IMG/VR virus record: IMGVR_UViG_3300010372_000004
Coordinates: 10,659-74,658 of that record
Reading direction: 5' to 3' (one strand)
Source of the DNA: a virus
DNA: 64,000 bases
Part shown: positions 1 through 64,000 of the stretch, in pieces
Layout of the letters: the number at the start of each line of letters is the position of its first letter
Position numbering within the stretch: the first letter of the stretch is position 1
The notes under the pieces: model-generated
Databases searched by the model: none
Told to the model about the DNA's origin: nothing
What the model saw: the letters and a program-made list of their open reading frames with translations, nothing else
Made by a program: the position numbers and the translations under genes

Positions 1-659
1 TTTGGAGAAGCATATGGTTTGAAATACAATAAAGCTTCTTCTGGCTTTTTCTCGTAATACGGAGCTATAAATCGTGTGCTTTGTCTCGTATAGAAAGGGT
101 CCATGACTTTTTCATTAATCATTTGACTTGCTAAAGTGACAATATCAGAACTACTCTTGGTAAATGTACCACCAGAGTACAACCATTCACCGTTGTTGCT
201 TGGGTCTGGGTCATTGAATACAGTTACTTTTGAATTGTTTGCAATGTTTGCCTTATCAGCATCCATAGCAGCATAAGTAACATAACCTTTATTTCCAGAA
301 AGGCTAATTGCGTTTATTTTATTATCTAAACCTTGTTCAGCAGCCATAGCTCTGGTTTTTTCAGCACTGATATTTCTATCTAATAAACTCACTTTACCAT
401 CTACAGTTGCCACTTTATCGCTCAAGACTTTGGCTTCTGCATCAAACTTATCTTGAGCTGCTTGAAGAACTTCATCAGCTTCATGCAAGAAAATAGCTGT
501 GATTTGTCCTAGTTCTAAGGCTTCACAGTTTTTAAATCCATCAGGTAAAAAACCTACTGGAACTTTACATTTTTTAAAAATAGTTAAGTCAGTACCTAAG
601 TCGTTTGGTACAACTAAGTCTCTTAACTTTCTGGCATGGATATTCACAAATTCAGACAT
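1..659 (-). CDS. Tail fibre / tailspike (receptor-binding protein), N-terminal part; runs off the window
   Basis: Not in the ORF track because it has no stop inside the window. ATG at 659 with SD AAGGAG; open to position 1. My translation MSEFVNIHARKLRDL...GNKGYVTYAAMDADKANIANNSKVTVFNDPDPSNNGEWLYSGGTFTKS resembles the N-terminal module I recall from Acinetobacter phage/prophage fibres. Confidence 0.7.
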   Translation of the reverse strand, partial: MSEFVNIHARKLRDLVVPNDLGTDLTIFKKCKVPVGFLPDGFKNCEALELGQITAIFLHEADEVLQAAQDKFDAEAKVLSDKVATVDGKVSLLDRNISAEKTRAMAAEQGLDNKINAISLSGNKGYVTYAAMDADKANIANNSKVTVFNDPDPSNNGEWLYSGGTFTKSSSDIVTLASQMINEKVMDPFYTRQSTRFIAPYYEKKPEEALLYFKPYASP

Positions 660-662
660 AAA

Positions 663-694
663 AATATCTCCTTAATTCAGGAGATATTCTAACA
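663..694 (-). promoter_or_regulatory. RBS-occluding hairpin with nested extended -10 promoter
   Basis: Stem AATATCTCCT/AGGAGATATT (688-679 / 672-663) contains the SD; TG-T-TAGAAT at 694-686 would start transcription near the loop. Confidence 0.6.
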
Positions 695-735
695 GCTTAT
701 TTTATGTTGACTGAGACTTTTTCATAGAAAAATTA

Positions 736-1188
736 TCAGTCACTTTTGTCAGTTTTTAATGCTTTAGATTTTTTCGGGTCATCAGTGGCTGTTAAATCAA
801 CAACGTCACTTGAAAGAGCAGAGCCATAGTCTGTTGTTAAAGTTCCACCCACAGTGTTTGTATCTGTTTTCGCTGGGCTTGCTTTACCATTGGGGTTATT
901 TAAACCAGCTTTGAACTGATCTACAAAAGCTTCTGCAGCTTTATCATCTTCAGCAATATTAAAGACCACTGGCTTTTCCAATTCGTCCAACCATGCTTTA
1001 GATTTTTCAGCATAATATAAACGAGTAGGTACAACATAATTTTCATCTTTGCTAAACTTTAAAAATTCTTCAAAGATGGCTTCACCTTTGCCATTCGCTG
1101 CCTTAAAAGATTCTTTTTTATTTAAAAGAAGAATGCTTGAGTCACCCGACTTTTTGGTTAATTGTATTGCCATAGTTGTTACCTTCAA
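736..1188 (-). CDS. Hypothetical protein (start probably MAIQL, 1173)
   Basis: 150-aa ORF abutting the exonuclease gene; no recognisable motif. Confidence 0.6.
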   Translation of the reverse strand: MKVTTMAIQLTKKSGDSSILLLNKKESFKAANGKGEAIFEEFLKFSKDENYVVPTRLYYAEKSKAWLDELEKPVVFNIAEDDKAAEAFVDQFKAGLNNPNGKASPAKTDTNTVGGTLTTDYGSALSSDVVDLTATDDPKKSKALKTDKSD

Positions 1189-1997
1189 TCCATAGTCATT
1201 CGAGCACCATCTGTTTTAACTGGATGAATACTCATGTGTTTAGATAGTTCTTCGTTTGTGACCCAGATAGGGCAAACGAGTGAATACCACATTCTAACTT
1301 CATTCCAATTTTCTGTCAGCTTTTTAGCTAATTTCTCATCGAAATCAGGTATTGTTTCTGGGATACCAAAATTTAAATAATCTTGTTCTAAACAAAATTG
1401 AACCCAGTTTTTTTCTGGTTCAGCTAAGTTAGACCAAGCTTTTTCACCGAAACCTTTCAACCCTTTAATATTATCACCAGAGTCTCCCACCAGTGTTTTA
1501 TATAAAGGGATTTCTTCAGGCGTTTTACAGTAATTAGGTAACTTAGATTGTGGTTGTGTTACACCAGTGATTGCTGTCTGATCAAATAAATCGGCATCGT
1601 TTGAAGCAATTTCAATATCTACATCATTACCATAGGTTTGTTTTAGTAAACGAATCAAGGAACGAATAATATCGTCGGCTTCGACCTTGGGTATGTCAAT
1701 GATGGAGACACCGCCCATTTCTGGGAGGTCTTGTTTTTTAAACTGGTTCAACAATTCATACTTGGTTGGGTCTTGTTTATTTTTTTCACGAGATTTTGTA
1801 TTCTTATATTCAGAATAAATATCTCGTCGTTTGGCACGTGAGTCAAAACCATCAAAGGTCCAATAAACAAAATCAAAACCAAAGTTAAGCTGTTGACAAC
1901 GTCGAACCAAGTCTGGGTAACTTGTGGCTTTTGCATAATTGATCAGGAATTGGTTTGCTCCATCAATTAAACGAATCTTAATTTTTCGTTGCTGCAT
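1185..1997 (-). CDS. 5'-3' exonuclease / flap endonuclease (T4 RNase H, T5 D15, PolI N-terminal family)
   Basis: LIDGAN, FDG, R...YK, EADD, S.DAD and the H3TH motif LVGDSGDNIKGLKGFGEK. Confidence 0.92.
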   Translation of the reverse strand: MQQRKIKIRLIDGANQFLINYAKATSYPDLVRRCQQLNFGFDFVYWTFDGFDSRAKRRDIYSEYKNTKSREKNKQDPTKYELLNQFKKQDLPEMGGVSIIDIPKVEADDIIRSLIRLLKQTYGNDVDIEIASNDADLFDQTAITGVTQPQSKLPNYCKTPEEIPLYKTLVGDSGDNIKGLKGFGEKAWSNLAEPEKNWVQFCLEQDYLNFGIPETIPDFDEKLAKKLTENWNEVRMWYSLVCPIWVTNEELSKHMSIHPVKTDGARMTMD

Positions 1998-2616
1998 CTT
2001 TAGTTTCTCCTGTGTGAATCCATCTATCTAATCTAAGCTTTATCGCCTGATAGCCTGTGTTGTACTTTATTTGCATTTCTTTATTTGTTAAACCATTGTG
2101 ATAGTCCTGAATAAATTCATCTTTCGATATATTTAAACGAGTCAGTTTTGTTACATAATCAGCATACTTCTTGGTTCTTTTACCTTTATGAGCATTACTC
2201 ATACTTTCTCGATATTTTGGGTCTTTCCATTTTTCTTTCATTATGTTGCTTATTTTCTTACTTGGGTTTTTTTGAGTTCCTTTTTTATTTTGTTTATATT
2301 CTTCACACCATGTGAAACCTTCGTCTCCACCTGTGTTTTGGTTATACCCTTTAGGCATCAAACAATCATACTTAGAAATATATTCTTTCTCTAAATTATT
2401 TAAATCTTCACTAGAGAAACAACCTTCAGCTAGTACATTTATTTGGAAAATATCCCACCCATATTTCAAAGCATCTTGGTAAAGAGGGTTTTTAGCGTTG
2501 CTTATTCGTTTAGAATCTGTTTTATGAGCTGTTATTCTTTTCCGTAATTCTTTAACTGTTTTACCAATATAAATTTTACCATTTACAGTATTTTTTATTT
2601 TATAAATACAAGCCAT
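1978..2616 (-). CDS. Free-standing GIY-YIG homing endonuclease (Seg/I-TevI-like)
   Basis: CIYKIKNTVNGKIYIG, conserved R and H, catalytic E (LEKEYI), GYN, and a NUMOD3-like 'RESMSNAHKGK'. Confidence 0.9.
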   Translation of the reverse strand: MACIYKIKNTVNGKIYIGKTVKELRKRITAHKTDSKRISNAKNPLYQDALKYGWDIFQINVLAEGCFSSEDLNNLEKEYISKYDCLMPKGYNQNTGGDEGFTWCEEYKQNKKGTQKNPSKKISNIMKEKWKDPKYRESMSNAHKGKRTKKYADYVTKLTRLNISKDEFIQDYHNGLTNKEMQIKYNTGYQAIKLRLDRWIHTGETKDAATKN

Positions 2617-2690
2617 AATTTAGTCCATCAATGAGGGTGATTACTAAACATAAAATACCATCAATTACTATTAATTAATAGGTTTATATA

Positions 2691-2725
2691 AAAAGAAAAA
2701 ATCCCCGATCAAAGATCAGGGATTT
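2691..2725 (-). terminator. Intrinsic terminator after the putative SSB gene
   Basis: AAATCCC-T-GATC/GATC-G-GGGATTT stem (one G:U pair on the minus strand) followed by a T-run. Confidence 0.75.
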
Positions 2726-2744
2726 GAAGATAAACTATCTGGTT

Positions 2745-3488
2745 TTAAACTTCTTTTAAGATCAACTTTTTAAAGTTACCTTTGTCGTTTTTAATTTCTT
2801 CACCAGATAATTCAATCAGGATGTTTTCACCACGTTTTCCAGCAGCTAAAGCTTTATCCCAAACACCTTTCAACAGTTTTGATGCTGTGTAAGGAGTTGA
2901 ATAACCAAACATGGTTCCAGCAGGGATTGTTACTTTACCATCTAGGCTTGTAGTATCTTCAGCAAGTTCTAAGGTTAATTCAAAACCTAAGTACGTGTAA
3001 GAAGCAGGGTCTTTTTGCTTACACAAAGCTACGTTTTCAGCCCAAGGCATACCGTTGTGAGCAGCATTGAGACTTACAGTAGTCGCATTGTCATACGTTT
3101 TTGTGTAAACATAACCAGCTGGTGAATTGTAGTTACAAGCATGGAAAGGTTGGAATGAACCGCCAGCGTGAGAGCCTTCAATTTTTAATTTGAATTTAGT
3201 TGGTCCAAACTTTTGTTCGTCTAATTCCAAACCACCGTCTCGTAATTTTACGAAAGCAGATACAGCACTCACGGCAGCAACTGAAGCATCATCCATCGAC
3301 ATTACAGCAGCTGGTTGATGTTTAGCAACAGCATGTGTTTGAGCAACGGCTGGGGCTAAGGTTTGGGCTTGTTGAACATTTTGAGAAGCTTGTTGTTCTT
3401 GTTGAACAACTTCAGCAGCTTGTTCAGGTTGAACTTGTGCAGCAGCTGCAGCTAAAGCGTCTTGTACTGGATTTGCAGAGTTAGTCAT
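2745..3488 (-). CDS. Putative single-stranded DNA-binding / replication accessory protein
   Basis: Q/A-rich disordered N-terminus then a beta-rich domain; sits between helicase and exonuclease with its own promoter and terminator. Function inferred from context only. Confidence 0.4.
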   Translation of the reverse strand: MTNSANPVQDALAAAAAQVQPEQAAEVVQQEQQASQNVQQAQTLAPAVAQTHAVAKHQPAAVMSMDDASVAAVSAVSAFVKLRDGGLELDEQKFGPTKFKLKIEGSHAGGSFQPFHACNYNSPAGYVYTKTYDNATTVSLNAAHNGMPWAENVALCKQKDPASYTYLGFELTLELAEDTTSLDGKVTIPAGTMFGYSTPYTASKLLKGVWDKALAAGKRGENILIELSGEEIKNDKGNFKKLILKEV

Positions 3489-3605
3489 AAGATTTCTCTT
3501 TATGTTAAATGTTAAATGTTAGAGTAAAAATTATCACCTAACACACAATTAAAGTCTTTCGGTCAAAGCCTACTTCGTTTAATCAGTTATTAGGTGATAA
3601 CAGCT

Positions 3606-3634
3606 ATATTGTCTGAAAAAGATAATGCTGTCAA
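3606..3634 (-). promoter_or_regulatory. Sigma70-type promoter
   Basis: TTGACA-17 nt-CAATAT (perfect -35, weak -10) upstream of a structured leader. Confidence 0.5.
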
Positions 3635-3654
3635 ATAAAATTTAAAAATTATTT

Positions 3655-5271
3655 TCAAGCGATCATTTTTTCACCAACTTCTTTAAATGTCATAAATTCA
3701 CTAAGTAACTCACTGAAATCATTAGAAATATTTTCAGATTTAACTTTAGGGAAATAAATGACAGGGTTATCTGGGTTAGCTGCATGACTACTTTTTGAGT
3801 TGTAATGCACCGCCCACATCACATATTGATCTGCAGAATTTTCATATTCTAAACAAATAATACGCAATAACTCAGAACGAATACCACGTTTAGCACGTGC
3901 CACCGCTTGTAAAAACTCATCATCCCCATAGTTTAGACTATGGAAAATTACAGTATTTACGTGACCCCAGTTGTAGCCCACCCCTGCTGTCGCTGCAGAA
4001 GCAATGATACAATCCAGATTTCCATTTCTAAATTCTTCATCAATTTTGTCACGACGATGACGAGGTATTTGTCCATGAATTACACCAACTTTGTATCCTT
4101 TTTTGGATAACGCTTCGGCAACTGCTTCAATCTCAGCCGTGAACGTACCAAATACGACGAACGGTTCCCCTTCTTCGGCATACTCAAAGATACGCTCCAT
4201 TTTTGGGGTAATTCCATCGAACAAGCAAACATCCTGATACTTTGTTGGGCTTCCTTTAGAGTCCCATTCAATTGGGAGATTGATTCTGTTAGGGTGTGCA
4301 AGGATTTGGCGAACTCTAAGGCTGTTGGTTCCACCTGTTTTAGCTTCCAGAACAATATCTTTGATTTCGGCAATACCAGCTTGTTCAAAGGTACGGTAAA
4401 CGGATGAGACACTGGCTTCCATTGGTAAAACGTCACGCAAAATAACTTCATCAACATCACCATACATATCTTTAGCAGTCCAACATATTGAATAGTTCAA
4501 TAAAAATTTCTGCAAAACATCGTGATTAATCCACTCGGTTGGGGAATTATATTCATCCAAAATAGCGTGTTTGGCTAAGAAAAAATCATAAGAATGATAA
4601 TAATTTCTTTGAATCATGTGACAGTAAACGTAAGCCGATGTTAGTTTGCCACGTGGTGTTGGGGTCGCTGTCATAAAATTAATACGACACCAATCTGGTG
4701 TACCTTGAACAAAAGCTTGGGTTCGTTTACTTCCCCAACCACGGTAATATAAATGAGGTTCATCACAAATTACCTGAACAATATCAGCAAATTTGTGGCG
4801 CATTTCTACAATATATTTTGCATAGGCTTCTGCAGTCATCAGCCAGACTAGAACATTAGGGTCTAAAGCAATCTTCTTTTTCTGAGCTGCTGTACCTTTA
4901 ATAATTTGAACTTGGTCAGGGGTTAAATCTGGATTCCAGTCTAAAATCTCTTGTTGATTTTTCTTAATCAGAGAAGATGGTTGAATCCAAATTACTCGAC
5001 AGTTAAATTTTCCCCCTGTAACAATACGAGCCGATGTTGCTTGTAGAAAATTATTCATCGAGAAAGTTGAAGTCGATTTCCCCAAATTCGCTGTCTGGGT
5101 CTTCGGCAATAATTGTATAATCTGTTGGGGTTGAATCCTCAATAGATACCCTGTCAGAGCACACTCCGTTGGTGTTTTCCCTGTCCCAGCTTGGCTCCGA
5201 TCTAGGAATCTGGGGTTCGCTAAGAACTTTTGGAACGATTTTATTTGTTTTTCTCTCAACATTAATGTCAT
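3655..5271 (-). CDS. Superfamily 2 (SNF2/DEAD-like) DNA helicase
   Basis: Motif I AGTGKT, II DEPH, III TAT, V AGVGYN, VI QAVARAKR; own SD (GGAG). Confidence 0.9.
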   Translation of the reverse strand: MTLMLREKQIKSFQKFLANPRFLDRSQAGTGKTPTECALTGYLLRIQPQQIIQLLPKTQTANLGKSTSTFSMNNFLQATSARIVTGGKFNCRVIWIQPSSLIKKNQQEILDWNPDLTPDQVQIIKGTAAQKKKIALDPNVLVWLMTAEAYAKYIVEMRHKFADIVQVICDEPHLYYRGWGSKRTQAFVQGTPDWCRINFMTATPTPRGKLTSAYVYCHMIQRNYYHSYDFFLAKHAILDEYNSPTEWINHDVLQKFLLNYSICWTAKDMYGDVDEVILRDVLPMEASVSSVYRTFEQAGIAEIKDIVLEAKTGGTNSLRVRQILAHPNRINLPIEWDSKGSPTKYQDVCLFDGITPKMERIFEYAEEGEPFVVFGTFTAEIEAVAEALSKKGYKVGVIHGQIPRHRRDKIDEEFRNGNLDCIIASAATAGVGYNWGHVNTVIFHSLNYGDDEFLQAVARAKRGIRSELLRIICLEYENSADQYVMWAVHYNSKSSHAANPDNPVIYFPKVKSENISNDFSELLSEFMTFKEVGEKMIA

Positions 5272-5551
5272 CTTTGCTTACTCCCATGAGTGTTGTTTGT
5301 AAATTTAGAAAACGATTAGTAAATTCCTGATCGTTCAGTGTTCGAATCAATTCGAAAATATTTGCTGTAGAAGGTGTGTCATAACCAGCGAAGATTTGAG
5401 CCAGTTGGTTTTCATTTTTTAAACCAAGGCTGCTACATAAAATACCGATTAGTTCATCCCGATTGGAACGAACTAAAAGGTGATTTTCTAAGAGTTGACC
5501 AAATTCTATAGCAAATAATGTATCAAGATTTCGTTGATTTTGTTTTATCAT
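5051..5551 (-). CDS. Putative HTH (XRE-like) DNA-binding protein with acidic C-terminal tail
   Basis: 'NQLAQIFAGYDTPSTANIFELIRTL' resembles XRE-family helices; tail ends EDPDSEFGEIDFNFLDE; overlaps the helicase by 221 nt. Confidence 0.5.
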   Translation of the reverse strand: MIKQNQRNLDTLFAIEFGQLLENHLLVRSNRDELIGILCSSLGLKNENQLAQIFAGYDTPSTANIFELIRTLNDQEFTNRFLNLQTTLMGVSKDDINVERKTNKIVPKVLSEPQIPRSEPSWDRENTNGVCSDRVSIEDSTPTDYTIIAEDPDSEFGEIDFNFLDE

Positions 5552-5834
5552 TGAAGATTGAACCCAATAAGAACGCAGTGATATTTAAAAACCACTCTTG
5601 GAGTGTTTGAAACACTAAAGAGAGTATCCTGAAAAACAATGCTGTGATTATTACAGCAAAACAAATAACCATTGCCATTATGATGAATGGTACTTTTTCA
5701 TTTCGTTTATTCACACCCATATTTTCTTTAATACGAAGTAAAAAGGGTAATAAAAACCAAATGGTGTAAACCATTAAGAACAGCATAAAGGTTGGGTTTA
5801 ATGTGAACTGATATGTCATATTGTGATCTCCCAC
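5523..5834 (-). CDS. Small membrane protein
   Basis: Two to three hydrophobic segments. Confidence 0.6.
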   Translation of the reverse strand: MGDHNMTYQFTLNPTFMLFLMVYTIWFLLPFLLRIKENMGVNKRNEKVPFIIMAMVICFAVIITALFFRILSLVFQTLQEWFLNITAFLLGSIFNDKTKSTKS

Positions 5835-6049
5835 ATTTCGCCATTTTCTATTTTGGCTAATGTTTCTGGTGAAATGTTAATTAAGAAACCATGTTGTGTT
5901 CTTTGAATACAATCATGTTTGGCTTGAGTATAATTTGTTGTTGCAAACACCATTGGTATCACCAATGGGTCTACAACAACATGCACCCAATTTTGACTAC
6001 GTTCAATATCGTCCATAGTCAACATATTTGGAAATGCAGAGCTTAACAT
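5816..6049 (-). CDS. Hypothetical protein
   Basis: SD GAGG; packed within the operon. Confidence 0.6.
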   Translation of the reverse strand: MLSSAFPNMLTMDDIERSQNWVHVVVDPLVIPMVFATTNYTQAKHDCIQRTQHGFLINISPETLAKIENGEMWEITI

Positions 6050-6066
6050 TTTTAAAACCCTCTTAC

Positions 6067-6537
6067 TTATTTTTTAGCATAAGAGAAGCGTTTACTACCA
6101 TCGGTTTTAGTTGATAATTTTGGATTCTCTTTAAGAATAACTTTAACAAAATCATCTGATACTTTAAGCTTGAAGTAATTTAGAGGGTCACGACCTGATT
6201 TTTTAATCAGCGCAGCCACTGCTTTTTCATCAACAATTTGACTTGTTGTTTTGGTGATTGTTAAACCATACGATGACCCATATTTTCCAGCTGCAGGGTC
6301 TAAACTTTTGACTTCTGTTTCAATCTGTTCAATAAGATCAATAACTGGTCCATAAGCTACCACTAATTTAGCTCTAAGCTTAATTAATTCTTCCAAAGTT
6401 TGGTTAAATTCCAAACTTTGTTCTTCTCCATTTTTAGATTTTTTAGCTTTATTAACCAATTCTTCAATTTTGTTTTGAACATCTTGAAGGGTTAATTTTG
6501 CATCATTTGTAGCAACTGTTTCATTTAAAGTGTTCAT
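6067..6537 (-). CDS. Hypothetical coiled-coil protein
   Basis: SD AAGGA; heptad-like N-terminal half. Confidence 0.65.
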   Translation of the reverse strand: MNTLNETVATNDAKLTLQDVQNKIEELVNKAKKSKNGEEQSLEFNQTLEELIKLRAKLVVAYGPVIDLIEQIETEVKSLDPAAGKYGSSYGLTITKTTSQIVDEKAVAALIKKSGRDPLNYFKLKVSDDFVKVILKENPKLSTKTDGSKRFSYAKK

Positions 6538-6564
6538 GGTCTTTCCTTATTTAACGAGGGGTGG

Positions 6565-6981
6565 TTATTTAACTGAGGTAATATCGAATAGGGTTGTGAA
6601 TGTAATCTGTAAATCTTCAACCACTGGTTTGCTTAAAAGCAAATAAGAGTTCAGTATGGTTGGGTGGATATTCTGTCTTACCGCTTCAGGCATTAAGTAG
6701 CGAACATCGGCATACATCATTTTACTACCCATACCTTCAAGCTGGATTCGTTTTAAATGGGTATTTTCCATATCGAAGACAACTTCCAAACCTTTGGAAT
6801 TTTCAGTGTCAAAGATATGGGTTAGGATACCTCCATTCCATTTAACATATAAATTGTCTGCAATTCGATATTGGTTTCTATCCCGATTACCTTTGTAGAC
6901 AAGATTATGTGCAAAACCTACATAGTTTATTAACTTTCTATATAGGACTTGAGATAATGTTGGTGTTTGTATCTCAGACAT
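6565..6981 (-). CDS. Hypothetical protein
   Basis: SD GGAG with a TAACC start-associated hairpin. Confidence 0.65.
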   Translation of the reverse strand: MSEIQTPTLSQVLYRKLINYVGFAHNLVYKGNRDRNQYRIADNLYVKWNGGILTHIFDTENSKGLEVVFDMENTHLKRIQLEGMGSKMMYADVRYLMPEAVRQNIHPTILNSYLLLSKPVVEDLQITFTTLFDITSVK

Positions 6982-7026
6982 ACGTTCTCCATTGTTGGTT
7001 AATTCTTCAACTACTTATTTTTAAGC

Positions 7027-7056
7027 AAAAACCCAATCCTAAGATTGGGTTTTATT
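7027..7056. terminator. Bidirectional intrinsic terminator
   Basis: AAAACCCAATC-ctaa-GATTGGGTTTT. Confidence 0.8.
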
Positions 7057-7072
7057 AACTGATTTACATTAA

Positions 7073-7942
7073 TTATTTACGCTGGCTGTATGTTCCAATA
7101 AGAACATTATCCAATTCGCTTTGAATAAGTTTTTGGAAACTATCAGCAGCAATTAAATAATGCGCCAATAAACCAATTGGTTTTAAGCGATAAAATACTG
7201 CAACACCAGCACCTTCTTTTTCTTGGAAGTGAGTATCTACACGGAAGCGAATACTTTGTTCTTCTAAACCAAGATATAAGTCTGTAGTGAAAATAAAATC
7301 TGTTGCCAAGGTGTTGCCTTCAGCTTCAATGGCAATTTTTTCCATGTCTGAAGCTTCATAACCTAAAGCACCAGTGTTTAATTTTGAAGTGCTGTTTTTG
7401 TCAATTTTGGCATTACGAATACCAGTAATTGCTTGAGCAAAACCGATGTTTTGACCATCTTTAAAAGCATCAACATTTGCACTACCAAGGAAATTTTCAA
7501 GAGCTTCTGCAAAAGCAGTTGCATTTAAATATTCACCAGTTGTGCGAACAAATTCGATGAACAATGGGTCTTTGCGTAATTTAAGAACCGCAATGTCGTC
7601 AGCGTGACCAGCGTTTTTGTAATCGCCAAAGTTAAGCACTGTTGTTGCTGTAAGTGATACTTCAGGATTTTCTGCATCAACAAAAGTACGCTCTAATTCA
7701 GCACCTTCTTCAGAAATTCGTGACTTCACATAATCGAAGAATGAAGCTGTATCAAGAGTGTTGAAGTGACCACGGAAACGATCACGAACTGGTTCTAAAG
7801 ATTCGTCATGTGTGTCTTGCACTTCAAAATCTTTATGAATAATCACTTTACCTTTTTGCAATTCAACAGCTTTGTAGTCTTTTGCAAAATCGTAATTTTG
7901 AGTATTACCAATTGCTGCCAATTCTGCTTGTGTATATGACAT
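7073..7942 (-). CDS. YfdQ / DUF2303-family protein
   Basis: 'SLE..RDRFRG.F.T....SF..Y', 'LNFG....GHAD..AVL.L', 'FAE.LE'; adjacent to a YfdP-like gene as in prophage CPS-53. Confidence 0.8.
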   Translation of the reverse strand: MSYTQAELAAIGNTQNYDFAKDYKAVELQKGKVIIHKDFEVQDTHDESLEPVRDRFRGHFNTLDTASFFDYVKSRISEEGAELERTFVDAENPEVSLTATTVLNFGDYKNAGHADDIAVLKLRKDPLFIEFVRTTGEYLNATAFAEALENFLGSANVDAFKDGQNIGFAQAITGIRNAKIDKNSTSKLNTGALGYEASDMEKIAIEAEGNTLATDFIFTTDLYLGLEEQSIRFRVDTHFQEKEGAGVAVFYRLKPIGLLAHYLIAADSFQKLIQSELDNVLIGTYSQRK

Positions 7943-7994
7943 TTTACTATTCCAATTTAGAGATTAAAATTTGATGTTACTTTGTGGGGTTTAA

Positions 7995-8375
7995 TTAACT
8001 TGCTTGAAAACCTGTACCAGCTGGTAGCCCTGAACCCATACTTGGATTAATACCGTCTTCTTTTGCTTTCGGTGGTGTGTCTACCAAACCTTTTTGTGGG
8101 TCCATGAAGAAAACGCTTTCACGTGTTTCATCTTCTTGTTTAGAACCTTTCTGGGTTGGCATTTTATAAGCCAATTTTGCGTTGACTTTAACACCTGTTT
8201 CAGAGTCTTCAGACATTTTATCAATGGTTAACTCCAAGACTACTTTACCTGTCTTTTTAGCACCATGAACAAGTACAGCCATTGCTGTATCAGTCAAGAC
8301 TTTTGAAAGAACTTTTTCAGTGACTCCACCACCAAGTGAACCCATAAATTCTGAAACATTTGTGGATTTAGACAT
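7995..8375 (-). CDS. YfdP-like protein
   Basis: 'TNVSEFMGSLGGGV.EKVL...L...A.AV..HG.K.GKV.LEL', 'YKMPT.KGSK.EDET'. Confidence 0.7.
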   Translation of the reverse strand: MSKSTNVSEFMGSLGGGVTEKVLSKVLTDTAMAVLVHGAKKTGKVVLELTIDKMSEDSETGVKVNAKLAYKMPTQKGSKQEDETRESVFFMDPQKGLVDTPPKAKEDGINPSMGSGLPAGTGFQAS

Positions 8376-8458
8376 AGCCTACTCCTTTTATCGTTGGCTT
8401 TTACTTAAACAAAACCTCAGAGGTAAATCGAGTTGATTTGCATCTGAGGTATTACAAC

Positions 8459-8487
8459 ACATTACTTAAAAGTTTATTTCATGTCAA
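8459..8487 (-). promoter_or_regulatory. Sigma70-type promoter for the yfdP/yfdQ-like pair
   Basis: TTGACA-17 nt-TAATGT; a hairpin (ACCTCAGA/TCTGAGGT, 8414-8450) follows. Confidence 0.65.
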
Positions 8488-9031
8488 CATTTTCTATGCT
8501 TAAACTTTCAGTAATGGCTTTTACACCTTCTTCACCAAGTAAAGCTAAAGCTTGGTGCTTTTTGGTATTTTCAATTAAACGAGCAACTGCCAAGTCTACA
8601 GCTTTCTTTTCTCGTTCTGCTGTTTTATTGGTTTCACTTGAACCAGCCAGAGGTAGGACTTGCACCAGATACTTCAAACGCAATGGGTCAATTTGTAATT
8701 CCAGTTCTGAATAGGTCATAACCTTTAAAATTTCTACAATAGTGTAAGGTTGTGCAGAATTTACTTCAGTTGGCATAACTCCATAAATAGTTTTTTCTGG
8801 GATTTTATGTGGTTGTGTAAACTGTTCAAGCCCATTCAAAACCAATCCGACTTGTTCTGGTTGAACCTCTTTTTGTTGCTGAATAATTTGATCATACTGT
8901 TCCTTGGTTACTTTCGCAGTATAACCACGGTCTTGAGATTTAGGATAACGATATTCTACAAAGAAAATTTCTTCATCCATTAATGCTAAAATTGCTGCTG
9001 CTGCTTGTCCACGTAATGTGTTTGAAGTCAT
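8474..9031 (-). CDS. Hypothetical protein
   Basis: 185-aa ORF, SD AAGGA. Confidence 0.7.
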   Translation of the reverse strand: MTSNTLRGQAAAAILALMDEEIFFVEYRYPKSQDRGYTAKVTKEQYDQIIQQQKEVQPEQVGLVLNGLEQFTQPHKIPEKTIYGVMPTEVNSAQPYTIVEILKVMTYSELELQIDPLRLKYLVQVLPLAGSSETNKTAEREKKAVDLAVARLIENTKKHQALALLGEEGVKAITESLSIENVDMK

Positions 9032-9042
9032 GGTGATTTCCT

Positions 9043-9282
9043 TTATGGGTTTTTTGGGGGATTTAAATTCTTTTCAGCTCTTAAAAAATTAACTATCTCA
9101 TTAATTTTTTTATTTGCTGTTGAATCAGACATCACTGGTGTTTTTACCTCAGTACCATTTTTTATAATAAAAACAATACCTTCTGCGATATTTGGGTTAC
9201 TTGATTTGTGGTAGGTTGTTGCTCCTACCACATGATTTAGGTCTATAATGAAGTTTTCAATGTACCACCAGTTGGGTTTCAT
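9043..9282 (-). CDS. Hypothetical protein
   Basis: SD AGGAG; tight packing. Confidence 0.65.
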   Translation of the reverse strand: MKPNWWYIENFIIDLNHVVGATTYHKSSNPNIAEGIVFIIKNGTEVKTPVMSDSTANKKINEIVNFLRAEKNLNPPKNP

Positions 9283-9284
9283 AT

Positions 9285-9674
9285 TTACTCCTTTTTCTTT
9301 GGTTGAATACCAATACAGTCAAAACCTACGATCTTGGTTGAAGAACCCCGATCATCTAAAAGAATACCGTAAACACTAACATTGACTCGGTCATTGTCCA
9401 TGAAATGAATATCGACACATTCATAATTAACGTCTGTTCCATTTTCATTTTTGAAGATGTTATAAGCGTCAAATTCTAAATGAGACCATTCGTGTAGTGA
9501 CACTCCATGCTCTCGAACTGTGTTCAAGGCATAGCCCATCAATTTTCTTACTGTCGCCCAATCGGTATCCTTTGTGTCAGTCAATTGTTTGATAGTATTG
9601 TCATTGTGTTTTTCAAAAATCTTTACTTTTTTGGTGTCTAAAACACCGACTGCTTTTTTCTGAGGTTTAGACAT
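9285..9674 (-). CDS. Hypothetical protein
   Basis: Translationally coupled ORF. Confidence 0.65.
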   Translation of the reverse strand: MSKPQKKAVGVLDTKKVKIFEKHNDNTIKQLTDTKDTDWATVRKLMGYALNTVREHGVSLHEWSHLEFDAYNIFKNENGTDVNYECVDIHFMDNDRVNVSVYGILLDDRGSSTKIVGFDCIGIQPKKKE

Positions 9675-10134
9675 TTTCCACCTTCGGAGTAACTGCTGGG
9701 ATTAAGTTTGCAATCGGACCTAATGCTTGAAGACTGATCACCATTTCTGCTGTGGTTTTGAGGGTTTCAAACCCATCAATTATTCTATCCACAATTTGAG
9801 ACCAAGATTCTTTTTCAAAGGGTTCCCATTTTACTGGTTCATTTCCAGTAAATTTAAACCATTCATTTTCAAAAGTATCATCATCAGCATCTAAAAGAAC
9901 GCCACTGAAGACAAAATCAAAAATTTTGGCACAATCGTCATAATAATCGCCTGTAGTGTTTTCATTGGTGAAGCCCAATCCACCAGCTAAGAAAGTACCT
10001 AAAGCTTGCTCTTTCAATTTGATTAAAACCTGTCGGTGAAGACCTCCAATTTTTTCAATGTGTTGGTCTAAATAATCTGTATTAATCATTTGGTGTTTCC
10101 TTCGTTTGTTCCATTTTACGGATGTGATCTTCAA
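9667..10134 (-). CDS. Hypothetical acidic protein (start probably MINTD, 10089)
   Basis: SD AAGGA before the internal ATG. Confidence 0.6.
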   Translation of the reverse strand: MKITSVKWNKRRKHQMINTDYLDQHIEKIGGLHRQVLIKLKEQALGTFLAGGLGFTNENTTGDYYDDCAKIFDFVFSGVLLDADDDTFENEWFKFTGNEPVKWEPFEKESWSQIVDRIIDGFETLKTTAEMVISLQALGPIANLIPAVTPKVENV

Positions 10135-10570
10135 TCGCTTTCCGTAATGGTGTTTGGTTTGGTTTAAAACTTCTGATAGAAGAAATGTTTTTACTAAACT
10201 TTTCTACCATAATGTTTTTTTCAAAAACATGAAGAATATCCTTATCTTTAACATTTAAATAAGGAGTTAGACTTCTATTTATACCTAAAGAACCTTGATA
10301 ACATTTAGATAATTTCTGATTGAGTTCAAGAAGGTAACTTTTTAACCCAAAACCTTCTTTTTTGACCTCAGCAGTTCTTCTTAAATCTTCAATCGTTAAT
10401 TTTATTCCAAAACCAGCTGTTTTATCCATCAAGATAGATGGGTTTATTTTTTGATGCGTTTCAAATAGTTTTTCCAGTTTTGAAAAATCTGCTTTTACTA
10501 AATTAAAAGGTGAAGAACAACTCCACCGTTTTGTTTTATCCATTTTAATCCTCAACATTGTAAGGGTCAT
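10082..10570 (-). CDS. Hypothetical basic protein (start probably MDKTK, 10544)
   Basis: SD GAGGA before the internal ATG. Confidence 0.55.
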   Translation of the reverse strand: MTLTMLRIKMDKTKRWSCSSPFNLVKADFSKLEKLFETHQKINPSILMDKTAGFGIKLTIEDLRRTAEVKKEGFGLKSYLLELNQKLSKCYQGSLGINRSLTPYLNVKDKDILHVFEKNIMVEKFSKNISSIRSFKPNQTPLRKAIEDHIRKMEQTKETPND

Positions 10571-10778
10571 AAGGGTCAGGAATCTTTAGATCGTGTAAAG
10601 CATTCACCATTCCGCAATCAAATTCTTTACGTCCAAAAGGGTCATCCTGTTCTAACCACAATCGTCTGGCAGTTTCTGAGTTGGGACTTTTATTCCACTC
10701 AGAAACTACATATTGATAACCACGGTTATGTAAATCTTGTGGGTCTTCTTTGAAGAAGTTAACCAACCATTTAAACAT
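10545..10778 (-). CDS. Hypothetical protein
   Basis: Coupled ORF. Confidence 0.6.
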   Translation of the reverse strand: MFKWLVNFFKEDPQDLHNRGYQYVVSEWNKSPNSETARRLWLEQDDPFGRKEFDCGMVNALHDLKIPDPYDPYNVED

Positions 10779-11469
10779 TTACCGATTCCTTTTCTTTCAA
10801 TACTTTAGTAATGACACGCTTTGGTACTCGTTCTAAGTACCAGCAGTTGCTATGTCCAGACTTTGCGATAAACTTTGCATCAGGATTCTTTTTGATGTAG
10901 TAACCTACAGCTTCTGCTGTAATATCACCACGGAAAAACAATTCTGAAATATACTTATATTCCTGACTCATATTGAATATTGGCTTAGTCAAAGCCTGTG
11001 CTTCAGTCAATAATTTTGCAGTGCTTGGAATATCTTTTTTCTTCAAGATCATTGCTGTTTTGTACTCTGGGCGACCTTTACGATCTCGCTTATATTCGTA
11101 TGAAACTTCATAACCCAATAAATTGGTTAATATCTTTTCCATGCAATTTAAGCCACAAGCACCATCTACTTTTAAGTAATCATCTTTAAAAGAAAAACCA
11201 TAAAAATTGTCACATTGTCCAGTCAGTTCTAGTAAAGCATTCTTGAATTGATCTTTGATAAATTGACCAACTGCTGACCCTTGCATATCATAACCACCGC
11301 CACATTCTCGGTACTTTCCATCGTTTCCGCAAACACCAGTTAAAGTGACTAAGTTATACCCATAAGTATTCTGACCACGGCTTGTACCATAGGTGAATGC
11401 TAACTCCAAATATTTCGGTAAATTAGCAAAAGTTTCTGGTTTCATTTTCATATTTTTCATGTGAGACAT
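10771..11469 (-). CDS. Conserved phage early protein with a GGGYD motif (start probably 11460)
   Basis: 'SRGQNTYGYN', 'CGGGYDMQG', 'DGACG'; function unknown. Confidence 0.65.
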   Translation of the reverse strand: MSHMKNMKMKPETFANLPKYLELAFTYGTSRGQNTYGYNLVTLTGVCGNDGKYRECGGGYDMQGSAVGQFIKDQFKNALLELTGQCDNFYGFSFKDDYLKVDGACGLNCMEKILTNLLGYEVSYEYKRDRKGRPEYKTAMILKKKDIPSTAKLLTEAQALTKPIFNMSQEYKYISELFFRGDITAEAVGYYIKKNPDAKFIAKSGHSNCWYLERVPKRVITKVLKEKESVNV

Positions 11470-11514
11470 TCCTGTATTTAGGTTAAATTTACTTTTAAAT
11501 TTTGAAGTTACTGA

Positions 11515-11850
11515 TTACTCAGTAACTTCAATCCAGCCATTTGAAACTACAACACCTTGCTTCACTAGCATCACATTTTGGTGTACTTCACCTTGTTTGA
11601 TATTGAACCAAGTATTAAAACCCAATGCTTCACAAATCGCATTGATTCGGTTTCGTGTAGTGTTTGTGACATAACCACAGAAATTTACTTTCAATTTATT
11701 TTTACTGTGATCATATTCAGCAATACGATTTCCATGTAAATCAATTGTTGATATTTCTGTTGCAACAGAATATTTAACTGTTGTGTTAGATACCGACAAA
11801 CTTCCACGTGTTTTTAAGGCTTGAGTTACTTTAGTTTCAGCTACGTTCAT
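11515..11850 (-). CDS. Conserved phage protein, function unknown
   Basis: 'LHGNRIA...GY.TNTTRNRINA', a pattern I recall from many phage early regions. Confidence 0.65.
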   Translation of the reverse strand: MNVAETKVTQALKTRGSLSVSNTTVKYSVATEISTIDLHGNRIAEYDHSKNKLKVNFCGYVTNTTRNRINAICEALGFNTWFNIKQGEVHQNVMLVKQGVVVSNGWIEVTE

Positions 11851-11870
11851 GGTTTTGCTCCAAGGTTTTT

Positions 11871-11924
11871 GGTTAATAAGTTTGGTTTGGTTAATAAGTT
11901 TGGTTTGATTAATTGAGTTTAGTT
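11871..11924. repeat. 18-bp tandem repeat
   Basis: GGTTAATAAGTTTGGTTT twice, plus a degenerate third copy. Confidence 0.85.
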
Positions 11925-13041
11925 AAACAGTTTGAGTCATACCTAATTTTTTATAATTAGGTGTGAACTCAACATCTTTCATTTCTTTGTAGTAATCAAA
12001 ATGTTCAATCACAGCAGCTTCTGATTCAAAACCACCGCATGATTCATTCTGATTAATTACATAAGCTTCAAATCGTGAGTCATATTCACAATCATCTTGA
12101 TCTTTATATTTCCAAAGATCATTTTCAGGGACAATGAAGTAAACTTCACCCCAATACCAATCTCCTTCAAGGTATTGATTCACAACTTTAAGTACATTTT
12201 CATAACCTTCTGGTTTTTCTGAAATAATTAAACAATTTGAGGAATCATAATCAGAAGCTGTGTCAATACTGAAATTAATGTGACTTTCACCTAATTGACC
12301 CCATTCCACATATTGATTGCATTCAACATAAATATACTCAAGACTTTGAGTTAAACGTGTTTCAAAGTCTGGGTCTGGAATCATGAAAAAATTCTCAAAG
12401 TTATACGTGTCGTAATAACCACGTAAGAATAAATCCAGAACATTATCCAAATCAGTGACGTTGTTTACTTCAAGTTTTTCAAGCATCTCCACATAACGAG
12501 ACGTTGTTGCTTCAATCCAGTCGGAGCCTGTCTCATCAACACAGTTTTGAATACGCTGATACAGATTGTCATTCTGAAAAATCACCAATTCTTTTAAATA
12601 AATGGTTTCAGTGATTTTTTCAAACACTTCATATCGGTCAGTATTTTCAACTTGTTTCATATATTCAATATGTGAATCAACAAGTGGTTTCCACCACTCT
12701 TTGAATATGTGTTTAGCTGCTGAATCAAAATCAACTTCTTGTTTAAAAGTATGGGTGCTTGCCAAATCTTTTACAGTGATTTCCCAATGTTTCACGGCTC
12801 TTGAGAAACCATCTCCTACAGCTTCATAGCCCTCATCCATAGCTTGACATACAGAAGCATACAAAGAGGAAGCACCATTAAAAATGTCAGAGCGTATTTC
12901 TTCATGTTTAAACCCATTGTGTGAGATTGAATTATCTTCCCAGTCTGAGTAATCACCCAGAGTGTTCCACGGGCGTTCATCATCTTCAATTAAAATAGCG
13001 TAATTACTTTTATCAAAGCGATGGATGTTATGTTCAGTCAT
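11923..13041 (-). CDS. Large acidic early protein (possible DNA mimic / anti-restriction)
   Basis: Very D/E- and aromatic-rich; C-terminal 'QYLEGDWY...ESCGGF'. Function is inference. Confidence 0.55.
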   Translation of the reverse strand: MTEHNIHRFDKSNYAILIEDDERPWNTLGDYSDWEDNSISHNGFKHEEIRSDIFNGASSLYASVCQAMDEGYEAVGDGFSRAVKHWEITVKDLASTHTFKQEVDFDSAAKHIFKEWWKPLVDSHIEYMKQVENTDRYEVFEKITETIYLKELVIFQNDNLYQRIQNCVDETGSDWIEATTSRYVEMLEKLEVNNVTDLDNVLDLFLRGYYDTYNFENFFMIPDPDFETRLTQSLEYIYVECNQYVEWGQLGESHINFSIDTASDYDSSNCLIISEKPEGYENVLKVVNQYLEGDWYWGEVYFIVPENDLWKYKDQDDCEYDSRFEAYVINQNESCGGFESEAAVIEHFDYYKEMKDVEFTPNYKKLGMTQTV

Positions 13042-13087
13042 TTCGATATTCCTATATTTAGGTTATTTAATTTCTATTTTTCAGCGT

Positions 13088-13456
13088 TTAAGCTGCTGAA
13101 ACTTTAGGGGTTTTGTCTTCTAAACTTTTTAATAAAAAGTTCAGTAGCTCGTATAAAGGACCACCGATGTTGTGTGTTGTGGTTACATCAGTGAAGATTA
13201 TATTTAGAATATTGGTTAATAATTTTTCATGATCATAACCAATTTTGTGGTAAATAGAAGCTTCTGAGGTTCCAGTAGATTTTACATGTTCTAAAAGATA
13301 CTGAAGTGTTCCCAGTTCTTTATCAATTAGGTCAAAAACCCCTGCTTGTTTTGCTCGCATTTTAAAATCAGTGCTGGACAACACCTGTGCAATTGTTGCC
13401 AATTCAAACGATTTAATAATCACCTTACTAATTAAGCTCATGGTTTTTCTCCACAT
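13088..13456 (-). CDS. Hypothetical protein (start probably MSLIS, 13441)
   Basis: SD GGAG. Confidence 0.6.
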   Translation of the reverse strand: MWRKTMSLISKVIIKSFELATIAQVLSSTDFKMRAKQAGVFDLIDKELGTLQYLLEHVKSTGTSEASIYHKIGYDHEKLLTNILNIIFTDVTTTHNIGGPLYELLNFLLKSLEDKTPKVSAA

Positions 13457-13667
13457 TAACGAAATAAGTTATTTCGGTTTGGTTGTTTTTTATGGCAGAA
13501 ATTACAGTAACTGAATATTCACCATTCAGTTTTTTTCGTAATAACGCCATGTTTACTGATCGTCGAAACTTTTCTGCTTCTTCTTTATCAGAAATGTTCC
13601 ACGTGAAACCATCTATGGTTTCTTCAACAATATTATTGATAGCTTCTGATATTGGAAATTGTTTCAT
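13428..13667 (-). CDS. Hypothetical protein
   Basis: Operon packing. Confidence 0.6.
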   Translation of the reverse strand: MKQFPISEAINNIVEETIDGFTWNISDKEEAEKFRRSVNMALLRKKLNGEYSVTVISAIKNNQTEITYFVNVEKNHELN

Positions 13668-13678
13668 AAGGACCTACT

Positions 13679-14281
13679 TTATAGTGTTTCAATTCGAATA
13701 ATGTCGTGAGGGCTATAATCAACAATTCGTTCAGAACAGTCACGACCATCTTGGTGATAACGTCGATTACGAACACGTGGGTCACTACCTAATAAACCTA
13801 AGTTTAAAAATACTTGACCTGTTTCGCTATCCACAAATTTTCCAAGCAGCATATACCACAGTCCGTTTCGAGTTTGAATTTTGCTGTGTTGTTTCACAAG
13901 ATTGCTGTCCAACAAATCAAACTTTTTATGTGAGACATGATTTTTGTATGCTGCTGTTTTAATGATGAAAGAATTTTCACCTTCACCAACTGTTACTTTA
14001 ACTACATCTGCTTGATTTGTTTCATTATTTGGTAAAAAACTACCAGTTTCAGAAATAACAATTTCTGCACCAACTTGGCGATCTTCACGTTTAGAGTATC
14101 GGGTTAAATTAAATTTAACTCGTTTTGGTCCCGCTATGTGAGGTGTTTCCATTTGTGTTGTTTCACGTGGAACATCAGAAATCACGCTGGCGTTCAAAAC
14201 TCGAAAGCTCAAACCGCTGGCTATTGTGATGAACTTGATTTCATCAAGATGTTGAATAAAATTGTTTTCTTGGTTTGTCAT
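13679..14281 (-). CDS. Hypothetical protein
   Basis: 200-aa ORF, ATGA-coupled to the upstream gene. Confidence 0.65.
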   Translation of the reverse strand: MTNQENNFIQHLDEIKFITIASGLSFRVLNASVISDVPRETTQMETPHIAGPKRVKFNLTRYSKREDRQVGAEIVISETGSFLPNNETNQADVVKVTVGEGENSFIIKTAAYKNHVSHKKFDLLDSNLVKQHSKIQTRNGLWYMLLGKFVDSETGQVFLNLGLLGSDPRVRNRRYHQDGRDCSERIVDYSPHDIIRIETL

Positions 14282-14973
14282 ATCGGTATTCCTACAGTTT
14301 GTTTTAAAAAGATAACGTAACGATAGTCCATAGAGCTTTCAAATTGTCTTATATAAATTCCAATTTCGCTTCTTATGAACTCTTTGATTATTTCACCATC
14401 CAAATATCCAGATATTTGAGTGGCTCTGTTTTTTTCCCATTTGTGGCGTTCCACGGTTGATAATGTGACATACGGTGGAACCCTCATCTTTACAAAGCCA
14501 TAACCTAAGTCTTTTCTGGTAATTCGAACGACTGGGGGTTTTAGGTAATAACCTAGCAGAGTCAATGTAAAGTTGTCAGCCAACGCATTTGGATTAGCAT
14601 GAGGTACATGTTCCAAATATGTATCACTGGTATTAATTGGTACGAAATAACTTCCTGTCGGGTCTCCAATTAAAAGTCCATTATTTCGATATAAATACCA
14701 ACGTAAAAATCGACTTGGGTGACGATAAATACTTTGACCATAAGGGTAAACATTCTTTAAAAAAGTGTTTCGTTTCTTCTCACTTTTTGGATGAATGCGT
14801 TGTGCTCTTTGATACGTGGAACGTACCAAAGACAACCAGTTGGCTGCAAAAGAACCACTAGGGCATTGATTACCTTCCCAGTCCATAGCTTGTCTGGCTC
14901 GGTAATAAGCAGACTCATGAACTTTTTCAGGATTTAAAGGAACCAAAGCTGGGTCTTTGTCGAAATATTTCAT
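14278..14973 (-). CDS. Hypothetical basic, aromatic-rich protein
   Basis: 231-aa ORF. Confidence 0.65.
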   Translation of the reverse strand: MKYFDKDPALVPLNPEKVHESAYYRARQAMDWEGNQCPSGSFAANWLSLVRSTYQRAQRIHPKSEKKRNTFLKNVYPYGQSIYRHPSRFLRWYLYRNNGLLIGDPTGSYFVPINTSDTYLEHVPHANPNALADNFTLTLLGYYLKPPVVRITRKDLGYGFVKMRVPPYVTLSTVERHKWEKNRATQISGYLDGEIIKEFIRSEIGIYIRQFESSMDYRYVIFLKQTVGIPI

Positions 14974-14982
14974 AGTTTACTC

Positions 14983-15171
14983 TCAAGCATAATTTTTTAA
15001 GCTTTTAAGAATTAGATCAAACTCTGCTGTTCCACAAGAAAACAAACGTGAAACATAATCTTTTTCACCTTTTGTTGTTCTCCAACCTGTAATGCGTTTG
15101 ATCTTAGCATTCGCTTTTTCTCTGCTCATGCTAAATTTAACTTCACCATCGTCTGATCTAAATTCAATCAT
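14983..15171 (-). CDS. Hypothetical protein
   Basis: SD GAGGA. Confidence 0.55.
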   Translation of the reverse strand: MIEFRSDDGEVKFSMSREKANAKIKRITGWRTTKGEKDYVSRLFSCGTAEFDLILKSLKNYA

Positions 15172-15176
15172 GGTTG

Positions 15177-15659
15177 TTATTCCTCATCAGGGTCAACAAT
15201 TGAGACACAGAAATAATCACAAAATTGCCAATCTGTGTTATAGGCTTCTCGTTTTGAGTATGTGACTTTAACATATTCAGAACCCATAAACTCCTTGAAA
15301 AAAGCATGTGGATAACGTGCCCATTCTTCTTTTTGAGAATTGGCAATCGTTAAAGTTTTCAATTTATTCAATGTGTTGTGTCGAATAAAGTAGCTTGGAA
15401 CAGTTGACCAATGTTTTAATGGGTGGTGTTTGAATGCTAAAAATAGCATTTCACCCACATCTGAATAATCGTTGGCAAGAATTTTAGCTATATAAATAGG
15501 GTATTCATACTTACCATCTTTGGCTGTCTGAAAGGCAAAATCCACATAGAAATTACCATTGGTTGGGTCTTTCTGGTGATTACAGACAACTATTCGACCA
15601 TCGTTTTTTAATCGGTTGAATAATTGTATTGCTAAATTTGAAGTTTTAATACTCATCAC
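15177..15659 (-). CDS. Hypothetical protein (ATG at 15656)
   Basis: Preceded by the TAACCGA-N2-TCGGAGA motif. Confidence 0.65.
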   Translation of the reverse strand: MMSIKTSNLAIQLFNRLKNDGRIVVCNHQKDPTNGNFYVDFAFQTAKDGKYEYPIYIAKILANDYSDVGEMLFLAFKHHPLKHWSTVPSYFIRHNTLNKLKTLTIANSQKEEWARYPHAFFKEFMGSEYVKVTYSKREAYNTDWQFCDYFCVSIVDPDEE

Positions 15660-15686
15660 TATCTCCGACTTCGGTTAAATTTTATT

Positions 15687-15718
15687 TAAAACAACCACTT
15701 AGCTAAGTGGTTGTTTTA
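15687..15718. terminator. Perfect 32-bp palindrome, probable bidirectional terminator
   Basis: TAAAACAACCACTTAG|CTAAGTGGTTGTTTTA. Confidence 0.75.
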
Positions 15719-15736
15719 CAATTAATGTTTAATCAT

Positions 15737-15796
15737 TTGATTAAGCGGTTGATTAAGCGGTTGATTAAGCGGTTGATAAAGCAGTTGATTAATCAG
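15737..15796. repeat. 12-bp tandem repeat array
   Basis: TTGATTAAGCGG three times, then TTGATAAAGCAG and TTGATTAATCAG. Confidence 0.9.
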
Positions 15797-16115
15797 GAAT
15801 AACAAAAGTCTTTTTGTATTCTTTTAACTTTTCAACTGCTTTATCTTTGTCTTTATGATTTTGAAAACTGAGTGTTTTAATTCCAGCATTGTGTTTTGGA
15901 ATTAAAACACGCAAAGTATATAAGCGTTCAGTTCGGTCAAAGTTGTCTTCAATAGTTAAGAAGAAAATACAACCATCTTCTCGTTTTTGAAGTTTTGTGC
16001 AAATCTTACTGCCCCAGAAATTCATACTTTCTGGGTCAAAGAAATGACCTTCTGGGTTCCACTGTTCGTATGCTGCGGTTAAGTCTGCATCTGTTACATA
16101 ATTTGCTTTAGGCAT
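15789..16115 (-). CDS. Conserved phage protein ('HFFD..SM.FWGS' family)
   Basis: GHFFDPESMNFWGSKI...R.YTLR; function unknown. Confidence 0.65.
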   Translation of the reverse strand: MPKANYVTDADLTAAYEQWNPEGHFFDPESMNFWGSKICTKLQKREDGCIFFLTIEDNFDRTERLYTLRVLIPKHNAGIKTLSFQNHKDKDKAVEKLKEYKKTFVIPD

Positions 16116-16185
16116 GGTTAATGCTCCAAGGTTGTTTGGTTAGTTGGTTGGTTAATTGATTTAAGTTTAATTAAATTTATTAGGT

Positions 16186-17049
16186 TTACTTTTGAAGTAA
16201 ATCTAATAAATGTTGAGCGAGTTCAAATCGTTTTTCACCATAATCGCCAGTGTATAGTGGCAAAGTATCGTATGAATAATGACCTGCTTTATATATTATT
16301 TCTGGGTTTTCCATTTTTACGCTATAACTATCAGCTATTGGATATTGAATATTTCCACTAAAATGTTCCCATTTTTTAAAAGCAAAACGTAAAAACTCCT
16401 CCACATGATCAATATAGTTAGTACCTATATTGTCTTCTAAATTACTGCAAAGTCCTGTTATTTGATCGAGACTATAAGCATTTTCAGAACCAATAACGTC
16501 TACCTTTGGGTCTTCTTGAATATACTGTTTATCTTCAATCAAAGCTTTTAAAAAGTTTTCTAAATCATGCCAATATTTAGCATCATCTTTGAAAAAGATT
16601 TTTTTAACTAAATCTTTAAAATCTGTTTTTTCATGCAAAAGATTATATAAATCCTCTTTTGACATAAACAATTTCCCATCCTGTGTATAAACTTTTGGAA
16701 TTACCCATTCAGGTTCAAATTGATAATTCCTAGATGGTTCCAATGTTGCAAAAAACTTACTACACCATTTTGGGTTATATGTAATTTCAACATGTGATAC
16801 TAAACTTCGATCAATGGTTGATTCAGAAGCTTCGTCTATTTTTAATATTGGGTCATTGCTACACATAAAGGCGTGGACATTTTTCACACCTTCTTCAATA
16901 ACTCGCTGACGACCTGTTTCACGTGAATAAAACTGCACATTGGTTAAGATTAAGTTATCGCCACGGTCAATAACTTTCCCATTACTTAGTATAGAAAAAT
17001 CTCCACGGTGGAGATTTTTATATATTCGATATTTGAATTGGTTTTTCAT
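16186..17049 (-). CDS. Conserved phage protein, probably two domains
   Basis: N-terminal 'YKNLH..FSI...G.VI...GRQRV...KNVHAF' pattern; unrelated acidic C-terminal half. Confidence 0.65.
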   Translation of the reverse strand: MKNQFKYRIYKNLHRGDFSILSNGKVIDRGDNLILTNVQFYSRETGRQRVIEEGVKNVHAFMCSNDPILKIDEASESTIDRSLVSHVEITYNPKWCSKFFATLEPSRNYQFEPEWVIPKVYTQDGKLFMSKEDLYNLLHEKTDFKDLVKKIFFKDDAKYWHDLENFLKALIEDKQYIQEDPKVDVIGSENAYSLDQITGLCSNLEDNIGTNYIDHVEEFLRFAFKKWEHFSGNIQYPIADSYSVKMENPEIIYKAGHYSYDTLPLYTGDYGEKRFELAQHLLDLLQK

Positions 17050-17082
17050 TTACTTCTCCGAGAATCGGTTAGCTATTTTAAA

Positions 17083-17400
17083 TTAATCCTCTAAAAAGTT
17101 TTCCAGCTCTGGAAAACTTTCTGGTACTCCAAATTGTCTTTGGACAGCTTTCGTGTTGTTCCAGTCTTTAAACCACTGAGATTCAAATTTTTCATTTGCA
17201 TCTGTGACTTTATCTAAGTATTTTTGCAATTCTGCAATTATACGTTGATTTCTGTTAAAAATAATCCAGCCGTCTTCCAGTTGATCTGAGCTTAAAAAAT
17301 CATTGTGTCCACAACAAGTACAGACCTCTAAATGAAAATCTATAACGTCACAGCGTTTACACAACTTCCTTTTAGCATATTCTGGGTTAGCCACAGTCAA
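17083..17400 (-). CDS. Zinc-ribbon protein
   Basis: CKRC...CTCCG followed by a coiled coil. Confidence 0.6.
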   Translation of the reverse strand: MTVANPEYAKRKLCKRCDVIDFHLEVCTCCGHNDFLSSDQLEDGWIIFNRNQRIIAELQKYLDKVTDANEKFESQWFKDWNNTKAVQRQFGVPESFPELENFLED

Positions 17401-17776
17401 TACCTTCCCGAAAATGATGAAAACTTACATAAGGTAAATTTTTATCTTTGTGAAATTTACGTTCAGCAGCAAGTAAATTCTTTAAGCTCAGTTCAGAATC
17501 AACTTCATGCTTCCATTTATCTTTTACATCAACAGTCTGGTAATACCATTCGTTGCCATGTTTATAACCAACTTCTACAGTAGCTGGGTCAAAAAATTGA
17601 GTGTATTCACTACCGTCTGCAAATTTGGTAATGAGTACAAGTCTTGGTTGAGATCGGGACTTAGCCCATTCTCTCATTGCTGAATGAATCCTATCAGCGC
17701 AATAGTAGCGATAATCGGGGTGTCGCCAGTCTGGTTTTGGTAGCCATTTTTCATGATACGTTTGCGTCTTCATCAA
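17387..17776 (-). CDS. Hypothetical protein
   Basis: Coupled ORF. Confidence 0.6.
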   Translation of the reverse strand: MMKTQTYHEKWLPKPDWRHPDYRYYCADRIHSAMREWAKSRSQPRLVLITKFADGSEYTQFFDPATVEVGYKHGNEWYYQTVDVKDKWKHEVDSELSLKNLLAAERKFHKDKNLPYVSFHHFREGIDCG

Positions 17777-18176
17777 ATTTACTCCGAATACTTAACCCAT
17801 CAATGGTTGGGTTCCAGTCAATGTCTTGGACAGAATTACCTGACATTTTACAAACAACTATTTTCCCATTTAAATCTTTATAACCATTGAGGTTTTTGGA
17901 TTTCCAGATATGTTGAATGGTTAAAATTTGCTGTTTAATATCATCGAAAGTAGTATTAATATTGGTTTCATCCCAATAATTTAAAAGACTTTCCAAAGTT
18001 GGCATTACCGCCATTCTGGTTTCTGTCACAGTCCCATCTTTCTGAAATTTCAATTCGGCATAAAGACCTTGGGCTTTAGTATCACAGTCAGTTAAGACAC
18101 TGATATTTTCAATTGTTGCGATTTCTAAATTCATTATTGGCTCCAAACTAATCAAAGTCATATTCAAATTCACCAT
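17751..18176 (-). CDS. Hypothetical protein (true start probably internal)
   Basis: SD GGAG before MNLEI. Confidence 0.55.
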   Translation of the reverse strand: MVNLNMTLISLEPIMNLEIATIENISVLTDCDTKAQGLYAELKFQKDGTVTETRMAVMPTLESLLNYWDETNINTTFDDIKQQILTIQHIWKSKNLNGYKDLNGKIVVCKMSGNSVQDIDWNPTIDGLSIRSKFDEDANVS

Positions 18177-18417
18177 CTGAATTAATGAATTGCATCACAA
18201 AACTTTTCAGTTTGCTTTTCATCATTTTATTTTCAGACAGTAACTTTTGTGTGCGTTCCTGATAATATTCCATAGCTTTAGTGAACGCTTGATGTTCGGT
18301 TTCAGCTCTCATTGCCAAGTTCATGCTTTGAGCATGATCATATAACCAATAACCATCTCGGCATTTATGAAGGTTAAAAAATTCATTGCTGAGAATTTTT
18401 TCACATTTTTCAGCCAT
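18148..18417 (-). CDS. Conserved small phage protein
   Basis: 'CRDGYWLYD...MNLAMRA.TE..A...A..YYQ.R'. Confidence 0.65.
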   Translation of the reverse strand: MAEKCEKILSNEFFNLHKCRDGYWLYDHAQSMNLAMRAETEHQAFTKAMEYYQERTQKLLSENKMMKSKLKSFVMQFINSDGEFEYDFD

Positions 18418-18863
18418 TAATCAGTCCCTCCATCAATGCTAATGATATTTTCAGCATGGTAGACCCAGTCTGTATCTACCAAACCTCTTTTGTTATACAT
18501 TCCAGCTGCTTCAACACCTTTAAACTTAATCATGATGTTGTATTGTGGATGTTTAAGGTAACGCTCATGAATTGTTGAGAAGCTTTCAACAATCTTAATG
18601 TCACCATCCAAAGTCATTATTTCGGACCCAACTTTGATTCGTTTCAGAACGTCAGCACCTACTTCATATTTGTCACGGAAGTAGTCAATGGCATCTAAAT
18701 AAGATTTTTCTTCATCATTCCAACCACCGATGTTGAAAATAGCCCATAAGGTGTTCATGACATTGTTGTAGTCGTCAATAAGGTCGGCATCACCGCATTT
18801 TTCGGACACTTTTTGGTGCATGTGGTTGACAAATGATAAAAAAAGCAGGGTCTCCCTTTTCAT
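18417..18863 (-). CDS. Hypothetical protein
   Basis: TAATG coupling to the downstream gene. Confidence 0.6.
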   Translation of the reverse strand: MKRETLLFLSFVNHMHQKVSEKCGDADLIDDYNNVMNTLWAIFNIGGWNDEEKSYLDAIDYFRDKYEVGADVLKRIKVGSEIMTLDGDIKIVESFSTIHERYLKHPQYNIMIKFKGVEAAGMYNKRGLVDTDWVYHAENIISIDGGTD

Positions 18864-19206
18864 GCTCTAAAATTCTTTGTTCAAAAGTCAAAGGTTTTGC
18901 AGTTTCTTGAGGATTTTCTGCAACCCAATTTTCTGGATGAAGTACATCTTCCAAAGGTTGAGGTGGAATATTCAAAACTGCAAAATAATCAGTCATATCA
19001 TTGTTATTCAAACCATCTATGAAAGTTTGAGTTGTGTCTGTTTTGAAATATTCATCGTTTTCATTACTGGCTTCAATCTCAGCCAAAATTTTTGACCAAG
19101 GTTCGCCAGAATTTAAACGCTCTTGTAACCACTCTTGATAATCATCAATTCGCATATCTTGCTTATGGTTGTGTGCACTGCTGATTGTGATAAACACTTG
19201 TTGCAT
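18790..19206 (-). CDS. Hypothetical protein (start revised from 19251 to MQQVF, 19206)
   Basis: TAACCGA-N3-TCGGAGA motif lies 5 nt before the ATG at 19206. Confidence 0.6.
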   Translation of the reverse strand: MQQVFITISSAHNHKQDMRIDDYQEWLQERLNSGEPWSKILAEIEASNENDEYFKTDTTQTFIDGLNNNDMTDYFAVLNIPPQPLEDVLHPENWVAENPQETAKPLTFEQRILEHEKGDPAFFIICQPHAPKSVRKMR

Positions 19207-19225
19207 GATTTTCTCCGAATTTCGG

Positions 19226-19606
19226 TTAATTGTTTGAGGGATTTTTGACATAACAATTATCAGGGTTGAAACCTAAGCTTTTGTTTTTTCTGATAATTCT
19301 ACTGCCTTTGACATAGTTTTGTGAGTCACACCACTTGAAGAAATTTTCACGTTCTAACCATTCGGTGCAAATGGTGATTCCAATTTCTCCAAATTTATAG
19401 AAATCATCGTGAGTTTTGCTCAGACATTTTCTACGCATTGTTTCATAACTAGCCTTGGCTGGATGATTTGAATAGCTCTTGACACGGCTTAAATCACAGC
19501 AAGGTCTGCAAATATAAAAGCCTTTTTTACGACTCTCATATTCTGCTTGCCTACTGACAGTAAAAACCAGCTGGCAAGATTTACAAGTCAGCTGATACTT
19601 TTTCAA
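19226..19606 (-). CDS. Degenerate HNH-type homing-endonuclease-like protein with an N-terminal zinc finger
   Basis: 'M.R.C......FYKFG..GITIC.EW...F..W...Y......R......F.PDNC' follows the YGGRGI.VC.EW...IDRID...Y.P.NC family, but IDRID reads IIRKN. Confidence 0.6.
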   Translation of the reverse strand: MKKYQLTCKSCQLVFTVSRQAEYESRKKGFYICRPCCDLSRVKSYSNHPAKASYETMRRKCLSKTHDDFYKFGEIGITICTEWLERENFFKWCDSQNYVKGSRIIRKNKSLGFNPDNCYVKNPSNN

Positions 19607-19911
19607 TTTCTATACTCCCGAATTAATTTGGAGAATAAACGATTTCGCCAATGTCCTGTCGTTGGTCTTTGATCGTTATAAATCACCTGACTTAATTGAA
19701 TATAAAACTTACGTTTTGAATATCGCTTTCGCCAGCTTTTTAATAACATCAAAGTATTATGAACTTCACATTCAAGCTCTCGCTTATATTGACGGTTGGT
19801 GTTTGGAATCAATTCATGGATAGAAACTTTGACACCATCGTTGATTTTATTTGTCAACGATGGGTATTTTTTCTGAGCCAAGAATTGAAGATGTTTTTGA
19901 GTTACTTTCAT
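19603..19911 (-). CDS. Hypothetical basic protein
   Basis: SD AAGGA. Confidence 0.6.
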   Translation of the reverse strand: MKVTQKHLQFLAQKKYPSLTNKINDGVKVSIHELIPNTNRQYKRELECEVHNTLMLLKSWRKRYSKRKFYIQLSQVIYNDQRPTTGHWRNRLFSKLIREYRN

Positions 19912-19947
19912 AATCTTTCCTTAACTCATAAATTGTTATTTAATAGT

Positions 19948-20181
19948 TTACCAATTCTCTAATAAATTTAAGAAATTTGGTTTGATTGTATATTTTCGAT
20001 GGGTTTGATAACTCGCTGCACCATAACGGATAAATTCACAGTTGGTCATTTCAGAAAACATAATTGAGCTTCTTAAATCTCGCTCAATTAGCATGTTATA
20101 TAATTTCAACACTGCTTTATTTTCTTCAGTTTCACCCTCTCGTTCTATTTGAGCTTTGATTGAATCCAAGACTTTGCCCAT
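19948..20181 (-). CDS. Hypothetical protein
   Basis: SD GAGGT. Confidence 0.6.
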   Translation of the reverse strand: MGKVLDSIKAQIEREGETEENKAVLKLYNMLIERDLRSSIMFSEMTNCEFIRYGAASYQTHRKYTIKPNFLNLLENW

Positions 20182-20198
20182 AGATTTACCTCAAATTT

Positions 20199-20474
20199 TT
20201 ACAATAAATGCTGTGGAATAAAGGATAATTTACGAGTTTTCTCAAAGTATTTGAGCCAATTTTCTTTACTCATAAATATACAAGGTGATTCAAAAGTAAT
20301 ACCTGAATTAAGTCGGGTGCACTTATGAAAACCAGACTTATACTTGAATCCCATTTTTTGAACTTGACCAATCAATATGTGATGTTGCCGACCTATTAAA
20401 TACCCAATAGATCGACTGTCGGCATTTTCAAGGTCAGTAACACGAAATTGATTGGCATACGTTTTACTGACCAT
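20199..20474 (-). CDS. Hypothetical protein
   Basis: SD GAGGT. Confidence 0.6.
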   Translation of the reverse strand: MVSKTYANQFRVTDLENADSRSIGYLIGRQHHILIGQVQKMGFKYKSGFHKCTRLNSGITFESPCIFMSKENWLKYFEKTRKLSFIPQHLL

Positions 20475-20482
20475 TCGTTACC

Positions 20483-20773
20483 TCAAAAATAATAGTGATT
20501 GGTGATGTGAATACTTTGGACGAATGGACATTGTTTGACTATGTCCTTGAAACTGTTGTGGATACAATCGACGTACCCATCTGGATTACAGATTGATACT
20601 TGAATAGAAGTTTGAGATGTTTTAATCATCTCGGCTTCAGCATAGACTTCGTCAAAGTCCTTGCCATTTTTCTTGAAAATGGCTTTTAGTTTGTCAATTG
20701 GATTTCGTGAACTATCCAATTTGTCAAGATTAAGCTCAACAGCTGCTTCTAGCCATAAAGACATATTGCTCAC
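20483..20773 (-). CDS. Hypothetical protein
   Basis: SD GAGGTG. Confidence 0.6.
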   Translation of the reverse strand: MSNMSLWLEAAVELNLDKLDSSRNPIDKLKAIFKKNGKDFDEVYAEAEMIKTSQTSIQVSICNPDGYVDCIHNSFKDIVKQCPFVQSIHITNHYYF

Positions 20774-20776
20774 CTC

Positions 20777-21190
20777 TTACATCCCTTGCTTCCACTGCAT
20801 ACAAGCCATTGCTCGGAAGTATGGAATGGTCACTGGGTCAAGACACCAATGTTTGCCATTCATACCAGTTTCATGAATTTTCTTATACAAAAGTATTCCA
20901 AACATGCCTTGGTTTTGTCCAAAACACAGGCATGAACGGATTTGCTGACCTTTTTCGTTCAATTCATAAAACCCATCTTTTTCAATGACGTAATGCTCAA
21001 TGTTTAATTGTTTGAGTACATCATTAAATTCCTGAACTTCAGCATCGGTTAAGTTTCTGCCAAGGTTCGGGATAAAACCAAGGTCGAAATAGATGAAACC
21101 ATTTGTTGTTGGGTCATAAGTGTGGACAGTTCTCAAATATTGAGTCTTTGCATCTTTTACATGCAGTTGTGTCATGTTTTGATGATTCAT
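20777..21190 (-). CDS. Hypothetical protein
   Basis: SD AAGGA. Confidence 0.6.
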   Translation of the reverse strand: MNHQNMTQLHVKDAKTQYLRTVHTYDPTTNGFIYFDLGFIPNLGRNLTDAEVQEFNDVLKQLNIEHYVIEKDGFYELNEKGQQIRSCLCFGQNQGMFGILLYKKIHETGMNGKHWCLDPVTIPYFRAMACMQWKQGM

Positions 21191-21204
21191 TGCTTGGTTA
21201 TCCT

Positions 21205-21480
21205 TTACTTAATTTCGTTGATCAATGTTGGTTGATTACCTGTTCTAAACAAATGATCGAATAGCGCACTCAAAAATAAAAACAGCAAGGCATCAACAAT
21301 ACAAAAAAGAATTTTCAGCTTTGCAATTTCTAAAGTTATTTTTGACCAGTTTCTGCCGTCGAAAGCTATTTGAAAAAAGATAATAACCATGATGATGATT
21401 GCAATAAATCCAATCCCAAAAAAGAACCAAGAAACGTATTTGAAAATGATGTTTCTTGAATAGTGAAATGAACTTTTCAT
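21205..21480 (-). CDS. Small two-TM membrane protein
   Basis: Two hydrophobic helices; SD GAGGA. Confidence 0.65.
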   Translation of the reverse strand: MKSSFHYSRNIIFKYVSWFFFGIGFIAIIIMVIIFFQIAFDGRNWSKITLEIAKLKILFCIVDALLFLFLSALFDHLFRTGNQPTLINEIK

Positions 21481-21945
21481 GATTTTCCTCTGTTTTTGAA
21501 TTTACGCTTGTACGCTTGTTAGAGCGATTTTAATTTGCTGACGCTACGTTTCCCTATGTGGTGCTTAAAAGTGCGCTAAAAACGCTGTTTTTGGGCATTT
21601 TAGAGGGGGTCAGCTTGGGTTGGTGACGCAGATTTTGGTTTTTCACTCAAAAATTGGGTGTTTTGGTGGGGTGTTTTGTTGGGGTTTTTGAGTGAGTTTT
21701 CGGTGACGGTTTTGAGTCAGGTTGAGGTTCAGGTTTTGACTCGGTTATGACTCGTTTGTGGATTTTGCTACAGACACAGACGGAGTCGGGGTCTGTGGGT
21801 GTCGGCTGTGCGAATAGGTTATGGTGATGGTTTTGTCAAGGGTTTTTACACAAGTTAACGAAAAGGTTCTGTTTTTAACAAAAGATTACGTTAAGGTTGT
21901 GGTTGAGGTCTTGACTTGGATTAGGGTTTAGGCAGGGTGGTTAAA
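21481..21945. other. Non-coding G/T-skewed tract with long hairpins
   Basis: Stems GCTGAC/GTCAGC (21537-21614), TCACTCAAAAA/TTTTTGAGTGA (21643-21695), GAGTCA/TGACTC and CACAGAC/GTCTGTG; several loops are almost purely G/T. Confidence 0.6.
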
Positions 21946-22007
21946 AAATAATCAAATTACGTGAAACGGAAAGTAATCTGATTAAAAAATGAACACCTTG
22001 AAAAAGT

Positions 22008-22421
22008 CCTTTAAAAACGCAGGGTTAACTCTCTAGGAATTACGGAGATGGAGAAAAAGCCCTATTTTGGTGCGAAAAATCGTCAAATGAGACAATTTCT
22101 CATTAACAAAAAACCTTTAAAAATCGCATGGTTAACTCTCTAGGAATTAAACTGACCAAAAGTGCTTTTATATTAACTATATTTATTTACTCTATTTTTT
22201 TAAATTTTTTCATTTTTATCACACCCAAATTTTATTTTCTCAATTGTAATTCCTAGAGAGTTAACCAATGGATTTTAAAGAGAAAACTGGTAATGAGAAA
22301 ATTTCTCAATTTGCATAAATTCCGCCACTTTTTCACCAAAATGGTCCAATCTGTGACAGAATCTCTCACTGATCAATTTCCTACAGCCCTTTATCCATCA
22401 CTGGTTAACTCTCTAGGAAAT
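22008..22421. repeat. Iteron array with dyad symmetry around an AT-rich core: probable replication origin
   Basis: GGTTAACTCTCTAGGAATTA at 22023-22042 and 22130-22149, inverted at 22247-22266, variant at 22403-22421; AT-rich core 22150-22246. Repeats are certain; origin function is inferred. Confidence 0.7.
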
Positions 22422-22712
22422 AAGAAATTCTTGAACTTTTAAGTAATCTTCTGGCTTAAATCCATTTTTCCACTCAAAATTCCAACCTTGTCCAGTTTTT
22501 TCGATCAACAAACCATAAGATTTTACTTGACTTCCACCACGTATTCTGTATGCAGTCCCAACTCGGACTCTGTCAAGGTTTTTAACACTGTCATCGAACT
22601 TGATGTAAACGGCGTTAAAACCACGTGGAACCCAACAAACTGTGTCTGGAACAGGGAAAATTGACGCTATTTTTGGCGAATTTAATTTGTTTTTTACGTT
22701 TTGAATATCCAT
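22413..22712 (-). CDS. Hypothetical protein adjacent to the putative origin
   Basis: SD AAGGA; its stop codon lies inside the fourth iteron. Confidence 0.65.
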   Translation of the reverse strand: MDIQNVKNKLNSPKIASIFPVPDTVCWVPRGFNAVYIKFDDSVKNLDRVRVGTAYRIRGGSQVKSYGLLIEKTGQGWNFEWKNGFKPEDYLKVQEFLIS

Positions 22713-22751
22713 TTTGGTATCCTTTATGTGATAACTTTTGTCACAGATGCA

Positions 22752-22786
22752 TAAAAAGAAAGGGCTAAGTCATTGATTTAGCCCTT
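22752..22786 (-). terminator. Intrinsic terminator (overlaps an IHF consensus)
   Basis: AAGGGCTAA/TTAGCCCTT plus T-run; AATCAATGACTTA matches WATCAANNNNTTR. Confidence 0.65.
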
Positions 22787-22811
22787 GTAAATGATGTGTT
22801 TCAGACAATTT

Positions 22812-23258
22812 TTATTTTGTCAAATTTGTAGTAACTTTCACGTAATCTTGATCAGAAATTGAGCGTTTTAAAGCCTTAAATTGAGCCTTAATCCATGCCA
22901 ATTGTTCCAGTCGAAGATCAGTTAAAGTTACAGCCGATTGCCAAGAATAGACCTTATTTTCGAGATACCATTCTTTAGCTTCAGTTAACAATCCAATCTT
23001 TTGGTCGATTGATTTAATCCAAAATTTGAAATCTGTAAAGTTAGAAACTGCTTTTAATACCGAACAATAAGTCACAATATGAGTTAAAACCCAAGCGATT
23101 TGGTTCGATTTTTTATGAGCTTCATAATTGAATGGCTGCTTATATGCTTCAAAAGCAACACGATTTTGCACAGAAGTATCTGTGATAAAAGTATTTGATA
23201 AAACACGGACAGCATCAAAGCGCAGAATTTCAGGGAACTCTATATGAATTTCTTTCAT
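22812..23258 (-). CDS. Hypothetical protein
   Basis: 148-aa ORF. Confidence 0.6.
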   Translation of the reverse strand: MKEIHIEFPEILRFDAVRVLSNTFITDTSVQNRVAFEAYKQPFNYEAHKKSNQIAWVLTHIVTYCSVLKAVSNFTDFKFWIKSIDQKIGLLTEAKEWYLENKVYSWQSAVTLTDLRLEQLAWIKAQFKALKRSISDQDYVKVTTNLTK

Positions 23259-23356
23259 GATTTTGACTCACTATATTGATTTCAATTTTGAATTTAACAA
23301 AATTTGCCGATTAAGGCAGTTTTTACCACGAATGAACGCCTATTACACGGCGCATA

Positions 23357-23447
23357 AATATAAGCAAAAACAAAGACTTACATCTTTGTTTTTGCTTATA
23401 TTCAACTATTTAGGCTCAGTCCTAGCCCAAGCTTGGGCTTGGGCTAG
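23357..23447. repeat. Palindrome cluster
   Basis: Perfect 20-bp stem 23357-23376/23383-23402; CTAGCCCAAGC-ttgg-GCTTGGGCTAG at 23422-23447, which has an alternative 16-bp palindrome register. Confidence 0.85.
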
Positions 23448-23466
23448 ATTTTTGCTTTTGACATTT

Positions 23467-24066
23467 TTACGCAACTTTTTGAAGGTTATCTTGAGAAAGC
23501 TCATTTAAGCGACCTTGCAAAACTTGCATCATTAAAAGCACTTGGCTTTCATCCAAAGTATTTAATGTGCTAGTCAATTCTGACAAGTCGATTTTTTTAG
23601 CTTCTACACTTGGCACACTTGTATCATGTGCACCTGTCATGAAGCTAATCACTTTTAAAAGTTGTTTAGCTTGAGTATGTGCTACATAAGCATTTTTGAT
23701 TTCTTTTAAAATGCTCATATCTTGAAAAGCTTTGATAGTCATAATTTTATCAAGGCTTTCAGCTTGGCTAGTTTTAATAACTTCACCTTTTAAGTGAATA
23801 TTGATCATAGCTCTAAGCTCATGATATGAATCAGTATTGCATACTTTAGCAAGTGATTTTTCGCTAAGGTTAAAAACATTTTCAAAATGTGACAAAGGCA
23901 TAGTCTTTGCCCATGTTGGCAACTCGTTGCCTTTCATCATGGCTTTAGCAATTGTTAGTAAAACGCTAGCATTTTTACCTACATTAACAAGATTAGATAA
24001 AACGCTAATTTTTTCGTTTGTCACTGTTGCGTTATATGTAACAGCTTGATTTTGCTTGTTTAACAT
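23467..24066 (-). CDS. Lone immediate-early protein at the predicted first-ejected genome end
   Basis: 199 aa, SD AAGGA; oligonucleotide usage differs from neighbours; function unknown. Confidence 0.65.
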   Translation of the reverse strand: MLNKQNQAVTYNATVTNEKISVLSNLVNVGKNASVLLTIAKAMMKGNELPTWAKTMPLSHFENVFNLSEKSLAKVCNTDSYHELRAMINIHLKGEVIKTSQAESLDKIMTIKAFQDMSILKEIKNAYVAHTQAKQLLKVISFMTGAHDTSVPSVEAKKIDLSELTSTLNTLDESQVLLMMQVLQGRLNELSQDNLQKVA

Positions 24067-24091
24067 GGCTTTATTCCTTAATAGGTTAGGT

Positions 24092-24561
24092 TAGGACTTA
24101 GGCAAGATCAAAAAGCTAGTCGAATTATCGTACTAGCTTAAATATAGATAATGTCTAAGTCCTAGTTTTTGGATTAGATTAGATTAGAAAACAGTCATCA
24201 ATTCAGCTTGTCTATTTCGTTAGACATACGGCAAAATATAGGTACTATGTGACAAACAGAATTATCACTATGATCTATATTTTTTTTGCATCACTATTTT
24301 AAAATCCTATACCTGAATGCAGTTTTAGCCACATATTCAGATTTTAAAACACTGTTAAATAGTCGCCGATTAGCCTTGCATAAGTGATTGTTAAAGTCTA
24401 CTTATGCCCTAATCTGAAAATATGCCTCATCGGTCACATTTCAAAAGGGTGCAACAGTCCTTGTCATAATCAGAAATTCTGGTTAAGACTGTGTCTTTTA
24501 TATAGCCTACAAGCTAGGCTTGTGACTATATGAAAGGCAATAAGACTGTATATGTTCCCTT
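24092..24561. ncRNA. ~470-nt highly structured non-coding element (ncRNA, 5' leader or DNA secondary structure)
   Basis: Five consecutive stem-loops plus a multi-branch domain (coordinates in findings); no ORF of 60 aa or more in the track. Confidence 0.55.
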
Positions 24562-24580
24562 GTTTACTTGGTATGAGTGC

Positions 24581-24608
24581 ATTATATCCCATCAAAAACC
24601 TGTTACAA
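24581..24608 (-). promoter_or_regulatory. Sigma70-type early promoter
   Basis: TTGTAA-16 nt-TATAAT with an AT-rich upstream tract, firing into the structured element. Confidence 0.65.
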
Positions 24609-24639
24609 CATTTATCACAAAATAATTTAAAATATTTTA

Positions 24640-24652
24640 TAAGTTGTTGATT
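24640..24652 (-). promoter_or_regulatory. IHF consensus site
   Basis: AATCAACAACTTA = WATCAANNNNTTR. Confidence 0.5.
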
Positions 24653-24677
24653 TATATAGAGTTATTTTTTAAGGGTA

Positions 24678-24856
24678 GGGAGCTTTTTTACTACACATAA
24701 GCTGGGGGAGGGTCACTGTGTCCAGAACCTCGCTATAAAAAATTTTAGGGTCTAGGTCTGTGACAACATCTGTAACAAGGTCTAGGTCTGTGACAAGGTC
24801 AAGGTCAAGGTCAAGCTCTGTAACATAGACCATAAAAGGTCAAGGTCTGTGACTAT
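24678..24856 (+). other. Candidate cos / packaging site with terminase-binding-like repeats
   Basis: G-rich GGGGGAGGGTC (24704-24714), then ACCTCGCTATAAAAAATTTT, then repeats GGTCTAGGTCTGTGACAA x2, TCTGT(G/A)AC x5 and (AAGGTC)n; TerL is GpA-type. Confidence 0.5.
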
Positions 24857-24925
24857 ACCTTTACCTACTTCATCAATTAAAATATAATCTTTTTTTCAAC
24901 AACTAATTGCCAAAAAGGAAATCTC

Positions 24926-25135
24926 ATGATTAAGGTATTGTCGAAAGGTACTCCACCAGAACAAATCATTTACCAAAGCACGTGTTCAAACTGTAGATCA
25001 GAACTAGAATTTAACAAGTCAGACACTCATGCAAGCACAGATAGAAATGAAACAGTTTATTCTTTGACTTGTCCTGTATGTAAAAAACTTATGTATCTTT
25101 CCTCAGAATTTTTTAGACAAGCAATAAAAAGATAA
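24926..25135 (+). CDS. Small zinc-ribbon protein
   Basis: CSNC...CPVC; SD AAGGA; TATAAT at about 24883-24888. Confidence 0.7.
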   Translation: MIKVLSKGTPPEQIIYQSTCSNCRSELEFNKSDTHASTDRNETVYSLTCPVCKKLMYLSSEFFRQAIKR

Positions 25136-25145
25136 ACTAAAAACA

Positions 25146-25165
25146 AAGCCCCAGAACTGGGGCTT
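25146..25165. terminator. Hairpin between convergent genes
   Basis: AAGCCCCAG-aa-CTGGGGCTT. Confidence 0.7.
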
Positions 25166-25188
25166 CATCAAAAGCTAGATCAAAAACA

Positions 25189-25521
25189 TCAATCAGACTG
25201 ATACACAATCGTTGACAAAATCCCTGCCTGTCTCAACATCTCAGATAGCTGCCGACAGAACTCAGTGTTACGTTCAGCCTGACCATTTTGTTCTAATAAC
25301 CAAAACTGATTGTTAATACCTTTACCTGTTCGACGTTCCATTCGCAAACCTTGTTCAGTGAACTTAGTCACATCATTGGTCGTTAAAAAAGTAAGGGCGA
25401 TCATATCATTGTTAACATAACCTTTATCTTCTATTACATCTGTAATCGCATGAGCACGAACCAGACAAGAATTAATAATTTTTGCAAACTCTGCATAATC
25501 AAAAGGGTTGTATTTGAACAT
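25189..25521 (-). CDS. Hypothetical protein
   Basis: SD AGGA. Confidence 0.65.
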   Translation of the reverse strand: MFKYNPFDYAEFAKIINSCLVRAHAITDVIEDKGYVNNDMIALTFLTTNDVTKFTEQGLRMERRTGKGINNQFWLLEQNGQAERNTEFCRQLSEMLRQAGILSTIVYQSD

Positions 25522-25558
25522 GGTGTTTTCCTATTTATTTACCTATTTAGCTTAATGA

Positions 25559-25753
25559 TTAAGGTTTAAAAATTTGCATGACAGTTAGAATGGAACCCAT
25601 AAGAGTTGCACCCAGAGCCATACCCCATCCGAAAAACCACCAATTATTAGAATCTGGTTTTTTCATTTTATTCATAGACTTCTCCACAATTTGCTTATAC
25701 GTCTGAGTATAAGCTTGTTTATTTGGTTGAAAGTTTGGATTATTAAAATGCAT
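25559..25753 (-). CDS. Small protein with a C-terminal TM helix
   Basis: WWFFGWGMALGATLMGSILTVM. Confidence 0.5.
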   Translation of the reverse strand: MHFNNPNFQPNKQAYTQTYKQIVEKSMNKMKKPDSNNWWFFGWGMALGATLMGSILTVMQIFKP

Positions 25754-25765
25754 AATTTTAAATTC

Positions 25766-28441
25766 TCACATCTTTAAAGCATTCTTTACACGAATACCGC
25801 TGTACCACTGGTTAATATCATTTTCTTTAGAAAAACGACGAATACCACGTGACTTAATTACTTCATCCAACATCGAACGAAATTCTTGCATTTCCACATT
25901 TCTACGGCTACCAATACCAAGACGTAAAAATTGACGGAACTGTAAATGTAAATCCATTTCTGTGCATTCAAAAATCTCATGTTTAGCAGCTTCATTTTTT
26001 AAAACCGCCTTGGATTGAATCTCAATACTTGGGTCTTTCTCTAAAAAATACACCGCTGGATTTGTCTGGAACGCCAACGTAGCCATTAACCGCTTATGGG
26101 ACTTGCATAAAGTGTAACCTTTATTTTTTACAAGTCTTGGACCAGCTTCTAAAGCCCAAGCAAAAATGGCTTCACGTTCTTGGGAAATGATTTTTTTCGC
26201 AAGATCAACATCCACATTTTCAATAGGCACTTGCTGGTCAAAATGGAAAAATAACCAACGACGAGTGAAACCTTCAGAGGTGTCCATTGTTTTCGGCAAA
26301 TGGTTTGATGCAGCCCAGTGTGCACATGTTGGTCTCATCATGAATGATTCACGATAAAGTTGGTACACAGAAGTTGGCGACCCATCAATCATTGATTTGA
26401 ACACATCACCTTCAATACGTTTACGTTCAGAAAGTTCTCCGACAATATTAATATTTTTACGATGTAAGCTTACGAGTAAACGGTTTTCACTCATTTTGTC
26501 AAAACTGATAGAAGCCTTGGCATCATCTGGGAAAAGGGAGCCAATAATTTCAAGCAAAACAGATTTACCTGTACGAGCTAAACCGAACAGTAAAAAAGCA
26601 CGTTGGTATTTTGTGGCACGACCCATGAAGCTTACATACAAAGCTTCTTGCAGCGCATTTCTCATATCCTGATAATCAGAATGATGACCCCAGCTTTCAT
26701 ATAAGAATTTATCAAACAAAGGCATTTTTCCTGCCACTTCAGGATTGTAACGATATGGTAAAACATACGTTGCACCATACGCTTTTTGGTGTGTTGTAAA
26801 ACTGAGTGGTGATTTCATTGATTCTAAAAATCTTTCCACAGCATTATTTTGTGCTGATTGAATATCTTCTGCAGACCACATACCCATCTGAGCATTTGGG
26901 TGTGCCAATATCTGATCTTTGATTCGTTGAATCTCAATATCAATAGCTGGGTCATCACGTGACATTTTGGCTGATTGATTTTCAAGAATCATACCATTCG
27001 CCACATTGACATAAGCAGTATCCGATTTATTCAATTCAGATTCACATAAAATCAAAAGCTGTTTATAAACACCATCCACATCTGAATTTCGCTTCATAAT
27101 ATCCAAAGCGGTAAAGTTCATGGCGATATATTGTTTAACCTGTTCAGCTGGATAATGTACCCAATGTGAACCCATAAATTTATATACAGCACCAGAATCC
27201 ACACAGATTGGATGCAGTGTTGAAAGTTGATCTTTCACCGCCATAGCAACTTCTGTGTGAGTATTCAAATTCAGTTCTGTTGCACCTTTACCATCATCAT
27301 CACCACCAATAGCTGTTGTGGTTTTTAAAGCTTCACGTGTTTGCTTAATTTTTGCCTTCAGATCAGCAGCACGAATTTGTAAGCCTGATTTACTGACAAT
27401 TTTATTGATTACGAATGTTTCACGAACCTGATCATGTTTTTTAATCTGAGCCATTTTCAATAACATTTCGTCAACTAAATCAAGAGCTTTTTCTTCTTTA
27501 GTGTTGTCAGCTTCTTCATTGTAATAACTGAGAATTTGATCATACGACCATTCAGCTTCAAGATCATCAAGACCAAAAGCTTTGACCTGTTCTTTGGATA
27601 AGTCTTCATCCCAACCATTTGGCAGAGCAACCTTACGCTTATGCAAAGTTTGACGAATGAATTTCACCAAGTTACGGACATGCTTATCCATATCCATCGG
27701 GTCGCCTTCGACCTGTTCAGTGAATCCGTCATTAATTGCATAAAGCATCTCTACAGCTTGTTTCATAGAAATACGACCTTCCACAACTTCGTGTGCAAGG
27801 AGACCATTTTTCTGTGTGATTGAACTATCACGAAACCCAGCTGGTACATATTCAACAAGCGAACCCATACCCTTACGACTAAGGTTGATTCCTTCCAGTT
27901 CAATAAGGTTACGCAGCTTATCTTCAAGATCATCTGGAATCATCACCAACTGATCAAGAACATCATAAAGATTTGAATTTGACGTATAAGGTTTTTTAGT
28001 TTCTGGATGAATTGAAGGAGGTAATACCACCTGTTGACCAGTACATAAATATTCCACCAAAGTACCGTACTCAGGTGAAATTAATTTAAATGCTTTAGGA
28101 ACTTTTGGGTTGAATTTAAATGCCAACACCATCCCTTTTTTACCCACACGTTTCCATGTGTCGTAACCTTTAGGAAGTATTGAAAGTATTTTTTCAATTA
28201 AACGCTCGTCGGCATAGTCAATATCAAGAACACCGATTTGAGATTGTTTACCTAAAACCAAACCAATATTGTGGTTCGCTGGAAGTTGCAACCACTGTTG
28301 TTGAATTTCAGTCGGAACAGCATGGTCGGCAAAGTCTGACCAAGCATTCATTAAAGGGATTTTTGACTGCTCTTTCAAAGGAATAACAGACATACCTTTT
28401 GCATAATAGTGAGGTGCATGTTCACGAAAAATATTAGTCAT
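25766..28441 (-). CDS. Prim-Pol primase fused to a D5/P4-family SF3 helicase
   Basis: N-terminal 'VIPL...KIP', 'NIGLVLG', 'LDID', 'VVLPPSIHPET'; C-terminal Walker A GLARTGKS, 'ASNHLP', 'GFTRRW'. Confidence 0.92.
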   Translation of the reverse strand: MTNIFREHAPHYYAKGMSVIPLKEQSKIPLMNAWSDFADHAVPTEIQQQWLQLPANHNIGLVLGKQSQIGVLDIDYADERLIEKILSILPKGYDTWKRVGKKGMVLAFKFNPKVPKAFKLISPEYGTLVEYLCTGQQVVLPPSIHPETKKPYTSNSNLYDVLDQLVMIPDDLEDKLRNLIELEGINLSRKGMGSLVEYVPAGFRDSSITQKNGLLAHEVVEGRISMKQAVEMLYAINDGFTEQVEGDPMDMDKHVRNLVKFIRQTLHKRKVALPNGWDEDLSKEQVKAFGLDDLEAEWSYDQILSYYNEEADNTKEEKALDLVDEMLLKMAQIKKHDQVRETFVINKIVSKSGLQIRAADLKAKIKQTREALKTTTAIGGDDDGKGATELNLNTHTEVAMAVKDQLSTLHPICVDSGAVYKFMGSHWVHYPAEQVKQYIAMNFTALDIMKRNSDVDGVYKQLLILCESELNKSDTAYVNVANGMILENQSAKMSRDDPAIDIEIQRIKDQILAHPNAQMGMWSAEDIQSAQNNAVERFLESMKSPLSFTTHQKAYGATYVLPYRYNPEVAGKMPLFDKFLYESWGHHSDYQDMRNALQEALYVSFMGRATKYQRAFLLFGLARTGKSVLLEIIGSLFPDDAKASISFDKMSENRLLVSLHRKNINIVGELSERKRIEGDVFKSMIDGSPTSVYQLYRESFMMRPTCAHWAASNHLPKTMDTSEGFTRRWLFFHFDQQVPIENVDVDLAKKIISQEREAIFAWALEAGPRLVKNKGYTLCKSHKRLMATLAFQTNPAVYFLEKDPSIEIQSKAVLKNEAAKHEIFECTEMDLHLQFRQFLRLGIGSRRNVEMQEFRSMLDEVIKSRGIRRFSKENDINQWYSGIRVKNALKM

Positions 28442-28446
28442 CAGGG

Positions 28447-29028
28447 TTAGTCCAAATCATTTAATAGGTTAAGGTATCGGTCTGCAATTCTTTCAAGATC
28501 AGGATATTTCTTAATTTCTTGGAAAAAGCGACGAGTGACTGATTCAATTTTTTGAGCTTTGGCAATATTTGTAAGCTGCAGAAGTATTTCCATTTCCTGT
28601 TGTTGGAAGTCTAAGAATTTAGACATTGCTGACATTTTTACGGAATCTGTACTACCATTCGTTGCCATACGCTCCATACTACGAACGATTTTTTCTAAGC
28701 GTACTAGGATTCCATAATTATCACGATACTCTGAACTACGTTTTTCAATATCAGCATTTAAATCAGCAAATTGTTTTTCAATTTCTGCATTTTCTTTACT
28801 GTTATCAACAGAGGTATTGTCAGGACTTGCTGCAGCTTCAAATTTTCCTGAAATAACACCATTGCGGAATTTATCAGTTACCTCATTAATTTTTGAAATC
28901 ATTAAAGAGCTATAGGGTGCTTCCTTTAAATAATTGTTATCACTTAAACAACCTAAAATTAAGGTGGCTGCAGCATCTAAAGCTTCTTGTGTGATTTTTG
29001 GATGTTTATCTGACATAATCTTTCCCAT
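28447..29028 (-). CDS. Possible terminase small subunit (divergent from TerL)
   Basis: Helical/coiled-coil protein next to TerL; no other TerS candidate in the window; positional inference only. Confidence 0.35.
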   Translation of the reverse strand: MGKIMSDKHPKITQEALDAAATLILGCLSDNNYLKEAPYSSLMISKINEVTDKFRNGVISGKFEAAASPDNTSVDNSKENAEIEKQFADLNADIEKRSSEYRDNYGILVRLEKIVRSMERMATNGSTDSVKMSAMSKFLDFQQQEMEILLQLTNIAKAQKIESVTRRFFQEIKKYPDLERIADRYLNLLNDLD

Positions 29029-29036
29029 AATGTTTT

Positions 29037-29096
29037 GACCTCAACAGCGAGTAGTAACTAATATTCGCTGTAGAGGTCTGAATAGGGTTTATTATA
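29037..29096 (-). promoter_or_regulatory. -10 box plus RBS-occluding leader hairpin
   Basis: TATAAT at 29096-29091; stem GACCTC-T-ACAGCGA/TCGCTGT-T-GAGGTC with the GAGG SD in the 3' arm. Confidence 0.5.
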
Positions 29097-29304
29097 GGTA
29101 AAAGATTTAGTCGAACAACAGGGTAAAATGAATTAGAAACGGTTATAACGATTAACAGTAAAAATCATAAGAAAAAATAGAAAAATAAATTAAATAAAAA
29201 CAAAGGCTTACTAATAGTTATTTAAAAAACCGATTAAAAAATTGTGTAACTCTCTACGAAATGAATTTTCAACTTATTTTAAAAACCCAAATTTGTCATA
29301 AAAC

Positions 29305-31098
29305 ATGTGTTTTATGTATAATCAATCCAGTCTCAATTGGAACATCAACATGGAAAAAGGTAGCTTCAAAGAACGAATGGCATCCTATGTAAAGGAGTTG
29401 GTAAACCCAATGTCCTATTACGATTGGGTGAACCAAAACACAACTATTCAGGGTATGCCTTTTACGTGTGATCGTTATCCATTTCAGAAACAAATTTTGA
29501 ATGATATGTCACAGGAATTACACTGCATCAAACCATCACAAATTGGTTTGACAGAGATTCAATTGCGTAAAGCTTTAGCCTATGTCGCACGAAATCCCCA
29601 TCGAAATTTGATTTATACAATGCCCGATGAAAACATGCGTAAACGTGTTTATCAAAACCGTATGCTTCCAATTTTGACTCAGGACACGGTCTTTCACAGT
29701 CTAAATTCTGCAGGGAAAAAACCAATTCGTTCAATTGAGATTACTGAAATCAATAATTCTCAAATGTTGATGTTTCCAGCAAATGAGAAATCAGCAACAT
29801 CTCAGCCAGCAGATGTTGTTTTTAACGATGAGGTGGATTTATCCGACCCTCAAATTATTGCCTTGTTCAACTCACGTTTACAGGGTTCCGATGTAAAAAT
29901 TAATCATAACTATTCGACACCAACATACGCTGGTATCGGTATTGATGCTTTATATCAAACATCGGACCAACATGAGTATATGTTCCAGTGTCCACACTGT
30001 AACTTTTATCAGTTGCCAGAATTTACGACTAAGTTTATTCGTATTCCAAATTTACCAATGGAAGCCAACGATGATTTAAGTAAATTTGAACCTCAGTGGA
30101 TTGATAAATATAAAATTAACCCTTTGGATGCTTATTCAGTTTGTTATAAGTGTGGAAAGAAAGTAACTTATGGTGACGATGAGAATCATCAATGGGTTTC
30201 TAAATACCCACATCGTACTACAAGCCGTGGTTATAAAATCAGCCCTTTCTCTACTCGAAACTTAGATGCAGCATACGTCTTAACCACGCTTTTGAAATAT
30301 ATCCGTGGTGACAATATGAAAGGTTTCTATAACACAGTATTGGGTTTAACTCATGAAAACTCAGATGAGCGTTTACCTGAAGGTTTGTTGAGAAATTTAT
30401 TCACACCAAATTTTGACCCTATTTACGATGGTTATGGAACTGTACCCCACTTCATCGGCATCGACATGGGTAAAGTTTGTCACGTGTCGATTGGTATGGC
30501 TGATTCTTTGACAAAAATTAAAACTGTGCTTTTAGAAACAGTGAAAGCAGAAGAATTGCCAGCGAGAATTACTTCTTACATGAAACAATTCCCTATCAAG
30601 GGAGGTTTTATTGACAGATTACCGCTAATTACTGACTCAGATAAAGTACGTGTAATGACAGATAATGTGATTATGCCTATTCAATATGAGCAAAACAGCG
30701 GTGGTGCAATGCTTGTTCCAAAAAATGACGAGTATGGTACTTTGAGTTATGTCGGAGCACACCGAACCATGCACTTGGATACCTTAGTTTCAGCAATAAA
30801 AAATGGTTGGATTGAATTTTCAGGGTATGGTAGTCAAAAAGAAACAATCATTAGTCATTTACGAGCAATGGTTCGTATGTTAGCTGAATCTAAAGAAGGT
30901 ACAGAGAAGGTTCCTGTCTGGATTAAGAAAGATAAAAATGACCACTATTTCCATTCATTAGGTTATTTGAATCAAGCGGTACATCAATACTATAATGGCT
31001 ATAGCTTTTTACCCGATCAAAGTTATAATTCAACCATATATTTGGGTGGTATGGATAATTTTATAACACCATCACAATCACTATTCGGACGAAATTGA
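29305..31098 (+). CDS. terL: Terminase large subunit, lambda GpA-like (start possibly 29350)
   Basis: 'YPFQ', Walker A variant KPSQIGLTE, Walker B DEVD, coupling motif STPT, CPHC/CYKC zinc motifs, nuclease GIDMG and DHYFH. Confidence 0.92.
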   Translation: MCFMYNQSSLNWNINMEKGSFKERMASYVKELVNPMSYYDWVNQNTTIQGMPFTCDRYPFQKQILNDMSQELHCIKPSQIGLTEIQLRKALAYVARNPHRNLIYTMPDENMRKRVYQNRMLPILTQDTVFHSLNSAGKKPIRSIEITEINNSQMLMFPANEKSATSQPADVVFNDEVDLSDPQIIALFNSRLQGSDVKINHNYSTPTYAGIGIDALYQTSDQHEYMFQCPHCNFYQLPEFTTKFIRIPNLPMEANDDLSKFEPQWIDKYKINPLDAYSVCYKCGKKVTYGDDENHQWVSKYPHRTTSRGYKISPFSTRNLDAAYVLTTLLKYIRGDNMKGFYNTVLGLTHENSDERLPEGLLRNLFTPNFDPIYDGYGTVPHFIGIDMGKVCHVSIGMADSLTKIKTVLLETVKAEELPARITSYMKQFPIKGGFIDRLPLITDSDKVRVMTDNVIMPIQYEQNSGGAMLVPKNDEYGTLSYVGAHRTMHLDTLVSAIKNGWIEFSGYGSQKETIISHLRAMVRMLAESKEGTEKVPVWIKKDKNDHYFHSLGYLNQAVHQYYNGYSFLPDQSYNSTIYLGGMDNFITPSQSLFGRN

Positions 31099-31099
31099 T

Positions 31100-32584
31100 A
31101 TGGCTGGATTAGATATTTGGGGTAAAGTGAGTCAAATCATTTTGCCAAGTAATGCAAAAACAGGAGGTAATGCCTTATCTCCTACATACAATCCACAGCA
31201 ATCAGATCAGGCAATTGGTGCACCAGAAACAAATATGCACCTCAGAAATTTACTTGATGAACGAGTAAATACAGAAGATGATGATCTGATTACAACACTA
31301 ATGCAATATGACCCAGATGTGGGTGCTGCTGTTGGGGCTTACTTGACTTTAAGTAACACACCCATGCGTTATATTGCTAAAACACCAGAAGGTGAAATTG
31401 ATTCAGAGTCTATTACAAAAATTAGTCAATTATTGATTCAATTATCATATCCAGTTGATTATGAAGCTGGGTTCACACAGGACCGTACTCTTAAAACAAG
31501 AAACCAAGCTTTACGCTATATGCTGCTAAAGCGGGGTTCTATTTCTGTAGAAATGGTTTTAGACGATGCTTTTGGTGTTTTGGATGTTCGAAATATTGAT
31601 ACCAAGTCATTAAAATGGTATGAAAAAGAGAATGGTTTTCTTAAACCAGTCCAAGGCTCCAATAATGAAGAAATTGATTTAGATATACCTACATTTTATT
31701 ATGCTTCACATCGTCAAGACCCAAATTCACCATATTCAAAAAGTGTATTTATTTCAGTAATTAATACAGTTTATGCTCGACTACAGGTGATTAATGATTT
31801 GTATAACATTTTACAAATCACAGGCTTTCCACGTATGGATATTAAGGTTTTGGAAGAATCCATTACTCGACACATGCCTGAAGATCAAAAGCGAGATGCA
31901 AAAAAGCGTGGTGAATATGTTTCGAGTCAAATTGCATCAATCACACGTAGCTTTTCATCCATCCGAGCTGATCAACCAGTGGTACACACTGATTCTGTTG
32001 AAGTTGACACCCTAAACATGCCTAACGGCTCAGTGGGTATTGATATTCGACCAGTGATTGAGGTTTTAAATGCTCAAAACCAAGCAGCATTAAAATCTGT
32101 AGCAACGGTACTGGGTCGTGGAGAATCTGGTGTAAATACAGCATCGGTTGAAGCTCAAATTTTTAGTATGCAAGCTGCAGAAATTAATGAACCTTTAGCT
32201 TCAATTTGGTCAAATTTATTGACTTTTGCTTTACGTTTATCTGGGTCAACTTCTTATGTCGAAGTTTATTTTGATGCACCAGAAATGCGACCACCAAATG
32301 AACTAGAACCAGCTATGGTCCAAAAACAGGCTCGTTTGCGAAAAGATTTATCAGATGGTTTAATCACAGATGACGAATACCACTGGCAAATGTATAATCG
32401 ACCTAAACCAACGTCTGCACCAGAATTGTCAGGGACAGGATTTGATAATGCGAAGACCGAATCGACTACAAGTTCTACAGCGAGTGCTACGACTAACACA
32501 CCGCAGAAGGACCAGCCAAATTCAAGACAAAGAGCACAGACAAAATCAAGTGACAAGTCTGCCAATAGTAATGCAGTAAAATAG
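31100..32584 (+). CDS. Portal protein
   Basis: Follows TerL, 494 aa, 'DPDVGAAV', disordered C-terminal tail. Confidence 0.85.
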   Translation: MAGLDIWGKVSQIILPSNAKTGGNALSPTYNPQQSDQAIGAPETNMHLRNLLDERVNTEDDDLITTLMQYDPDVGAAVGAYLTLSNTPMRYIAKTPEGEIDSESITKISQLLIQLSYPVDYEAGFTQDRTLKTRNQALRYMLLKRGSISVEMVLDDAFGVLDVRNIDTKSLKWYEKENGFLKPVQGSNNEEIDLDIPTFYYASHRQDPNSPYSKSVFISVINTVYARLQVINDLYNILQITGFPRMDIKVLEESITRHMPEDQKRDAKKRGEYVSSQIASITRSFSSIRADQPVVHTDSVEVDTLNMPNGSVGIDIRPVIEVLNAQNQAALKSVATVLGRGESGVNTASVEAQIFSMQAAEINEPLASIWSNLLTFALRLSGSTSYVEVYFDAPEMRPPNELEPAMVQKQARLRKDLSDGLITDDEYHWQMYNRPKPTSAPELSGTGFDNAKTESTTSSTASATTNTPQKDQPNSRQRAQTKSSDKSANSNAVK

Positions 32585-32593
32585 GAATAAATT

Positions 32594-33736
32594 ATGTTTC
32601 GTATTGACCCAGAAAAACATCCACGTGTCAAAAAGAAACTACAAGCTTTGTTGGGGTCGAAGTTCGACCTCAGCACTCTTGCTGTTTTTGAAGGTTTAGC
32701 CAATGACACATTACCAATCTCAGGTGCTGGGGGCATTTATAAAAATGCTCGAATGACCAACGCTTATTTAGAAGATATGTCTTCTAAAGTAGCCAATGGT
32801 GATTATGTACCAATGATCAAATTACATGACCAGCATGGTAGTTTACCAGTAGGTCGAATTTTTGATGCTGCCACTTTCTCATCAACCGCTGGTGAAAATG
32901 AAACAGATTTACATATTTTGTTTTACCTTGATCAAAAAAGCGAAGCTGATTTAGTCGCAAAATTGGAAAATGGTTCTATTGCTGAAATTTCCACTGGTTC
33001 AACTCCTTCAAGTCTTCAATGTTCAGCTTGTGGTTATGACTTTTTAGCAAGTGTGGATAATCGTCGTCGTTTATGGGCTGGAAAAGACTACACACCTTTA
33101 TGTTCAGAAGGGCATCAATGGGGTGTTGGAGGTAATCACTTAAAGTTATCTGGACTAAGTTCTTGGAAAGAAACAAGTGCTGTTACACGTGGTGCTGTAA
33201 CACGTGCACATATCTTAAATGAAAAAGAATTACGTTTAGCACCTCAAAGTGAAGAAATTAATTTGGCAGCTCACGCAGATGATGATAAACTTCTGCTAGT
33301 TACATTACAGGATGGTGTGGATACACCTGAATTTAATGGTTCTACACATTCTGATCAGAATAATGGGAATAAAAATATGACTGATATTTCAGTACCACGT
33401 GAAGACTATAACAAATTAGTCTTGGCGCAAGGTAAAGCAGATGATTTAACTGCACAATTAAATGCTGCAACAACTGCTAAAACAGACGCTGAAACAGCAA
33501 AATTGGCTGCAGAAGCTGCTCAAAAAACTGCAGAAGAAGCAAAAGCTGCTGTTGATGCAGAGCTTGCAACTGAAAAAGCAAAAGTTACTCAACTTGAAGC
33601 GCAAATTGCTGTTCTTAAAAACGGCGGTGGCGACAACGGTAAAGGCTTAGAAGGTTCAGGTGGCGAAGGTGGCGAAGGCTCTAACGCACAGTTCCAAATG
33701 GGCTTGGATACAAGCTACTATAAAGTTAGCAAATAA
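32594..33736 (+). CDS. Prohead protease / scaffold fusion
   Basis: 'HD....PVGRIFDA', 'EISTG', CSACG, 'ETSAV..GA'; C-terminal Ala/Glu/Lys coiled coil. Confidence 0.8.
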   Translation: MFRIDPEKHPRVKKKLQALLGSKFDLSTLAVFEGLANDTLPISGAGGIYKNARMTNAYLEDMSSKVANGDYVPMIKLHDQHGSLPVGRIFDAATFSSTAGENETDLHILFYLDQKSEADLVAKLENGSIAEISTGSTPSSLQCSACGYDFLASVDNRRRLWAGKDYTPLCSEGHQWGVGGNHLKLSGLSSWKETSAVTRGAVTRAHILNEKELRLAPQSEEINLAAHADDDKLLLVTLQDGVDTPEFNGSTHSDQNNGNKNMTDISVPREDYNKLVLAQGKADDLTAQLNAATTAKTDAETAKLAAEAAQKTAEEAKAAVDAELATEKAKVTQLEAQIAVLKNGGGDNGKGLEGSGGEGGEGSNAQFQMGLDTSYYKVSK

Positions 33737-33750
33737 GCGAGGTTTACGGA

Positions 33751-34149
33751 ATGGCTAAATTTAACGTAACAACTACTGGCTTACCGATTCGTGAATCTCG
33801 TTTCACTTTCGTTGGTCAAGGTATTACTGAACAAGATGTGGGTAAAGCAGTAACTTTAGTTTTAGCTGGTGATGCCAATCTTGTGAAACTTGTTGAAGGT
33901 ACTGAACCAGTTTTGGGTCGAATCGAAACAGTTGAAATTGAAATGAATGGCGACATTTCAGTGAACGTCCTTTTATTAGGTGGTTTCCGCTTGAATTGTG
34001 CCCCAAATGAAGTGTTCAAAGTAGGTGACACAATCATCGCTGGTGCAACCGCTGGTTTAGTAAAAGCTGGTCCAGCTTCTACCGATCTTCGTTTCTTCGT
34101 GTCCGAGCCTGATTCTTCTGAAGGTTTCGTTGGCGTAATCAAACTTTAA
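33751..34149 (+). CDS. Head decoration / cement protein
   Basis: 'DVGKAVTL', small beta-rich protein directly before the capsid gene. Confidence 0.7.
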   Translation: MAKFNVTTTGLPIRESRFTFVGQGITEQDVGKAVTLVLAGDANLVKLVEGTEPVLGRIETVEIEMNGDISVNVLLLGGFRLNCAPNEVFKVGDTIIAGATAGLVKAGPASTDLRFFVSEPDSSEGFVGVIKL

Positions 34150-34164
34150 TAGGGGTAGTAGTAA

Positions 34165-35364
34165 ATGACAGCTGCTAATTTAAAATTCTTCGAAGGTGGT
34201 AAAAAACTTAAAGCCACTGAAGTAATTGCAAAGTTGCAACACAGCGAACGCTCAGTTGCTCAAGAAAACGCTTTAGCATTATTGCATGATGCAACTAAAG
34301 TAGGTTTTGGTCTTGAAGCAACATTGCACCAAATGGTTGAACCAGTACATGGTTTAAATGGTAATGAAGCAATTTTCCATGCTTTGGGTGTACCTTTAAA
34401 TCTTAAAGATGATGCAGCTATTGCAGCTTTTGCAGCATCTTCAACTTCATTCTTCACGAATGATGGTTTAAAAATCCTTTTACCATCGTTGGTAAACAAC
34501 CTGATTCGTGCACAAAAAAATGCGCCAGTTATTGAACGTGTTGAAGATTTAATCCTTCAAACTCGTATGGTAAAAGGCAACATTTTACAGAAAGAAATTG
34601 AATACGATAAAGCGTCTCAAGATTCATACGGAACTTTCCGTGTTGCTGAAGGTGCAAACATCCCTGTTCGTACACTAAAAACATCACAAACTGGTGTTAA
34701 GTTCTACAAAACAGGTCATGGTATTGAAATTTCTTACGAAGTTGCATCCGACATGACTCCTGACATTCTTATTCCATTTGCAAACCGTATCGCATTTGAA
34801 CGTAGTCAGACTGAACACAGCCTTGCATTAACAACATTAGTTGATGGGGAATCTACAACCCCTAACTCACCTAATGGTCCAGCAGTTGTTGATAACTTAA
34901 ACACTATCGACGGCAAAACTGGAACAATTCGTGCACGTGCTGAAGGTTTCATGATGTGGCTTATTGCTTGTGCACGTGCTGGTCGCCCTATTGATACCAT
35001 CGTTGTAGGTTGGGACACAATCCTTGACTTACAATATATGTTCCCAGTAGTTGACCCATCTGGTAATCCAGCAGTAGGTCTTGGTGGTATCGCAAACGGT
35101 GCTGACCAAATGGCGCAAATGACAGTACGTTTGGTGAACGGTATCAACCTTAACCTTAACGTGGTTATTTCATCAGGTATGCAAGAGAAACAAATCCTTG
35201 GCTTCCGTAAAAACGAAACCCTTGAGCGTTTGATCAAAGCAAATTCTCAAATCGACGAAATGGAACGTGTTATCAAGAGTCAAACGATTCTTTATACTCA
35301 ATCAATCATTTCTGGTTTCACCTTGGCTTATGGTGATTCTCGTCGCTTATTGACTTGGTCTTAA
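34165..35364 (+). CDS. Major capsid protein (HK97 fold)
   Basis: 'RVAEGANIP', 'K.GHGIEISYE'; strongly biased codons; followed by a terminator. Confidence 0.88.
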   Translation: MTAANLKFFEGGKKLKATEVIAKLQHSERSVAQENALALLHDATKVGFGLEATLHQMVEPVHGLNGNEAIFHALGVPLNLKDDAAIAAFAASSTSFFTNDGLKILLPSLVNNLIRAQKNAPVIERVEDLILQTRMVKGNILQKEIEYDKASQDSYGTFRVAEGANIPVRTLKTSQTGVKFYKTGHGIEISYEVASDMTPDILIPFANRIAFERSQTEHSLALTTLVDGESTTPNSPNGPAVVDNLNTIDGKTGTIRARAEGFMMWLIACARAGRPIDTIVVGWDTILDLQYMFPVVDPSGNPAVGLGGIANGADQMAQMTVRLVNGINLNLNVVISSGMQEKQILGFRKNETLERLIKANSQIDEMERVIKSQTILYTQSIISGFTLAYGDSRRLLTWS

Positions 35365-35381
35365 TCGACTAATTTATAAGT

Positions 35382-35423
35382 AAATAAAAAACCCCTTTAA
35401 AGGGGTTTTTTATTTGCTATAAT
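35382..35423 (+). terminator. Terminator (perfect 34-bp palindrome) with an abutting extended -10 promoter
   Basis: AAATAAAAAACCCCTTT|AAAGGGGTTTTTTATTT, then TG-C-TATAAT (35415-35423). Confidence 0.8.
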
Positions 35424-35441
35424 CTTTTCATCTAATATAGA

Positions 35442-35861
35442 TTGACCCCTACTGAGATTTTAAAAATGGCTAAAATTTTTATCACCCCTGTACTTGGAAC
35501 TGCACGAACTATACGTGGTCGTGTTTGCGTTGGCGGTACACAATATGTTGTAGCAAACGAACTGAGTGTTGAAGTTCGCAACCTTTTGGCTCTTAATCTA
35601 ATTACTAAATTAGATGGTGTTACTTTAAATGATGACGTACCTGATTCTGAATATTATGAATTGCTACGTGAACTTGAACGTGACAAACCACGTGATGTTG
35701 AAAAAGAAACAACCGAAGATTATTTTGCAAATTTGGTTCGTTTCGCTGCAGAATCTTTAAACTCTAAAAAAGTTGAAGATGAAGAAAAACCAGTGGTTGA
35801 GAAAAAACAACCTAAGCCAAAAACTGAAAAAGAAACAACTGAAACTGCTGCAAAGGAATAA
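35442..35861 (+). CDS. Hypothetical virion-associated protein (start probably MAKIF, 35466)
   Basis: Position after the capsid gene; charged tail. Confidence 0.6.
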   Translation: MTPTEILKMAKIFITPVLGTARTIRGRVCVGGTQYVVANELSVEVRNLLALNLITKLDGVTLNDDVPDSEYYELLRELERDKPRDVEKETTEDYFANLVRFAAESLNSKKVEDEEKPVVEKKQPKPKTEKETTETAAKE

Positions 35862-35864
35862 ACC

Positions 35865-36575
35865 ATGCGTTATTTAGCACCAAGTGACACACATACGATC
35901 AACGTACCTGTAATCGTTGGTGCTGAATACACAGTACCAACAGCAGATGGAAAACTGACTACTAGAATTGACAACAATACAACAACCACCGTTATACCTG
36001 TTGTTGATTCTAGTACATTAGATATTAGTTTACAGACACCAGCAGTGGCATCAGGGCAACTTAAAATAATGTCCGTGATGTTGACTATGCCAACCCAAAT
36101 TGGTCAGTTAAATTATAGAGAAAATTTCGGTATTATCGACTTAATGGATATACCAGCAACTGGTGATTCTGTTAGAAAATTATTTGGTTTGAATAATTAT
36201 GAAATACCAGATGAAGAAATGGATTTGGAAGGAAAATATCTAAGTCTATATAAAGCTTTTATTAATGACTTCCACACTAAACGCCAAACAGATCAATATC
36301 TCACAAAATTATTTGGGGATTTAATTTCCATTGTGGAAGCTTTAAGTTTAGCTCCAAGTTTAATTATCAGAATTGATAAAAAGCGATCAACCGAAAATGG
36401 TGAAGTTACTCGCTTTGGAGACGCTGGCGATCTTGCAGAATTTATAGATGATCTAAATTCTAAGAAAGCAACTATCTTAGACGAACTAGATGACTTCTTG
36501 GAAGATGAAGCTCTGACAAGTGTTGCTTATTTACAATTTGTGCCTATGTATAATCACGCTACAGGCGGTCAATAA
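35865..36575 (+). CDS. Putative head-tail adaptor
   Basis: Synteny; acidic helical C-terminal half. Confidence 0.5.
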   Translation: MRYLAPSDTHTINVPVIVGAEYTVPTADGKLTTRIDNNTTTTVIPVVDSSTLDISLQTPAVASGQLKIMSVMLTMPTQIGQLNYRENFGIIDLMDIPATGDSVRKLFGLNNYEIPDEEMDLEGKYLSLYKAFINDFHTKRQTDQYLTKLFGDLISIVEALSLAPSLIIRIDKKRSTENGEVTRFGDAGDLAEFIDDLNSKKATILDELDDFLEDEALTSVAYLQFVPMYNHATGGQ

Positions 36576-36576
36576 T

Positions 36577-37131
36577 ATGGCAATTCCTTTAATAAATAAG
36601 CAAAAGCATAAAGAGACTTTTAGGATTTTGTCAAATCCAGCTTTAAAAGTCTTGGCTTTGGTGCATGAACCACCTCAAGATATTCGCTACTCTAATAACT
36701 CTGTTGTTAGAATGATTGAAATAGCTGGCACAGCACTCGACGTTCAAGGAAAACAAATACAAAATATTGGTCGTGCTCAAGCTATTTATTTGATGGGTTC
36801 CTTTATGTTGTATCGAGATGATAGAACGTATAGAGCTTATGAGGTAACTCACAAGCAACAAAACTGGTCTAGGCAAGAAAAAGAAATTCACAAAGTTACT
36901 GGTTTAGAGACTGGAAAATCTAAATATTTAGATTTAGGAAAAATAAACATCAGTGTTTTATGGGACTCAAAACCAGCCAACAGTGATGTAAACCCAACTC
37001 AGTTTTGCACAATCTACAGCACTGACGAATTAAAGGCAGCAGATGTTGTAGGACCTTTCCTTATCCGTGAAGTGAAAAAGGACTATGGTTTATGGATTGC
37101 TCGTGCTGAGTATGAAACTGTGAAGGTTTAA
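36577..37131 (+). CDS. Putative head closure protein (start revised to MAIPL)
   Basis: Synteny; ATG immediately after the upstream stop. Confidence 0.5.
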   Translation: MAIPLINKQKHKETFRILSNPALKVLALVHEPPQDIRYSNNSVVRMIEIAGTALDVQGKQIQNIGRAQAIYLMGSFMLYRDDRTYRAYEVTHKQQNWSRQEKEIHKVTGLETGKSKYLDLGKINISVLWDSKPANSDVNPTQFCTIYSTDELKAADVVGPFLIREVKKDYGLWIARAEYETVKV

Positions 37132-37132
37132 A

Positions 37133-38113
37133 ATGGCTAAAAAATTACCTACAGTTGTTTTAGACGGGGTTGACCAACTACTTTTAAGAGTAGAAGGTCA
37201 ATTCAATTTAGAAATGGACAAAAGAATATTAGATATTTCTGGTGACTTTGCAAAGCAAATGGATGTTGCAGCGCAGAAAGTATTTAAAGCTATGGCTGTG
37301 GGTGCAACAACACAAGGCATTACAGGTCAGCCAGTAATTGGTCGCTATTTAAGTGCACCATCTTTTCTTAAACCCTATATTCCAGCAGATGAGTCTTGGA
37401 AGCCCCTAAATAAAAAGTATTTGAGACGAAAAAGACGTTTAATGGGGTCAAGAGATTTGCGTGGAAATAAAATATCTACGATGAATATGTGGCAATATTC
37501 AGGAGATTTAAAAAGAATATTTCAAAGAAATTCAACTGCCTTTACCCGAATGAGTGGTAACACCTTTAGATATAGAAGCACATATAATACCTCAACAAAA
37601 CAGTTTGATTCACGACGAGTAGATGGTCGAAAAAAAGAAGACATATTATTTAGAGCAATCCCAGCGGTGGGTGGTAATACAGGTAAAAACTCATTAGGTT
37701 ATGATTTTACATATATTGGCTCTAGTCTAAATGTTAAATATACAGATAAGCACAAACTAGCTGGGAATTATGCTCGACCAAACAACATTGCCAGAATGAA
37801 CCGATATATTGGTTTTAATGTTTTCAATGGCTTGTCCAAGTATATGGATGCTTTTTTTAACGGTGGTGAAGCTCCCAGAGTTGAGGATTATATTGATTCA
37901 CAATATGGTGGAAAGGCAATTTATAAAAATTCTGGTTTAAATAGAACTTTCAATTCAAAAGGTTTTTATACTAGAAATTTAACTATTGCCAATAAACTCA
38001 CATATTATGCTCAAGGTAAAAGAATGCGTAGAGGTTTAATTCAACCATATATGCTGTATTATGCTAATAAAGTTATGCGACCTGTAGCGCAAAAATTGAT
38101 TCAAGGAAAATAA
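37133..38113 (+). CDS. Putative neck / tail completion protein
   Basis: Basic; 'WKPLNKKYLRRK...SGDL' resembles virion-morphogenesis proteins. Confidence 0.5.
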   Translation: MAKKLPTVVLDGVDQLLLRVEGQFNLEMDKRILDISGDFAKQMDVAAQKVFKAMAVGATTQGITGQPVIGRYLSAPSFLKPYIPADESWKPLNKKYLRRKRRLMGSRDLRGNKISTMNMWQYSGDLKRIFQRNSTAFTRMSGNTFRYRSTYNTSTKQFDSRRVDGRKKEDILFRAIPAVGGNTGKNSLGYDFTYIGSSLNVKYTDKHKLAGNYARPNNIARMNRYIGFNVFNGLSKYMDAFFNGGEAPRVEDYIDSQYGGKAIYKNSGLNRTFNSKGFYTRNLTIANKLTYYAQGKRMRRGLIQPYMLYYANKVMRPVAQKLIQGK

Positions 38114-38114
38114 C

Positions 38115-38612
38115 ATGGCTATTGTAGAAAGAGCATACCAATATGCTGATATTTATGTCAGTTTATTGAAGTACATCAATGATTTAGCTACAAGAATAGC
38201 TGCTAAATATGATGTACCTCCTTTAAGTGCCATTAATTTAGACAGTGTTACAGACTTCGCTAAATTACCAGCGAATGATTTTATCTTTATCGCTGACTGG
38301 ACAATTCAAAGAGATGGTCATGTTTATGGTGATTATCATGAATTAATTATTGGTTTTAGTGTTGTAAATGATGTAAATTTTACAAAACTAGAAACGATGT
38401 ATCTAAATGAACTTATGTTAGATATTACAAAAAGAAAGCCTTGTAGAACAGCAATAGATATTTTTAAAGAAAACAACACTGGTGTTGTGGGTACACTCAT
38501 TTATTCAGATGATTGTGAAACCATGTCGATGACACGTAATGATTCACGTTGTTTTAAAGGTGTTTCTGTGACTTTATTAAGTCCACAGCGGTTAACTGAA
38601 AAAGGTGGTTAA
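38115..38612 (+). CDS. Putative tail terminator
   Basis: Acidic 165-aa protein immediately before the tail tube gene. Confidence 0.55.
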   Translation: MAIVERAYQYADIYVSLLKYINDLATRIAAKYDVPPLSAINLDSVTDFAKLPANDFIFIADWTIQRDGHVYGDYHELIIGFSVVNDVNFTKLETMYLNELMLDITKRKPCRTAIDIFKENNTGVVGTLIYSDDCETMSMTRNDSRCFKGVSVTLLSPQRLTEKGG

Positions 38613-38678
38613 AGCTATTCTTTTTGTTTATAATTTGGCAAGACTAGCTATAGTTACAACAAATATGTCGAGGAAAGT

Positions 38679-39476
38679 ATGACAGCTCAAAATTTTGGTT
38701 CAGCATTGGGTGACGGTTTCGTTTTAAACGAAGCAACACTCATGATCGGTCCTCTTGGTAGTGCTTTAGATTTAACTGAAGAAGAACATAGCTTCGGTTT
38801 ATTCAAAAACATGGCTTTGACCAATGATAAAACATTCCAACCCTTGACTCAAGGCGTTCGTCAAGATGTAGTTCATCAAACACTTACATCCGACAACTGG
38901 ACACTTGCTGGAAATGGTTATGAATATAACCCACGTACCATCATGTACGCTCTTGGACAAGCTGGTTATACAGCAGACCCAACAGCTCCACGTGTGAAAG
39001 TTACTTTAACAGCACCAAGTGCTGTTGCTGAATCCACAATTACTGTTGATGCTACCACAGGTTTGGCAGTAGATGACTGGATTATCCTTTCACCAAACAA
39101 CGGCAACACAGACGGTTTGGCTTATAAAATTAAGACGATTGCTACTAATGTGATTACCCTTGATCGACCACTTGTTTCCGCAGTGGCTGTGGGTGATAAG
39201 GCAGTTAAGTCAACACTTATCATGACAAATGATATTGAAAGCTGCTCTGGTGCAAACTATTACTCAGCAAAAATTGTCTCTGCTGACGTAAACTGCAACC
39301 CAATTGTAATCATTGCCCCTAAAGTTCAAATTACATCAGGTTTAAATTTGACATTCGGTGTTTCAGATTACTCAAACATGAACTTCCAAGCAACACCAAT
39401 GGCTCTTACTCGTAAAGACGCTGGTTATGATTGGTATGTTGCTCAAGGTAAATCAAAAGTTGTATTGATTACCTAA
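38679..39476 (+). CDS. Major tail tube protein with an inserted beta domain
   Basis: Synteny, biased codons, downstream terminator; insert 'ITVDATTGLAVDDWI...IATNVITLDRPL'. Confidence 0.8.
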   Translation: MTAQNFGSALGDGFVLNEATLMIGPLGSALDLTEEEHSFGLFKNMALTNDKTFQPLTQGVRQDVVHQTLTSDNWTLAGNGYEYNPRTIMYALGQAGYTADPTAPRVKVTLTAPSAVAESTITVDATTGLAVDDWIILSPNNGNTDGLAYKIKTIATNVITLDRPLVSAVAVGDKAVKSTLIMTNDIESCSGANYYSAKIVSADVNCNPIVIIAPKVQITSGLNLTFGVSDYSNMNFQATPMALTRKDAGYDWYVAQGKSKVVLIT

Positions 39477-39486
39477 TTGTGACTAT

Positions 39487-39519
39487 AATAAAACCCACCC
39501 AAGAGTGGGTTTTATTTTT
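39487..39519 (+). terminator. Intrinsic terminator after the tail tube gene
   Basis: AATAAAACCCAC-ccaaga-GTGGGTTTTATT-TTT; a TATAAT overlaps its 5' arm. Confidence 0.8.
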
Positions 39520-39541
39520 GCCTAATAAATGAGGAAAGAGT

Positions 39542-39958
39542 ATGTCAGCTATTGAAACAAATGCAGATGCTGGGGTTAAAGAATTTAAGATAGGTGGAAA
39601 ACTTCGTGAAATAAAATTCACTGCAGCTACACGTTATCGCTTATTTTTAAATGTTGAAAAAGAAGATATTCAGGGCTATGTGACCTCTGATCTTTTCAAA
39701 ATAACAGCTGTTGCTTTATTACTTTATGGTAAAGAAACAATCGGCAAAAAGCTTGACGAATTGATGGATATGTTTGAAAACGATAACTTAATGGACGATG
39801 AAATGGAAGAAATCGTAGGTTGGGTGCGTCAAAGAACATTAAATTTTATGTTGAAAGAAGCCGAGGAAGTGGGGAAAGCTCTGGAACAGGTGATGCCGAA
39901 AGCGATGGCATTAAACAATACCTTAACTGGTTTTCAGGACTCAGTTTCCACGAAGTAA
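39542..39958 (+). CDS. Tail assembly chaperone (gpG-like)
   Basis: Between tail tube and tape measure genes; SD GAGGA. Confidence 0.8.
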   Translation: MSAIETNADAGVKEFKIGGKLREIKFTAATRYRLFLNVEKEDIQGYVTSDLFKITAVALLLYGKETIGKKLDELMDMFENDNLMDDEMEEIVGWVRQRTLNFMLKEAEEVGKALEQVMPKAMALNNTLTGFQDSVSTK

Positions 39959-40239
39959 TTTGTTTAATCTATCAAATCCATTTTTCTGATCTACAAAGTT
40001 TTCTGTGGACAGTAACGATGGAGGATATAGAACTCAGATTAAAAGTGTATATCCAAGAAAAACAAACGACATTTGTTCAAGCTCAAGAGATTTTGGTCCT
40101 TCTAGCAAAAAGTATTTTAGGTTCAGATACAAATCCTAAGTCAAATGATACAATGGGTGAAAAGTTTAAACACTTACCAGTATTTAATGACGTAAATCAG
40201 GTGGCAGCTTGGTTTAAAGGACAAAAACAGAATGGCTAA
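39841..40239 (+). CDS. Tail assembly chaperone -1 frameshift extension (gpT-like)
   Basis: The -1 frame is open from 39802 to 40239; in-frame slippery heptamer A-AAT-TTT at 39841-39847. Confidence 0.75.
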   Translation, partial: KFYVERSRGSGESSGTGDAESDGIKQYLNWFSGLSFHEVICLIYQIHFSDLQSFLWTVTMEDIELRLKVYIQEKQTTFVQAQEILVLLAKSILGSDTNPKSNDTMGEKFKHLPVFNDVNQVAAWFKGQKQNG

Positions 40240-43200
40240 TCAGCAAGAACCAATCAATGTCGGACTCAATCTCCAAGGCAACGCCTTGGGGAGCGTCAAC
40301 CAATTAACCCAACACATGATCGCTTTAAGAGATATAGCTAAAGCTGTTGGTGATCAATTTGATCGTATAAACAAAGCAAATAAAACAGGCAATATCCCTA
40401 ACGCTAATACTCTAAAACGCCTACGCCAACAAATGGACTTGATGGTAACTTCACCTCAAAGTATTACCGCCAAGGCTCAACTTCAACACTACTCAAATTT
40501 AAGTAATATTAGCAGAGCAAACCAAGTATCAGCCTTGGTCAATTCTAATCTTAAATTCCAAGACCCTAGAACAATGAGCACAATGTTTGCTCAATTTGAT
40601 CAACAGGTTCTGAAACAAGCATTAAAAACACGCTTAGATATTGCTAATTTAAATGGTGATATTAAAAAAATTAAAGCTGCTGAACAGGCTTTGATTCAGT
40701 ATAAAAACACCTTAAAAAATCTTAATAATGAGTTTAAGGGTCTTGATTATATAAAACGTCAAAGTGATGCTTCAATCCAGAGCATGATGCAAATGCCAGC
40801 TGGACAGTTAGCGTTACAACGAAGTATTCAAGCACGAAACCTGAACCAATTCGGAAGTGGTGCAAGAGAATCTGCTGTTCAGAAATATATGACTGACCCT
40901 TCACGGTTAGTTCCAGCGAATAGAGATTACACCAACGCTAATGCAGACCAGATTCGTAAGGACATGCAAGCCAACGCATCTAAAATGGCTGCAGCTCAAC
41001 GTCTCATGGGTCAATTATATTTACAAGACCCTGCTAAAAATCCTCAAGTAAGCCAACAACTTAATCAATATAGTCAAATGTTGGCGAAGCTTGAGGAAGA
41101 AAAAACAAGACTCCAAGCGATTCAAAATTTGCGTAGAGCAAATTTACGAACTACAGATGAACAAATTCAAAAATTACGTCAAGTCAATGATGCTACCAAA
41201 GTTAATCAGCGTTTGACAGAATTAACCAACGGTGGTTTAAGGGTCAATACTTTAAGCACTGAACGAATTGCTCAACTAAGCCCAGACAATTTGATTGCTC
41301 GTCAAATGACCATGACCAAGCGTTTGTCTCAGGCTAAAGAAGTCATGTTCCAAGCTGAATCGCTTGGTAATGCCAAAGCTAAAAAAGAAGCAGAAGCTTT
41401 AGCTATTGCATACCAAAAAGAACTGGATTTAATCAAGGCTCGTAATCGTGAGATTGCCAACGCTAATAAACCAAACAGTTTTGTCACTCGTTTGAGGGAC
41501 ATGAATACTGGGGAGTCTAGTGGTGCTTTATTAGGTATGCAAGGTTTATTGATGCGTAACTACATGTTGTGGGGAGCCTTCATGGGTTCAATCACAGGTA
41601 GTTATGCTTTCTTGCGTGACTTTGAATTAGCTTTGAAACAAACACAAGCAATTTCTCAAGCTACCGACACCCAAATGATTGGATTAAAACAATCCATTTT
41701 GGAAGTTGGTGAAAATTCACGCTTTAGTGCGATTGAAATTACAGAAGCAGCTACAACTTTAGCTCAAGCTGGTTTCTCTTTAGCCGAAATTCAAAAAACT
41801 TTGCAGTCAGTCACATTATTGGCTACAGCTACTGGTTCAAGTCTGAAAGAAACGGTTGATATTGCAACAGCTTCTTTGGGTGCATTCCAATTATCTGCAG
41901 ACAATATGCCTAAAATTGTCAACCAGATTACCCAAGCTATGAACTTATCTAAATTGGATATTCAAAAATTCCAATTGGCGGTTCAATACGCTGGTAACGC
42001 TGCATCAGACGCTGGCTTAAACTTTGAAGAACTATTGGCTTCGGTATCTACAGTAGCCAACGCTGGTGTACGCTCTGGTTCAACACTAGGTACAGGCTTC
42101 CGTCAGTTATTGACAGATTTGATCTCCCCTTCTCAAAAATTTGAGAAAATTTTAGCTCGTTTAGGTTTAACGACAGCAGATATTGATGTTCGTACAAACG
42201 GATTGGTTGGTTCGCTTAAAAAACTTAAAGAAGCTGGATTCACTACAGCAGATGCTTATGAGTCATTTGAAGTTCGTTCGGTAGCGTTTTATACAGCCTT
42301 GGCGAACAACACTGACACTTATGATAATTTAACAGCTAACTTGGATAACAATACTGCAGCTATGGAAGCCAATGAGATTCAAATGAACTCATTAGGTGCT
42401 CAGACTGACCGTATGTTTAACCAGTTCAAGGCATTATCAGAAACAGCTGGTGAAGGTGTTCGTAAATCTTTAACTGATTTATTTCACGTTGTTGGTGATT
42501 TAACTACAATTTTGATTTCTCTAACGAACAATGGTGTTGTCAAATTTACAGTTCAAGCAGTCACTATGGGTGTAGCCCTTGGTGGTGTGACGATTTTGGT
42601 TAGAGGTATGTACGGAGCTGTAATTGGTTTAGCTGCAGCCTTGAAAACTACAGGGGCGACTTTTGCCTTAACTACACCATATATTTTTGCTATTGCTACT
42701 GCTGTCAGTGCTGCAATTATCCTATTCCAGAAATTTTCACAATCAAATGAAAAATTAAAAGCTGCTGTTGAAGATAGTAAAACCTCTTTGAATAATTTAA
42801 AAGATGCTTCAACCAGTTTGCAAGGTGGAATAACTGAGGTAACGAATAAACTCACTTCATTAGAATCTCGTTTTGAAAATATTAAAGACGACCCTGCAGC
42901 TTTGGCTGTGGAAATGTCTAACCTAAGAACCAAAGCAATGGAATTAGGTGTTACTTTAGAAACGGATTTAAACGGTAGCATTGAATCAGTTAAAAAAGGC
43001 TGGCAAGAACTTCGCATAGAGCTTGGTAAAGAATTAGAAATGAACTTAGACCGTCAAGTGTCTGAGCTTCGTAATTTATCAGCGTTGACAGCCCAAATGA
43101 GAGCTGAAGAAGCTATTCGTAATAAACCAACATCTATTGGTGCAGCAGCCAAAGGTGGTTATGGTTTGATTTATGATGCTTACAATTTAAAAAATCAATC

Positions 43201-46200
43201 AGGTAAATTACCAGCCAACCCTTCTGGTGATGATGCTACCCAATTTTTCACAATGATGGGTGCTTTTAATAAAGAAGCAACCAGTTTAGATGTATTTAAT
43301 GAAGCAGCTAAATTCGGTGGTAAAGGTGCGCCAACAGGTGCTCAGATGAATAAGATGTTAGAAGCACTACATCAAGATTTATCAACACCTCAATCAAGTG
43401 ATGTTGTTCTTAAAAAAGCACCTGAATGGAATAAACAAGCCAACCAATTATTAACTGCTTTGAACCGAGCTAGAGATGGTTATTTAAAGGCAGCAAACAA
43501 TACAGCAATATCAGCAGAAGCTAGAAAAAATGCTAGAACTTCTGCTGACAGTGTTACTAACTTGGCTAAAACAGTTCAAGATATTCAAACATATTTAAAT
43601 TCAATTTCTCAACCATTGATTCAAGCTGAATCAATGTCTAGTCAAGCGAAAGCGCAAGGCTACACTAACCAGTTGAATACAGAGTTGATGGATGGTACTT
43701 TCTCCCAAAAACATAAAGTTAATTGGGGTAAAGCTCTATCAGTTGTGGACCCGAAAAGAGCTAAACCAGTAAGAGCAGAAAACTTACGCTTTTTGCGTGA
43801 AGAATTAATGCCTTACGTGAATGAAGCTGCAGCTTTAACAGGGCTTCCACCTGAATACATTATTTCCCACATGGCGCAAGAATCAGGTATCAGTAAAGAT
43901 AAATCTGTATTGGGTAAAAACCCTGACGGTTCTACAACATCAGCCGTTGGTTTGATGCAAGTAACCGAGGCTGCAGCTAAAGATGTTGGAATTGGTTATA
44001 ACACTATCTCGAATGATTATCGAGCAAACATCATAGCTGGTGCTAAATACTTGAAACAAATGAAAGATGCCACAGATGGTACTTTGTATAGTGGGTCAAG
44101 AGCTTATTATATGGGCATCGGAAATTGGCAAGATGAAAAAGCCAAGGGTTCAAATAGTCGATCAGGCGAAGCTAATGCGTATGCTAAAGGTATTTTTTCA
44201 ACAGTAAACGCTATTCAAAAAGGTAACTTTGGTAATGTTGTTTTACAGCAAAACGGTATGCCAAAAGAACTTTCTGATAACGTCACCCAAGGTCAACAAT
44301 TAAAGTCATATCATGATTTTGTTATGGCTGAGTTGAGTATGCTTCCAAAAGACGTAAATAAAATGTCTGAGGAGCAAAAGACAAAATATAAAGACCTGAT
44401 TGCACAAGAAAAAGCATTGGCAGATAAAATGGCAGATGTAAGTGCTTCGGTCAATAACAGCCTTCGTTCAGCGAGAGCAGAGCAAGATCAAATTCGAAAA
44501 AGCACTTTAGAAAATTTAAATGAAAAAAGTGAACTTCTTCAAAATGAGATTACTGCTACTGAAGCACAGTTGAAGGAGAAATTTGACCCAGAAGTAGACA
44601 ATAATCTAAAAGCTTTCAATGAAAAACAAAAGCAACTGTTTGATAAAGCTAAAGATTTAAGAACTCAACAAGCTAAATTAAAAGCAGATATGGAGCAGCT
44701 ACAAGCTGCAGACTATGGTGCAAATTCAACTGATTTTGTTATTTCACCAGCGGTGGCAGCTATTGCCAAAATTAAGCTTGATCGTGAATTAAATTCAATC
44801 AACACCGATATTGAGCAAAAGCGTAAAGCTCAGTTGAAGGAATCAAGTAAAGCTTTTGCTGATTTAATTAAAAAACAAAATACTGAATTTGTAGATTCTT
44901 TTAAAAACGAATTGCAAGATTTGGATGAACCATATCAGGATGCTTTAACTGTAAATGCTTTTAATAAACAAAAAAGCACTTGGAAATTGGAAGATGAATT
45001 AGGTCTTACTGATATGAGAAATCGTCGTGCTTCTATGGAAGACCCACGATTCAAAAATCAATTTACCGATGCTGAAAGAAATGACCTAGATTTGGCTATT
45101 CAGGCACAAGCAAGTCGTGTTGATGAAGTGAATCAAAATTATCTTATTGCTGAAAGAGATATTACCCTTCAACAAATTAAAAAAGTTGAAGATAAATTAA
45201 CTGAATATGAAGTTAAATTTAGAGAGTTTGAAATTCAGCAAAATCTTAATCTCACTCAAAATTTATCAGGTACTGAGCTGGAAGCTTTGAAAACAGCTCA
45301 AGATAAAGAAATGAATAAAGTGAGTCGAGAGATTCAAAAACAAAAAAGTGATCTTCTTTCTTTACAGGAAAAAGCTCGTAATATTAACAATACGCTTGAA
45401 GCTGCAGCAGCCGATAATCCAGCAGACCGTTACAATATGGCTGACACCTTCAAAAGTTTGGCTAAATCTGCTGTTCGAAATGATAATTCTGCTGCAGGGT
45501 ATGAACGTGATATTCAATCAACAATTGGTGGTATTAACTCAGCCTTCAATAACTTGATTAACACAGCAATTGAAGCCAGCGATAATGTGGATGATTTCTT
45601 TAAAATCATCACAGGCGGTTCTGGTCAATCACGTGAAGCTTTCAAAGCATTTGGTTATGAAATTATTTCTACAATAGCTAAAGTGGTTCAAAACCGTTTA
45701 GTTAATAAATTTGTAGACATGATGATTAGTGGAATCTTCGGTGGTTCCCCAACATCAAGTAGTGCTGCTTTAAGTGGACAAATGATGGGTCAGAATGCTT
45801 CATCAGCCAACAATGGTTCAGGTTGGTGGCAAACAGGTTTATCCGCTTTGGTTCAAGCAGGGGTTGGTGCTTTTTCTGGATGGTACGGTGGTTTAGGTGC
45901 ATCATCAGCTGCTGGGGTTCAGGCATCAGGGGCGACAACGTATGGTCTTGGAGCTGATTACTTTAATTCAGGAATAACCTCTAAATCTGTTGTAAACAAT
46001 GCAGGGGGTATGATTCCAATGGCTTCAGGGGGTGAAATTGTAGGGGGAGTACCTAACAAGGACTCAGTACCGATTTTGGGTATGCCAAAAGAATATATTT
46101 TACCTACATCTACAACTGAAGTAGTTGGTAAAGACTTCTTATCAGGTTTGAGAAAAGACCCACATGGTATGATGGCTGCAATAAAAGGAAATAACTTGGC

Positions 46201-46366
46201 GAACCGTCCACAGATTAATAAGACAGTTCAAAGTAATATTTATATGGTAGCACCTCAAGCCGTTCCGTCATCTATTGGACCTAATGACATTGTTGTAGCT
46301 GTTTCTGATAATATCAGTCGTAACGGTGAACTTAAACAATTAATTAAACAGGTACAAGCAGAATGA
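40232..46366 (+). CDS. Tape measure protein with a lytic transglycosylase (SLT) domain
   Basis: 2044 aa; TP901-type core ('FSAIEITEAATTLAQAGFS', 'GS.LGTG.R'); SLT motifs QESG, GLMQV, NIIAGAKYL at about 43860-44120. Confidence 0.93.
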   Translation: MANQQEPINVGLNLQGNALGSVNQLTQHMIALRDIAKAVGDQFDRINKANKTGNIPNANTLKRLRQQMDLMVTSPQSITAKAQLQHYSNLSNISRANQVSALVNSNLKFQDPRTMSTMFAQFDQQVLKQALKTRLDIANLNGDIKKIKAAEQALIQYKNTLKNLNNEFKGLDYIKRQSDASIQSMMQMPAGQLALQRSIQARNLNQFGSGARESAVQKYMTDPSRLVPANRDYTNANADQIRKDMQANASKMAAAQRLMGQLYLQDPAKNPQVSQQLNQYSQMLAKLEEEKTRLQAIQNLRRANLRTTDEQIQKLRQVNDATKVNQRLTELTNGGLRVNTLSTERIAQLSPDNLIARQMTMTKRLSQAKEVMFQAESLGNAKAKKEAEALAIAYQKELDLIKARNREIANANKPNSFVTRLRDMNTGESSGALLGMQGLLMRNYMLWGAFMGSITGSYAFLRDFELALKQTQAISQATDTQMIGLKQSILEVGENSRFSAIEITEAATTLAQAGFSLAEIQKTLQSVTLLATATGSSLKETVDIATASLGAFQLSADNMPKIVNQITQAMNLSKLDIQKFQLAVQYAGNAASDAGLNFEELLASVSTVANAGVRSGSTLGTGFRQLLTDLISPSQKFEKILARLGLTTADIDVRTNGLVGSLKKLKEAGFTTADAYESFEVRSVAFYTALANNTDTYDNLTANLDNNTAAMEANEIQMNSLGAQTDRMFNQFKALSETAGEGVRKSLTDLFHVVGDLTTILISLTNNGVVKFTVQAVTMGVALGGVTILVRGMYGAVIGLAAALKTTGATFALTTPYIFAIATAVSAAIILFQKFSQSNEKLKAAVEDSKTSLNNLKDASTSLQGGITEVTNKLTSLESRFENIKDDPAALAVEMSNLRTKAMELGVTLETDLNGSIESVKKGWQELRIELGKELEMNLDRQVSELRNLSALTAQMRAEEAIRNKPTSIGAAAKGGYGLIYDAYNLKNQSGKLPANPSGDDATQFFTMMGAFNKEATSLDVFNEAAKFGGKGAPTGAQMNKMLEALHQDLSTPQSSDVVLKKAPEWNKQANQLLTALNRARDGYLKAANNTAISAEARKNARTSADSVTNLAKTVQDIQTYLNSISQPLIQAESMSSQAKAQGYTNQLNTELMDGTFSQKHKVNWGKALSVVDPKRAKPVRAENLRFLREELMPYVNEAAALTGLPPEYIISHMAQESGISKDKSVLGKNPDGSTTSAVGLMQVTEAAAKDVGIGYNTISNDYRANIIAGAKYLKQMKDATDGTLYSGSRAYYMGIGNWQDEKAKGSNSRSGEANAYAKGIFSTVNAIQKGNFGNVVLQQNGMPKELSDNVTQGQQLKSYHDFVMAELSMLPKDVNKMSEEQKTKYKDLIAQEKALADKMADVSASVNNSLRSARAEQDQIRKSTLENLNEKSELLQNEITATEAQLKEKFDPEVDNNLKAFNEKQKQLFDKAKDLRTQQAKLKADMEQLQAADYGANSTDFVISPAVAAIAKIKLDRELNSINTDIEQKRKAQLKESSKAFADLIKKQNTEFVDSFKNELQDLDEPYQDALTVNAFNKQKSTWKLEDELGLTDMRNRRASMEDPRFKNQFTDAERNDLDLAIQAQASRVDEVNQNYLIAERDITLQQIKKVEDKLTEYEVKFREFEIQQNLNLTQNLSGTELEALKTAQDKEMNKVSREIQKQKSDLLSLQEKARNINNTLEAAAADNPADRYNMADTFKSLAKSAVRNDNSAAGYERDIQSTIGGINSAFNNLINTAIEASDNVDDFFKIITGGSGQSREAFKAFGYEIISTIAKVVQNRLVNKFVDMMISGIFGGSPTSSSAALSGQMMGQNASSANNGSGWWQTGLSALVQAGVGAFSGWYGGLGASSAAGVQASGATTYGLGADYFNSGITSKSVVNNAGGMIPMASGGEIVGGVPNKDSVPILGMPKEYILPTSTTEVVGKDFLSGLRKDPHGMMAAIKGNNLANRPQINKTVQSNIYMVAPQAVPSSIGPNDIVVAVSDNISRNGELKQLIKQVQAE

Positions 46367-47280
46367 GTAATTTTGATTATTCTCAAAAATTTAGTCGTCG
46401 GGTCATTAATGACCCACGGCTAAAGCGGTTCATTTGGGATTTCCACAATTTTGGTACAACTTATGTTGAGCCTTTTGTCCATGCTTCTATAGGTCCAGAA
46501 GGAACTCAAAATTTTGTACCTTATAGTTCTATTAAACCAGTGAGAAACATCTCACTGGATTTCCCCTTACTTTTATTGCAAGAAGAAGACCATGCGCTAA
46601 TCACAGGGTTGGCATATCGACCAGAGATGGATTTTAATAAATTGAAGGACTTTTATATTGAACATAAAAGCTATAAACCTTTTATTTATGAACACCCCAT
46701 TTATGGAGATATGACAGTTAGATTTGCTAAACCAATTGCCATGCCTAAAAAAATAAAAGGTGGTGTAGGTGTGGTGCAAAACTTTACAGTAGAATTACAA
46801 GAAGTTGTCACCACAGACTATACATTTCAAAAAGGTGAGAATTATCAAGGAGATATGGTTTTTCCAGTAGGTTATTATGATGTTGAAATTGATTATCCTG
46901 ACAACTCAAATCTAATCCCTTTGGGAAACAACTACACAATGGCTTTCTACTCTGTGGCTAAAAATTTGAGAGTTTTTAAGTTAACATGTAGTGGTTTGAA
47001 ATACTTTATAGACTCAGACAACAAAATCAGACTGGGTCCTTGTCCTGATCAAAACATGGCTTTATTGGAAATGTTCTATTTAAAGTATAGACTTAATTCC
47101 AGATTCAATTTTGAATATATGGGAGAAGTTATTCCTGTCCGTTTTCAGCAGCCAATAAGTATTCCAAAAATTAACGGAAATACTGGTATAATTTCAGACT
47201 TAGAACTAACCCTTATTGAAACACCTTACAAAACTTCAGAAAAAGGAACCGTGTATGAGCGAGGTGATAAACTTAGTTAA
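46363..47280 (+). CDS. Distal tail protein (gpM/Dit-like), tandem-duplicated domain
   Basis: Follows the tape measure gene; two copies of 'FY.....F..E......VRF..PI..PK...G.G......L.E'. Confidence 0.65.
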   Translation: MSNFDYSQKFSRRVINDPRLKRFIWDFHNFGTTYVEPFVHASIGPEGTQNFVPYSSIKPVRNISLDFPLLLLQEEDHALITGLAYRPEMDFNKLKDFYIEHKSYKPFIYEHPIYGDMTVRFAKPIAMPKKIKGGVGVVQNFTVELQEVVTTDYTFQKGENYQGDMVFPVGYYDVEIDYPDNSNLIPLGNNYTMAFYSVAKNLRVFKLTCSGLKYFIDSDNKIRLGPCPDQNMALLEMFYLKYRLNSRFNFEYMGEVIPVRFQQPISIPKINGNTGIISDLELTLIETPYKTSEKGTVYERGDKLS

Positions 47281-47734
47281 TGCTTCAAATCTTGAACAAA
47301 TTAAAAAAGTTAATTTGTTCAAGATTGTCACAGTTGATCAAAATGAAATATACATGTGCGACACATTCACTGTTTCTGATTTTTTAGGTGATGAATATCG
47401 CTTTATGTCCTGTGCCTTACAAGGTGCAGGGCAATCTTTTACAAATGAATATGTTAGACCTCAGTTTTCATTTGAAAACCCAAACTTCATGTTCAACCAA
47501 TATGTATTAGAAAAGAATCTTGATTACGCACAAATCATTCATTATGAAATGATTTTTGATACTTCAGAAGGTGTCAATGGTCAAGTAATCTCTACAAATG
47601 TTTGGCAAATTTATCAAGTATCCAACGTAGGTACTCAAATCACGGTTAAGTTAAGAGCCTTATCTGATTGTCCAAACACAAATATTCCCCCACGCTCTTA
47701 TTATGCCCCAGAGTTTTCGAGTGTTAATGTCTAA
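47255..47734 (+). CDS. Minor tail protein L-like, lacking the C-terminal Cys domain (start MSEVI)
   Basis: 'Y....C...G.......RP....N' pattern; ends at 'PPRSY'. Confidence 0.6.
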   Translation: MSEVINLVNASNLEQIKKVNLFKIVTVDQNEIYMCDTFTVSDFLGDEYRFMSCALQGAGQSFTNEYVRPQFSFENPNFMFNQYVLEKNLDYAQIIHYEMIFDTSEGVNGQVISTNVWQIYQVSNVGTQITVKLRALSDCPNTNIPPRSYYAPEFSSVNV

Positions 47735-48207
47735 TGATTGAATATAAATTTTATCAAGAGTTAATGGAAAGGAATTACAAAATGGGTGAGACCGATTGCT
47801 TTGGTCTCATTCGTGATTTGTATGATAAAAAATATGGTATTCTTCTGCCAAATTTTGCTCGTCCTAAAAACTTTTTTGACCCAAGAATTAATGTTTATGC
47901 ACGAATAGTGGCTGAACCTTATTTTAAAGAAAGAGGTTTGTGTCCTACTACCTTTAAAGAAGGGGATATTTTAGCTTTCCGAATTGGTACAGACTTAGTC
48001 AACCATGTTGGGGTTTATTTAGGAAATAAACTTTTTTTACATCAAATGTTTAATGCTCAACCAAGAGAAGAAAATTTAGACGATAGATGGTTGAGACGTT
48101 TGTATATGGCACATTACCATGTGGATGTTCCTGTCGTGAAAAAGAAATTGAACATTTTAGATGTTATGCCAAATTACCTAAAGGCTGAAAGATATGTTGA
48201 ACAATAA
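47734..48207 (+). CDS. NlpC/P60 protein (C-terminal half of lambda gpK)
   Basis: DCFGL...NHVGVYLG...FLH. Confidence 0.85.
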   Translation: MIEYKFYQELMERNYKMGETDCFGLIRDLYDKKYGILLPNFARPKNFFDPRINVYARIVAEPYFKERGLCPTTFKEGDILAFRIGTDLVNHVGVYLGNKLFLHQMFNAQPREENLDDRWLRRLYMAHYHVDVPVVKKKLNILDVMPNYLKAERYVEQ

Positions 48208-48493
48208 TTGGAATCCTATTGAGGAACTTTGTGGTTACATTGCAGAAGACGGCTCCTTGGTAGAATTAAAAAATTTGTCTTCAAACCCAAAAATGGGTTT
48301 TTCTGTTAATATTGATGAAGTTCCAGAAGATGCTCAAGGCTTGTGGCACAGCCACCCTAGTAATGATTTAAATTTATCTGTTGAAGATTATTTAAACTTC
48401 TTACAATTCCCTCAATATATTCATAGAATATATGGGAAAGATAGTTATGCTGAATATTACGTCAGAAGCAACGTAGTATATCGCAAGGAGTAA
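48194..48493 (+). CDS. JAB/MPN metalloprotease-like protein (N-terminal half of lambda gpK)
   Basis: EELCGYI...WHSHP...LSVED. Confidence 0.85.
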   Translation: MLNNNWNPIEELCGYIAEDGSLVELKNLSSNPKMGFSVNIDEVPEDAQGLWHSHPSNDLNLSVEDYLNFLQFPQYIHRIYGKDSYAEYYVRSNVVYRKE

Positions 48494-48495
48494 AA

Positions 48496-49293
48496 ATGCT
48501 TATAGTGTTCGAAGAATCTTTAAGAGATTTATTTCCAGAAGGTACTTATGACATTAAAGCATCCACACCATTGGATGCTTTAAAGTTATTAGCTACCAAC
48601 CACCCTTTGGTTGATAAAATAAGACCAAGGGCTGTGAGAATTAGACAAATAAAGGACTTGAGTTTATTAACTGACCCAAGCCTTCAAAGTAAAACCTTTG
48701 AAATTATTCCAGCTGATCACAATGAATTAAACAAAGCTTTTTATTCAGGCGCAGGCGGTGACAACGGCTGGGTAAATGTCATTATCGGTGTCGTGATCAT
48801 TGTCGTAGCTGTAGTCGCTGCCCCAGTCAGTGGTGGTTCATCTTTAGCAGCTGGTGGTGCAGCCGTAGGCGGTGGTGCTGCAGCAACTACAGGTTTTTCT
48901 TATGCAGCTTTTGCAGCACAAATGGCTATGTCAATTGGTGTTTCATTAGTTCTGACTGGACTTATGCAATTATTGGCTCCCAAGCCGAAAGATGCTGAAG
49001 GTAATAAAAGTTCACGAAAATTTGGAACTCAAACAACTACAGAACTAGGTGCACCCATTCAAATGATTTTTGGCTTACACAGAGCTTATTTTCATTTAAT
49101 TAGTTTCAATGTCGATGCCAGAAAGTACGATGGTGTAGATCGACCCGATGATTCCCCTTACTTTAAAGAAAAAGTAGATGAACATTTACCTGAAGCAAAT
49201 TTGAACCGCTTCTATGGTATTTACCAAGCAGGGGATGAAACTAAGTTGCTACAGGTAAATAATGAAATAAACCGTACAGGTATGGAGTATTAA
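48496..49293 (+). CDS. Tail assembly protein I-like
   Basis: Ubiquitin-like N-terminus, GAG.. cleavage-type motif, Gly/Ala hydrophobic stretch, 'G.PI..IFG'. Confidence 0.8.
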   Translation: MLIVFEESLRDLFPEGTYDIKASTPLDALKLLATNHPLVDKIRPRAVRIRQIKDLSLLTDPSLQSKTFEIIPADHNELNKAFYSGAGGDNGWVNVIIGVVIIVVAVVAAPVSGGSSLAAGGAAVGGGAAATTGFSYAAFAAQMAMSIGVSLVLTGLMQLLAPKPKDAEGNKSSRKFGTQTTTELGAPIQMIFGLHRAYFHLISFNVDARKYDGVDRPDDSPYFKEKVDEHLPEANLNRFYGIYQAGDETKLLQVNNEINRTGMEY

Positions 49294-49294
49294 A

Positions 49295-52200
49295 ATGGGT
49301 GGTAAAAAGGGTAAATCCCCAACAATTACAGCTGATAACTTATATAGCCAAGACATTTTAGAGATTGGAGCAGCTATCGGCAATGGTACTATTTACGGTT
49401 TAGAAAAAGGACTGGAATCTTTCTATATTGGAAATATCCCTTTCCAATCAGAAACAGGCACATATAATTTCCAAGATGTTTGTGTCAGTTTTAGACAAGG
49501 ATATTATGATGATCTACCTTTAAAATATATTATGGGTGGTGAAGGTTCTATTATTCAAGAAACTGTAGGTATGACCTTACCAGCAGAAGTGACTCGAACA
49601 ATCATTACGCCAGCAACCCATCGTGGGCGTATTAAACAAATTGATGTTCGTTTTTTAGTTTCTATGCTTTATGCAGGGGACTCTAAAGGTAATACAAGAA
49701 CCAGTAGTTTGTTAATGTCGATTAAATACAGAAAAGTAGGCGACACCGTCTGGTCAAAAGTTACAGAAACAACAGCATCGTTATATTCATCAAAATCACA
49801 AACAGACACCTTACGTCAAGAAGCATCAAGACGAGGTTTAAATTATGATGCCATGACAGAAGCGGATAAAGTCACTTTTGCCAATGAAGTATTGACCGAT
49901 AATCAGATTATTACCAGTGCCGATGACTTAAAACAAACCTACATCCCTTCTGGTTATGGAGGGGGCTTTGGTTTATCTGGTTTACAAGGTATGAGTGTTC
50001 AGGCAATTCAAGCACAAAAAAGAGCTGAAGCTATTCGTCAACAAATTTCAAATAACCAAGCTATAATAGATGCTTATAACGCAGGGGCTTTAACTATTGA
50101 AGGTAAAACCACTGGTGGTTATATTTATGAAGTGAGTATCCCTATTTTTGATAATGAGGGAGATAATCATGATTGGGAAATTCAAATCACTAGATTGTCT
50201 AAAGAGCTAACTTCTGAGGAAAAGAAATTTTCAAACAAGCAAATCTCTTTAGAATCTATGGCTTTGATCACTGATCAAGAAAAGATATATAGAAAAACAG
50301 CAATATGTCATATTGTGGCGCAGCACACAGACCGCTTTGATACCATTCCAGATTTCTCTGGGGATTTCTATGGTCTAATTTGTGATATTCCCTCTAATTA
50401 TAATCCCTTCGAACACACTTACGATGAAGCCACACCTTGGGATGGAACATATAAAAAAGGTTGGACCAATAACCCTTTTTGGATTTTACGTGAATTGATC
50501 ATGAATCAAGACTGGGGTTTACGTTCAATAGAAAGAAAAATGCAAGTGGACAATGCTAATTTCTACACCTTAGCAAAATATTGTGATTTTAAAGTCCCTA
50601 CCTTCGACGGTAAACTTGCTCCACGATATACTTTTAATGAAGTTGTTCAGCAAAAAACTAAAATTAAAGAATATATCAATTATGTAGCTGGGGCTGTGCA
50701 TACGACTTTGCGTGAAATTAATGGTGTTTATTATGCTTTTATGGATAAACCAAACACACCTAAATTTTTCGTAACGCCTGAAATGATTCTGCAGACTAAT
50801 TTTCAATATAGTTCTGCTGATTTAGAGTCAAAATATAATTCAGTAAATGTTACTTTTCTCAATGCTGAGAATAACTATCAGCAAGATCGACGAACTGTAA
50901 TTGATAATCCGTCAATTGAAAAATATGGGATAATCCCTTATGAATTTCAAGCTGTCGGTTGTACTAATGTTACGGAAGCAATTCGTCAAGCAGTTTATGC
51001 TTTATTAACCAACCGTGATGAAGACATTTTTACAACCTTCAACTTGCCACGGCTCGGACACTTGGTGAATATTTACGATCATTTCTATATTGCTCATAAA
51101 GAAAATGGTTGGGGAAATCACGCTCGTATTTTGCAATATGACACAGTAACCAGAACAGTTCATTTAAGAGACCCAATTTTTGAAGGGACTTACACCTTAT
51201 ACTATCACACCCCTTTTGGCATAGGCTCAGTTTCAGTACATAGTCAAGACCCTTATTCTTTAAGAATCTTAGGTGAATTTTTTGATAGTGAATATCTTCA
51301 AGAAGAAACCCCAATCGCTATCAGTGGTGGGGTCTATGGTCAACCAAAAGTGTTTCGAGTTTTAGGTATTATGCAAGATGACACCACAGGGGCATCAGGT
51401 GGTGAAGTGTTTGAGTTTAAAGCAGCAACAGTTTCTGAAAATAAATTTTTGGCTGTAGATAATGTTAATAATCCAGAACTTGTAAATTTAACATTCGATG
51501 TAACTGACACTATCTATAAGCGAGAACCAACTCCTACAGCACCAGAAAATGTTCGTTTACGATACAAAGACTGGTCATCATATAATGGTCAATTGGTTTA
51601 TCAACTTTCCTTCAATACTGAAGTTAAAGCATATTACTATGACGTTGTCTGGGTAGATGAAACTACAGGTGAAAGAAGAAATAAACGAATTTTTGGACAG
51701 GGTGGAGAACTATTCCCAGCGTTTGATCGTGAAACCAATAAGGTCTCATTATTTATTACGCCATTCAATTCGAAAGGAGAAGCTGGTTATACAAAATATA
51801 TTCGTGATATTGTACCTTATGTAGATGCAGAAACGAAATTACCAATCTTGCAAGGTATTGAGTCTGTAGGTTCAAGTATTAAAGTAAAATGGTCAGCTGA
51901 AACATCAGATATGTTCCCATACACCTTTAAATACTTTTCTTACATGACACCGAAAGAGACTGTGACAAATATTGTTCTGAAGCCAACGGATACTGAATAT
52001 TCTGTACCAAACCAAGGTGAAGGTAAATACTCATTCCAATTGGTTTATGATCAGGACGGTTCTGGTTCTAAAATGTCTTCTGAAGTTTGGCATTATAATT
52101 CAACTACAAGTGGTTTCTATATCCAACCACAGATTAATAGCATAACTTCAAGTAAGAAAAATGAAGATGGTTCTTCCGCTTCTGGTACGAAAGTTTTCCC

Positions 52201-52480
52201 TCAATTAACTGTCACAGTTGCTGAGTGGATGACAAATAAAGATTTAAATCAATTAACCAATCCGTTTGCTATTCGTCATGAAAACACAGTCGGTGGTGGT
52301 GATTATGTCTTTTTATCTGGTGATTTCTATGTTCTTAAAACAGGAGATACTACAGCCAGAATTGTTATTTCTAAAGAGATTGAAGTTGGAGCCAATTTGC
52401 AAATCAGGGTTCAGAACCAATGGGGTACAACAACGTCACCTTGGTCAGAAGCTTTAGTTCCAGCAGCACCTACAACTTAA
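49295..52480 (+). CDS. Central tail tip / host specificity protein J-like
   Basis: 'IPSNYNP', 'WDGTYK.GWTNNP.W', 'YCD..V', 'PRYTFN', 'GCT...EAIR'; C-terminal FnIII-like domains. Confidence 0.9.
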   Translation: MGGKKGKSPTITADNLYSQDILEIGAAIGNGTIYGLEKGLESFYIGNIPFQSETGTYNFQDVCVSFRQGYYDDLPLKYIMGGEGSIIQETVGMTLPAEVTRTIITPATHRGRIKQIDVRFLVSMLYAGDSKGNTRTSSLLMSIKYRKVGDTVWSKVTETTASLYSSKSQTDTLRQEASRRGLNYDAMTEADKVTFANEVLTDNQIITSADDLKQTYIPSGYGGGFGLSGLQGMSVQAIQAQKRAEAIRQQISNNQAIIDAYNAGALTIEGKTTGGYIYEVSIPIFDNEGDNHDWEIQITRLSKELTSEEKKFSNKQISLESMALITDQEKIYRKTAICHIVAQHTDRFDTIPDFSGDFYGLICDIPSNYNPFEHTYDEATPWDGTYKKGWTNNPFWILRELIMNQDWGLRSIERKMQVDNANFYTLAKYCDFKVPTFDGKLAPRYTFNEVVQQKTKIKEYINYVAGAVHTTLREINGVYYAFMDKPNTPKFFVTPEMILQTNFQYSSADLESKYNSVNVTFLNAENNYQQDRRTVIDNPSIEKYGIIPYEFQAVGCTNVTEAIRQAVYALLTNRDEDIFTTFNLPRLGHLVNIYDHFYIAHKENGWGNHARILQYDTVTRTVHLRDPIFEGTYTLYYHTPFGIGSVSVHSQDPYSLRILGEFFDSEYLQEETPIAISGGVYGQPKVFRVLGIMQDDTTGASGGEVFEFKAATVSENKFLAVDNVNNPELVNLTFDVTDTIYKREPTPTAPENVRLRYKDWSSYNGQLVYQLSFNTEVKAYYYDVVWVDETTGERRNKRIFGQGGELFPAFDRETNKVSLFITPFNSKGEAGYTKYIRDIVPYVDAETKLPILQGIESVGSSIKVKWSAETSDMFPYTFKYFSYMTPKETVTNIVLKPTDTEYSVPNQGEGKYSFQLVYDQDGSGSKMSSEVWHYNSTTSGFYIQPQINSITSSKKNEDGSSASGTKVFPQLTVTVAEWMTNKDLNQLTNPFAIRHENTVGGGDYVFLSGDFYVLKTGDTTARIVISKEIEVGANLQIRVQNQWGTTTSPWSEALVPAAPTT

Positions 52481-52487
52481 ACTAAAA

Positions 52488-52525
52488 ATAATAAAAAGCC
52501 CTCAATAATGAGGGCTTTTTATTAT
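52488..52525. terminator. Bidirectional terminator between convergent operons
   Basis: ATAATAAAAAGCCCTCA-ataa-TGAGGGCTTTTTATTAT. Confidence 0.9.
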
Positions 52526-52530
52526 ATGTT

Positions 52531-53580
52531 TTATGTATTCATCAAATCAGCATACTTATGAGCATCTTTTTTGAAATCAGCTGGTGGGTATTCCCATTCC
52601 CCAACAAGTGCTCCAATTTGATAGTTTGTTCCAGCAGTTTCAAAGAAGTTATCTAATGATGCTGAGAACAACATTGAAGCCCATTCTAATTCAAGAATAT
52701 TCGATGTGCCGTAAATTGTTTCTACACCAATGTTCAATTTTTTAATACGAACATCGGCAAGCTGTTTCAAGAACATTTCAATTTGATCAACAGTTAGATC
52801 GTGCAATGGTCCACGCTTTAACACAGCCTTGGCATAATTCACACCACGTTGAACAGAATTTTTAAACATAGCAATAACTACATTTTGTAAATTCTCTAAA
52901 CGATTGTTTTTATTAATAATTTCCTTATTTTCTTCAAGTTCTGTGTTGAAGAATTTAGTCAGAATAGTGCAATGATGATTTTCATCACGTGATGACCAAG
53001 ACACAATTTCTTGACCCAGTGCTTTCATTTTACCAAAACGCTGGTCGTTTAAAAGCATCAAGAAAATACCATATAAACCAATGCCTTCCCCACAAATATG
53101 ACGACATAAAGTGGTTAATCGTTGATATAGATCATCCGACTCTGCTTGTTGAATCATGAAATCATGCTGTTCTGCAATCTCGTCAATTGCTAACATTTCC
53201 GCATAACCAGTTTTTGGGAACCCTAACTGGTCAGGTAACATATCATAATTGTCAACATGAGTAAGTTCACGGTCAATGATTCTACCTATGACCATGCGTA
53301 GTTCAGGTTGACGATACCATTTGGCTAAGTTGTCAAAATAAGATTCAGCAACATCCACATCTGCTTGAACGAAGTAATTTAGCAAGAATTGGCGAGGTGC
53401 ACGTTCTTCAGGAGTCATATTTCGCCAATCTGCAACATCTTCGTGCATGGTCCGAACTTCTTCTTTAGTCCAGTTCATGCGACGATGTTCTTCCGCAAAA
53501 TCATAAGCCCATTGGTACTTGAACGGCTGATAATAAGGTCTTTTAGATGTTAAAGTTAATTCAGGCATGGTTTTACTCAC
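52531..53580 (-). CDS. nrdB: Ribonucleotide reductase class Ia, beta subunit
   Basis: PFKYQWA; ligand motifs QADVDV, RELTHVDNY (radical Tyr), GEG, RDENHH. Confidence 0.95.
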   Translation of the reverse strand: MSKTMPELTLTSKRPYYQPFKYQWAYDFAEEHRRMNWTKEEVRTMHEDVADWRNMTPEERAPRQFLLNYFVQADVDVAESYFDNLAKWYRQPELRMVIGRIIDRELTHVDNYDMLPDQLGFPKTGYAEMLAIDEIAEQHDFMIQQAESDDLYQRLTTLCRHICGEGIGLYGIFLMLLNDQRFGKMKALGQEIVSWSSRDENHHCTILTKFFNTELEENKEIINKNNRLENLQNVVIAMFKNSVQRGVNYAKAVLKRGPLHDLTVDQIEMFLKQLADVRIKKLNIGVETIYGTSNILELEWASMLFSASLDNFFETAGTNYQIGALVGEWEYPPADFKKDAHKYADLMNT

Positions 53581-55588
53581 AAGCTAGGCATTCTTCAAAA
53601 AGTTGTGGACGATCATAATCAATTGTATTAGCAATTTGAACATAATCAGCGAAGGCATCATTGTTATTTAAGGCTTCAGTACGGCAATAATAACGAGACT
53701 TCAAACCTTTAGCCCACATTTTAAAATGTAATGCGTTCACATATTTACGTGGAGTTTTAGGTTTAATAAATAGGTTTGTAGAGATCGCTTGACAAACAAA
53801 TGGTTGAGCAGCTGCAGCATGTTCAACAACCCACATCTGATCAATTTCAAAAGCAGTTCTGGTGTACTTACGTTCATGGTCCGTAAATTCAGAAATTGCC
53901 TGAGTTGAACCATTTGAATCTTTAATTTTCTTGATGGTCTCTGGGTTATTGATGTTGTAGCGATCAAGTAAACGCACCACCGCTGGTTCAACAACTTCAA
54001 AAGTACCCGACTTGGTTTTTTGAGGGAAAATATTTTTGAAGCGTTTTTCCATTGCAGGGGAAATACCGCCAGCAATTGTAGAATTGGTTGCAGTAGGTGC
54101 AACAGCTAGAAGATGTGAATTACGTCTACCTGTACCTTGCATATCTGGGGCTTCGCCACGGGTTGCGCCAAGATTTAAAGAAGCTTTAACTGCAGACTCT
54201 TTAATCCACTTAAATGTTTCGTGTGTAATCGCCACGGCTTGGTTCGATTCATAAGCAATTTCTTTGCTCATTAAATAAGAGTCAAGACCCATTAAACCTA
54301 AGCCAATTGCACGTTCACGTTTAGCAGAATAAACCGCTTTTTTATAACCCATGATGTGTTTTTCAACAACATTTCGAGCCATACGTTCCACGATAGGTTC
54401 AATATCAATTAGCTCTTTATTGACTTTAGTAATTGCTTTAGATAAAGACTTTTCAGAGTCATCATCTGAGCCAAAGATTGCATCAGTTAAATCAGCACGA
54501 ATAGTGTCACGAAGTTCTGTCCAGTGGAAATCTTTAGTACAAGCGTAAATGGCATTTTGAATAAAATATTCCAGTACGTTGTCTAAGAACTCAACCATGT
54601 CGGCAATAAATTGTTCATTCCCAAACCATTCGTCACGTTTAAGTTGGTTAACAGAAGAAAGACAACATACCGCAGTACGGAACTCATCAGTAGCTAATGT
54701 AATTTCAGTACAGATATTGACAGTGTTTACACGTAAGCCGAGAGCTTTTTGAACACTTGGCAGCATATCGTTCGAGTTATCAATCCAATGAATAAATGGA
54801 CAGCCCATTTCAAATGGGTTTTCCATCATCATTTCCCAAAGATAACGAGCACGAATAACTTCTACAGTATTCCCTTGGTGATCAATTAAAGCCCAATCTG
54901 CATCTTCAATAACCGCATACATAAATGCATCAGATACGTTTACTGTTTGGAAAACATTTCGAGAGCGTTTATTGTTATCCCCTGTCATTTTACGAGATTC
55001 AATAAACTGAATAATTTCTGGATGGTTATCTCGGATTGAGCCACCGTACACACCACGACGATTATTACCTTGGTGTGTGGCAACAATCATACCATCAGTA
55101 ACATGGAAAAATGGAATCAAACCACCAGTTTTAGAACCAGTTGTTGTCGTTGAATTAATTGGACGGAGATCACCCCAATATGCTTTATAACCACCACCGC
55201 CAGAAGCTAACCATAATTGTTCATAATAATGGAAACCAATTTGTTCACGTGAATCACCAACGTAACCTAAGAAACAAGAAATAGGTAATGCACCAAGGAC
55301 CGATTCAAAACAATCTGGTGTAAAGTTTTTTGACCATTCTTCTGCAAATTTTGTACGCACTGGTGCGTTTGAAAGAACTGGTGAAGCAAAACCAACCCAT
55401 TGGTTGCTGGCATAGCCGTACATTCGCAAAGCATGAGCTTCATTTGAAGCAAATGCTGTAGCTGTTCGCATGAAGTTTTGTTGTGGAGAGGTTTCGTTTG
55501 GTTTTAAATAACGATCTTTCAGTGTTTCCGTACCAAATGTTGTTAGTAAAGAATCACGTGAGTAATCTATATGTTGTTCAAGTAACAT
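53573..55588 (-). CDS. nrdA: Ribonucleotide reductase class Ia, alpha subunit (no ATP cone)
   Basis: PISCF, NICTEI, VCCLSS, APTAT, YY pair, C-terminal CLACE. Confidence 0.95.
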   Translation of the reverse strand: MLLEQHIDYSRDSLLTTFGTETLKDRYLKPNETSPQQNFMRTATAFASNEAHALRMYGYASNQWVGFASPVLSNAPVRTKFAEEWSKNFTPDCFESVLGALPISCFLGYVGDSREQIGFHYYEQLWLASGGGGYKAYWGDLRPINSTTTTGSKTGGLIPFFHVTDGMIVATHQGNNRRGVYGGSIRDNHPEIIQFIESRKMTGDNNKRSRNVFQTVNVSDAFMYAVIEDADWALIDHQGNTVEVIRARYLWEMMMENPFEMGCPFIHWIDNSNDMLPSVQKALGLRVNTVNICTEITLATDEFRTAVCCLSSVNQLKRDEWFGNEQFIADMVEFLDNVLEYFIQNAIYACTKDFHWTELRDTIRADLTDAIFGSDDDSEKSLSKAITKVNKELIDIEPIVERMARNVVEKHIMGYKKAVYSAKRERAIGLGLMGLDSYLMSKEIAYESNQAVAITHETFKWIKESAVKASLNLGATRGEAPDMQGTGRRNSHLLAVAPTATNSTIAGGISPAMEKRFKNIFPQKTKSGTFEVVEPAVVRLLDRYNINNPETIKKIKDSNGSTQAISEFTDHERKYTRTAFEIDQMWVVEHAAAAQPFVCQAISTNLFIKPKTPRKYVNALHFKMWAKGLKSRYYCRTEALNNNDAFADYVQIANTIDYDRPQLFEECLACE

Positions 55589-55608
55589 AGTTGTTTTTAC
55601 CCATAGAG

Positions 55609-55636
55609 AAAACGGACGCTAAATTGCGTCCGTTTT
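55609..55636. terminator. Hairpin / terminator upstream of nrdA
   Basis: AAAACGGACGC-taaatt-GCGTCCGTTTT. Confidence 0.65.
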
Positions 55637-55700
55637 TGTAGACTTTTATACCATATAATTTAATGGAAATTTAAGGTAAAAAACAGTCTTGACTTTAAGT

Positions 55701-56039
55701 TTATTCTTCTTCTGCAATTAAGATTGCTGCAGCAGCTAGATAATTAATAGCTCCATACAGCTCATTTAATTTAGCTTCTTTAGTTGATAACTGACCTGTT
55801 TCATGAGCTTTTTTAGCAGCTTGACCAAAGTTATAACCAGTGCCATATAAGCGACCTAATTCACAAATTGGTTGTTTATGGAATGGTGCATCACCAATTT
55901 GATGACGAGCATTACCTTTACCATTCTGTGCTTGGTCAAGGGCATTTTCTAAAACCCAGCCTAGCTTTTCATAACCAGAACGTACATTAAGCATCTCTGC
56001 TTTTTTGATAGTTTCTGTTTTTTTATCTGATTCACTCAT
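55701..56039 (-). CDS. Conserved all-alpha phage protein in the nucleotide-metabolism cluster
   Basis: 'QA..GKG..RH.....PF..QPI', 'GQA.KK..E', 'EL.GAINY.AA'; possibly a distant NTP-pyrophosphatase fold (inference). Confidence 0.6.
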   Translation of the reverse strand: MSESDKKTETIKKAEMLNVRSGYEKLGWVLENALDQAQNGKGNARHQIGDAPFHKQPICELGRLYGTGYNFGQAAKKAHETGQLSTKEAKLNELYGAINYLAAAAILIAEEE

Positions 56040-56091
56040 TTGAGTAGTTCCTGTTTTATTGGTTGAGGATGAGATGCAATCTGCATTTTTA

Positions 56092-57036
56092 TCAAACTAA
56101 TTTAGGTTCTTCAATAGTTTTTCCAAATTCATCAGATTCAAAAATCTCACGATATTGTTTAAAACCTTTAAAGTTACGAGATTGACCATTTTTACTTTTC
56201 ATAGCATAACCTTGATGTTCTAAAGGTGAAGCATGAATAGGCGTAGACTCAGCCAATTTCTTGAACGTATTCAATTCCTTAGCTGGTTTAGGTTCAACCC
56301 CTTCCTGTGTCAAGTAGCTTGTACGTGCACAACGAGCAGCAGATAATTTAGCTAAAAATTTAGGCTCACTCATATATTTAGCTAGTTCAGCCGAAGTAAT
56401 ATAAGGTAAATGCCACCCTAGAGCAATTTCACGATGTGAATTAGAAATCATTCTTGGCTTAGACTCAGCTAAAGCTTTTTGCATCATGTACGCCAAAGCA
56501 ATAATTTCAGGCTGTGCATCATCATGTAAACGTAAGTCAAAGTAATTGTCAAAAGAAGAACTGGTCACAACTTGACGAATATACGTGTGTGGTTCCAACA
56601 AGCGGTTAGCCCATTGCTTATGCAGACCCCTTTTATGTAAAAACTTTACTGTTCCAAAAGTTACTACACGATGAATATACCAAGCGAGATGACAGAGTTT
56701 TGCCTTCCATTTTGGTAGTTCTTCTGCAGACTGCATTCCTGATTTATTCGCACCCCAGAATAAAGGAACCACTGGTGTACCACGTAACTCTTTAAGCATA
56801 CGAAGTAAAGGAATAGCACGACTTGAGCCTGTGTTACGTGAAAAAATACGATGTGTATTTTGTTCCGCTAGAATGTAACGGGGAAAGAATAATTCAAAAG
56901 TGGTCAGCACCGCACCTGTTTCCAAGCACTTAGAAAACTCAATCACTTTTGCGTACATAGGCATCATTGAACCAAACTGGTCAACATGTGCCTTAATACG
57001 TTCTACATTAATAGATTTATTTTGATTGTTTTGCAT
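56092..57036 (-). CDS. thyX: FAD-dependent thymidylate synthase
   Basis: ILAEQNTHRIFSRNTGSSRAIP, HKQWANRLLEP, LR....AQPEI, HASPLEH. Confidence 0.9.
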   Translation of the reverse strand: MQNNQNKSINVERIKAHVDQFGSMMPMYAKVIEFSKCLETGAVLTTFELFFPRYILAEQNTHRIFSRNTGSSRAIPLLRMLKELRGTPVVPLFWGANKSGMQSAEELPKWKAKLCHLAWYIHRVVTFGTVKFLHKRGLHKQWANRLLEPHTYIRQVVTSSSFDNYFDLRLHDDAQPEIIALAYMMQKALAESKPRMISNSHREIALGWHLPYITSAELAKYMSEPKFLAKLSAARCARTSYLTQEGVEPKPAKELNTFKKLAESTPIHASPLEHQGYAMKSKNGQSRNFKGFKQYREIFESDEFGKTIEEPKLV

Positions 57037-57764
57037 TATGCACGTGTTCCAGCAAGTTTATTTAGGTGATTACGAAGGTCTTCTAAATTAATATCATTTA
57101 GAGAAGTGTCTTTACCTAATTCACAAATACTTTGCACAAAGGCTTCAGCAACAGCTGGTGTAATCATTGTGCCTAAACCAGTTAGGTTTTCTGAGGTTTC
57201 AATCACAACATCTGGAATTGGCTCAAATGCTGCATCAATGAAGTTAACTGATTTCACAAATTTATTTGGAGCATAGTGATTGCCTTTAACATCCCATTGA
57301 TCTTTATTAATACAGACCACTGGGTATAAATAACCTTGAAATTCAGGTAAATCTAAATAAATAGTTTTAATTTCTGTTTCAATACCTAAGTCAGTGTATT
57401 TATCAACAGTAGCGTAGGCTTCTTCAATTGTTTGAGGAATACGTGTCATGTTGTAGGCACACATTGTTTTAAAGTCATCATCAAGGTTAATACCTTCAAT
57501 GTGACCTTGTTGACCAAAAGCGAGTAAAACAATATCACAAACAGCGTCACGGACACCGTCTAGGTCTCCTGCTGCTGCAGCCAATTTTCCTTCTTCTAAT
57601 TCAGATTCAATCAAGTTAAATTGGTTGATAATTGTTTGAGCTAAAGGTGTTTTAACTGGTGTACGCCCAGCACGTAGGTTGATAAATTTAGAAAGATAGG
57701 CAGCACCCATACCTTTGATTAAACTTAAATTTTCTGAAAAATTGACAGGCAGTTGTTTATACAT
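57036..57764 (-). CDS. MazG / PRA-PH-like nucleotide pyrophosphohydrolase
   Basis: LIESELEE...VRDAVCDI (ExxE...DxxxD), 'NMTR', 'KFVKS'. Confidence 0.75.
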   Translation of the reverse strand: MYKQLPVNFSENLSLIKGMGAAYLSKFINLRAGRTPVKTPLAQTIINQFNLIESELEEGKLAAAAGDLDGVRDAVCDIVLLAFGQQGHIEGINLDDDFKTMCAYNMTRIPQTIEEAYATVDKYTDLGIETEIKTIYLDLPEFQGYLYPVVCINKDQWDVKGNHYAPNKFVKSVNFIDAAFEPIPDVVIETSENLTGLGTMITPAVAEAFVQSICELGKDTSLNDINLEDLRNHLNKLAGTRA

Positions 57765-57805
57765 GGTTTAGTCCTCAGACATGATTAATAAATTTAGGTT
57801 AAAGA

Positions 57806-57830
57806 AAACACCACTTAAAAAGTGGTGTTT
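57806..57830 (-). terminator. Intrinsic terminator
   Basis: AAACACCACTT-aaa-AAGTGGTGTTT. Confidence 0.75.
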
Positions 57831-57842
57831 AGTTTTGTTAGG

Positions 57843-58310
57843 TTAATCAGTTAATTCTACTTTGTCAAATAAAATAAACTCAGATTGTTGAAGCCCATAG
57901 CTTCCGTCGTTCTTTTGAAGTAACCCAGTGACTATCCACTCTAAGACTGAAGCATTTTGTGTTGTTATTAAAGGTTTTAGTTTAATTTGAACTACCTTTA
58001 TTTTCTTCCCTGCAGCTTTTTCAGGAATGTTTTTAGTGTGGTAATAGTGTCTAGGGACAAACCCTTTATTCACTAAATCCACTATATTGTTTCGATAACT
58101 GTCAGGAGAATTATCGAAAACACGAGCCATTTTTGGGTTTAAAACAATAGTTAATTCTTGACCAAGTAAATGTTTTGGTGCAAATGAATCAATATCCGTT
58201 TCCAATTGTTTTATATCAGACTCTTTCCCAACTATTTCTGCTTTTAATTCAGAAATTTCTGATAATCGTGACTTTACTTCTTTTAGTAATGAAATCAATG
58301 TGTTAGACAT
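57843..58310 (-). CDS. Hypothetical protein with an N-terminal coiled coil
   Basis: 155 aa. Confidence 0.6.
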   Translation of the reverse strand: MSNTLISLLKEVKSRLSEISELKAEIVGKESDIKQLETDIDSFAPKHLLGQELTIVLNPKMARVFDNSPDSYRNNIVDLVNKGFVPRHYYHTKNIPEKAAGKKIKVVQIKLKPLITTQNASVLEWIVTGLLQKNDGSYGLQQSEFILFDKVELTD

Positions 58311-58311
58311 T

Positions 58312-58731
58312 TTAATCTTCTCGCTGTGATTTGTTGAACATAGGGTAAATTAATGAAACGCTTTCAGGAATAACACCACCCCCTTCTGGGTGAGGGTCAT
58401 GAGCTAAACCATGTTTTGTGTAAATCACAGCATGACTATAGCCACGTGGGGATTTACCTCCAACTAAGAAATAACCTTCAATCATCCCAATAGTTTCCAA
58501 AACATTATCGGAATCACCTAAATGAATCATTCCAAAATTATTTTGATTTAACCATTGGTGTACGTTATTCCAAAAAATATTAACCCCTTCTGGGTCAGTT
58601 TGAGAACAACCATCTGGTGTTCCTATATGAAAATCCATTACTTGATTAATATTTAATTCAAGTAGTGAAGCAATACATGCTGTTAAGCAATTACCTTTTG
58701 AACCAAATTCGGTTTGCATTACTGGTTTCAT
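58312..58731 (-). CDS. Papain/C39-like peptidase-fold protein
   Basis: Q......GNC..ACIASLL (Cys), SHAVIY (His), HDP (Asp). Confidence 0.6.
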   Translation of the reverse strand: MKPVMQTEFGSKGNCLTACIASLLELNINQVMDFHIGTPDGCSQTDPEGVNIFWNNVHQWLNQNNFGMIHLGDSDNVLETIGMIEGYFLVGGKSPRGYSHAVIYTKHGLAHDPHPEGGGVIPESVSLIYPMFNKSQRED

Positions 58732-58740
58732 TGTGACTCC

Positions 58741-60894
58741 TTAAACCTCAATAAAATTACTTACACGTTCAACTTCCAAATCACGATGACTGATCAAAAT
58801 GATTTGTTTCATTGAACCCTTTAACATGTCGTACAGAGCATCCAGTACGTTTTGACCACGTTCGTTACGCATAGAAGCATCTACTTCGTCAGCCATAAAA
58901 ATAGGAAAAACATGGTTAGTTAATACCTGACCTAAAGCCATTCGTAAACTTAAATGACCTAAAGCACGACCTGAGATAGATAAAGCTTCAATAGGTTCGT
59001 TGTTCACTAAAATATCCATGTTATCTGTCAATTCAACCTTATTATGTTTACCCTCAGACATACGAACCATCCATTGGGTAGCCACAGAGTTTACACTCGG
59101 TAAAATAGCGGTTTTAATTTGTTGCTTATATTCATTCAAAGCAGCAATATTTAATTGTTCAAGATCAACATCAGCCTTGGCTTTAGCATATTGTTTAGCC
59201 CAGTTTTCGTACTTTTCAAGATCAGAATCATAATCTGACCATTGTTTTTTATTTGCTTCATATTTAGCAATATCAGCAACCAATTGGTCGATCTCAAGTT
59301 TCCACTGATCAAGCTGGTCATCACCAACGAATGGTTCTAGCGAATCCTTGGTGTTTTTCCACTGCTCAATTTCACGTTGATTATCTTGCCACTTTTTAAA
59401 ATTTAAAATAGCCTGACGGTGTGCTTCGATTTGACTCGGCGCATACCAATCTGCATATTGTTCAATTTCTTTTTCACGAACTTTAAAGTAATCAGTAAGT
59501 TTGGTGTATTCACTTTTCCAAGAATCGTGAGCAGCTTTAGACTTTTCATAAGTCGAAATCGCACTAGACACTTCACTATGTTTTTTAAGCTGTTCTTCTG
59601 TGTACCAATTAGTATTTAATTGATCTAATTCAGCTTCTAATTTTGCCTTATCAGAAGTCAATTTTTCACGTTCAGCTTCACGTTTATCCACAATTTCATT
59701 ATGTGCTTTCATTGAAGCACTTGAGATGGAAACTGAACTCACTTCTTCTGGTACATGACTATAGTGTTCAGCTAAAGCATCTTGAGCCAAGAAAACTTCT
59801 TTACCACAATGGTTACAATTGATAAAACCATTTGATTTTAATTTATTAACTGCTAACCAGTCTGAGTATAAATTTTCCTGATCTTCTGTCTCCTTAATTT
59901 TTTCTAATGAATATCGCTGTTGCACATCAGGAATAGAAAAAAGCTTATCCTTTGTAAAGGCTAAGGCAGAGACTAGACTTTGACGATCACCACGTTTTTT
60001 AATGATCTCAGCTTCTGTCAAACCTTCAATAAACCCTTCACGACTAGGTTCTGGCAAAAGCTCTGGCTCAACCATACTTTCAAACTGTTGACGAGTTTTC
60101 ACCAATTCGCCATTCAAAAAATTAATCTGAGTCTGAGTCTCAGCAATTTTTTGTTCAGTCAAACCATCAATAAAACCAGAAACATCCCCCTGTTCAATTT
60201 CAACAGGTTTATTTTCTTCTAATTTTTGATGTTGAGTTCGCAAAGATTCTTGAACAGCAATATTCTTTTTAAGCTCATTATTAATTTTATGGTGGCAACC
60301 ATCAATTAATTCTTGAACATTCGGGATTCTGTCTTCTGCAACATTGGTTGGTTGAGAAACTTCCGTGATCTGAATATTACTTTTAATTCGATTAAGCATA
60401 GTCAGTTCATTTTTATGTTCAGCAATCACAGCTTCTACTGCAGTTAAACCAACCACGTTATCAATAGTTCGCTTACGTTCAGCTGGCTTTAATGTAGACA
60501 AGTAGTTAATTGAATCTTGTGAACTATAGTTAGAAACCATAAATACATTTCGGCTATAACCTAGTATTTTCCTAATTTCAGCATCAACTGGTTTAATTCC
60601 CGATGCAATGATTTGTTCGTCACTGCAGCGAATGAGTTGTGCTTTTTTAATGGTTCGCTCAACACGATAAGTATCACCGTTAATGGTAAAAGAAGCATCC
60701 ACCCCAAGATTAGAATTATACATTCCAACAGGAAGACGGAGAGCCACATTACCATGTAGAGCAAAGTCAATAGCTTCAAGAATAAGACTTTTACCAGCTT
60801 CATTTTCACCTCTGATAAGATTAAGACCTTCTGTAAAATTGAAGGTCTTATTGTGATGTTTGTACCAATTTTTCATTAGAACAGAGTGAATCAT
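58741..60894 (-). CDS. SbcC/Rad50-like SMC ATPase (T4 gp46, T5 D13 type)
   Basis: GENEAGKS, Q-loop, CNHC zinc hook, signature LSISG, DEVD, ISH. Confidence 0.92.
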   Translation of the reverse strand: MIHSVLMKNWYKHHNKTFNFTEGLNLIRGENEAGKSLILEAIDFALHGNVALRLPVGMYNSNLGVDASFTINGDTYRVERTIKKAQLIRCSDEQIIASGIKPVDAEIRKILGYSRNVFMVSNYSSQDSINYLSTLKPAERKRTIDNVVGLTAVEAVIAEHKNELTMLNRIKSNIQITEVSQPTNVAEDRIPNVQELIDGCHHKINNELKKNIAVQESLRTQHQKLEENKPVEIEQGDVSGFIDGLTEQKIAETQTQINFLNGELVKTRQQFESMVEPELLPEPSREGFIEGLTEAEIIKKRGDRQSLVSALAFTKDKLFSIPDVQQRYSLEKIKETEDQENLYSDWLAVNKLKSNGFINCNHCGKEVFLAQDALAEHYSHVPEEVSSVSISSASMKAHNEIVDKREAEREKLTSDKAKLEAELDQLNTNWYTEEQLKKHSEVSSAISTYEKSKAAHDSWKSEYTKLTDYFKVREKEIEQYADWYAPSQIEAHRQAILNFKKWQDNQREIEQWKNTKDSLEPFVGDDQLDQWKLEIDQLVADIAKYEANKKQWSDYDSDLEKYENWAKQYAKAKADVDLEQLNIAALNEYKQQIKTAILPSVNSVATQWMVRMSEGKHNKVELTDNMDILVNNEPIEALSISGRALGHLSLRMALGQVLTNHVFPIFMADEVDASMRNERGQNVLDALYDMLKGSMKQIILISHRDLEVERVSNFIEV

Positions 60895-61925
60895 TCCTCA
60901 ACCCCTTTCTCTTTAATTTCTGACCATAGTTGCTTGGACATGTCATCCAGTAAACCCACACGTTTTGCTGAAGCGTCCCAAATTGACTTTGCATCGTATG
61001 ACTCAATCACCACTTGGTCTATATCTTCAATTTCTAAATTGTTTTCAACCCGATTCACTTGCAGACTAATACAATCTACTTCTGGTAGACCTTCAATGTC
61101 GTCTGTGTAAATTCGAACGTGTTTGTCCTTTAGATTTTCTAATCCAAAGGTCAGCATTTCATCTAAACTTTTAAAAGTGATGAAATGGTTACATTCAGGG
61201 TCTTCTGCATGTGTATAAGGCAGCATTGAACCAGTGCCGATAACCTGTAGACCTTTATCATGAAATTGATATGGTTTGTGCTCATGTCCAGACACGACAC
61301 ATTCCACACCTTTTTCAATCAAAAAGTCATAAGGGATTACGTTGGAGTCGTCACCATAGCTAACCCGATCAAGATGACACACAACCATTCGGATTTTGTT
61401 AAACCCTGCTTCCAGTGCTTGAACATAAGATACGGCAACACTGTCATGGATATTCCATCCAACAAAAAGGATTTGTGAACCATCTTCAAGTGTATGCACC
61501 AACCATCGTTTAATGAACTTAACGGTAGTTGATTCTTCAAAAAACTTAGCCAGTAAGTCCCAAGAAGTAGGTTCTGTAATAGACTTACTATCATCATGAT
61601 TTCCAGATAAGATAAATAGTGGTTCTATATTATCATTTTCATAGTCTTTAAGTAGTTGATATGACTTTAAAACATCATTAATAGACACCACAGACTTATC
61701 AAACCAGTCCCCTGCTTGGCAGCGAATAAATTCAGCAACATTATTAGGTTTAAAAGTTAATTTTTCAGTTAAAACTTGATACTGTAAAGCTTCATATTCA
61801 CCTCTACGAGTAAGTAACACATTGTTTTTAAAGGTTTTTCCTAAATGCGTATCACCAATGAATTGAAGCTCTGCACCATGAAAGTTTATTACAGGGTTAC
61901 GCTCAAGCATGGTCATCCCCTTCAA
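60891..61925 (-). CDS. SbcD/Mre11-like nuclease
   Basis: GDTHLG, GDWFD, GNHD, GHEH metallophosphoesterase motifs. Confidence 0.92.
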   Translation of the reverse strand: MKGMTMLERNPVINFHGAELQFIGDTHLGKTFKNNVLLTRRGEYEALQYQVLTEKLTFKPNNVAEFIRCQAGDWFDKSVVSINDVLKSYQLLKDYENDNIEPLFILSGNHDDSKSITEPTSWDLLAKFFEESTTVKFIKRWLVHTLEDGSQILFVGWNIHDSVAVSYVQALEAGFNKIRMVVCHLDRVSYGDDSNVIPYDFLIEKGVECVVSGHEHKPYQFHDKGLQVIGTGSMLPYTHAEDPECNHFITFKSLDEMLTFGLENLKDKHVRIYTDDIEGLPEVDCISLQVNRVENNLEIEDIDQVVIESYDAKSIWDASAKRVGLLDDMSKQLWSEIKEKGVEE

Positions 61926-62127
61926 CTGGTTTTACTTTTTGACCTTCTGAGAAACCTAGTTTGAAAATATCAAAAACAATTTCATTATACATATCAACAT
62001 AATTGTCTGTTTTTGGGTTCACACTAAAATTATGTGGGTTCGCCAATTGGAATACGTTTTCTACAGAACCTTGTTTAAGTTTTTCTTCAAGTATTTCACG
62101 TAGTTCAGCATTTGTTAATGTAGACAT
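61903..62127 (-). CDS. Hypothetical protein
   Basis: SD AAGGA. Confidence 0.6.
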   Translation of the reverse strand: MSTLTNAELREILEEKLKQGSVENVFQLANPHNFSVNPKTDNYVDMYNEIVFDIFKLGFSEGQKVKPVEGDDHA

Positions 62128-62150
62128 TTTTGGTTCCTTAAATTTGGGTG

Positions 62151-62228
62151 TAAAAAACGAGTAACCTAAAAAGGTTACTCGTAGAATTTCTTGTCGGGTA
62201 AATTCTTATCTTCAAAAGTACCCGACAA
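62151..62228 (-). terminator. Two hairpins after groES; the second is terminator-like
   Basis: TTGTCGGGTA/TACCCGACAA (62191-62228) and ACGAGTAACCT/AGGTTACTCGT plus T6 (62157-62182). Confidence 0.75.
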
Positions 62229-62247
62229 TATTTTTTGTGTCAACCAT

Positions 62248-62541
62248 TTATTCTATAATCGCTAAAATATCTGGTTCTTTAATTAAAAGATACTCTTTAC
62301 CTTCATGATTTATTTTTGCACCAGCGTATTGCCCAAAAGTAACCAAATCGTTTACCTGAACAGTAAACTGGTGTTGATCTGAGCCAAGGGCTAATACACG
62401 CCCAGTCTGTGGCTTATCCTGAGCCGAAGCCACTAAAACAATACCGCCTTTAGTTGTATCTTCAACATCCTCAAGAACAACCAAAACACGATTACCCATT
62501 GGGCGTAATAAAACATCAGGTGTGGTTTTTGTAGAGTCCAT
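62248..62541 (-). CDS. groES: Co-chaperonin GroES
   Basis: LRPMGNRVLV, TTKGGIVL mobile loop, G.VLALG, YAG, DILAII. Confidence 0.93.
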   Translation of the reverse strand: MDSTKTTPDVLLRPMGNRVLVVLEDVEDTTKGGIVLVASAQDKPQTGRVLALGSDQHQFTVQVNDLVTFGQYAGAKINHEGKEYLLIKEPDILAIIE

Positions 62542-62543
62542 GA

Positions 62544-63305
62544 TTAATCCTTACGACTTAAAGTTTCTTTAATACCTTGTTCACTTACATAGTAACCTAG
62601 ATTATCTATGCTTTCTTTCAACCAATCGAGCTGAAAAATACAGTCTGCAGAAGCGTTATGTGCATCTTTTCGACCTTTATGAGCCTTCTTAACTTTTTCA
62701 AAAGCAGCCCAATAACTTTCCACTGCAATATGTTGAGTCATGTGATAGTGATTCAACACATAATGGGTGTTTTTCAATGCCGATGTAATGTAGCTGGCAA
62801 CATCTACAACTTTACGAAAATGAAATGGGCTAGGCACATTACTTTCAACAAACAAACCATCAATAAAAGGGTAATCGAATGCTGTAGGTTTAGCCCAAAA
62901 CACAGACTCAGCAAATTTATTATCCACTCTACAATGTTGGCTTATCCAATCTGAAAAAAGATTTAATTGATCTTTTAAAGGTGGTGCTTTACTTACACCC
63001 CCAAACACAATCGGAGCCACTGCTTCTTTATCTTTCGATTGCCACCATTTTACTGTACCAGCATCTGCTTGACGACCCAAAACCATTTGGTCAGCTAAAG
63101 GTAAAAAACATTCAAAAGCAATAACTTTACCTTCTGCATCCACCTCTGGTTCAAATGTGTCTGGGTTAAATAACACAGCAGCAATTTGAAGAACATGGTG
63201 TTTATTTGGTAATGTCCCTAATGTTTCACAATCGACCATGAAGTGTCGATAATGTTTTTCAGTAATAGTCATGTAATGCTCCTGTTGTCCAAGGGTATTG
63301 TTCAA
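62544..63305 (-). CDS. DEDDh 3'-5' exonuclease (start probably MTITE, 63272)
   Basis: MVDCETLGT, FD, HNASAD. Confidence 0.88.
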   Translation of the reverse strand: MNNTLGQQEHYMTITEKHYRHFMVDCETLGTLPNKHHVLQIAAVLFNPDTFEPEVDAEGKVIAFECFLPLADQMVLGRQADAGTVKWWQSKDKEAVAPIVFGGVSKAPPLKDQLNLFSDWISQHCRVDNKFAESVFWAKPTAFDYPFIDGLFVESNVPSPFHFRKVVDVASYITSALKNTHYVLNHYHMTQHIAVESYWAAFEKVKKAHKGRKDAHNASADCIFQLDWLKESIDNLGYYVSEQGIKETLSRKD

Positions 63306-63708
63306 TGATTTCCATTGAGATTGATTTTTTCCCAGCGTTGATGCAACTTAAAATTTCAATTGCTGGAACTAAAAATATTTTCTCTGTGCTCAATATATGA
63401 AAGACCACATAGTAAGGTTGCTTTAATTGTGCTGCCCTAACCATTCCCTGCAGTTGACCTTTTCTAAAAGAACTCGAAAATGAAAAACTACTCTTTGGTT
63501 TTTCAGTCTCTTTACATTCAAGATAAAAAATTGCCGATTTTTGGTTAGAAATATCCCGACTCAAGATTACGATAAAATCACTTGGTCGGGTATCTTCATA
63601 CTTTCCAGTGTCATATTTGTCAGGTAGTCTTTGAATATCGACTGCTGTTCTATAGCACTGGCGAAGCATTTGAGTTGTTTTTAACTCTGTGGCTTTACCA
63701 CTAGACAT
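63259..63708 (-). CDS. PD-(D/E)xK nuclease, RecU-like Holliday junction resolvase
   Basis: RLPD, PSDF, LECKET, Q motif. Confidence 0.75.
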   Translation of the reverse strand: MSSGKATELKTTQMLRQCYRTAVDIQRLPDKYDTGKYEDTRPSDFIVILSRDISNQKSAIFYLECKETEKPKSSFSFSSSFRKGQLQGMVRAAQLKQPYYVVFHILSTEKIFLVPAIEILSCINAGKKSISMEIIEQYPWTTGALHDYY

Positions 63709-63719
63709 GAAATCTCCTT

Positions 63720-63935
63720 TTAATAGACTCGTTGGGCTTGCGCTTTAACTCGTTTTTCATAATCTTCACGGCAATCCATATCGCAAAATAATTGTTCTGG
63801 TTGAAGTTTTTCATCACAGTTTAAACAAAAACCTGTAGGTTGAACTCTTACATTTTGCTTACGCACGTTATTCATGGCTTGTTGGAAATGCAATTCTATT
63901 GTTTGCTGTTCCAAATCATCTTCACGTTCACTCAT
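63720..63935 (-). CDS. TraR/DksA-like C4 zinc-finger protein (start revised to MSERED)
   Basis: Acidic N-terminal helix, then GFCLNC...FCDMDC. Confidence 0.65.
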   Translation of the reverse strand: MSEREDDLEQQTIELHFQQAMNNVRKQNVRVQPTGFCLNCDEKLQPEQLFCDMDCREDYEKRVKAQAQRVY

Positions 63936-64000
63936 TACTTTATCCAAAAGGGTTATAAAGGTTGTAAAAAGGTTGTAAAAAACCCACACAAATTAATGTG

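Follow-up and report, generated by a model that had tools for sequence, protein, structure and literature searches.

The DNA analysed here (the window) is a 64,000-nt stretch of the 74.7-kb genome of an uncultured phage, labelled G000, and all coordinates are window positions. The phage occurs in groundwater and wastewater metagenomes. Within its early small-gene block, short hairpins that begin with the word TAACC and end in the Shine-Dalgarno sequence (SD) lie directly upstream of start codons. Under the strict definition of the motif, the CC of TAACC begins a stem of 3 bp or more, the GG of the SD ends it, and GGA stands 4-15 nt before ATG. The original prediction listed nine sites in three classes, and all nine sequences were found, each on the minus strand and upstream of a minus-strand gene. 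The class A hairpins were predicted to lie exactly 5 nt before ATG, as is the case. A1 (15662..15677, TAACC-G-AAGT-C-GGAGA, -2.7 kcal/mol) precedes the gene for a 159-aa protein (ATG at 15656) and is itself preceded by a terminator-like hairpin. It had been drawn with a 2-nt loop, which steric constraints forbid; its effective stem, CCG/CGG, closes a loop of 4 nt. A2 (17055..17071, TAACCGA-TTC-TCGGAGA) and A3 (19212..19228, TAACCGA-AAT-TCGGAGA) have 4-bp stems of -3.3 kcal/mol and precede the genes for a 287-aa protein with a Phage_L5_gp82 domain (ATG at 17049) and a 138-aa ORFan (ATG at 19206), respectively. The TAA of A3 doubles as the stop codon of the upstream ORF 19226-19606.

In class B, B1 (13048..13065, TAACCTA-AATA-TAGGAAT, 4-bp stem, -2.5 kcal/mol) precedes the gene for a 372-aa protein (ATG at 13041). 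B2 (11468..11485, TAACCT-AAATAC-AGGAAT) and B3 (24073..24093, (TAACC)TAACCT-ATTA-AGGAAT) have 3-bp stems of -1.4 kcal/mol. The 229-aa protein downstream of B2 is encoded from the ATG at 11460, where its orthologues also start, and not from the ATG inside the motif (11469); the B2 site is unchanged in the close variant L019. B3 precedes the gene for a 199-aa protein (ATG at 24066), the first gene past the long early leader. Among the class C sites, C1 (11858..11875, TAACCAA-AAACC-TTGGAG, 4-bp stem, -2.2 kcal/mol) precedes the gene for a 111-aa protein of the Kyano_Gp96 family (ATG at 11850), and directly upstream of it (11876-11915) lies an 18-nt tandem repeat ending in TTAACCAA. C2 (16124..16142, TAACCAA-ACAACC-TTGGAG, 4-bp stem, -2.5 kcal/mol) precedes the gene for a 108-aa DUF7447 protein, whose ATG (16115) is itself preceded by TAACC, and C3 (6987..7001, TAACCA-ACAA-TGGAG, 3-bp stem, -1.2 kcal/mol) lies ~30 nt past a terminator-like hairpin and precedes the gene for a 138-aa protein (ATG at 6981). 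Terminator-like hairpins occur upstream of about half of the sites and are separate from the 3-4-bp TAACC mini-stem.

A broader descriptor (TAACC, a CC/GG-built stem of at least 3 bp and GGA within 16 nt) gave 17 matches on the two strands of the 74.7-kb genome. Ten of these are located 9-12 nt before a start codon, all between 6987 and 24093, and represent nine distinct sites, B3 having two overlapping TAACC words. The comparison with shuffled DNA that the original prediction had proposed gave nine genes with the strict motif, whereas 2000 shuffles of the upstream sequences averaged 0.28 and reached 5 at most. The motif precedes 9/41 genes of the early small-gene block and 0/49 elsewhere (Fisher p = 5e-4), and among genes with an upstream gap of at least 25 nt the counts are 9/21 and 0/24. 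In agreement with the prediction, none of the 21 structural genes is preceded by it. TAACC is also the top-enriched non-SD 5-mer at -40..-1 (15 genes, 4.2 expected), and AACC is enriched ~3-fold at -32..-19 and 7-18-fold directly abutting ATG in G000, G002 and G003. This placement relative to start codons points to a translation-linked word and not to a transcription signal. As a control of the method, phage Mystique and eight distant phage loci gave observed counts near expectation. The proteins encoded downstream of the nine sites are not similar to one another (BLASTP E > 0.3), showing that the motif was not spread by gene duplication, and an Rfam scan of 5000-26000 returned only chance-level miRNA/sRNA matches far below gathering scores.

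At every site the hairpin is the predicted MFE structure of its own leader, with energies of -1.2 to -3.3 kcal/mol at 37 °C and -2.8 to -5.7 kcal/mol at 15 °C. In an unbiased set of 57 AACC...GG leaders from G000 and three relatives, 21 have a base after CC that can pair with the one before GG, compared to 13.3 in column shuffles (p = 0.004); for G000 alone the count is 9 of 16 (4.1 in shuffles, p = 0.006). There was no excess when CC stood in a non-AA context (19/73, 22.4 in shuffles) or when the partners were slid (13-15). All four Watson-Crick combinations (G-C, U-A, A-U and C-G) are present across the clade at the position after CC. The same stems carry loops of 3-6 nt, compatible with an RNA hairpin and not with a dimeric DNA site. 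A site for a phage DNA-binding protein that also contacts the putative origin (22008-22421) was considered, given that TTAACC is also the 3' end of a 20-bp iteron-like repeat (..CCTAGAGAGTTAACC) present there in four copies. The shared stretch amounts to only 6 nt, the motif is strict in its orientation and in its distance to start codons, and a palindromic part of variable sequence and spacing (3-6 nt) is at odds with one DNA-binding specificity, making this reading highly improbable.

Same-class copies are near-identical over ~20 nt, well beyond the stem (B1/B2, C1/C2), and the nine sites therefore represent only three to four independent stem classes. The covariation within the genome, on which the original prediction had based its claim of compensatory changes, is thus weaker evidence than its appearance suggests. 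The claim is better upheld by orthologous sites in the relatives, three syntenic IMG/VR genomes (G001, G002 and G003), together with the pairing excess in the AACC context. Orthologues of hairpin genes have an SD hairpin in 13/39 comparisons, as against 9/155 for other genes (p = 2e-5). The A1, A2, B2 and C2 genes have both arms altered in G002 relative to G000, and the changes in the relatives include CCG/CGG to CCC/GGG, CCT/AGG to CCC/GGG and CCAA/TTGG to CCT/AGG. The A2 orthologue in G002 reads TAACCC-AATC-GGGAGA, those of B2 read CCC-AATCAA-GGG in G002 and CCT-AAAC-AGG in G001, and those of C2 read ACCT-AAACAC-AGGT in G001 and ACCT-AAA-AGGT in G002. The B3 stem is kept (CCT-TTAT-AGG in G001, CCT-TTA-AGG in G002), and the G002 orthologues of B1 and C3 carry CCT-GATTAA-AGG and TAACCA-ATG-TGGAT. 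These comparisons support base pairing, and not the sequence itself, as what is conserved. With pairing kept through compensating base changes, we regard the TAACC mini-hairpins as a real, lineage-specific, start-associated family confined to early genes.

The motif is absent at most orthologous sites of G003 and of G001, an equally close relative, and so is dispensable for those genes; it is also largely absent from cultured Acinetobacter phages. The loss in G001 and G003, which has no obvious consequence, would be expected if the hairpins had no dedicated function, and A/C-rich, G-poor AACC leaders, obligatory GGA-type SDs and shared leader ancestry had produced 3-4 bp of complementarity by drift. 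The minimal stems, the small number of effectively independent classes and the frequency of AACC words in leaders of all four genomes, tandem repeats included, are in line with such an origin. The same explanation has to account for the excess over shuffles, for pairing that is enriched in the AACC context only and lost with slid partners, for the retention of SD hairpins at orthologues after two-arm changes and for the strict confinement to the early block, and we consider it quite unlikely.

Recombination offers another account, since cassette exchange could mimic compensatory evolution. Blocks of ~20 nt comprising TAACC, hairpin and SD may serve as repeated homology for the exchange of early ORFan cassettes, with near-identity within a genome arising from spread or gene conversion and the palindromy being incidental or recombinational. 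A precedent exists in the PeSLs of T4-type phages, which combine a strong sigma-70 promoter (-35, -10 and AT-rich UP region) with a terminator stem that is GC-rich and stable (Arbiol et al. 2010, PMC2839356; Comeau et al. 2014, PMC4122927). Like PeSLs, the TAACC blocks recur between genes, ahead of ORFans, in an early region that is plastic; their last elements are an SD and a start codon, stem-loops or terminators lie nearby, and they are candidate sites of cassette exchange. In PeSLs the crossovers take place in the interval from the -10 box to the SD (PMC2839356). The near-identity of same-class copies past the stem fits this account, as do the unrelated ORFans that follow the motif, the terminator-like hairpins and short tandem repeats directly upstream of several sites, and the fact that class sets differ per genome, CCC/GGG being found in G002 only. 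The cassette shuffling suggested in the original prediction has one case in its favour among near-identical environmental variants (contigs): a 1.27-kb replacement in run X7 ends exactly at the C2 SD (16127/16128, inside the site). Only one of the five mapped variant breakpoints falls in a motif, the four other indels (8487/9297, 10089/10546, 14983/15187 and 19928/20203) lying at TAACC-free gene borders. A homology of 15-20 nt is very short, and recombination alone explains neither the self-complementarity of every class nor the pairing retained at orthologous sites with altered arms. Unlike PeSLs, the TAACC blocks involve the SD in a tiny stem and have no detectable promoter: the best sigma-70 match is no better than 8/12, and three sites have no -10-like hexamer. 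On balance, cassette exchange is an unlikely explanation of the motif, although it is the one that we rank second.

Our preferred explanation, a tentative one at somewhat less than even confidence, is that the TAACC hairpins act in cis as RNA and that they tune or gate how ribosomes load on free-standing early cistrons. Each such cistron of the early operon, not being translationally coupled, would carry a three-part leader: first, unpaired sequence, rich in A and C and poor in G, with (U)UAACC at its end; then a stem-loop of 3-4 bp, its 5' arm beginning with the CC of UAACC and its 3' arm formed by the first half of the SD (the N'GG of GGAG or AGGAA); and finally a start codon 9-12 nt past the GG. 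The weak stem would partly occlude the SD and thereby set or gate the ease of 30S loading on early genes, and the gate might respond to temperature, ribosomal protein S1 or some further factor. The position of the element, its confinement to early genes, its non-random occurrence and the conserved pairing are read directly from the genomes; action as RNA, an effect on translation and the direction of that effect are our inference. The stems are very short and easily melted by the ribosome, and the effect on expression may therefore be small. Occlusion alone also leaves the invariant unpaired TAA without explanation, and in the relatives some hairpins lie just upstream of the real SD and not within it (G002 35754, G001 18011 and G001 22042), which counts against simple SD occlusion.

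Occlusion of the SD by a hairpin is known from phage T4, where the late genes e (lysozyme), soc and I-TevI have hairpins that occlude the ribosome-binding site (RBS); these are far more stable than the TAACC stems and need a late promoter within them. The TAACC sites likewise have the SD in the 3' arm. By the same logic, an A-rich -10-like hexamer 5' of TAACC could be a promoter that initiates at the invariant A after CCN, giving transcripts that lack the 5' arm and are translatable, while the SD of read-through transcripts is occluded. At A1, A2, A3, C3 and G002 39706, TAACC directly follows hexamers such as TAAAAT, AACAAT and AAGAAT, an A lies seven nt further on at 9/9 sites, and the clade has a clear example of such a design before tail-fibre-arm genes. 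That leader (665-694) consists of TGnTAGAAT with a 5-7-bp SD-burying stem, a T-run and ATG, and its stems covary across the four genomes. At the TAACC sites themselves, matches to the sigma-70 consensus are at most 8/12 throughout, -35 scores are 2-4/6 and the TG extension is missing; B3, C1 and C2 are without any -10-like hexamer, and the upstream bases are merely A-rich, as in all leaders. Several sites are located 3-20 nt past a terminator, which leaves no room for a promoter. We therefore judge an internal promoter decidedly unlikely.

The original prediction had proposed class-wide control by comparison with T4 RegA and RegB, which act on early RBSs, RegB needing GGAG. As in the targets of these proteins, the TAACC sites form a class of early RBSs with a common feature that a phage factor could read. 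The (U)UAACC box and the SD stem might thus be the address label of a post-transcriptional regulon, in which single-stranded UAACC beside the mini-hairpin would be recognised, on about nine early mRNAs, by an early protein of the phage or by an RNA-binding factor of the host, with joint shut-off or cleavage of these mRNAs at the early-to-middle switch as the outcome, a functional analogue of RegA/RegB in an unrelated siphovirus lineage. Co-evolution of the factor's specificity with the clade would account for a motif that is strong in G000 and G002 but almost missing from G001. The 39 early proteins gave no Pfam match to RegB, RegA or any other family, a search for a class-wide complementary phage RNA found none, and the class B sites read GGAAU in place of the GGAG of RegB-type targets. 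A regulon of this kind is, like the internal promoter, a distant prospect.

Returning to an element that tunes translation initiation, a possible lead is the epsilon sequence of phage T7 (UUAACUUUA, upstream of the SD), for which complementarity to 16S rRNA nt 458-466 has been proposed. The A1 leader (..aatTTAACcgaagtcGGAGAtagtgATG) and T7 (..tgTTTAACtttaagaaGGAGAtata..ATG) have the UUAAC core in common, in both cases 7-8 nt ahead of GGAGA. Epsilon, from T7 gene 10, is used as a translation enhancer (PMC9590205). The likeness is to just one leader of T7, and epsilon is not known to form a hairpin with the SD. In a wider sense, the TAACC motif resembles the start-associated sequences of high-GC actinophages, namely the SAS of cluster K mycobacteriophages, a fixed 13-mer (GGGATAGGAGCCC), and the ESAS, which are 17-bp imperfect inverted repeats (Pope et al. 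2011, PMC3203893; PMC12699233). Both are short, contain an SD, lie a few nt before the starts of a subset of mostly non-structural genes (~10-20), are tied to gene families across related phages and are sometimes inverted repeats with a variable spacer. The TAACC motif differs from SAS in its conserved word, its class-specific 3-4-bp stems and the use of the SD itself as the 3' arm, and it does not match the SAS consensus (up to two mismatches, 3-8 nt before the start), revealing no sequence relationship. Its SAS-like behaviour, with the bias to early genes and the retention at orthologues, is hence one of resemblance and not of membership.

Start-associated motifs of phages have been known since 2011 and are still without explanation. 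The TAACC hairpins add an independent example from an AT-rich phage lineage of the Gram-negative type, in which a structure, and not a word alone, can be seen to be conserved, its pairs surviving double changes. The nine small natural variants and their orthologues make the question directly testable. Should the hairpins have no measurable effect, they would advise caution in reading mini-palindromes at ribosome-binding sites. If, on the other hand, they do tune or gate the translation of host-takeover genes, they would constitute a compact, portable regulatory part and a marker of early genes in uncultured relatives of Acinetobacter phages.

The nine motifs, in which TAACC is followed by a mini-stem that opens at CC and closes on the GG of the Shine-Dalgarno (SD) sequence, with GGA 4-15 nt before an ATG on the minus strand, are all present exactly as originally described, three in each of classes A (CCG/CGG), B (CCT/AGG) and C (CCA/TGG). 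A descriptor requiring TAACC, a stem of at least 3 bp including CC/GG, and GGA within 16 nt, searched genome-wide in both orientations, gave 17 matches. Ten of these, representing nine distinct sites, are confined to the minus strand at 6987-24093, with a start codon following 9-12 nt downstream, and the other seven fall inside genes. Comparison with shuffled DNA (2000 shuffles of the upstream bases, SD and spacer held fixed) bore out the original prediction: the strict motif precedes 9 genes versus 0.28 expected, with no shuffle exceeding 5, and the best 5-mer other than the SD at -40 to -1 was TAACC itself (15 genes versus 4.2 expected). Nor had the motif originally been noticed before structural genes, and it is found at 9/41 genes of the early block and at 0/49 others; among genes with an upstream gap of at least 25 nt, the counts are 9/21 and 0/24, respectively (Fisher p = 3-5e-4). 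The nine downstream proteins show no mutual relationship and are ORFans or domains of unknown function. The idea that the TAA serves as a stop codon in frame or couples translation was rejected, the TAA-ATG distance being 20-27 nt with all three frames represented; only at A3 is the motif TAA the stop of an upstream ORF.

The virus record (74,658 bp, of which the window covers bases 10659-74658; G+C content 36%) carries about 90 genes according to our own ORF calls, which supply the gene starts used throughout. Small genes, most of them ORFans, form a block on the minus strand at ~5000-25600; the primase is encoded at 25766-28441, the structural module occupies the plus strand at 29350-52480, and an arm for nucleotide metabolism and recombination is again on the minus strand. 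The closest cultured relatives are the Acinetobacter baumannii siphoviruses Mystique, EAb13, TCUP2199 and fJoAci01/04 (structural genes ~65% identical at the nt level, primase 65% identical at the aa level), and syntenic uncultured relatives in IMG/VR are G001 (73 kb), G002 (76 kb, with terminal repeats) and G003 (76 kb), whose primases are 81, 79 and 71% identical to that of the genome studied here (G000). Near-identical DNA occurs in metagenomes from groundwater, wastewater, an estuary and other sources. When the 229-aa and 287-aa proteins, the products after sites B2 and A2, respectively, were used to scan viral and metagenome contigs, they added one near-identical 3-kb contig and nothing else; the protein database held 18 further homologues, with contigs of 74.7 and 54 kb among their sources. 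A GIY-YIG homing endonuclease gene (PHROG 314; 1978-2616, minus strand) lacks a counterpart in G001-G003 and is likely a recent mobile insertion adjoining an exonuclease gene. CCNGG occurs 0 times in the whole 74,658-bp genome versus ~78 expected from composition, which suggests complete avoidance of a restriction site.

The mini-hairpin is the predicted minimum-energy structure in every one of the nine leaders (-1.2 to -3.3 kcal/mol at 37 °C; -2.8 to -5.7 at 15 °C), and by these predictions the hairpins are marginal structures. The 2-nt loop originally drawn for A1 is not feasible, and the A1 stem is therefore 3 bp. Loop length ranges from 3 to 6 nt on the same stems. Copies within a class are near-identical across about 20 nt, with two differing positions between B1 and B2 and common flanking AACCAA repeats at C1 and C2, so that the nine sites amount to roughly three independent stems. 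Short A/C-rich tandem repeats, with units such as ACCAAACTTATTAACCAA or TAACACCAAATACG, lie directly upstream of several motif sites (11876-11915 and 16143-16165; 29900-29937 and 33950-33990 in G002), and in a close variant, L019, the stretch 5' of B2 is tandemly duplicated.

Since MAFFT failed to bring the 3' arms of the nine sites into correct register, no covariance model was used and pairs were counted by script. Sites were chosen blind to pairing, as a leader AACC followed by the first GGA, GGG or GGT able to serve as SD, and the base after CC was scored against the base before GG. Pairing was found at 21/57 AACC-context sites in the four genomes (shuffle mean 13.3, p = 0.004) and at 9/16 in G000 alone (shuffle mean 4.1, p = 0.006); a slid-partner control gave 13-15 pairs, and CC without the preceding AA showed no enrichment (19/73, shuffle mean 22.4). 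A general scan for CC/GG hairpins of at least 3 bp on the SD returned 16 versus 5.3 expected in G000, 9 versus 3.9 in G001, 10 versus 6.2 in G002 and 10 versus 5.8 in G003 (pooled, 45 versus 21.1, p = 4e-6), while in eight distant primase-bearing phage loci and Mystique the observed numbers were close to those expected. Orthologues of G000 hairpin genes carried an SD hairpin in 13/39 comparisons versus 9/155 for other genes (p = 2e-5).

At several orthologous sites both arms have changed: CCG/CGG at A1, CCGA/TCGG at A2 and CCT/AGG at B2 all correspond to CCC/GGG in G002, and CCAA/TTGG at C2 corresponds to ACCT/AGGT in G001 and G002, so that the first variable pair shows all four Watson-Crick combinations. 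At the sites orthologous to B3 and C3 the stems are kept and the loops differ. The proposal that pairing rather than sequence is conserved holds at orthologues with both arms changed, but G002 possesses a class of its own whose members resemble one another (TTAACCCAATC..), so that swapping of whole leader cassettes could mimic compensation. In G001, which stands no further from G000 than G002 does, the motif is missing from most orthologous sites, and AAACC-type versions precede other genes instead. Clear copies number only two in G003, and a few relatives have the stem immediately 5' of the functional SD, not within it. That the motif serves no dedicated function is judged improbable.

Cassette exchange bears on a further proposal, that the motif provides microhomology for shuffling early genes. 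Contigs from four metagenomes of different studies, placed on 6900-24200, reveal variants ~97-98% identical to the phage (751 differences in total), whose early block differs by clean whole-gene deletions or replacements. In metagenome run X7, 42 nt stand in for 16128-17401 and the exchanged stretch stops precisely at the GG of C2, as shuffling at the motif would predict, but four other indels (8487/9297, 10089/10546, 14983/15187 and 19928/20203) end at ordinary gene borders, often the SD, without TAACC. The variant breakpoints permit, without favoring, the motif as a recombination patch. In genomic setting the closest known elements are the PeSLs of T4-type phages (PMC2839356, PMC4122927), and in behavior the start-associated sequences, themselves of unknown function, that cluster K mycobacteriophages carry (PMC3203893, PMC12699233). 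The motif lacks the defining sequence or promoter features of both and hence belongs to neither; a recombination cassette resembling a PeSL is conceivable but unlikely.

An in-hairpin promoter of the kind seen in T4 late genes would find some echo in the A-rich -10-like hexamers that adjoin TAACC at about half of the sites. A consensus scan for sigma-70 promoters found none at the sites (the best hand-scored matches reached at most 8/12), positions further upstream are not conserved, and no RNA polymerase or sigma factor was recognized among the larger proteins; we consider this explanation quite improbable. A second and much stronger class of SD-burying hairpin is found at 665-694 (minus strand), before a 1451-aa gene starting at 659, and at genome positions 6125-6170, outside the window. 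Its layout is an extended -10-like TGTTAGAAT, a 5-10-bp stem with the 3' arm AGGAG, a T-run and ATG, and orthologous genes of G001, G002 and G003 repeat this layout but differ in their stems. The stems (CCTCAC/GTGAGG, CCCCTGA/TCAGGGG, CCTCAAC/GTTGAGG, CCTCCA/TGGAGG and CCTCAG/CTGAGG) show clear covariation across orthologous genes, and the element looks like a terminator, promoter and occluded ribosome-binding site in one.

In a non-coding gap at 22008-22421, a 20-35-bp repeat (core TTCCTAGAGAGTTAACC) is present in four symmetrically arranged copies, three of them direct and one inverted, and looks like an iteron array or origin; nearby, ~450 nt of non-coding DNA (21500-21950, minus strand) are strikingly C/A-rich and G-poor on the early-sense strand. 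The hexamer TTAACC is common to these repeats and the start-associated motif, which could point to a DNA-binding site, but the variable arms and 3-6-nt loops are more in keeping with an RNA stem than with a DNA palindrome bound by protein, and such a site is very improbable indeed.

Rfam returned no known RNA family. Partners acting in trans were sought without success: comparison of the nine leaders with the 1.1-kb structured-RNA/tRNA region revealed no class-wide duplex partner, only B1 (z = -3.4) and A3 (z = -2.7) standing out. Among 39 early proteins, Pfam and PHROGs identified no RegA, RegB, nuclease or RNA-binding family, and a RegA/RegB-like regulon addressed by UAACC plus stem seems distinctly unlikely.

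Across IMG/VR, the exact class A and class B patterns occur only as single matches per contig, ~3% of them start-linked and on contigs unrelated to the phage, and are chance singletons; Mystique and EAb13 show no enrichment. The motif is lineage-specific: G000 and G002 show it strongly, G001 and G003 weakly, and the cultured Acinetobacter phages lack it. Within the clade, AACC is positioned relative to start codons, with one peak at -32 to -19 and a second, sharp peak directly abutting the ATG (16-fold enriched in G000, 7-fold in G002 and 18-fold in G003, not in G001). CC occupies -2/-1 in 14/90 G000 genes versus 2.9 expected (for example at 11850, 13441, 16115 and 57764), and AACC or ACC abutting the ATG tracks the genomes where the upstream TAACC box is common. 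In word and spacing the motif recalls the UUAAC 'epsilon' box found in the leader of T7 gene 10, and this likeness, together with the start-codon positioning of AACC, leans towards a cis-acting RNA leader. The position, class restriction and conserved pairing of the motif are established; RNA-level action, an effect on translation and its sign we infer. Our tentative preference is accordingly for a leader in which an unpaired (U)UAACC word would be followed by a weak stem holding the first half of the SD, and this stem may set or gate ribosome loading on free-standing early cistrons.

Follow-up and report, generated by a model that had tools for sequence, protein, structure and literature searches.

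The locus lies on the minus strand of a 64,000-nucleotide stretch of DNA (the window), which represents bases 10659-74658 of a 74.6-kb IMG/VR virus record. A promoter, a leader of about 510 nt, a 199-aa gene, and two terminator-like hairpins follow one another there in this order (Table 1). Elsewhere the window carries, among others, genes for a terminase and a portal protein, a 2044-aa ORF of tape-measure size, and a primase-helicase of the prim-pol/D5 type. Its primase shares 65% identity with the primases of the Acinetobacter siphophages EAb13, fJoAci01/04, Mystique, and TCUP2199, and the window phage is an uncultured relative of these phages.

Loci for comparison were found by a search with the primase. 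It is 71-81% identical in three IMG/VR contigs (L011-L013), and ten further loci with 30-36% identity were too distant; two of the ten come from high-GC genomes and their ORF lists were therefore uninformative. Scanning metagenomes with the first gene downstream of the leader yielded three short contigs (L004, L005, and L006), each with a part of the leader. Neither the first gene nor two DNA motifs retrieved further leaders from IMG/VR, and a scan of genome contigs likewise yielded none. The region had no blastn match among 50,697 phage records, and as a whole it occurs a single time within the 74.6-kb record. The comparisons below have a depth of three to five sequences per clade or alignment, and all sequencing runs (X4, X5, and X16) were read as contigs.

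Table 1. Features of the terminal repeat and its first transcription unit, in window coordinates.
Feature	Position	Strand	Basis
Predicted left physical end of virion DNA (left edge of the direct terminal repeat, DTR, ~24716)	24702..24730	-	Homology to annotated DTRs
Conserved box AAAAAGCNCCCNACCCTT just inside the repeat edge	24671..24688	-	Near-invariant in window, EAb13, fJoAci04, L011, L012
AT-rich tract after the AAAAAGCNCCCNACCCTT box	24609-24670	-	Alignment
Sigma-70 promoter TTGTAA-16-TATAAT	24581..24608	-	10/12 match; best in 23300-25300
Domain I, 5' three-way junction	24445..24561	-	Same topology in independent MFE folds of window, L011, L012
Hairpin II	24415..24443	-	Kept in L005, L006 with three double-sided changes
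Hairpin III, 14-nt loop AGACUU(U/A)AACAAUC	24368..24414	-	Loop conserved in L005, L006
Hairpin IV, optional module	24292..24354	-	Window and L005, four double-sided changes
Hairpin V, stem flanked by A-tract/U-tract	24233..24283	-	Counterpart in L005, L006 stays paired
Hairpin VI (GUCUA/UAGAC)	24209..24226	-	Sequence and fold
Unpaired G-free spacer with (CUAAUC)3 repeat	24165..24195	-	Sequence and fold
Hairpin VII, long and nested, ~25 nt upstream of the start codon	24092..24164	-	Inverted repeat; kept in L004-L006
Translation start region; mini-hairpin CCU-AUUA-AGG overlapping Shine-Dalgarno AAGGA	24067..24091	-	Sequence and fold
First gene of the terminal repeat, 199-aa all-helical protein	23467..24066	-	37% identical to first DTR gene of EAb13
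Two terminator-like hairpins closing the unit	23364..23447	-	Folding z -5.8 to -7.1
Predicted right repeat edge (right DNA end), ~22168-22170	22160..22175		EAb13 alignment and X5 adapter junction

The first-pass annotation had placed the element at a predicted physical end of the genome, and this location is supported by homology to terminal repeats annotated with PhageTerm. EAb13 possesses direct terminal repeats of 2,177 bp that were determined with PhageTerm (PMC10508131), and the records of fJoAci04 and fJoAci01 bear PhageTerm DTR annotation of the same kind. Position 1 of all three repeats aligns to window position 24716, as does the right-hand junction of EAb13, and the left DNA end of the window phage is predicted from this homology to lie at about 24716. 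The first base of the repeat is the minus-strand G of GTGACCC, and the cut-site context around the edge (GGACACA/GTGACCC) is conserved, also in L011, L012, and L013. When reverse-complemented, positions 24560-24760 of the window align with the first 190 nt of the EAb13/fJoAci repeats. From the repeat edge inward, the order box AAAAAGCNCCCNACCCTT, AT-rich tract, -35/-10, and CATACCAAG is shared, and the same order is found in L011-L013. The AAAAAGCNCCCNACCCTT box might have a role in terminase action or end recognition. The region 24640-24856 is better read as the edge of the terminal repeat than as a candidate cos site.

At the other end, EAb13 position 2177, the right repeat edge, aligns to about 22170 of the window, within a conserved mirror-symmetric site. 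In a contig of run X5, an Illumina adapter lies directly before 22168, within 2 nt of the aligned EAb13 end; a second adapter junction is found at 22047. The depths of the X5 contigs (14.4 and 21.4) fit a doubled repeat. With the aligned edges at 22168 and 24716, the repeat would therefore be about 2.55 kb long. The element is located 110-650 bp from the predicted left DNA end, inside the repeat, and by analogy with T7 and T5 the left end would be the one that enters the cell first. The repeated motifs that can be recognized are not part of the element but occupy 24740-24867 and 22008-22421.

The promoter proposed at 24581-24608 is real and conserved and gives the best sigma-70 match in the region. 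It reads toward the element and is situated 110-135 bp from the left DTR edge, and promoter and DTR edge are jointly conserved in EAb13, fJoAci01/04, Mystique, L011, L012, and L013. The -35 and -10 boxes and the first ~10 transcribed bases are kept even where no further similarity between the leaders can be detected. Transcription is predicted to start at about 24574-24578, at the beginning of CATACCAAG and ~140 bp from the left DNA end. No ORF of at least 30 aa was found in the leader on the transcribed strand downstream of the promoter, and the repeats of EAb13, fJoAci04, and fJoAci01 similarly open with ~530-580 gene-free nucleotides, followed by a 195-aa ORF. Based on the position of the promoter, the lack of ORFs, and the DTR edge, we therefore regard the element as the ORF-free leader, about 510 nt long, of a one-gene transcription unit. 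The gene that follows is served by a separate promoter-like site and a canonical terminator, so that the unit is monocistronic, and terminator-like hairpins follow both the first and the second gene. A terminator scan detected no minus-strand terminator within the leader.

The 199-aa ORF is 34-37% identical to the 195-aa first ORF of the EAb13/fJoAci repeats and has 42 metagenomic homologues. Searches of its protein against Pfam, PHROGs, and NCBIfam gave no match, the ESM Atlas also yielded nothing, and the AlphaFold2 model (pLDDT 49) was unusable.

Positions 24067-24608 (542 nt) fold on the minus strand with an energy of -147.3 kcal/mol, compared to -109.0 +/- 6.2 kcal/mol for dinucleotide shuffles (z -6.2), and on the plus strand with -157.0 kcal/mol (z -8.1). 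The dense structure noticed in the first-pass annotation is thus an excess over shuffled sequences on both strands. In a 200-nt sliding scan of 18000-31000, z was between -2.5 and -6.3 on one strand or both for each interval within 24001-24600, making this the longest continuous structured stretch of the scanned region, while most coding intervals stayed within +/-2. From the interval 24501-24700 onward z is ~0; the structured stretch begins at the promoter and not at the DNA end. The equivalent ORF-free leaders of EAb13, L011, L012, and L013 are 380-694 nt long, and their z-scores against shuffles are -6.6, -5.1, -5.3, and -3.1, respectively.

Every stem listed in the first-pass annotation is indeed complementary. 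In the half of the leader next to the gene these are 24092-104/24152-164, 24113-120/24132-139, 24209-214/24221-226, and 24233-241/24275-283, followed by 24297-306/24340-349, 24368-373/24409-414, and 24378-385/24400-407. The stems of domain I are 24445-449/24557-561, 24454-459/24544-549, 24467-474/24478-485, and 24493-505/24526-538, of which the third contains one G:T pair and the fourth two. Domain I spans +15 to +130 of the transcript and consists of a closing helix (GGG/CCC), a helix ACAGUC/GACUGU, arm Ia of ~20 bp, and arm Ib of ~10 bp. The duplication of TAAGACTGT at 24484 and 24541 is real; the two alternative pairings that it would allow are not conserved, as L011 and L012 have no second copy, and for this reason a riboswitch-like switch based on the duplicate was rejected. 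Hairpin V was considered as an intrinsic terminator and rejected, since its U-tract is not conserved in L005/L006 and the scan mentioned above finds no terminator in the leader. The copy number of the (CUAAUC)3 repeat in the spacer varies, run X5 having an extra GATTA after 24171. The CCU..AGG arrangement at the translation start region is also present in L011, L012, and L005.

Relatives were used to examine the covariation of the predicted pairs, and the pairing was found to be kept by compensatory changes, in few lineages and with three to five sequences per alignment. The alignment of the window with L005 and L006, whose first genes are 54-56% identical to that of the window, contains 88 predicted pairs. 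Standard pairs occupy 93.1% of the cells, compared to 33-43% when the partners are slid by one to three columns, and 26 pairs have changed on both sides, compared to 1-4 when slid and 9.7 +/- 2.5 when shuffled; as these figures come from two lineages and from a structure predicted on the same alignment, they are supportive but not conclusive. Individual hairpins behave in the same way. The outer 12-bp stem of hairpin VII is retained through several coordinated changes in L004, whose first-gene protein is 89% identical, and L005 and L006 have kept hairpin VII as well; one compensatory example from this hairpin is CUUAGAC/GCCUAAG versus UUAGAUC/GAUCUAG. In hairpin III, the stem AUAAGU/ACUUAU has become UUAAGU/ACUUAA in L005/L006, and the 14-nt loop is identical bar one base. 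Taken together, several comparisons suggest that the pairing of the leader is under selection.

The structures themselves turn over quickly. The junction strands of domain I (ACAGUC ... GGACUG ... CACCC) are conserved in the window, L011, and L012, whereas the sequences of arms Ia (17-20 bp) and Ib (7-10 bp) are unrelated among the three. A covariance model of domain I (R1) recovers just the sequences it was built from, those of the window, L011, and L012; no match was obtained in L013, in the EAb13-clade leaders (L003 and L007-L010), or in the ten distant relatives. Hairpin IV is absent from L006, and contigs of runs X4 and X16 carry 11 nt in its place. The five cultured phages of the EAb13 clade have a leader structure of their own, in which 10 of 124 pairs are doubly changed and a GC-rich hairpin is optional, being present in three of the five members. 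The fold of the leader is hence conserved only over short evolutionary distances. A dispersed palindromic or MITE-like repeat was also considered and rejected: blastn-short of seven modules against the window returned the modules themselves and chance matches of 10-16 nt.

At gathering thresholds, Rfam gave no match anywhere in the window, and in a permissive search of 23900-24950 (E up to 5) the best scores were 13.8-26.5 bits against thresholds of 50-80. ARAGORN detected neither a tRNA nor a tmRNA. These negative results agree with the first-pass annotation, which did not recognize the element as a tRNA, a group I intron, or a known riboswitch.

With respect to the strand, the first-pass annotation had called the folding strand ambiguous on the basis of wobble pairs, with more of them on the plus strand. 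The ambiguity stands. The counts of G:U versus A:C in Watson-Crick-only structures are 9/9, 16/18, and 10/13 across the alignments, the 1x1 mismatches in Watson-Crick-only folds of the window alone are 3 versus 4, and RNAalifold gives equal energies for the two strands. Being strand-symmetric, the wobble counts decide nothing on the strand. The preference for the plus strand does not extend to the related leaders, as sense-strand z-scores are better than antisense ones in four of the five leaders, the exception being the window itself (antisense -8.1 versus sense -6.2). Together, the promoter and the z-scores in four of five phages favor the sense (minus) strand.

The earlier suggestion of an undescribed leader made first in infection is, in our view, the most likely reading of the element, given its position, its promoter, the absence of ORFs, the folding, and the conserved pairing. 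A published description of the leader was not found, and the literature found on the relatives consists of genome announcements. More precisely, we propose that the element is the untranslated 5' leader, about 510 nt long, of the first transcription unit in the ~2.55-kb DTR and that it acts in cis, a reading to which we assign a probability of about one half. That the functional molecule is a sense RNA by whatever RNA mechanism, and not a DNA structure or an antisense RNA, appears probable on account of the sense-strand z-scores, the sole conserved promoter, the start of the structure at this promoter, and hairpins that do not resemble protein-binding dyads.

According to the proposed cis-acting leader, host RNA polymerase would initiate ~140 bp inside the predicted left DNA end, at the conserved sigma-70 promoter on the minus strand (24608-24581), and transcribe leftward through eight hairpin domains and the 199-aa gene to stop at the terminator-like hairpins (23447-23364). 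The leader RNA would then act in cis. Its dense folding may protect an RNA that is long and untranslated from Rho-dependent termination and from RNase E, pairing at the 5' end may, together with the three-way junction of domain I, stabilize the transcript, and hairpin VII with the mini-hairpin over the Shine-Dalgarno sequence could gate the translation of the first protein. The hairpins are exchangeable modules, so selection would act largely on being folded, with the exception of domain I and the hairpin III loop, where specific sequence is retained. A contig from an RNA library (run X16, a polyA metatranscriptome) covers 24136-24544, which is a weak hint only, since the X16 contigs also cover other non-coding parts of the stretch and could derive from DNA carried into the library.

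Alternatively, the leader, or pieces cut from it, could be a stable trans-acting ncRNA that titrates a host factor, such as an RNA-binding defense or sensor protein, a nuclease, Hfq, or ProQ, with the first gene merely sharing its promoter. We consider this possible but unlikely. The fast evolution of the leader and the turnover of its modules are what would be expected in an arms race, and hairpin III has a conserved single-stranded loop and domain I conserved junction strands. The summed depth of the X16 contigs is ~4 over 23917-24720 and ~1 over the first gene, but these are low-coverage contigs whose depths cannot rank expression. The contigs L005 and L006 both start no more than 2 nt from the 3' edge of domain I; the start of L006, however, is a Tn5 adapter junction in a contig of ~1x coverage. 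Between the leader and the gene there is neither a terminator nor a conserved processing site, and the data indicate no target. A precedent for abundant early ncRNAs of 525-570 nt exists in Kayvirus, where lncRNA1 and lncRNA2 of Staphylococcus phage vB_SauM-515A1 are ORF-free and very abundant early, lncRNA2 is driven by a typical early promoter, and the function of both is unknown (PMC7698491). In contrast to the leader, these lncRNAs lie beside tRNA genes and not at a genome end before a protein gene, they have no sequence relation to it, and their expression has been demonstrated. A bolder form of the idea, which we regard as doubtful, sees the leader as a first weapon, an abundant and fast-evolving structured RNA, possibly released from the mRNA by a cut behind domain I, which would act as a decoy or block against a host defense that binds RNA or senses nucleic acids, at a time when no phage protein has yet been made. 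If true, this would explain why hairpins are swapped and reshaped between close relatives.

Domain I, which begins ~15 nt into the transcript and is conserved better than any other RNA element of the leader, could in principle be a factor-independent antiterminator like put of HK022, also a structured phage RNA just downstream of an early promoter. A polymerase modified by it would read through the terminators of the repeat, such as the terminator-like hairpins behind the first and second genes, into the early genes. However, put consists of two adjacent stem-loops and domain I is a three-way junction, Rfam was negative, domain I is missing in L013 and in the EAb13 clade despite the same gene layout, and the next gene has a promoter-like site of its own, so we hold this to be quite improbable. 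Somewhat less improbable, though still unlikely, is that the palindromes act as DNA, in the form of hairpins, cruciforms, or dyads used for duplication of the repeat, packaging, end protection, or ejection. The nearness of the element to the predicted DNA end within the terminal repeat, the equally good folding of both strands, and the strand symmetry of the wobbles are consistent with this. There are also parallels, as the end processing of T7 involves a hairpin intermediate and the terminal repeat of T5 has repeat-rich untranslated tracts. Wang et al. are said to have described, in 2005, untranslated repeat regions and the injection stop signal there. T5 resembles the window phage in being a siphovirus with a gene-free tract, rich in repeats and palindromes, inside a long terminal repeat, but its tract lies at the inner end of the repeat, where the counterpart in the window would be 21481-22412, and is thought to act as DNA. 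In the leader, on the other hand, no two hairpins have the same sequence, and there are long loops, bulges, and a multi-branch domain, a pattern unlike that of repeated binding sites; the repeated motifs lie outside the element. Moreover, the phage DNA enters as a duplex, natural strains can do without one of the hairpins, the structure starts at the promoter rather than at the DNA end, and no process is known to us by which eight different extruded hairpins would be selected. Finally, a functional fold on the plus strand would imply an antisense RNA to the leader. In the window, this is the strand with the lower energy and the better z-score (-8.1), and two G:U pairs of hairpin Ia form on it alone. 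Yet no convincing or conserved plus-strand promoter leads into the element, the only candidate being a 9/12 match at 24221-24248, the leaders of EAb13, L011, L012, and L013 score better on the sense strand, and an RNA made from the left-end copy would run off the DNA end. We therefore judge an antisense RNA very improbable, and nothing specifically supports either of the two earlier suggestions of an antisense RNA or a DNA structure used during ejection.

The closest counterparts of the proposed cis-acting leader are the EAb13-clade leaders. They occupy the same slot, with a sigma-70 promoter ~110-150 nt inside the left edge of a DTR of 2.2-2.5 kb and a homologous first gene of 195-221 aa, and they are likewise ORF-free, hundreds of nucleotides long, and show a folding excess and compensatory changes. 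The order of domains differs, though, and only the promoter and the first ~10 transcribed bases can be aligned. The window leader is, as judged by sequence comparison, a separate structural lineage of the EAb13-type terminal-repeat leader. Of the published systems, its nearest analogues are the Kayvirus ncRNAs mentioned above and the early leader of T7, which Dunn and Studier reportedly described in 1983 as extending from promoters A1-A3 to gene 0.3 with the RNase III site R0.3. In T7 as here, host promoters are placed a few hundred bp from the left end, which in T7 enters first, the untranslated leader has several hundred nucleotides, and a long hairpin, for processing in T7, lies just upstream of the first gene; the counterpart here is hairpin VII, a candidate RNase III substrate. 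T7 differs in having three tandem promoters, one defined RNase III site, and a leader outside its 160-bp terminal repeat, while here one promoter and about eight hairpins are found inside a repeat of 2.5 kb. The ROOL and GOLLD RNAs (Rfam RF03087 and RF01998) are also structured and phage-encoded, but no Rfam model matches the leader, and they keep conserved cores across a wide phylogenetic distance, whereas the window leader loses recognizable structure between sister clades.

The leader is a real and conserved element of a kind that is already known, a structured early phage leader or ncRNA. If the proposed reading is true, a group of Acinetobacter siphophages that includes the therapy candidates EAb13 and Mystique opens infection with a half-kilobase folded RNA from the terminal repeat, which precedes the conserved first-gene protein and is physically joined to its message. 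With its defined promoter and predicted start site, with hairpin modules that can be separated, and with hairpin IV already deleted in a natural variant, the leader provides an entry point to the control of pre-early expression in DTR siphoviruses other than T5 and to the question whether long phage leaders only protect the RNA or fulfil a role of their own. Small ORFs have been annotated at the corresponding place in Mystique and EAb13, and these are unlikely to be genuine.

In X5, a public sequencing run, one contig stops at 22047 and another starts at 22168, with Illumina adapter sequence abutting both ends and the 120 nt between them (22047-22168) without coverage. The adapter junction at 22168 is consistent with the predicted right genome end. 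A second cut or a nick at this position could account for the junction at 22047, which has the opposite orientation, as could a difference between strains. The mirror-symmetric site of the window (Table) aligns with a symmetric counterpart in EAb13 and the fJoAci phages, and the right end of the terminal repeat annotated in these phages falls, in the alignment, inside the AT-rich core. A cut site for the right end is a better reading of this site than a replication origin. In the C-rich tract, the folding excess is restricted to the minus strand (z −4.2 to −5.0), and the tract looks like a leader of the Rho-utilisation type.

Table. Features at the edges of the predicted terminal repeat.
Feature	Window position	Strand	Description
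Mirror-symmetric site	22008-22421		AT-rich core flanked by inverted copies of ATTCCTAGAGAGTTAACC
Repeat array	24740-24867		GGTCTA/GGTCAA units with TCTGTGAC interspersed; immediately outside the predicted repeat edge
C-rich tract	21500-21960	minus	Untranslated, nearly G-free, ~450 nt; downstream of the repeat edge, before the early genes

At the left edge, the array varies in copy number, and 48 nt of it (24768-24817) are skipped in X5. A similar array, composed of CTAGACC runs and GTGAC runs, is found in the IMG/VR relative L012 and at the EAb13 junction. Such repeated units at the edge of the terminal repeat probably bind a protein.

In a clade whose first gene is 54-56% identical, two metagenome contigs of low coverage that are independent of each other, L005 (1-12) and L006 (88-100), have start points at most 2 nt apart, and these coincide exactly with the 3′ edge of domain I, the 5′ three-way junction of the leader (~24457 in the window). 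In L006, a Nextera adapter precedes this start point. The shared start could be due to chance, could mark a DNA end in that clade or, if the samples were cDNA, could be an RNA 5′ end.

Within the leader, hairpins VI and VII are separated by a (GATTAG)3 spacer (24165-24195) whose copy number differs among strains; X5 carries an additional GATTA after 24171. The leaders of fJoAci01 (L008:480-530), Mystique, and TCUP2199, three of the five cultured phages, contain an inserted perfect GC-rich hairpin of 11-14 bp (GGCAUUGCCCAC...GUGGGCAAUGCC), which is a further optional hairpin module. The first gene has a mini-hairpin, CCU-N3-4-AGG, overlapping its Shine-Dalgarno sequence (24067-24091), and this hairpin is kept in the relatives L011 (8350-8375) and L012 (10790-10810). 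In the public records of Mystique (L009:527-1112) and EAb13 (L003:36-487), ORFs of 25-48 codons are annotated on the opposite strand within the equivalent leader; because the promoter is conserved and the region has a hairpin structure, these small ORFs are probably spurious.
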